A DNA stretch of 26,246 nt from positions 1 through 26,246 of the forward strand of contig JAHIEL010000087.1 in assembly GCA_018901715.1 (NCBI GenBank), given 5' to 3'. This document shows, piece after piece, positions 1 through 26,246 of this stretch (the stretch's first letter is position 1; each line of letters starts with the position of its first letter). Under the pieces are notes generated by a model. That model ran no database searches. It was not told where the DNA came from and saw nothing but the letters and a program-made list of their open reading frames with translations. The position numbers and the translations under genes are program-made. The stretch is from Patescibacteria group bacterium. GTDB taxonomy: Bacteria; Patescibacteriota; Minisyncoccia; Minisyncoccales; PEYH01.

Positions 1-1
1 A

Positions 2-1933
2 CTTTTAGTAGATGGACACTCTTTTTTCCCTTATGTCGGGCCCAAAGGGCTTTACTTGATGGGGTTAATAGAAATCGCTTTTTTCTTTTGGATTGTACTC
101 ATCTTTCATTCTCCAAAATATAGGCCAAAAATCAATGTTCTTTTATTATCTCTCTCTGCTTTTGTAATAATCTTAACCCTTGCTAGTATTTTTGGAGCTG
201 ATCCTTCTCGCAGTTTTTGGTCCAAGTTTGAAAGGATGTCTGGTCTTTTAATGTGGTTTCACCTTTTTGGATTGTTTTTAGTTTTAAGCACAACATTTAA
301 AAACCAGAGGGCTTGGCTAAGGGCTTTTGCTCTTTCTGTTGGTGTGGCTGTTTTTATTTGCCTTATGTTTTTTATGGATAAGGCGGGTCTGGGAAAATTG
401 CCAGTAGCGAAAAATGGAGCCACCCTGGGCAATAGTTCTTTTTTAGCGACTTATTTATTATTTAACCTGTGCTTTGCAATTTACATTTTTTTGACAATAA
501 ACAGAAAAAAAGAATTGAAAATTTGGTCTTTTGCCAGAGCCAAATATCCCTGCTTGATTGTATTGGCAATAGCGACTTCAGCAATGGGCGCAGCATTAAT
601 AATGAGCGGGGGATCAGCAGCCACGCTTGCTTTTTTTGGTGCTATGGGATTGATGGCGATCTTTTGGCTTGCCCTTGAGGTTAAGAAGAAATCTTTTAGA
701 ATTATTGGCAAAGCAGTTTTGGTTGTTTCAATAATAGTGTTTTTAATATCTATTATTCTCCTATTTATGCCGAATAGTATTGTCCAGCAGAAACTTGTTG
801 AAACGAGGAGTAATGCGCGACCCCTGCTTTGGCAAATAGGATTTAATGCTTTTCTGGAAAGACCGATTCTTGGTTGGGGTCCACAGAATTTTTCATTTGT
901 CTTTGATCAAAGGTTTGATCCTTGTTTCTATCTTCCAGAATGCGGAACAGAGGTTCGTTTTGATCAGGCACATAATATCATTGTTGATAATTTAGTTGAT
1001 GCCGGGATTTTAGGCCTTTTGTCTTATTTTTCTTTTCTATTTTTCGCTTGCTATATCCTGTGGAAAGATTATATCCAAAAACGATTAGGGTTTTGGGCTC
1101 CGGCTGTCTTTACTTCTTTACTTGTAGCTCATTTTGTCCAGAACCTTACGGTCTTTGATATGCCAGCCAGCTTCCTTATGTTATTCTTAGTTCTTGGGTT
1201 TTCTGGAGCTGTTGCTCAACCCTTGCTATCCAAAGACGATCAGAGGAAAAGGGGATCAGGAGTTTTCTTGGTAGTTGCAATAATAATTTTTCTATTTACT
1301 TTTTCCTCTTTTGTGTATAAGCCGTCAAAAGTTAGTTTTGGCTTGATTAATGTAATGATGGCTGACACTCAAGCTAAAAAGGAAGTTGCTTATGAGCAGG
1401 TCTTCAATTCTTCTCCAATTGGAAAGTATCAGGCGAGGACTCATTTAGCCGGGGAATTGACTAAGAACGCAGAACAAGGAAGTCGCTATTTCCTCGGAGA
1501 ATTTGATATTATTATTAGAGAATTAGAAAAAAGCATTGAATCCTCACCCTTGGACTATTTCAGCCATTTGGCTCTGGGTAAGGTTTATAATTCCTACGGA
1601 ACAATTACCGGAGGAGATAGCATTGTTAAAGCAGAAAAGGTTTTGGAAAGAGCATTGGAGTTGTCTCCATTCAAACAAGCTGGCTACTGGGAGCTGGCCA
1701 GAAGCAAGGTTTTATTGGGCAAATATGATGAATGCATTGCTTTAGTAGAAAAGTCAGTAGAATTAGAACCCATGCTTGATTATTCTCATATATATCTAGT
1801 TAACATCGCTAAAATTATTGACGATATAGACTTGGCTATTGAGAAAGCGAAGGAGGCCGTAGAAATTCTTCCTGATTTAAGGCCTCGCTTGGAAGAGATT
1901 TTAGGGATTGAGGATTTGGGGGTTGACAAATGA
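2..1933 (+). CDS. O-antigen ligase (Wzy_C/PglL-like) family membrane protein with C-terminal TPR region; 5' truncated by the window edge
   Basis: About 12 hydrophobic segments; RxxLW...GWGPQNF and AHNIIVDNLVDAGILG motifs typical of O-antigen ligase domains; TPR-like helical tail. The frame is open from position 2 (LLVDGHSFFPYVGPKGLYL), so the true start lies upstream of the window rather than at 56. Confidence 0.85.
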   Translation, partial: LLVDGHSFFPYVGPKGLYLMGLIEIAFFFWIVLIFHSPKYRPKINVLLLSLSAFVIILTLASIFGADPSRSFWSKFERMSGLLMWFHLFGLFLVLSTTFKNQRAWLRAFALSVGVAVFICLMFFMDKAGLGKLPVAKNGATLGNSSFLATYLLFNLCFAIYIFLTINRKKELKIWSFARAKYPCLIVLAIATSAMGAALIMSGGSAATLAFFGAMGLMAIFWLALEVKKKSFRIIGKAVLVVSIIVFLISIILLFMPNSIVQQKLVETRSNARPLLWQIGFNAFLERPILGWGPQNFSFVFDQRFDPCFYLPECGTEVRFDQAHNIIVDNLVDAGILGLLSYFSFLFFACYILWKDYIQKRLGFWAPAVFTSLLVAHFVQNLTVFDMPASFLMLFLVLGFSGAVAQPLLSKDDQRKRGSGVFLVVAIIIFLFTFSSFVYKPSKVSFGLINVMMADTQAKKEVAYEQVFNSSPIGKYQARTHLAGELTKNAEQGSRYFLGEFDIIIRELEKSIESSPLDYFSHLALGKVYNSYGTITGGDSIVKAEKVLERALELSPFKQAGYWELARSKVLLGKYDECIALVEKSVELEPMLDYSHIYLVNIAKIIDDIDLAIEKAKEAVEILPDLRPRLEEILGIEDLGVDK

Positions 1934-2001
1934 TAGGGTTTTTGATAAGATATAAATAATTAGTGAGTGTTCTAAACTTTTTGTTTGGAACTCCATAAAT
2001 C

Positions 2002-2033
2002 AGCAAAAGCCCCTTCCGGGGTTTTTGCTTTTT
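2002..2033 (+). terminator. Intrinsic terminator after the O-antigen ligase gene
   Basis: AGCAAAAGCCCC-TTCC-GGGGTTTTTGCT hairpin followed by a T-run. Confidence 0.75.
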
Positions 2034-2089
2034 ATTTTCTTGTATTATCCTTGACATACCACCCTGACGCGACCCGAACGAAAGACAAA

Positions 2090-2120
2090 GCGACCCGACC
2101 TCTTTATGAGGTCGGGTCGC
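2090..2120. repeat. GC-rich palindrome, family copy A
   Basis: GCGACCCGACCTC-TTTAT-GAGGTCGGGTCGC, perfect 13-bp stem. Confidence 0.9.
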
Positions 2121-2134
2121 GTGTAATATACTCC

Positions 2135-2162
2135 TTGCACTATCCTTGACATTTGCTATCAT
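2135..2162 (+). promoter_or_regulatory. Putative sigma70 promoter with extended -10
   Basis: TTGCAC(2135-2140)-N16-TATCAT(2157-2162), TG at the extended -10 position; predicted start about 2169, where a long hairpin begins. Confidence 0.5.
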
Positions 2163-2168
2163 ATAAGT

Positions 2169-2229
2169 GGGTCTCCGTGCTGCACTCGCTAATTAGATTT
2201 ATCGGAGTTTTACGGCGGAGGCCCGTAAA
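2169..2229 (+). ncRNA. Candidate structured RNA or leader of unknown family
   Basis: GGGTCTCC/GGAGGCCC, GCTG/CGGC and ACTC/GAGT helices form a bulged rod starting 7 nt after a -10 element; an alternative 3' hairpin is possible. Confidence 0.4.
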
Positions 2230-2237
2230 GAAAAGAA

Positions 2238-2265
2238 ATCATTGATCATTGATAATTGATCATTA
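2238..2265. repeat. Heptamer tandem repeat (ATCATTG)x4, degenerate
   Basis: ATCATTG ATCATTG ATAATTG ATCATTA. Confidence 0.85.
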
Positions 2266-2307
2266 GGGAAAGGAAGAGGAAAAATTATTAATTATTCCGT
2301 CCCTGCC

Positions 2308-2344
2308 CCGCCCCCGCCCTCTCCAGCAGGGAGGACGGGGGCGG
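2308..2344. repeat. GC-rich palindrome, family copy B, directly upstream of murB
   Basis: CCGCCCCCGCCCTC-TCCAGCAGG-GAGGACGGGGGCGG, one C/A mismatch. Confidence 0.8.
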
Positions 2345-2355
2345 AATGGATTTTA

Positions 2356-3306
2356 ATGGCAGATATTAAAGAATTACTACCAGCTATAAGAGAAAATGTG
2401 TCTTTGGCTGATTACACAAGCTTCAAAATAGGTGGATGGACAAAATATTTTTTTGAGGCAAATACAAAGAACGAATTAATCAAAGCGCTAAAGGCAATAG
2501 AGCAGACAAACCTGTCTTTTTTTATTTTAGCCGGAGGAAGCAATGTCTTATTTTCTGATAATGGTTTTGATGGACTAGTCATTAAAATTCAGTTTTCAGA
2601 TTTTGAATGTCAAGATTTAGATATTTATGCCGACGCAGGCGCTAAATTATTAGATATAGTAAATTTATCTGTAGAAAAAGAACTCACTGGACTTGAGTGG
2701 GCTGCAGGCATTTACGGCACAATAGGCGGAGCAGTAAGGGGAAATGCAGGCGCCTTTAATAGTTCTATAACAAATGTTTTAAAGCAAGTAAAAGTGCTTG
2801 TTTTGCCCGATTTGAAAATTAAAAATTTTTCAAGAGATGAGTGTAAATTTGGATACAGGGAAAGCATTTTTAAAAAAAATAATAATTTAATTATTCTTTC
2901 AGCCATATTGGAACTTAAAAAAGGCAATAAGAAAAAAATCAAGGAAGAGATTGAAAATAATATTGCTTATCGCAAAGACAATCATCCTCTTGATAAGCCA
3001 TCAGCTGGTTCTATTTTTAAAAATCCTGAATTTAAAATGATAGATAAAGGGCTTTTTAAAGATTATCCTGATTTAAAAAAGTTTTCTTCAAGCGGGACAG
3101 TGCCAGCTGGTTTCCTAATTGATACAGCCGGACTTAGAGGAAAAAGAATAGGTAATGCCAAAATTTCTGAGAAACACTGCAATTTTATTGTAAATCTTGG
3201 CAAGGCGACAGCAGAAGATGTGCTCGGCTTAATAGATTTAGCAAAAGAAACAATAAGAGCGCTTTTTGGAATTGAGCTTGAGCAGGAAATTATAATCGTA
3301 AAATAG
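2356..3306 (+). CDS. murB: UDP-N-acetylenolpyruvoylglucosamine reductase
   Basis: SFKIGG, GGSNVLFSD, GLEWAAGIYGTIGGAVRGNAGA, PSAGSIFKNP, KHCNFIVN and LEQEI motifs. Confidence 0.97.
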   Translation: MADIKELLPAIRENVSLADYTSFKIGGWTKYFFEANTKNELIKALKAIEQTNLSFFILAGGSNVLFSDNGFDGLVIKIQFSDFECQDLDIYADAGAKLLDIVNLSVEKELTGLEWAAGIYGTIGGAVRGNAGAFNSSITNVLKQVKVLVLPDLKIKNFSRDECKFGYRESIFKKNNNLIILSAILELKKGNKKKIKEEIENNIAYRKDNHPLDKPSAGSIFKNPEFKMIDKGLFKDYPDLKKFSSSGTVPAGFLIDTAGLRGKRIGNAKISEKHCNFIVNLGKATAEDVLGLIDLAKETIRALFGIELEQEIIIVK

Positions 3307-3353
3307 TGATCATCAAATAATCATTTTAAGCTAAGGATATTCCTTGGAAATTC

Positions 3354-3376
3354 TTTTGGAAACCTGGTTTCCAAAA
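3354..3376. repeat. Perfect palindrome TTTTGGAAACC-T-GGTTTCCAAAA (possible operator or REP-like element)
   Basis: 11-bp arms; the 19-bp core recurs exactly, in inverted orientation, at 21380-21398. Confidence 0.85.
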
Positions 3377-3407
3377 TCAAAAGTTAATTTAATAATAATT
3401 TTTTATA

Positions 3408-3806
3408 ATGATTATACAAATTAAAGCCACAAATATTGAATTAAATGAATCGCTCCGGATTTTTGTTGAAGACAAGGTAGGGGAACTTAAAAAGAATTTA
3501 GTTAAGTTTGATGAGCTCCACGAAAAAGGAAGAGAAAAAGTAAATGTTCATATAGAGATAGGCAAGACCACAAAGCATCACAGAAAGGGAGATATTTTCA
3601 GGGCAGAAATTCAGGTTTATTTACCTAAGAAACTTTTAAGAGCAGTAGTTAAGGGAATTGATTTGAGAAGTGCGATCATTGAGGCAAGAGACGAGTTAGA
3701 CAGGGAAATTATAAAATATAAAGGCAAAAGATTGGTTCGGGCAAGAACATGGGCAAGAAGGGCCAAGCTTGCGAGAAGGAGTATGAGTTTTTTAAAAAAG
3801 AAATAA
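3408..3806 (+). CDS. hpf: Ribosome hibernation promoting factor / RaiA family
   Basis: IQIKATNIELNESLRIFVEDKV...FRAEI...DLRSAIIEARDELDREIIKYK fits the RaiA/HPF domain. Confidence 0.92.
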   Translation: MIIQIKATNIELNESLRIFVEDKVGELKKNLVKFDELHEKGREKVNVHIEIGKTTKHHRKGDIFRAEIQVYLPKKLLRAVVKGIDLRSAIIEARDELDREIIKYKGKRLVRARTWARRAKLARRSMSFLKKK

Positions 3807-3823
3807 ATTTTATAACTAAAAAG

Positions 3824-3861
3824 AAATAGGGGACAGTACAACTGGCTCCTATTTGTTTTTT
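3824..3861 (+). terminator. Probable terminator after hpf
   Basis: Imperfect AAATAGG..CAG/CTG..CCTATTT hairpin followed by a T-run. Confidence 0.55.
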
Positions 3862-3870
3862 ATACTAAGC

Positions 3871-3899
3871 TTGACGGATTATTATTTTAATGATATAAT
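3871..3899 (+). promoter_or_regulatory. Near-consensus sigma70 promoter of the PKD gene
   Basis: TTGACG-N17-TATAAT with extended TG; SD AAGGAGG at 3928-3934, 8 nt before the ATG. Confidence 0.8.
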
Positions 3900-3942
3900 A
3901 GTTTTAGCAGAATAAGGTTATTATACCAAGGAGGTTTTCAGA

Positions 3943-4662
3943 ATGACAAGGAGAATTGCGGTAGTAGTAGCAATTTTGGTGCTTACGATTGTCGTTTGCG
4001 GTTGCGAATTACTTCAAAACCTTATACCCACCCTTCCTCCAGAAGCGGTGATAAGTATTGAGAAGACGCGACTGCAGCCGAACGAATCCGTTCCAGTGTC
4101 GGCAAGGGGGTCCACCAGTCCAAGCGGGAATGCATTGACAGAGTTTATCTGGAACTTCGGCGATGGGAGTAGTGATGTGGTTCTTTCTCATCCTCATGCT
4201 CCGCGTTATTCCTATCCTTATGGTGGCAACTATACCATCACATTGGTAGTAAAGGACGATTGGGGCAGATACAGCAATCCAGATACTATTCTAGTTACTG
4301 TGAACCATCATCCTGTGCCTGTCGCATATCCCCAAAAGCTCACTAGTTGGCCGATAGGGCAAGCATTCTATCGCATCCCAGACGGGCAAGTGGTCTATCC
4401 TCGTTCAAGGATTGAGCCACAAGGAATCATTCCAGTGATGTCCTACACATATTGGAAAATTGATTCTTCGTCCTCGTCTGACCGTGATGGATGGATTATC
4501 TCGCAGCACTTGAACTGGGCAGGTAATCATATCGGAAGCGGACAAGTTTTTTACATCGCCATACCGGCAGATGGAAGTATGTACACTATTGAGCTCACCG
4601 TGATAGACAACGAGGGACTGGGAAATAGCATGCGCTATGGTCTCGTTAGCCCTCTCGGTTGA
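3943..4662 (+). CDS. PKD-domain lipoprotein (one clear and one degenerate PKD/Ig-like repeat)
   Basis: Signal peptide ending in a lipobox-like VVCG-C; WNFGDG...YPYGGNYTITLVVKD PKD signature; second YTIELTVIDNEG strand; visibly higher GC than the flanking genes. Confidence 0.85.
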   Translation: MTRRIAVVVAILVLTIVVCGCELLQNLIPTLPPEAVISIEKTRLQPNESVPVSARGSTSPSGNALTEFIWNFGDGSSDVVLSHPHAPRYSYPYGGNYTITLVVKDDWGRYSNPDTILVTVNHHPVPVAYPQKLTSWPIGQAFYRIPDGQVVYPRSRIEPQGIIPVMSYTYWKIDSSSSSDRDGWIISQHLNWAGNHIGSGQVFYIAIPADGSMYTIELTVIDNEGLGNSMRYGLVSPLG

Positions 4663-4668
4663 GACCCA

Positions 4669-4711
4669 CGCCCCCTGTTCGTTTTTAGAACAGCGGGGCG
4701 CTTCTTTTTTT
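4669..4711 (+). terminator. Intrinsic terminator after the PKD gene
   Basis: CGCCCC-CTGTTC / GAACAG-C-GGGGCG stem followed by CTTC and a T-run. Confidence 0.8.
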
Positions 4712-4736
4712 ATTTTTAGTATGTTAGATTTATAGT

Positions 4737-7256
4737 ATGTCTATACTCAAAAAAATCTTTGGGGACGAGAATGAAAAATATTTAAAAAAGATTCAGCCCT
4801 TGGCAGATGAGATAAATAAACTTGAAAAACAATTTGAGCAGTTTTCAGATGAGGAGCTGAAAAATAAAACAAAAGAATTTAAAGAGCAGATTAAAAAAGG
4901 CGAAAAAATAGATACTCTTTTACCTCAAGCATATGCTTTGGTGCGGGAGGCAGCTAAAAAAACATTAAATCAAAGGCATTTTGATGTTCAGTTGCTTGGT
5001 GGTATTGCTTTGCATCAATCCAAGATTACAGAAATGAAAACAGGAGAAGGCAAAACCCTTGCCTCAACCCTGCCAACTTATTTAAATGCTTTAGAGGAAA
5101 AAGGTGTTCATATTGTTACAGTAAACGAATATTTGGCAAAAAGAGATACTATTTGGATGGGGCAAATATATTATGCATTGGGATTAACGGTTGGTTGTTT
5201 AATTCATGATGGGGCTTTAATATATGACCCTAATTATCAGCCAAGCGAAGAGCCAGAAGAGCAAGACAAAGAAAGGGATGAGCTTGGCGGATTTAAAGTA
5301 ATAGAAAGCTATTTAAGGCCTGCTTCAAGAAAAGAAGCATATTCAGCAGATATTACTTATGGCACTAATCACGAGTTTGGATTTGATTATTTGCGAGATA
5401 ATATGGTTCATAAGCCGGAGCAAAGAGTTCAAAGAGGGCTTAATTTTGCGATTATTGACGAAGTTGACTCTGTTTTAATAGATGAGGCAAGAACTCCTCT
5501 TATTATCTCTGCTCCTGATATGGAAAGTTCAAAACTTTATAGCGAATTTTCTACTTTAATACCCAGATTAAGCAAAGATACTGATTATGAAATTCACGAG
5601 AAAGAGAAAGCCGTAACATTAACAGAAATAGGCATTGAAAAAATTGAAAAAATACTTGGTATTGAAAATATTTATCAGGAAAAAGGTATTAAATATCTTC
5701 ATTATTTAGAACAGGCATTGCGGGCAAATGTTTTATTTCAAAAAGATAGAGATTATGTTTCCAGAAATGGCGAGATTATTATTGTAGATGAATTTACTGG
5801 CCGTTTAATGCCAGGCAGAAGATGGTCAGGTGGTTTGCATCAGGCAGTAGAGGCAAAAGAAGGGCTTAGCGTTAAGCCAGAGTCATTAACATTGGCATCT
5901 ATTTCAATTCAGAATTATTTTAGAATGTATGATAAGTTGGCAGGAATGACTGGCACTGCTGTTACTTCTGCGGAAGAATTTGAAAAAGTTTATAAGCTTA
6001 GAGTAATTGTAATGCCAACAAATAAACCCATAGCAAGAAATGACTTATCAGATGTTGTTTATAAAACGAATAAAGAAAAATTAAAAGCATTGGTTGAAAG
6101 AACAAAAAGAGCAAATAAAGAGGGCCAGCCAGTATTGATTGGCACTCGGTCTATTGAAAAGAATGAGATTCTAGGACAAATGCTTAAGATAGAGGGCGTT
6201 ACTCATGAAATTTTAAATGCCAAACATCATCAGAGGGAAGGTGAAATTATTGCCCAAGCAGGTCGGTTTAAAGCAGTTACAGTTGCTACAAATATGGCAG
6301 GCAGGGGAGTAGATATTGTGTTTGGCGGAAATCCGCCAAATCCTGAAGAAGCTAAAAAAGTAAAAGAACTTGGCGGGCTTTTGGTTTTATGCACGGAAAG
6401 GCATGAAGCAAGAAGAATTGATAATCAGTTAAGAGGACGGTCTGGCAGACAGGGTGACCCTGGCGAAACTCAATTTTTCTTATCTATGGAAGATGATTTA
6501 ATGAGAATTTTTGGCGGGGAAAGAATGAAAAATATAATGGATCGGTTAAAATTACCAGATGACCAGCCAATTCAGTCAAAAATAATATCTAATACTGTAG
6601 AATCAGCCCAAGCAAAAATTGAAGGAATGAACTTTGATGCGCGAAAGCATCTTTTAGAATATGATGATGTGATGAATGTTCATAGAACTTCTTTTTATAA
6701 GAAAAGGAATATGCTCGTAGATGCAGACGATGATAAATTAAAAGAATTGGTTTTAAAATATTTTGATAATCAAGAAGCAGATAAAGAGAATTTTATTAAA
6801 AAAGAAAAAGAATTTGGCAATGAATTTAAAAATATATTGCGATATATTTGTCTTAAAGTTTATGATTCACTGTGGCTTAATCATTTAGCAGAAATGGATT
6901 ATCTGCGGGACAGGGTGAGCTTGCGCGCTTATGGACAAATGGATCCATTAGTAGAATACAAGGGCGATGGGTATAAAATGTTTAAGGATTTGATGGTTGC
7001 CTTAGAAGCTAATATCATAGAAGCAGTAACTAGCGTAGCATTAAAGCCACAAGAACAGATGTCCGGAGGTTTAGCCCCTAAACATTTTCAAGATTCAAAA
7101 ACATTGGAACAGGTTGAAAATAGGAATTCTGTTCAGGTGCGACCTGCGCAAAGCAAGAAAAAGCCGGGCAGAAATGATCCCTGCCCGTGTGGTAAAACCG
7201 ACCCCCAAACTGGCAAATCAATGAAATACAAAAAGTGCTGCGGCGCTAAGGGATAA
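4737..7256 (+). CDS. secA: Preprotein translocase ATPase SecA
   Basis: EMKTGEGKTL, IIDEVDSVLIDEARTPLIIS, TNMAGRGVDI, HEARRIDNQLRGRSGRQGDPG; C-terminal GRNDPCPCG..KYKKCC. Confidence 0.99.
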   Translation: MSILKKIFGDENEKYLKKIQPLADEINKLEKQFEQFSDEELKNKTKEFKEQIKKGEKIDTLLPQAYALVREAAKKTLNQRHFDVQLLGGIALHQSKITEMKTGEGKTLASTLPTYLNALEEKGVHIVTVNEYLAKRDTIWMGQIYYALGLTVGCLIHDGALIYDPNYQPSEEPEEQDKERDELGGFKVIESYLRPASRKEAYSADITYGTNHEFGFDYLRDNMVHKPEQRVQRGLNFAIIDEVDSVLIDEARTPLIISAPDMESSKLYSEFSTLIPRLSKDTDYEIHEKEKAVTLTEIGIEKIEKILGIENIYQEKGIKYLHYLEQALRANVLFQKDRDYVSRNGEIIIVDEFTGRLMPGRRWSGGLHQAVEAKEGLSVKPESLTLASISIQNYFRMYDKLAGMTGTAVTSAEEFEKVYKLRVIVMPTNKPIARNDLSDVVYKTNKEKLKALVERTKRANKEGQPVLIGTRSIEKNEILGQMLKIEGVTHEILNAKHHQREGEIIAQAGRFKAVTVATNMAGRGVDIVFGGNPPNPEEAKKVKELGGLLVLCTERHEARRIDNQLRGRSGRQGDPGETQFFLSMEDDLMRIFGGERMKNIMDRLKLPDDQPIQSKIISNTVESAQAKIEGMNFDARKHLLEYDDVMNVHRTSFYKKRNMLVDADDDKLKELVLKYFDNQEADKENFIKKEKEFGNEFKNILRYICLKVYDSLWLNHLAEMDYLRDRVSLRAYGQMDPLVEYKGDGYKMFKDLMVALEANIIEAVTSVALKPQEQMSGGLAPKHFQDSKTLEQVENRNSVQVRPAQSKKKPGRNDPCPCGKTDPQTGKSMKYKKCCGAKG

Positions 7257-7260
7257 AGCT

Positions 7261-7674
7261 ATGGTAAATAAATATGTTGAAATAATTTTAAAAGATGATC
7301 AAGGAAGAATTCTTTTTCAGCTTAGAGATGAACGGCCGAAGAGATATCCGAACTTTTGGGCTTTTTTTGGTGGTGGCGTTGATGATGGAGAAACTCCAGA
7401 GGAAACGCTACATAGAGAAATAGCTGAAGAATTAGGGATAGAAAATTTGAAAAATTATAAGTTGTTCAAAATTTATAAACTTAAAGATGATAAAGGTAAT
7501 TATGAAGAGCATTATGTTTTTATTATCCATATTAAAGGCATTGTTCCAGATATGAAATTGAAACTTAGAGAAGGAAGAGGAATGGCCTTTCTTTCGTTTG
7601 AAGAAGTTATGCATATGCAATTTGTTGAAGATTACAGATTTATACTCAAAGATTTATTTTATTCAAGCAATTAA
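7261..7674 (+). CDS. Nudix hydrolase
   Basis: Nudix box GGGVDDGETPEETLHREIAEELG. Confidence 0.92.
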   Translation: MVNKYVEIILKDDQGRILFQLRDERPKRYPNFWAFFGGGVDDGETPEETLHREIAEELGIENLKNYKLFKIYKLKDDKGNYEEHYVFIIHIKGIVPDMKLKLREGRGMAFLSFEEVMHMQFVEDYRFILKDLFYSSN

Positions 7675-7712
7675 AAATTAAAGAGAAGTCGTTTTTTGAG
7701 CGATTTTTTTAT

Positions 7713-7741
7713 TTGACTTTTTATGTCTTTATGAATATGAT
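7713..7741 (+). promoter_or_regulatory. Putative sigma70 promoter of secD-metK-secF
   Basis: TTGACT-N17-TATGAT. Confidence 0.6.
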
Positions 7742-7773
7742 AATAAAACCTATTTTTTTAATTCAAATCAGAA

Positions 7774-9132
7774 ATGCAGAAACATTATTATAAATTAATA
7801 AGCATTGGAGTAATAATTTTAGCCATAATAGCGACTGTTTTCGTTCAGCCGAGTTTTTTTAATAAAGGAATTGATTTTACTAATGAGAAACTTGGCTGGG
7901 ACCTACCCCATATTGCGGAAAAGGAATTTATGCTTGGCCTGGATTTGCAGGGAGGAGTGGAGCTCCTATATGCAGCGGATTTATCAGGATTAGACCCAGA
8001 TGCCTATAGCGAAGCTATGGATGGATTAAGGGATGTCATTGAAAGGAGAATCAATACTTTGGGCGTGCGTGAGCCAGAAGTAGAAGCAGTTATATCTGGT
8101 GATAGCTACCGCTTAAAAGTGAGAATTCCTGGTATTACTGACCCGCAGGAAGCGATTAAAGAAATCGGCAGAACTCCTTATTTAGAATTTCAAGAATTAA
8201 AAGATAATTACAAAGAAATTGAAGAGAGAAATCAGCTCGTTCAAGAAACAGGAGAAGGAGAAATGGAAAATTTTTTTCAATCAACAGAACTTACTGGGCG
8301 GTATTTAAAAGCAGCAGGAATTGCTTTTGACCCAACTACTAATCAGCCATATATTACTCTTGAGTTTGACGAGCAAGGAGCAAAGCTTTTTGAAGAAATA
8401 ACAGGTAGAAATATAGATAAGCCATTAGCTATGTCTATAGATGGAGAGATTTTATCTGCGCCTAATGTGAGCGAACAAATAAAAGGCGGGACTGCTCAAA
8501 TTACAGGGGACTTTACTACTGAAGAGGCAAAGTTTTTAGCTCGCAACCTTAATGCTGGTGCTCTACCAGTGCCTATTGGCGAGCCAATATCTATGATTAC
8601 AGTAGGTCCGACTCTTGGAATGATTTCTCTGCAAAAGAGTTTAAATGCCGGGTTTTTCGGTATTTTAGCGATTATTGCTTTTTTGATTATTGTTTATCGT
8701 CTTCCAGGATTACTGGCTTCAATTGCTCTTTTGATTTATGGAGTTTTGCTCTTAGCAATATTTAAACTCGGCTCTTTTACTCTTACTTTATCAGGCATTG
8801 GTGGTTTTATATTGTCTTTAGGTATGGCTGTGGATGCTAATATTTTAATATTTTCTAGAATGAGAGAAGAAATTAGGAGCGGAAAAGAGCTTGCTATATC
8901 AGTTGATGAAGGATTTAAAAGAGCATGGACATCTATAAGAGATGGTAATTTAACCACTCTTATTGTTGGCTTGATTTTATTTGGCGTAGGCACAAGTTTT
9001 GTTCAGGGATTTGCTACTACCCTATGCTTAGGTATTTTGATAAGTATGTTTTCTGCGGTTTTTGTAAGTAAAAGTTTTCTTACAGTTGTCGCGCAAACAA
9101 GATTGAGTAAAATTAAAAAACTTTGGCTCTAA
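7774..9132 (+). CDS. secD: Protein translocase subunit SecD
   Basis: LGLDLQGG, IERRINTLGV, LNAGALPVPI, GMAVDANILIFSRMREE, FATTLCLG. Confidence 0.98.
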   Translation: MQKHYYKLISIGVIILAIIATVFVQPSFFNKGIDFTNEKLGWDLPHIAEKEFMLGLDLQGGVELLYAADLSGLDPDAYSEAMDGLRDVIERRINTLGVREPEVEAVISGDSYRLKVRIPGITDPQEAIKEIGRTPYLEFQELKDNYKEIEERNQLVQETGEGEMENFFQSTELTGRYLKAAGIAFDPTTNQPYITLEFDEQGAKLFEEITGRNIDKPLAMSIDGEILSAPNVSEQIKGGTAQITGDFTTEEAKFLARNLNAGALPVPIGEPISMITVGPTLGMISLQKSLNAGFFGILAIIAFLIIVYRLPGLLASIALLIYGVLLLAIFKLGSFTLTLSGIGGFILSLGMAVDANILIFSRMREEIRSGKELAISVDEGFKRAWTSIRDGNLTTLIVGLILFGVGTSFVQGFATTLCLGILISMFSAVFVSKSFLTVVAQTRLSKIKKLWL

Positions 9133-9134
9133 TC

Positions 9135-10286
9135 ATGGAGAATTATTATCTTACAGCTGAATCGGTAACCCCAGGTCATCCTGATAAAGTAGCAGATGCG
9201 ATATCAGACGCTATTTTAGATGATGTCTTGAAACAAGATAAACACGGCAGAGTTGCTTGCGAGGTTTTAGTTGGAAAAGGGTACGCAGTGGTTGGCGGAG
9301 AAATTACTACAACTGGATATGTTGATATTCAAAATATATCAAGAGAAGCGATTAAGAAAATCGGATACACAAATCCAGAATATGGTTTTGATTTTAGAAC
9401 TGTTGCTATTTTTAATACAGTTAACGAGCAGTCACCAGATATTGCCCAAGGAGTTAAAGAAACAGGAGCTGAAGAACAAGGAGCAGGTGACCAGGGCGCT
9501 ATGATAGGATATGCGAGCAAAGAAACAAAAGAATTAATGCCTCTTTCTATTAGTTTGGCTCATAAGTTGGTAAGGCAACTTGTTAAAGTGCGAGAAGAAA
9601 AAATTCTTCCATATTTAAGACCTGATGGGAAATCCCAAGTCATTATTGAGTATCAGGATAATAAGGCGAAAAGATTGGATTCTGTGATTATTGCAGCACA
9701 GCACGACCCAGATATAGAGATAGAAAAAATTCAGCAAGATATTATTACTGAAGTCATTAAACCAATTTGTTCTGCTTTCATAGATGGTGATACAAAATAT
9801 TATATTAATAATACTGGCCGTTTTGTGATAGGTGGTCCTGCTTCTGATTGCGGTATGACTGGAAGGAAAAATGTTGTTGATGCTTATGGCCCACAAATAC
9901 CAATTGGCGGAGGTGCTTTTTCCGGAAAAGATCCGACTAAAGTAGATAGGTCTGCTGCTTATATGGCAAGATATATTGCTAAAAATATTGTTGCTTCTGA
10001 TTTAGCTGAACATTGCAAAGTGGAATTATCTTATGCAATTGGCAGTTCTTTTCCAGTATCAATTAATATTCAAACAGATAAGCCAGAATTAGACGAGAAA
10101 CTTGCGAAAATAGTGCCGCAAGTGTTTGATTTGACTCCAGCGGGTATTATCAAAGAATTAAATCTTTTAGAACCGATTTATTCAAAAACTACTTGCTTTG
10201 GGCATTTTGGAAGGGAAGACCAAGATTTTAAATGGGAGAAGAGAGATAAAACAGAAAAATTAGTTCAAGCATTAAAATCAGCATGA
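9135..10286 (+). CDS. metK: S-adenosylmethionine synthetase
   Basis: ESVTPGHPDK, GAGDQG, LRPDGKSQV, GGGAFSGKDPTKVDRSAAY; ATG at 9135 preferred over TTG at 9123, which overlaps secD. Confidence 0.98.
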   Translation: MENYYLTAESVTPGHPDKVADAISDAILDDVLKQDKHGRVACEVLVGKGYAVVGGEITTTGYVDIQNISREAIKKIGYTNPEYGFDFRTVAIFNTVNEQSPDIAQGVKETGAEEQGAGDQGAMIGYASKETKELMPLSISLAHKLVRQLVKVREEKILPYLRPDGKSQVIIEYQDNKAKRLDSVIIAAQHDPDIEIEKIQQDIITEVIKPICSAFIDGDTKYYINNTGRFVIGGPASDCGMTGRKNVVDAYGPQIPIGGGAFSGKDPTKVDRSAAYMARYIAKNIVASDLAEHCKVELSYAIGSSFPVSINIQTDKPELDEKLAKIVPQVFDLTPAGIIKELNLLEPIYSKTTCFGHFGREDQDFKWEKRDKTEKLVQALKSA

Positions 10287-11191
10287 AATTTCCATTTTTA
10301 AAATATAGTAAAATTTATTTCTCTGTTTCCCTGTCTTTGGCAATCTTAAGCATTGTCGCGGTTTTGATTTTTGGCTTGAATTGGGGAATTGATTTTGTTG
10401 GTGGAAGTATCTTAGATATTTCCTATGGCGAGACAGAACTTCGGCCAAGCCAACAAGATATAAGCTCTAAACTTAAAGAAATTGGTTTAGATAATTTTTC
10501 AGTTCGTTCACAAGGAGAAATGGGAATTGTGATAAGAATACCAGAAGTGTCTCAAGCAACAAAAGATAAGTTATTAGATTATTTTTATAATGCTGAGGGA
10601 GTAGAAATAGAAAAAATTGGGCTTGAATCAGTTAGCCCTGTTATCGGCGGGGAAACAAAAAACAAAGCTATAAACGCTATATTTTATGCTGTAATTGCCA
10701 TTGTTATTTATGTTGCTGTTGTTTTTAGAAAAGTATCAAAGCCAATAAAGTCGTGGCAATACGGCATTGCCACTGTAATTGCTCTTATCCACGATGTTTT
10801 GATTCCAGTTGGAGTGCTTTCTGTTCTTGGTCATTTTTGGGGCGTAGAGTTTTCTATTCCTATTTTAACCGCTTTATTAACTATTTTTGGATATTCAGTA
10901 AATGATACAGTTGTTGTTTTTGACAGGATTAGAGAGAACTTGATAATAGGCAAAGGGGAGACATTTGATCAAATAGTTGATGAGAGTTTAAACCAAACTC
11001 TTGTCCGTTCTATTAATACTTCGCTCACCACTCTTTTCGTGCTTTTAGCTCTATTTTTCTTTGGCGGAGAGAGCTTAACTTGGTTTTCTTTTGCCCTGAT
11101 TATTGGGACCATTGTTGGTACTTATTCTTCAATCTTTTTAGCAAGTACCTTGCTCGCGAAATGGCTGGCCTTTTCCCACAGGAATTCTTAG
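10283..11191 (+). CDS. secF: Protein translocase subunit SecF
   Basis: GIDFVGG, IALIHDV, GYSVNDTVVVFDRIRE, RSINTSLTT, GTYSSIFLA; ATGA overlap with the metK stop. Confidence 0.98.
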   Translation: MKFPFLKYSKIYFSVSLSLAILSIVAVLIFGLNWGIDFVGGSILDISYGETELRPSQQDISSKLKEIGLDNFSVRSQGEMGIVIRIPEVSQATKDKLLDYFYNAEGVEIEKIGLESVSPVIGGETKNKAINAIFYAVIAIVIYVAVVFRKVSKPIKSWQYGIATVIALIHDVLIPVGVLSVLGHFWGVEFSIPILTALLTIFGYSVNDTVVVFDRIRENLIIGKGETFDQIVDESLNQTLVRSINTSLTTLFVLLALFFFGGESLTWFSFALIIGTIVGTYSSIFLASTLLAKWLAFSHRNS

Positions 11192-11292
11192 TCAAAAAGG
11201 CCCTGATTATTCTAAAAATAAAGGAATGGTAGCAAAAAGCCGGAGGTGTTAAAATATAGACACAAGGCCTTGATTATTAATTATAATCTTAT

Positions 11293-12291
11293 ATGTTATT
11301 CCTTTGGATAATTATTTTTATAGCTTCTCTTGCGATTTTAGTTAAAGGTGCTGATTGGCTTTTACAAAGCGCAGAAAAGATCGGGTTAGCACTTGGTATT
11401 TCTCCTTTTATTGTTGGCGTTACCATAGTTGGACTTGGTACTTCATGTCCAGAGTTAATATCAAGTATTATGGCAGCGATGAGGGGGGTTACCGAGATCG
11501 TTACTGCCGGAGCCATTGGCTCTAATATAGCTAATATTCTTTTAATTGTTGGAATAGCCGCTATAATAGGCAGGCGACTTATTATCTCAAAAAGTTTAAT
11601 TGACCTAGACCTGCCTCTTTTGGCAATATCAACTGTTTTGTTTTTAGGAACAGCTTGGGACAAACAAATTACCTTTACTGAGGCCATTATTTTATTAATC
11701 GCTTATGTTATTTATCTTTTATATACATTTTTGCATAGGGAAGAAGAAACAGATGAAATCTATGAGGTTTTGCCTGGAAGGCCTGGCAGAAGAAAACTTA
11801 GGACTGTGAATATAAAGAATGAAAAAGCAATTAAAAGACCAAAGATTATAGCAAAAGATATTATAATGTTGATAATAGGAATTATTACTTTATTTGTGGG
11901 CGCTAAGTATCTTATTGATTCTGTTATAAAATTGTCGGAAATTTTAAATATCGGAGCTGGCGTTATTTCTTTGGCAGCTGTTGCCCTTGGAACTTCTTTG
12001 CCAGAACTTTTAGTTTCAGCTAAGGCGGCGCTTCAAGGAAAATCTGAGGTTGCCCTTGGGAACATCTTTGGCTCTAATGTTTTTAATCTTTTAGTTGTAG
12101 TAGGCATTCCTGGGCTGATAAGGAACTTACAAATAGATGAAACAACCTTTGCTTTTGGTCTGCCTGTTTTATTGGTCGCAACTTTCCTTTTCATCATATC
12201 GGGAATCTCCCGCAGGATTCATGTTTGGGAAGGAGCAATGTATGTCCTTGTATATGTTTTCTTTATAGGCAAACTTTTCAATATTTTTTGA
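11293..12291 (+). CDS. Calcium/sodium antiporter (CaCA, YrbG family)
   Basis: Two alpha repeats, GTSCPEL..GSNIANI and GTSLPEL..GSNVFN. Confidence 0.93.
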   Translation: MLFLWIIIFIASLAILVKGADWLLQSAEKIGLALGISPFIVGVTIVGLGTSCPELISSIMAAMRGVTEIVTAGAIGSNIANILLIVGIAAIIGRRLIISKSLIDLDLPLLAISTVLFLGTAWDKQITFTEAIILLIAYVIYLLYTFLHREEETDEIYEVLPGRPGRRKLRTVNIKNEKAIKRPKIIAKDIIMLIIGIITLFVGAKYLIDSVIKLSEILNIGAGVISLAAVALGTSLPELLVSAKAALQGKSEVALGNIFGSNVFNLLVVVGIPGLIRNLQIDETTFAFGLPVLLVATFLFIISGISRRIHVWEGAMYVLVYVFFIGKLFNIF

Positions 12292-12309
12292 TTATATTGC
12301 TGATGTATT

Positions 12310-12918
12310 ATGAAAAACAGAGAACAATTTAGTTCTAATGAAAATAAGGCCGATCCTGTCCTATGCAAGGAGAGTCAAGATGAGGTATTAACAAAAGATG
12401 AGCAGAAAGAAGCTCAAAAGAAATTAGTAGGAATAAGAGAAAAAGTTGATAAAATTACAGATAAATTGGGGATGCCTATTGAGGACAGCATTAAAGAAAC
12501 AGTAGTTATGTTTAATGCTTTTAATATAAGAACTAGCCAATCATGCGAGGGTCATGCAGAAGAGGATCAAAAAAGTGCTCCCTGGATTATGGTCCAGCCG
12601 AGAATTCCAGAGAATGAAGAATGGTACGAGGATAAGGATACCAGGGAGAAAGTTATAGCTCAAAGCAGAACTATGAGAAAGCAATTAACAGATTTATTAA
12701 ATCTATTTTACAGAGAAAGAAAAACTGATTTTAGTGATATGCTCGGATTTAGCGAAGTTGCTTATGGCTTCAAGCTTCAAAGCAATGGGGCAGAGGTTTT
12801 TAAAGGGCTTGATGTGGGAGAGGCACAAGAAAAATTATTAGCTTATAGGAAAGAGATGAAAGATTTTACAGATTTTCTTAAAGGAATTTATCCTAAGCAT
12901 TTATTCAAAAGACTCTAA
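12310..12918 (+). CDS. Hypothetical protein with a T-x-x-S-C-E-G-H motif
   Basis: 202-aa ORF with native codon bias; IEDSIKETVVMFNAFNIRTSQSCEGH. Confidence 0.75.
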   Translation: MKNREQFSSNENKADPVLCKESQDEVLTKDEQKEAQKKLVGIREKVDKITDKLGMPIEDSIKETVVMFNAFNIRTSQSCEGHAEEDQKSAPWIMVQPRIPENEEWYEDKDTREKVIAQSRTMRKQLTDLLNLFYRERKTDFSDMLGFSEVAYGFKLQSNGAEVFKGLDVGEAQEKLLAYRKEMKDFTDFLKGIYPKHLFKRL

Positions 12919-12962
12919 ATTCGGATGGATTAGTTAAGTTACCAATGATTTTATTCTTCGTC

Positions 12963-12991
12963 TTGACAGAAAAATAGTTAGGTGCTTTAAT
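12963..12991 (+). promoter_or_regulatory. Putative sigma70 promoter
   Basis: TTGACA-N17-TTTAAT with extended TG. Confidence 0.6.
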
Positions 12992-13026
12992 AGATAAACT
13001 TTAAAAAATTATTAAGTTATAAAAAA

Positions 13027-14028
13027 ATGTTGGATTACCAAGTAATTTGTCAGGAAATTTTACAAGACCTTGAACCAAGAAAGCGAGAGGTTTTAGAAAA
13101 AAGGTTTGGTTTAAGAGGCGAAGATCCTTTGACTCTACAGGCAATTGGCGATGAATTAAGGATTACTAGAGAAAGAGTTCGCCAAATAGAAAATGATGCC
13201 CTTCTGTGGTTAAGGGGCCAAAAAAGTCAGACATTGAATAAGCCCATACAAGGTCTTTTTGATTATTTAGAGAGTTATGGTGGATTAAGAGAGGAAACTA
13301 TGCTTCTTCAAGAATTAGGCGAAGATAAATTTCAAAATCATATTTTGCTTTTTTTGAATTTAGGCAATGATTTCACAAAATTTAAAGAAACAGATGATTT
13401 CTTTACTCTTTGGGCAACTAAAGAAGAAAAATTAAATCAAGCTAAGAAAGTAATAGAAACACTAATTAAAGAGTTGGAAAAACGCAATGACTTGATGGAA
13501 TCGCAAGAGCTGGGCAAGAAAGCTCCTATTAAAGTTGAACAGTCAGTTCTTATTTCTTATATTGATATTTCTAAAAATATTTTTCAATCACCTTTCGGTT
13601 ATTATGGTTTAGCCAGTTGGCCTGAAGTGAGGCCAAAGGGTTTGAGAGATAACGCCTATTTAGTTCTTAAGAAAGAAGAAAAACCATTACATTTTAGAGA
13701 TATTACTGAATTGATTGGGAAGCTTCCTGCCAGTTCAGGAGGAGTTTTATCAGAGAGTGTGCATAATGAGCTTATAAGAAACGAGAATTTTGTTTTAATT
13801 GGCAGAGGCATTTACGCCCTAAAAGAATGGGGCTATGAGCCCGGAACTGTTAGAGAAGTGATATCTGAAGTTTTGAAATCAGCCAAAAAGCCACTTAAAA
13901 AAGACGAGATTTTTAAGAAAGTGCTTAAACAAAGAGATGTTAAAGAAAGCACAGTGCTTTTAAATTTGCAGAATAAAAAGTATTTTGACAAAGATAAGCA
14001 GGGGAGATATACGATAGCTAAGGGTTAA
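13027..14028 (+). CDS. Sigma70 region-4-like HTH protein with C-terminal winged-HTH (HARE-HTH / RNAP delta-like) domains
   Basis: REVLEKRFGL..LTLQAIGDELRITRERVRQIE (sigma4 HTH); LHFRDI..SVHNELIRNENFVLIGRGIYALKEW; sigma regions 2 and 3 not recognisable. Confidence 0.8.
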   Translation: MLDYQVICQEILQDLEPRKREVLEKRFGLRGEDPLTLQAIGDELRITRERVRQIENDALLWLRGQKSQTLNKPIQGLFDYLESYGGLREETMLLQELGEDKFQNHILLFLNLGNDFTKFKETDDFFTLWATKEEKLNQAKKVIETLIKELEKRNDLMESQELGKKAPIKVEQSVLISYIDISKNIFQSPFGYYGLASWPEVRPKGLRDNAYLVLKKEEKPLHFRDITELIGKLPASSGGVLSESVHNELIRNENFVLIGRGIYALKEWGYEPGTVREVISEVLKSAKKPLKKDEIFKKVLKQRDVKESTVLLNLQNKKYFDKDKQGRYTIAKG

Positions 14029-14066
14029 TCCCCAAGTCTAATTATTCTAATTTCTAATTTTTCAAC

Positions 14067-14098
14067 GAGGCCCGTCCTCGTTAATGAGGACGGGCCTC
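14067..14098. repeat. GC-rich palindrome, family copy C
   Basis: GAGGCCCGTCCTC-GTTAAT-GAGGACGGGCCTC, perfect 13-bp stem; AATTTTTC/GAAAAATT can extend it. Confidence 0.9.
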
Positions 14099-14123
14099 AT
14101 AAGAAAAATTAAAATTAACATAG

Positions 14124-15425
14124 ATGCCTTTTTTGAACTCAATCCTTATCCCTATATGGGAAATTATAAGGGCCTGGTGGTGGGTCTTGCTCCCAATTTT
14201 ATTATGGAAGCCGCTTTGGTTTCTTTGGTATTTTTGGGGCAATGATAGATTTTCAAAAGGAGAAGGTAAGAGTATGCTTGTGGAACTTAAAATGCCCGCA
14301 GAGGTTATCAGGCCATTTAAGGCAATGGAACAAGTTTATGCTGGGCTTTGGATGCTTTATGATCCGCCTGATTTTTATGAAAAATGGATTGAAGGCAAAT
14401 ATGATGCCTCTATGTCAATAGAAATTACAAGCATAGGAGGAGATATCCATTTCTATCTAAGATTTCCTGAAAAATCAAGAAATTTAATTGAATCAAGTAT
14501 TTATTCTCAATATCCAGAAGTAGAAATCATGGAAGCAGAGGATTATACGAAAAATGTTCCTGCAAATATCCCAAATAAAAAATGGGATTTATGGGGAACG
14601 GATTATGAATTTATTAAAAAAGATGTTTATCCTATTAAGACCTACCCAAAGTTTTTTGAAGAACGGGCTGTTCAAGAAGAAACAGAAAGAATAGATCCGT
14701 TAGCTGCCTTGCTTGAAGGCATGAATAAGACAGGGCCAGGGGAACAGGTTTGGGTGCAGATTAAAATCAAACCAATTACTGTTGGAGAAGATGATTACGA
14801 TAAGCGGGCAGAGGCAGAGATTGGTAAATTGGCTAATCGGCCAGGAAAAGAGAAAAGACCGTTCTTAATAAAAGAAGCAACAGATGTTGTATTATTGGGT
14901 CAATTACCAGGTGTAGGCCAAGATGGGGAAAAGGAAAAGAGCTTTTTGCCTCCAGAGATGAAATTGACTCCTGGAGAAAGAGATGTGGTCTCTGCTATTG
15001 AGCACAAAGTGTCAAAAGTCATGTTTAAGAGTTATATAAGATTTATTATTTTAGGAGAAAGAGATAAGTGGAATAAAGGTAATTTAAGGAACACATTGGG
15101 TTATTTTGCTAATTTTAATACCCAAGATCTTAACGCTCTAAAACCTTGGCCTAAGAGCTTGACAAAGGTTCACAGACACGAAAAACTATTTTTAAATATG
15201 TTTTTTCATAAGACCTTAGTGTTTTATAAAAAGCGAAAACTTTTGAAAAGATATATACAACGCCTTCGCTTCAATTATCCTAAAAAAGGCGAGGAGTTTA
15301 TCTTAAACATTGAAGAATTAGCCACCATGTTTCATTTTGTTGGCAGAAGCGCTGTGCCAGCACCAAGCATTAAAAGAGTTGAGGCAAAGAAGAGTGAGCC
15401 ACCTGTTGATTTGCCCGGAGAATAA
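14124..15425 (+). CDS. Membrane-anchored hypothetical protein, likely partner of the downstream ATPase
   Basis: Aromatic N-terminal TM segment; YPIKTY..F..DPL..LLE..GEQVWVQI motifs; 8 nt from the next gene. Confidence 0.8.
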   Translation: MPFLNSILIPIWEIIRAWWWVLLPILLWKPLWFLWYFWGNDRFSKGEGKSMLVELKMPAEVIRPFKAMEQVYAGLWMLYDPPDFYEKWIEGKYDASMSIEITSIGGDIHFYLRFPEKSRNLIESSIYSQYPEVEIMEAEDYTKNVPANIPNKKWDLWGTDYEFIKKDVYPIKTYPKFFEERAVQEETERIDPLAALLEGMNKTGPGEQVWVQIKIKPITVGEDDYDKRAEAEIGKLANRPGKEKRPFLIKEATDVVLLGQLPGVGQDGEKEKSFLPPEMKLTPGERDVVSAIEHKVSKVMFKSYIRFIILGERDKWNKGNLRNTLGYFANFNTQDLNALKPWPKSLTKVHRHEKLFLNMFFHKTLVFYKKRKLLKRYIQRLRFNYPKKGEEFILNIEELATMFHFVGRSAVPAPSIKRVEAKKSEPPVDLPGE

Positions 15426-15433
15426 TAAAATTT

Positions 15434-17167
15434 ATGTTGGAGGATAATATAACATTTTTAGGCAGAACTAATTTTAGAAATACCCAAAAGAAGTTTGGTA
15501 TTAAATTAGATGATAGAAGAAAACATGTTTATATTATCGGCAAGACAGGAATGGGCAAAACAACTCTTTTGGCGAATATGGCAGCACAAGATATTCAAGA
15601 TGGATTTGGAATGGCTTTTATTGACCCTCATGGCGAACAAGCAGAAGAACTTTTAGATTATGTGCCCAAAGAGAGAGTAAAAGATGTTGTTTATCTTAAT
15701 CCTTCAGATATTGGTTATCCGATTGGTTTTAATATTATGGAGGTAAAGGATCCAGATGTTAGGCATCTTATTGCTTCGGGCTTGATGGGTGTATTCAAGA
15801 AGATTTGGCCTGATGTTTGGTCTGCTAGAATGGAATATATTTTGAATAATTCTATTTTAGCTTTATTGGAATATCCGGGCTCTAGCTTATTGGGCATAAA
15901 TAGGATGATGGCTGATGTGGATTATAGGCAAAAAGTTATTGATAAGGTAACTGACCCAGTTATTAAGGCATTCTGGACCCAAGAATTTGCTCGCTATACA
16001 CAAAGATATGAAGTTGAGGCAACAGCAGCTATCCAGAATAAAGTAGGTCAGTTTATCTCCAATCCCTTAATTAGAAATATTCTTGGCCAAACAAAGTCAA
16101 CAATTGATATGAGGGATATAATGGATGGGGGGAAGATATTGATAGTCAATTTGTCCAAGGGCAGGATGGGTGAAGCAAACTCAATGCTTTTAGGCGCCCT
16201 AGTTATTACCAAACTTTATTTAGCCGCTATGTCCAGAGTTGAGATTAAGGAAAAAGAAAGAAAAGATTTTTTCCTTTATGTTGACGAGTTTCAGAATTTT
16301 GCCACTGAATCCTTTGCCAGCATATTATCTGAAGCTAGAAAATATCGGCTTTGCTTGATAATGGCTCATCAATATATCACCCAAATGGAAGAAATGGTTA
16401 GTGATGCTGTTTTCGGCAATGCTGGAACTATTATTAGTTTTAGAATTGGGGCTGAAGACGGTGAGTATTTAGAGAAAGAGTTTTTTCCTGTTTTTGCAGT
16501 AGGGGATTTCGTAAATCTTCCAAAGTTTAATATATATACAAAACTTATGATTGATGGTGTGGCGGGCAGACCGTTTTCTGCGGAAACCTTGCCTCCGATA
16601 CCAAAACAAGAGCATTCTTTTAGAGATGAAATTATTCAAAATACTAGGAACAAATATGCAGTAAAAAGAGAAATTATAGAGCAGGAAATTGCAGAATGGT
16701 CGGCGATTGGGATTGGGACAGTAGATAAAAATAAAAACAAAAACAAGCAACAGAATAAGAATAGTGGCGGAGACTATCGAAATAAGAATAGTGGCGGAGA
16801 TTATCGAAACAAGAGTAATAGTGGAGACAATTCAAATAGCAATAATAAGATAGATAATTTGAATAGGAATAATAACAAGCCAGAAATAATTTCTTCGCAA
16901 GAAAAATTTATTCAAACCATTTCTCTGAAAGATGCTACAGCACAAGAGCCAGTATTTTTTAGTGCTCATCATAAAAATAAAAAAAATTATTACAATCATC
17001 CCAAAGAAAAAATTGATGTATCTGGCTTAAGGGGAGCCATTGAAAGCGCAATAGATAGTAGAGAGAATCAGAATTCTAAAATAGAAGAGTATGAGAATAA
17101 AAAAATATTGCAAGATAGCGAGAAAAAGGGCTATTTAAATGCTGGCGAAAAAGTGAATTTTGATTAA
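15434..17167 (+). CDS. VirD4/TraD-like (HerA/FtsK superfamily) P-loop ATPase with a low-complexity tail
   Basis: Walker A IIGKTGMGKT, IDPHG, Walker B LYVDEFQNF, EARKY, AHQY, GNAGT. Confidence 0.9.
   Translation: MLEDNITFLGRTNFRNTQKKFGIKLDDRRKHVYIIGKTGMGKTTLLANMAAQDIQDGFGMAFIDPHGEQAEELLDYVPKERVKDVVYLNPSDIGYPIGFNIMEVKDPDVRHLIASGLMGVFKKIWPDVWSARMEYILNNSILALLEYPGSSLLGINRMMADVDYRQKVIDKVTDPVIKAFWTQEFARYTQRYEVEATAAIQNKVGQFISNPLIRNILGQTKSTIDMRDIMDGGKILIVNLSKGRMGEANSMLLGALVITKLYLAAMSRVEIKEKERKDFFLYVDEFQNFATESFASILSEARKYRLCLIMAHQYITQMEEMVSDAVFGNAGTIISFRIGAEDGEYLEKEFFPVFAVGDFVNLPKFNIYTKLMIDGVAGRPFSAETLPPIPKQEHSFRDEIIQNTRNKYAVKREIIEQEIAEWSAIGIGTVDKNKNKNKQQNKNSGGDYRNKNSGGDYRNKSNSGDNSNSNNKIDNLNRNNNKPEIISSQEKFIQTISLKDATAQEPVFFSAHHKNKKNYYNHPKEKIDVSGLRGAIESAIDSRENQNSKIEEYENKKILQDSEKKGYLNAGEKVNFD
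16754..16828 (+). repeat. In-frame 27-bp tandem repeat (NKNSGGDYR x2 plus a degenerate third copy)
   Basis: AATAAGAATAGTGGCGGAGA(C/T)TATCGA at 16754-16780 and 16781-16807, 26/27 identical. Confidence 0.9.
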
Positions 17168-17194
17168 TATATTTTACAAGGTATAATAACAACA

Positions 17195-18361
17195 ATGAAA
17201 GATATTAAAGATTTTCAATTACATAATAAGAAAGTCCTGGTAAGGACTGATTTTAATGTTCCGATTAATGATAAGCACGAGATTTTAGATGATTTTAAGA
17301 TTGTAAAGTCCCTTGCTACAATCAAATATTTGAAAGAGCAAGGCGCTAAAATTATTTTAATAAGCCATTTAGGCAGACCTCAAGAGAGTGAGAAAATTAG
17401 TTTAAGGCCAGTGGCGAAGAAATTAGAAGAATTGCTTGGGCAAAAAGTGGATTTTATAAACGATTGTATCGGGAGAGGCGCACAAAAGGCGATAGAGAAA
17501 CTCTCTTCCGGTGATATCATTTTGTTGGAAAATTTGAGATTTTTTTCTGGAGAAGAGCAGAATGATGAGACATTTGCTAAGCAATTAGCTGGGTTAGCTG
17601 AAATTTATATTAACGATGCTTTTGCTACTAGCCACAGGGCACATGCTTCTATCATAGGGATTCCAGAGTTTTTACCAAGTGGAGCTGGGCTTTTGTTAAA
17701 AGAGGAAATTACCACTTTATCTTCAATTATTAAAAATCCGAAACGGCCGTTGATAACAATTCTTGGTGGCGCAAAATTAGAAACAAAATTACCTTGTTTA
17801 ATGAATTTTTTGAACAAGGCCGATCATTTAATTATCGGTGGTATGCTTGCTCCGGTAATTTTGGCTATTCATAAAATATCCATAAGCGGACATCATTTTG
17901 AACAGGACTTAGAAGAAGAGGCAAAAAAGATTAAACTTACTGATCCTAAACTGCATATGCCTATTGACGCTTTAGTAGGGCTAAGGGATCATAAATTAGA
18001 TTATTTAAGACAAGCTGGAGTTGGAAAGATTAGAAATGAAGAGCAGATGTTTGATATTGGGCCAGAGAGCATAAGAATATTTTCTAATATAATTCAGGAG
18101 GCAAGCACAATAATTTGGAACGGCCCACTTGGTCTTATAGAAGACGAGAGGTTTGCTAATGGAACTTTAGCTATTGCTAGCGCTATTTTAAGGACTCCTG
18201 CTTTTTCAGTTGTCGGCGGAAGCGATACTAATGCTTTTTTGGCTAAAAATAATTTAAGAGATAAATTTGGTTATGTATCCACTGGCGGTGGAGCAATGCT
18301 TGAGTTTCTAAGTGGAAAGGAACTTCCCGGCATAAAGGCATTGGATTCAGAAAATGAATAA
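17195..18361 (+). CDS. pgk: Phosphoglycerate kinase
   Basis: VRTDFNVP, SHLGRP, LLENLRF, NDAFATSHRAHAS, WNGPLG, STGGGAMLEFLSG. Confidence 0.98.
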   Translation: MKDIKDFQLHNKKVLVRTDFNVPINDKHEILDDFKIVKSLATIKYLKEQGAKIILISHLGRPQESEKISLRPVAKKLEELLGQKVDFINDCIGRGAQKAIEKLSSGDIILLENLRFFSGEEQNDETFAKQLAGLAEIYINDAFATSHRAHASIIGIPEFLPSGAGLLLKEEITTLSSIIKNPKRPLITILGGAKLETKLPCLMNFLNKADHLIIGGMLAPVILAIHKISISGHHFEQDLEEEAKKIKLTDPKLHMPIDALVGLRDHKLDYLRQAGVGKIRNEEQMFDIGPESIRIFSNIIQEASTIIWNGPLGLIEDERFANGTLAIASAILRTPAFSVVGGSDTNAFLAKNNLRDKFGYVSTGGGAMLEFLSGKELPGIKALDSENE

Positions 18362-19556
18362 AAAACAATATTTAAAAGGAATAATTGAGGTCGCTGAAAG
18401 AACAATAAAGGCGGCGAAGAATTCTGAACAAGTTATAATTTTTGGCGATTCCGATTTAGACGGCATCGCTTCTGTTGTTATTTTAAAAGAACTTTTAGAG
18501 TTTTTAAATCCTTTATATGGAAAAGAAAATATATCAGTTTATTTTCCAAACAGAGAGATAGAGGGATACGGCTTGAGTTTTTCAGTGCTTGAGCATTTGG
18601 AAGACAGGGCGCCTGCCTTGTTATTTGTCTTAGACGCAGGGATAAGCAATTTTGAGGAAATAAAAAAAGCAAAAAAGATGGGGTTTGAAGTGATTGTGAT
18701 TGACCATCATCAAGTTTTGAAAAAATTGCCTAAAGCAGACCTTATTGTTAACCCGAAACAAAAGCAAGACAATTATCCGTTTCAGGACTTTGCTGCTGCA
18801 GGTCTTGTTTATAAGCTTGCAGAAAAAGTTTTACAAGAAAAAGAGCATCCTGATTTTTTAGAAGATCGGCTTTTAGAATTGGCTGCCTTGGCTACAATAG
18901 CTGATATGATGCCATTAGAAGGGGAGAATGGAGAGATTGTTGACCGTGGCATAGAGGCGCTTGCTACCACTCAACGACCAGGAATTTTGGCTTTAATGCA
19001 ATTGAATGATATTGATATTAATTCCGAACAAGATATTACTCAAAAGATTATTGCTCCGTTAAATACTTTTAAAATAAATAATCATATTGCTGAAAGTTAT
19101 ATCCTTCTTACTGAACCGTCTTTTCAAAAAGCCAAGAAACTGGCTCAAAAATTAATTCGCCAGACCAAAGAAAAAAAACAGGCGATTAATATGTTTGTTA
19201 GAGAATTAGAAGAAGAAATAGAAAAAAAAGATAGTAAAAAAGCTGTAATTTTTAAATATAGTAAAGCATGGAATACAGCTTACTTGGGCACAATTGCTTC
19301 CAAACTTTTAAAGCTATTTAAAAAACCGATTTTTGTCTGTAAGCAAACCGAGACAGGTGATTGTATTTGTTCTGTTCGTCTGCCAAAGCTAATGGATGGA
19401 GTTAAGGCAATGGAGACCTGTAAAGATTATTTAATAACCTACGGAGGGCATGCGCCTGCTTGCGGTTGTCGGCTAAAAGAGAAAGACCTTAATAAATTCG
19501 GTAAATGCTTAGAAAAATATTTTAAAAAATTAAAAATTGAAACTAAAAATGAGTAA
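18354..19556 (+). CDS. RecJ-like DHH/DHHA1 phosphoesterase (short form)
   Basis: GDSDLDG, EGYGL, LDAG, IDHH, TIADMMPL and GGH motifs; 400 aa, ending soon after DHHA1. Confidence 0.88.
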   Translation: MNKKQYLKGIIEVAERTIKAAKNSEQVIIFGDSDLDGIASVVILKELLEFLNPLYGKENISVYFPNREIEGYGLSFSVLEHLEDRAPALLFVLDAGISNFEEIKKAKKMGFEVIVIDHHQVLKKLPKADLIVNPKQKQDNYPFQDFAAAGLVYKLAEKVLQEKEHPDFLEDRLLELAALATIADMMPLEGENGEIVDRGIEALATTQRPGILALMQLNDIDINSEQDITQKIIAPLNTFKINNHIAESYILLTEPSFQKAKKLAQKLIRQTKEKKQAINMFVRELEEEIEKKDSKKAVIFKYSKAWNTAYLGTIASKLLKLFKKPIFVCKQTETGDCICSVRLPKLMDGVKAMETCKDYLITYGGHAPACGCRLKEKDLNKFGKCLEKYFKKLKIETKNE

Positions 19557-19983
19557 TTCTTCGGATTATATAATCTATACAGATGGAGCGTCAAAAGGAA
19601 ATCCAGGACCTGCTTCAATTGGAGTTGCTATATATAATAGTGCAGGCGTTCTTCTGAAAGAGTATTCTGAATTAATTGGAGAGACAACTAATAATGTTGC
19701 TGAATATCAAGCAGTTATTTTTGCTTTAAAAAAGCTCAAGGCCTTGTATGGAAAAAAGAATGCCAAAGAAAGTATTATATTAATTAATTCGGACTCAAAG
19801 CTTTTAGTAAAGCAGTTGAACGGAGAGTTTAGGTTAAAAGATGAGAAAATACAAAAACTTTTTATTGAGATATGGAATGAAAAAATGGATTTTAAACAAG
19901 TTTTATTTAAACAAATTCCAAGAGAAAAAAATCAATTAGCAGATAGCTTGGCAAATCAGGCGTTCGGAGGAGGGTTACTTTAA
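19549..19983 (+). CDS. rnhA: Ribonuclease HI family protein
   Basis: YTDGASKGNPG, TNNVAEY, SDSKL, REKNQLADSLAN; ATG at 19549 preferred over TTG at 19537. Confidence 0.9.
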   Translation: MSNSSDYIIYTDGASKGNPGPASIGVAIYNSAGVLLKEYSELIGETTNNVAEYQAVIFALKKLKALYGKKNAKESIILINSDSKLLVKQLNGEFRLKDEKIQKLFIEIWNEKMDFKQVLFKQIPREKNQLADSLANQAFGGGLL

Positions 19984-19996
19984 ATTTATAGTATAT

Positions 19997-20033
19997 CATC
20001 TAAAAAGCCCTCTTTTAGAGGGCTTTTTAGATG
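19997..20033. terminator. Bidirectional terminator between convergent rnhA and rnpB
   Basis: Perfect 17-bp inverted repeat CATCTAAAAAGCCCTCT-TTT-AGAGGGCTTTTTAGATG. Confidence 0.85.
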
Positions 20034-20370
20034 CCTAAGTGGCCTATAGGCCGAATTCTGTTTTAGGTGATCATCTATCTAGGCCAAGAGTTACCCCTTG
20101 GCTCGTGCGAGCTACTATATTTGCTCTTGCACCCGGGCAAGGATTTAGCCGTTTCACTCCTTGGGTTTCCCCAAAGATTCACCCCGCACATAAATTATGT
20201 GCTGGGTGCCTTTTAGCTTTCGCTTCAAGGCGTCACTGTTCGCACCTCTATCGTCACCGACGACGGGAGTTACCCGCTGCCTGTGTCAAAAAAGACAGGG
20301 TGTTCGGACCTTCCTCTCATTATCAACGCAAAGCGTTGACAAAGAGCGATCGCCTCGGCTACTTAGGCAT
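20031..20370 (-). ncRNA. rnpB: RNase P RNA
   Basis: P1 AUGCCUAAGU/ACUUAGGCAU; P4 halves GAGGAAGGUCCGAAC and ACAGAAUUCGGC; conserved regions GUGCGAACAGUGA and GUGAAACGG; UAGAUAGAUGAUC. Confidence 0.96.
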
Positions 20371-20374
20371 TTTT

Positions 20375-20402
20375 ATTATATCAAAAATATGGGTTTTGTC
20401 AA
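20375..20402 (-). promoter_or_regulatory. rnpB promoter
   Basis: TTGACA-N16-TATAAT with extended TG on the - strand, just upstream of P1. Confidence 0.85.
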
Positions 20403-20434
20403 TAAGAAGCAGGCGCGGCCGAAGCGGCGCCTGC
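20401..20434 (-). terminator. Intrinsic terminator of the deoxynucleoside kinase gene
   Basis: On the - strand: GCAGGCGC-CGCTTCGGCC-GCGCCTGC then TTCTTATT. Confidence 0.75.
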
Positions 20435-20442
20435 AATAGGGA

Positions 20443-21198
20443 TTAAAGGAGGAGTCGGCTGGTTACCGGAAGCTTGGACTGGATTGCTTCAATTAGTTCA
20501 TCGGTTTGCCATTCCCGATTTCCATCCAGGCGTAGAACTGGAACCCTGATTTTACTGGCATCCAATTCTTCGGAAAGAGGATCGCCTTGCCTCAAGAATC
20601 CGTCGCTTAGAACGAGCAAAGGAGCACAGCCATCGTCGTTGATGAGCCATTGTTTATGGAGCACCTCTAACCTCTTCAGATACTGTAGCTGGATTTTTTT
20701 GATCTCTTCGTCGCGTTCTCTCTCAGGCATTCTTTCCATGCACTCTTCGGATGCTGTGTCGTAAAAAACGAAGAGGTCAGGGGTGTCGATTTTCCCCTGC
20801 ATAATAGCCAGAGCCCAGAGTTGACGATAGAGCATATGTTCCTTTGGGCTCATATCCCCGGATCGGTAACAGTTGAATGCAAAGACATTGTAGTCGCAGA
20901 ACACAGAGCGTTCAAGAATGACCTGGCTGTGATCGGTTTTAGCTAAAACCTCAGCCCAGTTCTTGGCTCTGGTTATGAAAGCAGCTGTTTGGAAAGTGTA
21001 AGCCGCCCTCTCCATATCTTCATAAAACCAATCTAGAAGATTAACTGTTTCTCCTCCTGGAAGAGGGAAGTTTCTCCAGAGAGTGACTGGCTCTTCGATG
21101 AAGTCGAATAGTTCGGATTTTGCCAATCTACGACCAATTGTGCTCTTGCCTGCGGCGATGATGCCTTCGAGTAATATCATGGTTCTATCTCCCTTCAT
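20443..21198 (-). CDS. Deoxynucleoside kinase (dCK/dGK/TK2-like family)
   Basis: P-loop LEGIIAAGKST, EEPV..W, YTFQ, ERSVFCD..VF, LID-like ERERDEE, YLKRL..LHKQWL; SD AAGGAGG 7 nt before ATG 21198 (alternative ATG 21180 with AAGGGAG). Confidence 0.93.
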   Translation of the reverse strand: MKGDRTMILLEGIIAAGKSTIGRRLAKSELFDFIEEPVTLWRNFPLPGGETVNLLDWFYEDMERAAYTFQTAAFITRAKNWAEVLAKTDHSQVILERSVFCDYNVFAFNCYRSGDMSPKEHMLYRQLWALAIMQGKIDTPDLFVFYDTASEECMERMPERERDEEIKKIQLQYLKRLEVLHKQWLINDDGCAPLLVLSDGFLRQGDPLSEELDASKIRVPVLRLDGNREWQTDELIEAIQSKLPVTSRLLL

Positions 21199-21256
21199 TC
21201 GGGAACCTCCTTAGGTTGGGTAGTGTGCAGATTAAACCTGTGTGTCAGTTTAAGTT

Positions 21257-21285
21257 ATCCTATTTCTTTCATCTCAAATAGTCAA
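21257..21285 (-). promoter_or_regulatory. Putative sigma70 promoter of the dNK gene
   Basis: TTGACT-N17-TAGGAT on the - strand. Confidence 0.6.
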
Positions 21286-21336
21286 GTTAGCCATAACTTT
21301 AAACGCAACTATAGATGTTTAACATCTACACAATAT

Positions 21337-21376
21337 CCAGTCCGAGACCCGTTCTCGGGCCGAGAACGGGTCTCGT
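21337..21376. repeat. 40-bp direct repeat 1 containing palindrome family copy D
   Basis: CCAGTC-CGAGACCCGTTCTCGG-G-CCGAGAACGGGTCTCG-T; perfect 33-bp palindrome at 21343-21375; 39/40 identical to 21802-21841. Confidence 0.95.
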
Positions 21377-21379
21377 GTT

Positions 21380-21398
21380 TTGGAAACCAGGTTTCCAA
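21380..21398. repeat. Perfect 19-bp palindrome TTGGAAACC-A-GGTTTCCAA
   Basis: Exact reverse complement of 3356-3374. Confidence 0.85.
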
Positions 21399-21418
21399 CG
21401 GCTGATAGATAATTAAAA

Positions 21419-21447
21419 TTGACATTCTTATAATGAGGTGTTATTTT
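21419..21447 (+). promoter_or_regulatory. Putative sigma70 promoter of the 83-aa ORF
   Basis: TTGACA-N17-TATTTT with extended TG; SD AAGGAG at 21470-21475. Confidence 0.55.
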
Positions 21448-21482
21448 TATTATAGAACTTTATCCGCTTAAGGAGTGAGAAT

Positions 21483-21734
21483 ATGCAAGATATCCGATTT
21501 GAAACAGTAGCAGAGTGCCGACCTCATGTTGGAGAACCGATAGAAGTCACAGTAACGATAATTCGAGATGGCAAAGGAGCCATTATTGGCTGTGATAAGA
21601 CAAGAAAGATCACGCGAAGCAGAACTCAAATTCGGTTTGATATGTTTTCCGGTACAGCTTATCTTATTCTTGATAGGCACAGTTCCTCTGCTAGACGAGA
21701 TCAGTTATACAAAGATCTCGGAGGCGAGTCATAA
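21483..21734 (+). CDS. Hypothetical 83-aa orphan protein
   Basis: SD 7 nt upstream, own promoter and terminator, GC above background; no recognised motif. Confidence 0.7.
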   Translation: MQDIRFETVAECRPHVGEPIEVTVTIIRDGKGAIIGCDKTRKITRSRTQIRFDMFSGTAYLILDRHSSSARRDQLYKDLGGES

Positions 21735-21747
21735 TGGCGCTAATCTT

Positions 21748-21786
21748 GGGACGAGCACAATCACGCTCGTCCCGCTCTTTTTTTTT
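21748..21786 (+). terminator. Intrinsic terminator of the 83-aa ORF
   Basis: GGGACGAGC-ACAATCAC-GCTCGTCCC followed by GCTC and T9. Confidence 0.85.
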
Positions 21787-21801
21787 GCGATAAAGATCAA
21801 C

Positions 21802-21841
21802 CCAGTCCGAGACCCGTTCTCTGGCCGAGAACGGGTCTCGT
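21802..21841. repeat. 40-bp direct repeat 2 containing palindrome family copy E
   Basis: CCAGTC-CGAGACCCGTTCTC-TGGCC-GAGAACGGGTCTCG-T; flanked by TTTTTGCGATAAAGAT at 21782-21797 and 21843-21858. Confidence 0.95.
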
Positions 21842-21878
21842 CTTTTTGCGATAAAGATATTTATGATATAATAGTCAA

Positions 21879-23564
21879 ATGATTAGAAAGGTTTTCAGCA
21901 AAACAACCAATACTATTACTGCAGCTGCTTATGTGTTAGCTGTTTCTAGTATTGTGAGCACTCTACTCGGTCTTTTGCGCGATAGAATGTTGGCTGGCAG
22001 ATTTGGGGCAGGTCAGGAATTAGATATTTATTATGCTGCTTTCAGAATTCCGAATTTAGTTTATGGACTTTTGGTTTCTGGTGGGATAATCGCTGCTTTT
22101 TTGCCTGTTTTTTCTCAATATATTGAAAAAGATAGAAAAAAAGCATGGGAACTTACAAGCAATAGTTTAAATGTTTTTTTATTGTTTTCAATTATAATAT
22201 GCGGGCTTTTATTTCTTTTTGCTCCATATTTAATAAGATTTATAGTGCCCGGATTTAGTCCAGAGAATAGAGAACTAACAGTGCTTTTAACAAGAATAAT
22301 GTTTTTAAGCCCTATATTTTTTGGGGTTTCAAATATTTTCGCTAGTATTTTGCAATATTATAATCATTTTATTGTTTTTGCGTTGTCTCCGATTTTCTAT
22401 AATTTAGGCATTATATTCGGCATTCTCTTTTTAGCTCCAAGGTTTGGAGTAATTGGTTTGGCAATGGGTGTTGTTGTAGGCGCACTTTTCCATTGGTTAA
22501 TTCAGATACCAAGCGCTGTGATGCACGGATTTAGATATAAACCAATTTTTAATTTAAAATCTAAGGGATTGAAAGAGATAGTCCGGCTTATGATTCCTAG
22601 AACTTTAAACTCAATTGCCACTCATTTCAACTTAATTGTGGTAACAGCTATTGCCTCCACTCTTGGAGTGGGCAACATTACTATCTTCAATTTTTCAGAA
22701 CACTTAAGAGCAATACCTATCCATGTTGTTGGGGCTTCTTTTGCTGTGGCTTCTTATCCTTTTTTGGCAAGGGCTTGGGCAAACAGAGAAAAAGAAAAGT
22801 TTTTATCAAGCATTTCCATTACTTTCAGACAAACAATGTTTTTGGCAATTCCAATAAGTTTTCTTTTATTTTTTTTGAGAGGGCAGATTGTAAGAATATT
22901 TTTAGGCACAGGCAAGTTTGGCTGGATTGAAACCCGCCTGACAGCCGCTTCTTTGGGTTTGTTTGTTATAGGAATTCTTGCTTTTTGTCTGATTCCATTT
23001 TTAGCAAGAATTTTTTATTCTTTGCATAATACAAAGACCCCTCTTTTGATAAGCTTAATTACTCTGCCTATTTCTGTGTTATTCTCGTTTTCTTTTGTAT
23101 GGCTTTTTAAATTTGATAATGTTTTTTATAGATTTTTTGCAAATATTTTAAACTTAAAAGATATTGAAAATATTGCTGTAATTGGTTTGCCATTGGCCGT
23201 GTCTTTAGCAGCTATTTTTCAGGCAATATTGCTTTTGCTCTTTTTAAAGAGAAGGATAACTGATTTTCCATTAAAAGAAATATCTTTATCTTTTAAAAAG
23301 ATTCTTTTAGCCGGCGCCTTAATGTGCGGAGTTGTTTATTTATCTTTGTTTTTAATCTCTATAGGTTTTAATGTTCTAACAGTACAAGGTGTTTTGATTC
23401 AGACCATAGTCGCTGCCTTAGCAGGTATTTTATCTTATTGGTTTTTTGGTTTTTTGCTTAAGATAGAAGAACTTAAATATTTTCATATAAAAATGTGTTC
23501 AATTCTAAAAAAGAAAGAGCTTTCTATCCCAAGCGCTGATGCAATAAACGAAGAAGTGAATTAA
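21879..23564 (+). CDS. murJ: Lipid II flippase MurJ (MviN)
   Basis: LGLLRDRMLAGRFGAG..DIYYAAFRIPN, AAFLPVF, FYNLGII, HWLIQIP, RIFYSLHNTKTP; about 14 TM segments. Confidence 0.96.
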   Translation: MIRKVFSKTTNTITAAAYVLAVSSIVSTLLGLLRDRMLAGRFGAGQELDIYYAAFRIPNLVYGLLVSGGIIAAFLPVFSQYIEKDRKKAWELTSNSLNVFLLFSIIICGLLFLFAPYLIRFIVPGFSPENRELTVLLTRIMFLSPIFFGVSNIFASILQYYNHFIVFALSPIFYNLGIIFGILFLAPRFGVIGLAMGVVVGALFHWLIQIPSAVMHGFRYKPIFNLKSKGLKEIVRLMIPRTLNSIATHFNLIVVTAIASTLGVGNITIFNFSEHLRAIPIHVVGASFAVASYPFLARAWANREKEKFLSSISITFRQTMFLAIPISFLLFFLRGQIVRIFLGTGKFGWIETRLTAASLGLFVIGILAFCLIPFLARIFYSLHNTKTPLLISLITLPISVLFSFSFVWLFKFDNVFYRFFANILNLKDIENIAVIGLPLAVSLAAIFQAILLLLFLKRRITDFPLKEISLSFKKILLAGALMCGVVYLSLFLISIGFNVLTVQGVLIQTIVAALAGILSYWFFGFLLKIEELKYFHIKMCSILKKKELSIPSADAINEEVN

Positions 23565-23604
23565 CATAGTTTTGAAAATTTATAAGAAATTGTGGATTTT
23601 TTGC

Positions 23605-23633
23605 TTGACAAAGATATTTTAACCGGGTATTAT
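23605..23633 (+). promoter_or_regulatory. Putative sigma70 promoter in the murJ-lepA gap
   Basis: TTGACA-N17-TATTAT, about 200 nt upstream of lepA. Confidence 0.65.
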
Positions 23634-23712
23634 AATAATACCTAGTTGTTTTTTCCTGGATCTACTTCGGCGGGGTGACCTTCTTCCCCGCCGATCCAGG
23701 ATAATCTGGGTA

Positions 23713-23740
23713 TAGCACATAGCACACAGCTCACAGCACA
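23713..23740. repeat. Heptamer tandem repeat (YAGCWCA)x4
   Basis: TAGCACA TAGCACA CAGCTCA CAGCACA. Confidence 0.85.
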
Positions 23741-23832
23741 CTTTTGATTCAAATCTTTTTTTGAGTGCGGACACATTTTGTGCCCGCTTTCTTGTCGCAA
23801 AAACTTAGTTTTTCTGTTAGAATGAATTTATT

Positions 23833-25623
23833 ATGGAACAGAAGATAAGAAATTTTGCCATTATCTCGCACATAGACCATGGAAAATCAACTTTAGCTGA
23901 TAGGTTTTTAGAATTTACCTCAACTATTGAGGCAAAAAAAATGAGGCCTCAATTTTTAGATATGATGGACTTGGAAAGAGAAAGGGGAATTACTATAAAA
24001 CTCCAACCAGTAAGAATGGAATACAAAGGATATATTTTAAACATGATTGATACCCCGGGGCATGTTGATTTTTCTTATGAGGTCTCCAGAAGCTTAGCAG
24101 CAATTGAAGGCGCTTTGCTTTTAGTAGATGTGTCCAAGGGAATTCAGGCGCAGACCTTGGCTAATTTAGAGATGGCAAAAGAGCAAGGGCTTAAAATTAT
24201 TCCGATTATAAATAAAGTTGATTTAATGGATAGAGAGCAGGGGAGTTTATCTATTGACCAAGACAGGGCAAGCGAGGTAGCACAGGAAGTATCGGGTCTT
24301 TTAAATATTAATCCAGAAGAAATTTTAAGAATTTCTGCTAAGACCGGTCTTAATGTTGATAAAGTGCTTGAGCAAATAATTTCAAATGTCCCAGCGCCAA
24401 AAGAAAAAAAAGACGAACCTTTAAGAGCTTTAATTTTTGATTTTCAATATGACTCTTATCTCGGAGTAATAGCTTTTATAAGAGTAATTGACGGAGAACT
24501 TAAAAAAGACGATAAGCTTTATTTATTAAATTCCAAAACCAAGGCACAGGCAAAAGAAGTTGGCTATTTTAAGCCACAAAGGCAGAGCAAGAGCATTTTG
24601 GAGAGAGGAGAAATTGGGTATGTTGTTTTAGGAATTAAAGAACCAGAAAAAGTTAAAATTGGAGACACAATTGTAAATATAGAAGAAAAAGTAGAACCAC
24701 TACCCGGCTATAAAGAACCAAGGCCAGTAGTATTTATGGGTTTATTTCCAGAAAACCCTAATAATTGGGGTTTGCTAAAAGAAGCACTTTCAAGATTTAA
24801 GTTGAATGACCCTTCTTTAACTTTTAGGCAAGAATCAAAAATGAGCTTAGGCCAGGGATTTCAGTGCGGTTTTTTAGGGCTTTTGCACGCAGAAATTGTA
24901 ATAGAACGGCTGAAAAGAGAATTTAATCTTGAGCTCATAACTTCCGCACCTTCTGTTGGTTATAGAATAATTGACCAAAAAGACAAAGTAAATATTATTT
25001 GTTCTGCAGCTGATTGGCCCGATGGTTCTAGAATCAAAAAAACCCAAGAGCAAATATGCGAATTTAAAATTATTGTGCCTCAAAATTATCTTGGCCAAGC
25101 TCTTGAGCTGTTAGTCAATAAGAGCCCAGAAATAAGGCATTTGAGTAGAGATAAAAAACTTTTGGTCTGCGAAATCCCTTTTAGGGAAATAATGGATAAT
25201 TTTTATGATAAACTAAAAAGTGCGACTAAGGGTTTTGGCTCAATGGAATACAAAATTGTGAGATGGGAAGATTCTCACTTAGCAAAGCTTGAAATTTTGG
25301 TTTTAGGTGAGCTAAGAGAGGCGTTTTCTTCAATTGTGCCCAAGGACTCTGCTTATGAAAAAGCTAAAGCAATTCTTGAGAAACTTTTATCAATTTTTCC
25401 GCCCCAGCTTTTTGATGTGCCGTTACAGGCAAGAATAGGGGGAACTATTATTTCCAGAAAGACAGTTAGGGCTAGAAGAAAGGATGTTACAGGAGCGTTG
25501 TATGGAGGCGATTATACAAGGAAGAGAAAGCTTTTAGAACAGCAAAAAAAAGGCAAGGAAAAATTAAAACAAAGGGCGAAAATTAAAATACCTCAAGAGG
25601 TATTCTGGAAGCTCTATAAATAG
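23833..25623 (+). CDS. lepA: Translation elongation factor 4 (LepA)
   Basis: IRNFAIISHIDHGKSTLADR, ERERGITIK, DTPGHVDF, GFLGLLH, RKDVTGALYGGDYTRKRKLL. Confidence 0.98.
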   Translation: MEQKIRNFAIISHIDHGKSTLADRFLEFTSTIEAKKMRPQFLDMMDLERERGITIKLQPVRMEYKGYILNMIDTPGHVDFSYEVSRSLAAIEGALLLVDVSKGIQAQTLANLEMAKEQGLKIIPIINKVDLMDREQGSLSIDQDRASEVAQEVSGLLNINPEEILRISAKTGLNVDKVLEQIISNVPAPKEKKDEPLRALIFDFQYDSYLGVIAFIRVIDGELKKDDKLYLLNSKTKAQAKEVGYFKPQRQSKSILERGEIGYVVLGIKEPEKVKIGDTIVNIEEKVEPLPGYKEPRPVVFMGLFPENPNNWGLLKEALSRFKLNDPSLTFRQESKMSLGQGFQCGFLGLLHAEIVIERLKREFNLELITSAPSVGYRIIDQKDKVNIICSAADWPDGSRIKKTQEQICEFKIIVPQNYLGQALELLVNKSPEIRHLSRDKKLLVCEIPFREIMDNFYDKLKSATKGFGSMEYKIVRWEDSHLAKLEILVLGELREAFSSIVPKDSAYEKAKAILEKLLSIFPPQLFDVPLQARIGGTIISRKTVRARRKDVTGALYGGDYTRKRKLLEQQKKGKEKLKQRAKIKIPQEVFWKLYK

Positions 25624-25764
25624 AGTTGAAAGTTTCCTCTTTTGGGGGTATCATTTGAATAAAGGGGCAATAGCCCAGCTCACCATACTTAGGGCTACCA
25701 AGCTTATCATCATTATCCAAATAATTCTTGCAATTTTTTTAGCATTTAATTTCATATTAAATCT

Positions 25765-26172
25765 ATGATAACAAAAAAAATCTCTAAAGCCAAACGGTCT
25801 ATGTCAGATAATTTTTTAATTGTGCTTTTGCTAATTTTTAATTTTACAATTTTAGGATTTTTATTAATTGCTAATGTAAAATTATTTTCTCAGACCAGTG
25901 AAGCAGGAGATAAATATCTAAATTTGAATCAAGAGATAAGAGAGCTTGAAAGAAAGAACAGCGAACTGGAAGAACTTCTGGCCATTACAAATGATGAAGC
26001 AGAGATAGAAAAATTTTTAAGGGAAAAAGGACTTTATAAAAAACCAGGAGAAGAAGTAGTAGTGATTAAAAGAGAAGGAGAAAAAGAGGAAGCGCAGATT
26101 ATACTGAAACAGAGTGCTTCTTTATGGGATAAAGTATTGGATTTTTTCAGACAATTATCCTCGCGGGATTAG
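25765..26172 (+). CDS. FtsB/DivIC-like septum formation initiator
   Basis: Single TM, coiled coil, then IEKFLREKGLYKKPGEEVVVI, resembling the DivIC C-terminal motif. Confidence 0.75.
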   Translation: MITKKISKAKRSMSDNFLIVLLLIFNFTILGFLLIANVKLFSQTSEAGDKYLNLNQEIRELERKNSELEELLAITNDEAEIEKFLREKGLYKKPGEEVVVIKREGEKEEAQIILKQSASLWDKVLDFFRQLSSRD

Positions 26173-26203
26173 TATAAAGGTAATATATAACCCCGCCCAT
26201 TAT

Positions 26204-26246
26204 GCGAGGGTAGCACAATGGTAATGCGCTTGCTTCCCAAGCAAGA
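26204..26246 (+). tRNA. tRNA-Gly(CCC), 3' truncated by the window edge
   Basis: GCGAGGG-TA-GCAC-AATGGTA-ATGC-G-CTTGC-TTCCCAA-GCAAG: D arm and anticodon arm with CCC. Confidence 0.9.

Follow-up and report, generated by a model that had tools for sequence, protein, structure and literature searches.

The window, that is, the whole stretch of 26,246 nucleotides that was analysed, carries five GC-rich hairpins, copies A to E (Table 1), among them one just before murB, one between dNK and an 83-aa ORF, and one behind an orphan gene. All five fit the motif CCCGNYCTC-N3-12-GAGRNCGGG (matches at 2094, 2313, 14071, 21348, and 21813), and none of 100 dinucleotide-preserving shuffles of the window contained any match, so that the five copies with a common motif described in the initial annotation stand exactly as counted. 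Its description of the variable core positions was also accurate (AC/GT in A, TC/GA in C, TT/AA in D and E, and one C/A mismatch in B, which becomes a T.G wobble on the minus strand), and the outer arms do differ while still pairing, as it had stated (GCGA/TCGC, CCGCC/GGCGG, GAGG/CCTC, and CGAGA/TCTCG). Folded as single-stranded DNA, the copies have energies between -17 and -19.5 kcal/mol and z-scores between -3.7 and -9 (for copy A, -19.2 kcal/mol and z -9.0).

The copies show additional features. The segment containing copy A is enclosed by two direct repeats of about 20 bp, and beside the hairpin lies a "third arm"; such an extra arm, with a G/C-rich spacer on one side, is found in most S3-type copies. 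Copy B has a C-rich tail at 2293–2307, and copy C is a head-to-head doublet of a 15-nt mini-hairpin (CGAGG-CCCGT-CCTCG). A single 45-nt repeat accounts for both D and E, which are 96% identical and not independent members of the family. The pairing of a D-type hairpin with a GGAAACC palindrome is repeated at C5:7318, and the GGAAACCWGGTTTCC palindrome, which belongs to a separate repeat family with 10 copies in the genome, travels with copy D. Copy E sits between the two halves of a 16-bp duplication, the first of which begins inside the T-run of the orphan gene's terminator.

Table 1. Hairpin copies and neighbouring repeats in the window
Feature	Position	Strand	Description
Direct repeat (~20 bp), first copy	2038..2057	+	core TATCCTTGACAT at 2046–2057
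"Third arm"	2067..2077	.	ACGCGACCCGA; repeats left arm of copy A
Copy A	2090..2120	.	13-bp stem GCGACCCGACCTC / GAGGTCGGGTCGC, loop TTTAT; subfamily S3
Direct repeat (~20 bp), second copy	2133..2152	+	core at 2141–2152
Copy B element	2293..2344	-	hairpin 2308–2344, 9-nt loop; subfamily S1
GGAAACCWGGTTTCC palindrome, second window copy	3356..3376	.	separate repeat family
Copy C element	14064..14106	.	hairpin 14067–14098; subfamily S2
Mosaic block of three palindromes	21289..21419	.	between dNK and 83-aa ORF
Mosaic palindrome	21312–21328		TAGATGTTTAACATCTA; in block 21289..21419
Copy D	21337–21381 (repeat unit)		stem 21343–21375; subfamily S4; in block 21289..21419
Mosaic palindrome	21380–21398		TTGGAAACCAGGTTTCCAA; in block 21289..21419
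16-bp duplication, first copy	21782..21797	+	TTTTTGCGATAAAGAT; flanks copy E
Copy E unit	21798..21842	.	stem 21808–21840; subfamily S4
16-bp duplication, second copy	21843..21858	+	flanks copy E

A genome-wide family of extragenic hairpins

The assembly comprises 662 kb (0.66 Mb) in 88 contigs, is AT-rich and about 88% coding, is estimated to be 98% complete, and probably stems from a member of the Patescibacteria/Parcubacteria. Across it, 34 exact copies of the motif were found, against 0 for a control in which the same pattern was read backwards; the REP-like reading, which had been made to depend on this count, survives. With one mismatch allowed, there are 36–38 copies, 100% of them outside long ORFs, and copies A to E each lie between ORFs, so that the claim that all copies are intergenic holds beyond the window. 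The copies are mostly located 20–130 nt downstream of a gene, with co-directional genes on either side, and identical 27-nt motif sequences, loops included, are present in three genera. The CCCG-N-CCTC hairpins are a real family of dispersed, strictly extragenic palindromic repeats, and about half of the long GC-rich hairpins of the genome are members of it. At least five palindrome families are present in this 0.66-Mb genome, where they take up much of the scarce intergenic DNA.

Beyond the 9-bp core, outer stem positions 1–4 are paired in 32–34 of the 34 copies, as CG, GC, AT, or TA, a degree of pairing equalled in none of 2000 shuffles, and position N5 pairs in 28 of the 34. Each outer position shows three to five standard pair types, in copies that are nevertheless related by descent. 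Comparison with orthologous sites in a genome of the same genus (G001) revealed double compensating changes from the host (G000), for example at C40:472 (T/A to G/C) and at C35:5830 (CC/GA to TT/AA). Because the outer arms keep their complementarity and not their sequence, these patterns point to a folded single strand.

The subfamilies differ in architecture. S2 (copy C) and S4 (copies D and E) can be read as REPIN-like arrangements in which overlapping inverted doublets are formed by the 15-nt core CGAG[G/A]-CCCGT-[C/T]CTCG, the two inverted REP cores being 3–6 nt apart, while the hairpins of S1 (copy B) and S3 (copy A) are not doublets and begin CCTC-loop-GAGG. Long S2 copies also carry the outer inverted repeats TTCTAATGACAAAT, and S1 copies are oriented both ways with respect to neighbouring genes (4 sense, 6 antisense).

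Gain and loss within the genus

Two species of the genus differ by gains and losses of hairpin copies. Of the 25 host copies with a collinear site in G001, 7 have a counterpart there, and at least 12 of the sites are cleanly empty; in the other direction, 5 of 13 G001 copies are filled in the host. Copies B, C, D, and E are all cleanly absent from their orthologous sites. The 52 nt of copy B are missing in a clean indel that lies 11 nt ahead of the start of murB. The 43 nt of copy C are missing at their own site, and neither insertion was accompanied by any duplication. The entire block of about 130 nt around copy D is missing, and at the site of copy E, G001 has the duplication sequence only once (TTTTTGAGATAAAGAT) and no hairpin. 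Copy A is kept, with one C-to-T change that results in a G.T pair; in G001, its extra arm is on the opposite side of the hairpin, and the ~20-bp direct repeat encloses a 1.85-kb segment beginning with copy A. Y1 transposition of the IS200/IS605 type is not known to make duplications like those at copies E and A.

RAYT-like genes and their hairpins

In agreement with the initial annotation, no mobiliser is encoded in the window; the candidates are three RAYT-like HUH/Y1 genes on other contigs. Their products match Pfam Y1_Tnp at 30–38 bits (cut-off 23) and the NCBIfam RayT equivalog NF047646 at 33–47 bits, short of its 80-bit cut-off. The proteins are 235–268 aa long, exceed the 146 positions of NF047646 by about 90 residues, and have a C-terminal extension; residues N92, H93, H95, Y152, and N156 are invariant (P157 nearly so), giving the NHxH (HUH) and YxxxN(P) motifs. 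The top fold match of an AlphaFold model of one of them (pLDDT 84.5) was PDB 4ER8, E. coli TnpAREP with a REP hairpin (E = 4.5e-6), followed by the TnpA proteins of IS608 and ISDra2.

Each of these genes is bracketed by its own abundant hairpin, a copy of which also lies in frame within the gene, at gene nucleotide 190–200. The most frequent 16-mer in the assembly, with 34 occurrences, lies on both sides of the gene on contig C81, and a 16-mer with 15 occurrences flanks the gene on contig C82, which has 41-nt inverted repeats; the median best 16-mer count per intergenic region is 2. The GGAAACCWGGTTTCC family mentioned above brackets a RAYT-like gene in G001. The three paralogues are only 44–47% identical to one another and are therefore not recent copies, and the hairpin is different for each.

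The search for a Y1/RAYT gene flanked by the element itself succeeded only in a genome of the same order (G091); in this assembly, each such gene is flanked by a hairpin family of its own. In G091, a hairpin that fits the motif (GGAGACCCGCTCTCCCC..GGGGAGAGCGGGTCTCC) occurs twice upstream of a RAYT-like gene, once in frame, and once at the 3' end, and one compensating pair separates its arms from those of D and E. None of the RAYT-like genes of the present genome is flanked by an S1 or S3 hairpin, and the hairpins that do flank them have tops that are the reverse of these (GAGG-loop-CCTC). The S2 copies, in turn, have an exact stretch of 18–21 nt in common with the flanking hairpin of the C82 gene, and both S2 and S4 copies contain the 15–21-nt core of this flank. 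Seven of 40 relatives encode a homologue at least 60% identical to the C82 protein, and the motif was detected in 6 of these 7 and in 2 of the other 33, a co-occurrence that is at most suggestive, as the relatives are not independent; the genome with the closest homologue (G005, 73% identity) has zero copies of the motif.

Interpretation and comparison with known systems

Some 36 intergenic palindromes and three RAYT-like genes point to a system of the REP/RAYT type. We consider it likely that the five hairpins are REP-type elements that serve as folded single-stranded DNA substrates of a RAYT-like HUH/Y1 nuclease; the REP-like reading of the initial annotation is supported by the family count, the compensated pairing, the RAYT-like genes, and the cognate hairpin in G091. 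Arguing the other way are the lack of S1 or S3 hairpins beside the RAYT-like genes of this genome, the missing tag, the low RayT scores and extra length of the proteins, the repeats around copies E and A, and the zero count in G005. In single-stranded DNA, for instance at a replication fork, the palindrome would fold into a GC-rich hairpin of 13–15 bp, which the nuclease would recognise by its shape and by the conserved bases CCCG and CCTC, and the presumed catalysis would consist of cleaving and rejoining single strands. In the long run, the element would be copied into further intergenic sites and deleted from some. The enzyme acting on S1 and S3 may be one of the three RAYT-like proteins or one missing from the 88-contig assembly.

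Ordinary or U-tract-poor terminators, or RNA-stability hairpins, made alike by convergence on GC stems in AT-rich DNA, would fit the very stable stems and the usual position shortly past a gene with co-directional neighbours. Copies E, D, and A (the last on the minus strand) pass a lenient terminator scan, and the initial annotation was mistaken in placing no copy directly before a U-run, since TCTTTTT comes directly after E and TGTTTT directly after D. However, a T-rich tail on either strand accompanies 8 of 38 copies (3 of 38 under a stricter rule), and in a single copy of the 38 the tail has the same sense as a gene whose end lies within 300 nt; moreover, neither D nor A has a gene to terminate, and E comes after a canonical terminator that belongs to the orphan gene itself. 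With so few U-tracts the copies are not ordinary terminators, and convergence cannot explain the identical 27-nt sequences and loops in three genera, the clean presence or absence between congeners, or a RAYT-like gene that has this hairpin type both on its flanks and in its interior, all of which leaves this reading very unlikely.

It is also unlikely that the hairpins are miniature inverted-repeat elements (MITEs) that owe their cut-and-paste movement to a DDE or IS110-type transposase rather than to a Y1 nuclease. The duplication at E, the direct repeat at A, and the outer inverted repeats of the long S2 copies would suit such elements, and one IS110-family gene is present (C12:1071–2210), but it has no flanking motif, and rve, DDE_Tnp_1, and TnpB have no match in this nearly complete assembly. 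In addition, the insertions of B and C lack a duplication, and the element is a single hairpin, not two ends around a core. Least probable among the readings weighed is that each copy was not spread by copying but is selected at its site, because a nucleoid protein or a dimeric DNA-binding regulator recognises it or because it forms part of a structured regulatory RNA. Although conservation in some orthologous copies far exceeds that of their flanks (e.g., C3:3754), and copy B supplies a GGAGG close to the start of murB, the conservation of complementarity without sequence in the outer arms, the mixed orientation of S1, the lack of most copies in the sister species, and the absence of any matching Rfam family all argue against it.

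As probable REP-type elements, the hairpins resemble the REP/BIME sequences of E. coli and the REPtrons of TnpAREP (RAYT, YafM) (Nunvar 2010, PMC2817692; Messing 2012, PMC3479197, PDB 4ER8) in being short, GC-rich, imperfect palindromes with many extragenic copies and mosaics with other motifs; as in those systems, HUH/Y1 nuclease genes of the genome are bracketed by hairpins of their own. They differ in their host, a 0.66-Mb Patescibacteria-type genome, in numbering tens and not hundreds, in the in-frame hairpin of each gene, and in the sub-cut-off RayT score and C-terminal extension of the proteins. The canonical GTAG tag is absent, as had been stated: only 4 of 38 copies have GTAG or CTAC at a distance of 8 nt or less from the foot of the stem. 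Nor is a CGTC tag conserved, CGTC being found solely within the stem.

Like the REPIN-RAYT systems of Pseudomonas fluorescens SBW25 and relatives (Bertels and Rainey 2011, PMC3116915; Bertels 2017, PMC5581495), this genome has several diverged RAYT paralogues with one repeat family each, RAYT genes flanked by 16-mers of top abundance, and, in S2 and S4, apparent doublets of inverted REPs that form one long hairpin. The doublets measure 32–33 nt, against about 100 bp for SBW25 REPINs, because their REP units overlap or abut, and S1 and S3 are no doublets at all. REPIN-linked RAYTs belong to Groups 2 and 3 only, in Gammaproteobacteria (PMC3116915; PMC5581495). The account of TIRtrons (TIRYT; Di Nocera 2013, PMC3733652) describes tyrosine-transposase genes flanked by long inverted repeats with a self-complementary tract, the repeats forming moderately abundant dispersed families, which recalls the repeats of the C82 gene; the sequences it lists are unrelated to ours, and its abstract reports tagged REPs in 8 phyla, of which the abstract names only Proteobacteria, Cyanobacteria, and Planctomycetes.

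With IS200/IS605 elements (the TnpA of IS608 and ISDra2), the modelled protein shares the catalytic fold, the HUH and Tyr motifs, and, presumably, the recognition of subterminal hairpins, while here hairpins far outnumber genes and there are no near-identical multi-copy units. An IS200/IS605 insertion sequence was rejected, given the diverged paralogues, each with a different hairpin, and the lack of a TnpB match in the assembly. REP/REPIN-RAYT systems have mostly been studied in Proteobacteria, where the case has been made that they are long-lived replicators passed on by vertical inheritance.

By analogy with E. coli REPs, the hairpins may also have a secondary role, when transcribed between co-directional genes, as barriers at RNA 3' ends. 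More tentatively, and with considerable doubt, several REP-RAYT replicator pairs could co-exist in ultra-small Patescibacteria, the CCCG-N-CCTC family being either an orphan whose own G091-type RAYT has disappeared or escaped assembly, or a population that the C82 enzyme cross-mobilises, as the doublets are built from the 15-nt hairpin of C82.

For annotation, CCCG-N-CCTC hairpins should not be labelled terminators, and such hairpins probably fragment assemblies of similar genomes. The analysis also provides concrete hairpin-nuclease pairs for in vitro testing. Our literature search returned no paper linking REP/REPIN-RAYT with Patescibacteria. The space given to palindromes in so small a genome, its three RAYT-like genes, and the turnover of the elements within the genus raise the question of how cells this streamlined benefit from REP-like elements, or whether they are unable to purge them. 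If several replicator pairs do co-exist, these would be the first REPIN-like replicators described outside Proteobacteria, unusual in their minimal 32-nt doublets, the in-frame hairpin in the nuclease gene, and the occasional duplication-flanked insertions.

The hairpin family in the window and across the genome

The five GC-rich hairpins reported by the initial annotation, copies A to E, were all present at the places described, as the pattern CCCGNYCTC-N3-12-GAGRNCGGG has exactly five matches in the window and none in 100 dinucleotide-preserving shuffles. Stem coordinates were taken from reading the sequence and from an independent hairpin search. Every copy (five of five) lies between ORFs and, as had been described, the stems vary at certain core positions and have outer arms that differ from copy to copy and yet pair. 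Folded as single-stranded DNA, the copies reach -17 to -19.5 kcal/mol, well under the values of their shuffled versions. The statement that no copy is directly followed by a U-run has to be corrected, since TCTTTTT stands directly after E and TGTTTT directly after D. These two are copies of one 45-nt repeat (96% identical) and are therefore not independent witnesses. At gathering thresholds, the Rfam search of the window returned nothing at the hairpins; its sole match was RNase P RNA (131.9 bits, E = 1.5e-40), which accounts for the high G+C content and for spurious ORFs at its position.

Positions of the hairpin copies and of the features discussed with them (window coordinates unless a genome and contig are named)
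Feature	Position	Size or stem	Identity	Neighbouring genes
Copy A	2090-2120	13 bp	subfamily S3	Wzy-like gene and murB
Copy B	2308-2344	14 bp, one C/A mismatch	subfamily S1, reversed	Wzy-like gene and murB
Copy C	14067-14098		subfamily S2	sigma-region-4 protein gene and unknown gene
Copy D	21343-21375	15 bp	subfamily S4	dNK and 83-aa ORF
Copy E	21808-21840		subfamily S4	83-aa ORF and murJ
Conserved stretch	2125-2228	about 100 nt
TGATCA-rich tract	2238-2265		ATCATTGATCATTGATAATTGATCATT
Palindrome	3356-3376 and 21378-21398		GGAAACCWGGTTTCC
Palindrome	21312-21328		(G)TAGATGTYAAACATCTA(C)
RNase P RNA	20031-20366 (-)		bacterial class A
ORF	21483-21734	83 aa
Canonical terminator of the 83-aa ORF	21747-21774 plus T9
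RAYT-like ORF	G000:C82	250 aa
RAYT-like ORF	G000:C81	235 aa
RAYT-like ORF	G000:C25	245 aa
Hairpin flanking the C82 gene, followed by GTTATCCACAGG	G000:C82:5110-5150 and 5980-6020
IS110-family (DEDD) transposase gene	G000:C12:1071-2210 (-)	379 aa
RAYT-like gene of G001	G001:C1:12102-12572
Extra segment of G001	G001:C1:3960-5750 (L030, L031)	1.85 kb

Across the source genome, G000 (662 kb in 88 contigs, of which the window is C16; 35% G+C, completeness estimated at 98%), the pattern has 34 matches, and the same pattern read backwards, used as a control, has none. The breaks between contigs are probably due to repeats. When one mismatch per arm is allowed, 36-38 copies are found, all outside long ORFs, in an assembly whose coding density is about 88% by crude ORF calling; the family supplies roughly half of its long GC-rich hairpins. 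The copies fall into four subfamilies. In S1 the loop is CCTGCTGGA (9 nt) and one T.G pair is constant, and S2 reads ACGAGG-CCCGTCCTC-GTTGAT-GAGGACGGG-CCTCAT. S3, CCCGACCTC, has a 5-nt AT-rich loop and, on one side, a G-rich spacer with a third arm, while S4, CGAGACCCGTTCTC...GAGAACGGGTCTCG, also includes the copy at position 7318 of contig C5.

Outside the 9-bp core, the four stem positions are paired in 32-34 of the 34 copies, by means of CG, GC, AT and TA, and position N5 is paired in 28; because the copies are related by descent, these counts show that the stem was kept, and not the number of independent events. With arm partners shuffled, pairing occurred in 14-18 cases, and the observed values were reached in none of 2000 shuffles. 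The T.G / C.A asymmetry is not a mark of the transcribed strand, as four S1 copies are in sense and six in antisense orientation.

Pattern searches of 340 related genomes found the motif to be abundant only in G000 (34 matches), the same-genus genome G001 (17, a count from the search of 40 relatives), G016 (8) and G091, from another family of the order (8); elsewhere, among 300 genomes of the order, it is sporadic. Other repeats were seen alongside. With 27-34 copies, the palindrome (G)TAGATGTYAAACATCTA(C) ranks second in abundance among the repeats; it often stands beside other hairpins, and no gene was found to be associated with it. TGATCA-rich tracts followed by purine-rich runs adjoin most S1 and S3 copies on many contigs, and their 16-mers occur 10-15 times each.

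Gain and loss of copies

The window aligns collinearly with G001, at an identity of about 80%. At the orthologous sites of G001, copies B (52 nt, 2293-2344) and C (43 nt, 14064-14106) are missing as clean indels, D is missing as part of a block of roughly 130 nt that also holds two other palindromes, and E is missing as well, the 16-mer duplicated around it in the window being single in G001. Both genomes have copy A, its extra arm lying on opposite sides. When all copies were compared using 597 kb of rebuilt G001 sequence, 25 copies of G000 had a collinear G001 site, seven of which are filled and at least 12 cleanly absent; conversely, five of 13 G001 copies are filled in G000. Double compensating changes were observed in filled orthologous pairs (for example, T/A to G/C at C40:472), the orthologous pair at C35:5830 shows CC/GA to TT/AA, and some orthologous sites carry different subfamilies in the two genomes. 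Presence and absence, double compensating changes and subfamily differences together indicate a dynamic family, whose hairpin is kept by selection or by copying.

Two further readings were rejected. D and E do not package the 83-aa ORF as a cassette, since the ORF, its promoter and its terminator are conserved in G001 without either hairpin. Nor does the extra segment of G001, which lies between copy A and a conserved small-RNA-like stretch and has direct repeats of roughly 20 bp at its borders, code for a transposase; its products are a HIT-domain protein and a protein of 387 aa without a Pfam match. The conserved stretch itself follows a promoter-like TTGACA repeat and shares 94% identity with G001, compared with about 80% in the neighbouring genes; it looks like a conserved small RNA, and it matched no Rfam family.

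The family members are not ordinary terminators. Under the same lenient rule as in the terminator scan, a T-rich tail on either strand accompanies eight of 38 copies, in one of which it is in the sense of a gene ending within 300 nt; under a stricter rule the count is three of 38. In the window, that scan picked out D, E and A (the last on its minus strand) as terminator-like. Of these, neither D nor A on the minus strand faces a gene, and E lies just after the canonical terminator of the 83-aa ORF, its T-run belonging to the duplicated target. In its intergenic contexts, the family resembles the genome as a whole.

At clean insertions, target-site duplications were found only at E (16 bp), together with the repeat around A, which lies between direct repeats of roughly 20 bp; none was found at B or C, and no insertion rule could be derived from the clean sites. 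Y1 transposition (IS200/IS605) is not known to leave repeats such as these. In view of the duplication at E and the repeats around A, a MITE-like or copy-and-slip mechanism may have acted in some insertions.

RAYT-like genes and their hairpins

Three genes of G000, on contigs C82, C81 and C25, match Pfam Y1_Tnp, the HUH/Y1 transposase family. Their products pass the Pfam cut-off, and with the NCBIfam model for REP-associated tyrosine transposases they score 33-47 bits, below its cut-off of 80. In an alignment of 36 homologues, the NHxH (HUH) and YxxxN(P) motifs are invariant or nearly so. The C82 protein was modelled with AlphaFold (pLDDT 84.5), and in a fold search the best match of the model was PDB 4ER8, the complex of E. 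coli TnpAREP with a REP hairpin; the IS608, ISDra2 and IS200 transposases came next. By sequence, the C82 protein alone had no match in the Protein Data Bank, and a profile of the 36 homologues had only a weak ISDra2 match around the HUH motif. Homologues number in the hundreds; those to which sources give a name come from Patescibacteria or Parcubacteria MAGs and are called "transposase" or "hypothetical".

AACGGGGGGAAGTCGGACTTCCCCCCGTT brackets the C81 gene and AATGTTTAGAGGTTGAACCTCTAAACATT the C25 gene, and the C82 gene stands between 41-nt inverted repeats containing TGCACCGAGG-CCCGT-CCTCGTTGCA. When flanking 16-mers were tested as by Bertels and colleagues (PMC5581495), the one most frequent in G000 (34 occurrences) was found on both sides of the C81 gene and another, with 15 occurrences, flanked the C82 gene; for intergenic regions the median of the best counts is 2. 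Within each gene, at nucleotide 190-200, there is also one in-frame copy of its own hairpin, which encodes LQRGPSSLQ, GEVGLPP and QCLEVQPLNI in the C82, C81 and C25 genes, respectively; in the predicted structure this site falls in a low-confidence loop before the HUH motif. Homologous genes of related genomes are also bracketed by hairpins, whose stems have changed in step and whose loop motifs persist. The hairpin flanking the C82 gene is followed by GTTATCCACAGG, within which TTATCCACA is the consensus DnaA box, and the C25 gene has GTTTTCCACAGG at the matching place.

The GGAAACCWGGTTTCC palindrome, with 10 copies in the genome, brackets a RAYT-like gene in G001, located after secA in a segment without counterpart in the window, and hence represents another REP family; no nuclease gene for it was found in the G000 assembly. 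Neither rve, DDE_Tnp_1 nor TnpB genes were found in G000, and the motif was not found flanking its one IS110-family transposase gene.

Relation of the family to RAYT-like genes and known REP systems

S2 copies share an exact stretch of 18-21 nt (CAACGAGGCCCGTCCTCGTTG) with the hairpin flanking the C82 gene. On this basis, S2 and S4 can be read as a 15-nt mini-hairpin, CGAG[G/A]-CCCGT-[C/T]CTCG, that is present twice in inverted orientation with 3-6 nt in between, which would make them a very short doublet resembling a REPIN; the TC/GA versus TT/AA covariation would then be the stem-closing pair of the mini-hairpin, all four places changing at once. G091 has a 268-aa RAYT-like gene with a hairpin, GGAGACCCGCTCTCCCC..GGGGAGAGCGGGTCTCC, that fits the CCCG-N-Y-CTC motif; it occurs twice upstream of the gene, once in frame and once at the 3' end, and a single compensating pair distinguishes its arms from the arms of D and E. 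S1 and S3 hairpins flank none of the RAYT-like genes of G000, G001 or G016. Neither subfamily is a doublet, and both open with CCTC-loop-GAGG, whereas the tops of the hairpins that flank RAYT-like genes have the opposite order, GAGG-loop-CCTC. In a set of 40 relatives, the motif is found in six of the seven genomes that encode a C82-protein homologue of at least 60% identity (G005 is the exception) and in two of the 33 others, an association that is only suggestive because the relatives are kin.

Taken with the extragenic placement, the kept stem and the turnover of the family, the presence of RAYT-like genes with their own hairpins supports the REP-like reading of the initial annotation, which had also noted correctly that the GTAG tag is absent: no conserved GTAG or CGTC tag, as defined in PMC3733652, was found on the copies. 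The full-text literature searched contained no paper linking RAYT or REPIN with Patescibacteria. From known REP-RAYT systems, that of G000 differs in lacking the tag and in falling short of the curated RayT score, both of which are membership features, and further in protein length, the in-frame hairpin, doublet size and host lineage. Among known systems, those nearest to it are E. coli REP/BIME with TnpAREP, the REPIN-RAYT pairs of Pseudomonas, where there are several RAYTs and each has its own repeat family, and the TIRtrons of Di Nocera and colleagues. By analogy, the candidate REP/RAYT-type system of G000 would work like these three.

Follow-up and report, generated by a model that had tools for sequence, protein, structure and literature searches.

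The structured element that begins at position 2169 of the window (the whole 26,246-nt stretch of Patescibacteria DNA analysed here) has been confirmed as a genuine conserved small RNA, far beyond chance and most strongly by comparative evidence, and it has a separately encoded RNA partner with which it would form two intermolecular helices. The two elements are called RNA-B and RNA-A, respectively. Comparison of homologous sequences establishes the two RNA genes, their promoters, the terminator, the outer stem P1 of RNA-B, the two helices between the RNAs, which have co-evolved, and the association with murB and hpf. Control of murB–hpf by the pairing, and the direction of this control, are what we infer from them. 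The preferred reading, to which we give about an even chance, regards RNA-A as a trans-acting RNA dedicated to RNA-B, and the pairing of both as a means of tuning the murB–hpf mRNA in this genome.

RNA-B (2169..2224, forward strand) is contained in a 422-nt intergenic gap between the gene of a Wzy_C/TPR membrane protein, which ends at 1933, and murB. The first gene 3' of RNA-B is murB (2356..3306, forward strand), identified by the Pfam domains MurB_C and FAD_binding_4, and the second is hpf (3408..3806, forward strand), coding for a ribosome hibernation factor of the S30AE family; a PKD-domain gene and then secA come after hpf. The window sequence that follows P1 is GUAAAGAAAAG, and no terminator was found in the window between P1 and murB; therefore, RNA-B constitutes the 5' end of the murB–hpf mRNA. 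The RNA-B promoter (2135..2162, forward strand), read from the sequence, is composed of a weak -35 box (TTGCAC, 2135-2140), a TG dinucleotide (2154-2155) and a -10 box (TATCAT, 2157-2162). This extended -10 element, TGcTATCAT, is located 7 nt 5' of G2169, where the original prediction had placed the transcription start, and 83 of 91 loci carry a -10-like hexamer at the equivalent place.

RNA-B is supported by its fold, by covariation and by covariance models. P1 is formed by GGGUCUCCGU (2169-2178) with GCGGAGGCCC (2215-2224), and the conserved interior (2183-2208), which contains the inner helix ACUC/GAGU, is joined to it by the strands GCUG(C) (2179-2183) and UUUACG (2209-2214). The element measures about 56-60 nt and carries no ORF. 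The 56-nt rod originally proposed at this position is borne out by several lines of evidence. The MFE of 2169-2229 is -23.5 kcal/mol (z = -2.68), a stability reached by none of 200 shuffles. In the model alignment, double changes are found at all 11 pairs of P1, and 95.4% of the cells are paired, versus 35-56% when the partner column is slid; the covariation score of P1 was reached by 0 of 500 shuffles. In addition, the element is single copy in the relatives. A different fate awaited the 3' hairpin that had been proposed as mutually exclusive with the rod. Its pairing, UUUACGG (2209-2215) with CCGUAAA (2223-2229), is indeed present in the window, but it is not conserved: in the 11 closest relatives it is paired in 53% of the cells, which is the level of shuffled columns (383 of 500 shuffles reach it). 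Since it pairs no better than shuffles, this hairpin is a chance feature of the window's genome, and the switch between rod and 3' hairpin was rejected. Similarly, the idea of a candidate ligand was not upheld, as no sign of a metabolite ligand was seen and the conserved interior of the rod covaries with RNA-A instead.

The surroundings of RNA-B in the window are rich in repeated sequences. Two dispersed repeats (2227-2296 and 2297-2348) fill the space from RNA-B to murB; they are absent from this site in the sister genome, where the gap measures 26 nt. One repeat family is made of 14-nt units of the TGATCATTGATAATTGATCATT type, which form tandem arrays in other places (e.g., in contig C45), and the other is a GC-rich 50-nt hairpin present at no fewer than 10 further places; together, both regions have 61 matches in the 662-kb genome. 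A DNA search of this genome detected no second copy of 2130-2226, versus dozens of copies of 2227-2349. A dispersed repeat (a REP/MITE-like hairpin) was consequently rejected as an explanation for RNA-B, which is single copy, the repeats being confined to its flanks. Another GC-rich hairpin element is located between RNA-A and RNA-B (2046-2152); its hairpin (2090-2120, GCGACCCGACCUC...) has copies on other contigs and in the sister genome, and it is flanked by the direct repeat CTTG.A.TATCCTTGACAT (2039-2057 and 2134-2152). This element looks like an insertion that has duplicated part of the RNA-B promoter region.

The distribution of RNA-B was studied in genomes that are samples of their groups. 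With a first covariance model, built from 11 sequences (R1), one copy each was found in 15 of 26 genomes of the family and in 55 of 151 sampled across the order. The rebuilt model used for the class search (R2) detected one copy each in 64 of 151 genomes sampled from the class, with a single match in the window's genome. In the phylum's other classes, 144 genomes gave no match, a result that doubles as a specificity control. All 25 weak matches that were fetched also adjoin murB. Furthermore, an exact search with the 19-nt core in the genomes of 185,579 species retrieved 74 contigs, nearly all labelled Parcubacteria/Paceibacterota and including Nealsonbacteria, Tagabacteria, Terrybacteria, Wildermuthbacteria, Gribaldobacteria, Minisyncoccales and Paceibacterales. 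Homologues upstream of Patescibacteria murB and covariation among them, both envisaged in the original prediction, have thus been found.

The genomic context of RNA-B has been compared in 92 distinct loci. In 57 of them murB is found directly 3' of RNA-B and on the same strand, at a median distance of about 16 nt from the end of the model; in five, belonging to orders other than that of the window, the gene directly 3' is hpf. Ten loci have murB divergent from RNA-B, which then possesses a clean terminator of its own, with RNA-A convergent downstream. The remaining 20 show other neighbours: DUF5667 proteins, large proteins of unknown function, secA, or a terminator with RNA-B standing alone. 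In many loci of the window's order, hpf comes after murB. The common theme is the murB/hpf(/secA) neighbourhood, and RNA-B is tied neither to one gene nor to an arrangement in cis. The two roles first offered for this element, a new small RNA or a murB–hpf leader, can be judged accordingly: it is a real RNA with its own promoter and, here, the 5' end of murB–hpf, but elsewhere it stands alone or precedes hpf or other genes. The 10 divergent loci with an own terminator, together with the 20 loci elsewhere, indicate that control of murB in cis is not the sole or ancestral role.

Two particular arrangements were also observed. In one of them (L046, L049, L051, L052, L054, L078, L093, L096 and L100), RNA-B alone is inverted with respect to the usual order RNA-A > RNA-B > murB; it then diverges from murB and converges on RNA-A, and there is a terminator for each of the two RNAs. 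The other is found in one genus of the family (L012, L014, L015 and L016; e.g., L015:1359-1639, minus strand), where RNA-B is in tandem duplicate. A full copy is followed by the hairpin GRCCC-AUAA-GGGUC-U5, which uses the last bases of P1; the second copy is degenerate and has the same terminator-like hairpin. P1 and a terminator are mutually exclusive in this genus.

RNA-A was found from the flanks of the RNA-B homologues, as a second conserved unit upstream. In the window it is about 78 nt long (1958..2035, forward strand) and is preceded by a promoter (1923..1951, forward strand) consisting of TTGACA (1923-1928), a 17-nt spacer and TG plus TAAGAT (1946-1951), with 10 of 12 matches and the TG present. 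It comprises the helix-I strand AAUUAGUGAGUG (1958-1969), a variable hairpin (about 1971-1989), the helix-II strand ACUCCAUAAAUC (1990-2001), and an intrinsic terminator (2002-2029) with its U tail. The distance to RNA-B is about 130 nt in the window and about 90-330 nt in the relatives, sometimes up to about 1.4 kb. The same layout is recognized in these relatives: after the near-consensus promoter (TTGACA-N17-TGCTAnAnT), the unit starts at about (N)GUGAGUG and continues with a hairpin whose sequence varies and with a conserved ACUCYNCUAAGUCGRCA, and a strong terminator comes next. This arrangement of promoter and terminator is present in at least 48 relatives, whose 48 sequences were aligned, and also across the class. 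A sequence-only model of RNA-A (R3) matched the window at 1958-2021 and located RNA-A beside RNA-B in other orders of the class as well; it matched 22 of 151 genomes and is too insensitive for genome-wide co-occurrence, so that the co-occurrence of both RNAs comes from the flanks (77 of about 92 loci). No RNA-A came to light in the sister genome (L025) up to 1.5 kb from RNA-B. A GUG-started frame in RNA-A varies in length and content among the relatives, as judged by eye in the alignment. A type I toxin–antitoxin system was rejected, since inspection by eye revealed no conserved short ORF in RNA-A or RNA-B. The apex of the RNA-A terminator, CC(U/C)C-CUCGAGCG-AGG, is kept across many families (e.g., L040:1393-1464 and L058:735-809); this conservation exceeds what a terminator needs, and the apex may be a further recognition element. 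AAGUCGACAACAGG, the tail that RNA-A has in some lineages, resembles the 3' region of 16S; this likeness is inconsistent between families and was treated as chance.

The complementarity between the two RNAs is concentrated in two helices. An inverted repeat, I1, connects 1949-1969 to 2183-2203. Helix I, of about 9-12 bp, joins the 5' end of RNA-A to the 5' half of the RNA-B interior (UAGUGAGUG with CACUCACUA); in the window, the RNA-B site CACUCGCUAAUU (2183..2194, forward strand) pairs with RNA-A 1958-1969, at -14.4 to -16.5 kcal/mol. Helix II, of about 12-13 bp, joins the RNA-A segment that comes after the hairpin to the 3' half of the interior, its strands being ACUC-UCUAAGUC with GACUUAGA-(AUU)-GGAGU; in the window, the RNA-B site GAUUUAUCGGAGU (2196..2208, forward strand) pairs with RNA-A 1990-2001, at -11.4 to -13.2 kcal/mol. 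In 48 genomes, the duplex energies of helix I were -15.7 kcal/mol for cognate pairs, -14.2 for non-cognate pairs and -4.8 with shuffled RNA-A, and those of helix II were -14.2, -10.6 and -6.4 kcal/mol, respectively. None of 10,000 permutations of the genome labels reached the observed mean energies, a figure that is an indication and not a probability because kinship inflates the test.

The two genes show many compensatory changes in these segments. Among 77 genome pairs, nine consecutive columns of helix I are 84-100% paired, and the column beside its invariant heptamer appears as A-U in 43 pairs, U-A in 13, G-C in five and G-U in four. Helix II has a mean of 12.7 bp and -14.2 kcal/mol in these 77 pairs, and it has been rewritten by lineage with complementarity kept: GACAAAUAGA/UCUAUUUGUC, UACCUAG/CUAGGUA, AUAGAUCGG/CCGAUCUAU, CACAUAGA/UCUAUGUG and CAGAAUCGGGG/CCCCGAUUCUG are examples of this. 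The inner hairpin of RNA-B, CUAA/UUAG (P2b), was rejected, since it is poorly kept in comparison with the pairing with RNA-A; the small inner hairpin that competes with this pairing is kept in 58-73% of the cells.

All four strands involved contain the core ACUC/GAGU, and each RNA alone can close a 4-bp helix with it. In five genomes the four strands are ACCC/GGGU together, and in three genomes only the helix-II pair has changed; this pattern is compatible with a strand exchange that would convert two hairpins into a heterodimer. In the window, opening the sites costs about 5.3 kcal/mol in RNA-B and 6.2 kcal/mol in RNA-A, and the gain is -14.4 and -11.4 kcal/mol. The strands of RNA-B that would be unpaired in the complex are conserved too, (R)YAG preceding CAC and UYAAC following GGAGU. 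At their far ends, helices I and II are connected by just 1-3 nt of RNA-B, which makes the complex formally pseudoknotted and beyond standard co-folding. Judging from this geometry, the two helices may not be fully formed at once, and assembly of the complex during the transcription of RNA-B may be needed.

A mechanism can be proposed from these features. RNA-B would be a discrete structured RNA made from its own extended -10 promoter, whose variable outer stem P1 would present the conserved interior of about 26 nt as a docking site for RNA-A. The latter, transcribed and terminated separately, would bind through its 5' end (helix I) and through the segment that follows its hairpin (helix II). 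In the free state, each RNA would be a hairpin with a GAGU/ACUC helix, and the partners would be swapped in the complex, giving a four-helix junction of P1, helix I, the RNA-A hairpin and helix II; P1 would stay intact in both the free and the paired states. Binding of RNA-A would most likely tune the murB–hpf mRNA, by means of its stability or processing, premature termination, or ribosome access. Regarding the last of these, no conserved Shine–Dalgarno or start-codon occlusion near RNA-B was seen by eye in the homologous loci. Sequestration of a Shine–Dalgarno sequence by P1 (GGAGG, in its 3' strand in the window) was rejected, as P1 covaries without keeping GGAGG and the spacing to the AUG varies. 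With hpf linked to a small RNA that is strongly transcribed, a switch governed by the growth state would be plausible.

Several alternative explanations have been weighed. The one that survives best, possible but at clearly less than even probability, is that a free-standing bimolecular RNA (a protein scaffold, a two-piece ribozyme or a sensor) has RNA-A and RNA-B as its subunits and does not regulate the downstream gene; murB and hpf would just use the RNA-B promoter, as protein genes behind stable-RNA genes sometimes do. In favour of it, the promoter of RNA-A is always near-consensus and a terminator of its own is always present, and RNA-B is found in many lineages alone with a terminator or inverted with respect to murB (free-standing or inverted in about one third of the loci), with downstream genes that differ. 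Moreover, both RNAs are single copy in the genomes searched, and conservation is much higher in the helices and in the junction strands (AG preceding CAC; UYAAC following GGAGU) than in P1, which suggests a constraint beyond pairing. However, four strands that constrain one another can also yield strong conservation, as the joint changes of the ACUC/GAGU quartet illustrate. The architecture matches no known RNA, and no Rfam family either. In addition, 62 of the 92 loci have RNA-B within a few tens of nt of the murB or hpf start codon, tighter than the sharing of a promoter needs. A related and equally tentative proposal is that an obligate two-piece RNA, with its four-helix junction and conserved junction strands, is a lineage-defining component of Paceibacteria-type cells; it could serve as an RNP scaffold, as a bimolecular ribozyme, or as a sensor connected with ribosome hibernation and cell-wall synthesis, and would then differ from an ordinary pair of sRNA and target.

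We consider it unlikely that RNA-A and RNA-B are circularly permuted paralogues sharing a helix for a common RNA-binding protein, with RNA-B as a protein-binding leader and RNA-A as a decoy, so that their complementarity would be a by-product and no pairing would take place in the cell. The 5' strand of RNA-A does resemble the 3' strand of RNA-B, and vice versa, each can form GAGU/ACUC alone, and all strands of the quartet have changed jointly in five genomes; nevertheless, where the strands disagree (U,G,A,C in three genomes) it is the pairing between the molecules that is preserved, and not that within each of them. The inner pairs of RNA-B also compare poorly with helix I (58-73% versus 84-100% paired), and a fixed protein site would forbid a helix II that is rewritten in each lineage and yet remains complementary. 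Finally, a metabolite riboswitch or an autonomous transcription attenuator of murB is very improbable: the 5' leader position, the run of at least three U within 11 nt after P1 in 45 of 92 loci, and the CCC-NUAA-GGG(UC)-U5 hairpin over the 3' strand of P1 in the genus with the tandem duplication would suit it, but the conserved interior is explained by pairing with RNA-A and not by an invariant pocket, downstream genes and platforms vary between lineages, free-standing copies exist, the window has no terminator after P1 and its alternative hairpin is unconserved, and no riboswitch family is matched.

The original prediction could not match RNA-B to SRP RNA, 6S RNA, tmRNA or a known riboswitch, and no such match was obtained here for either RNA. 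A search of the window against Rfam 15 at the gathering threshold gave no match for RNA-A or RNA-B; the sole match in the window was a bacterial RNase P RNA of class A (20031-20366, minus strand, 131.9 bits). In E-value mode, the region 1900-2400 produced sub-threshold matches only, derived from terminators or GC hairpins, and 18 homologous loci (50 kb in total) produced nothing at E<=0.01. No tRNA or tmRNA was detected by ARAGORN. A 6S RNA was rejected (no match to RF00013, and wrong size and shape), and so were the cores of hammerhead, hairpin and twister ribozymes, none of which was seen by eye.

A divergent SRP RNA deserved consideration because RF00169 matches nothing in the window's genome or in 40 relatives. 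It was rejected, as neither RNA has a conserved GNRA loop with a rightly placed AGCA motif, the hairpin of RNA-A is variable, and no Ffh or FtsY was detected. As to these proteins, searches with PF02978, PF00448 and TIGR00959 found no Ffh or FtsY in the window's genome, and neither did six-frame motif scans (P-loop...DTAGR; G1-G5 order); PF00448 gave weak P-loop matches only, in 30 relatives and in 100 genomes across the phylum. Either the SRP system (Ffh, FtsY and 4.5S RNA) is truly absent from the sampled genomes or the search has missed it.

The pairing of a small RNA with a structured target is a known kind of interaction, and several systems offer points of comparison. In Vibrio cholerae, the small RNA VrrA reportedly acts on vrp, a raiA/hpf homologue, and so regulates a hibernation factor. 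What the two systems have in common is a small RNA made from its own promoter and ended by its own terminator, which pairs with the 5' region of an mRNA encoding a hibernation factor or co-transcribed with its gene. Unlike VrrA–vrp, the target here is a closed and covarying stem-loop domain, with two pairing segments and about 23-25 bp in total; besides, the small RNA gene adjoins its target, the pair is class-wide, and the target domain is also found free-standing. Another example is CopA–CopT of plasmid R1, in which a loop–loop contact progresses to a four-way junction. In both cases two hairpin RNAs would open their upper stems to form two intermolecular helices beside two retained intramolecular stems. 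However, CopA–CopT consists of two plasmid transcripts that are cis-antisense to each other and complementary throughout, whereas RNA-A and RNA-B come from separate chromosomal genes on the same strand and are complementary in part; the strand topology is also different, as the 5' segment would pair here with the 5' segment and the 3' segment with the 3' one.

Other systems are similar in position or in contact. The raiA motif RNA (Rfam) and the rmf motif are, like RNA-B, conserved structured RNAs often situated directly 5' of a raiA/hpf-family gene and sometimes elsewhere, a varied placement that makes a cis or trans role debated. In contrast to the raiA motif, RNA-B measures about 56-60 nt and not about 200 nt, belongs to a different phylum and has an RNA partner, and no sequence or structure match between both rises above noise in the E-value mode of Rfam. 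In the case of OxyS–fhlA, two separate short helices also link one small RNA with one structured target. Its loop–loop kissing contacts measure about 7-9 bp, and no conservation of such contacts throughout an entire class is known; by comparison, the helices described here are longer, have a common strand-exchange core and co-evolve class-wide.

A full-text search of the literature found no paper that describes the RNA-A/RNA-B element. What is unusual in it is the adjacent, class-wide and co-evolving module of two genes, with a two-helix architecture of the strand-exchange type. RNA-based regulation in the Candidate Phyla Radiation is almost unknown, and here a pair of small RNA genes is conserved across a class, with secondary and intermolecular structures that can be read from covariation. 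Two new RNA families are now available for annotation, along with a concrete RNA–RNA complex that can be put to the test. Members are found in genomes of Nealsonbacteria and Minisyncoccales, lineages in which enrichment or co-culture work exists. This pair is of biological significance because murB (peptidoglycan synthesis) and hpf (ribosome hibernation) are central to the decision between growth and dormancy in these host-dependent ultra-small bacteria; if the pairing of RNA-A with RNA-B tunes their mRNA, it would provide a handle on the switching between growth and quiescence in these organisms.
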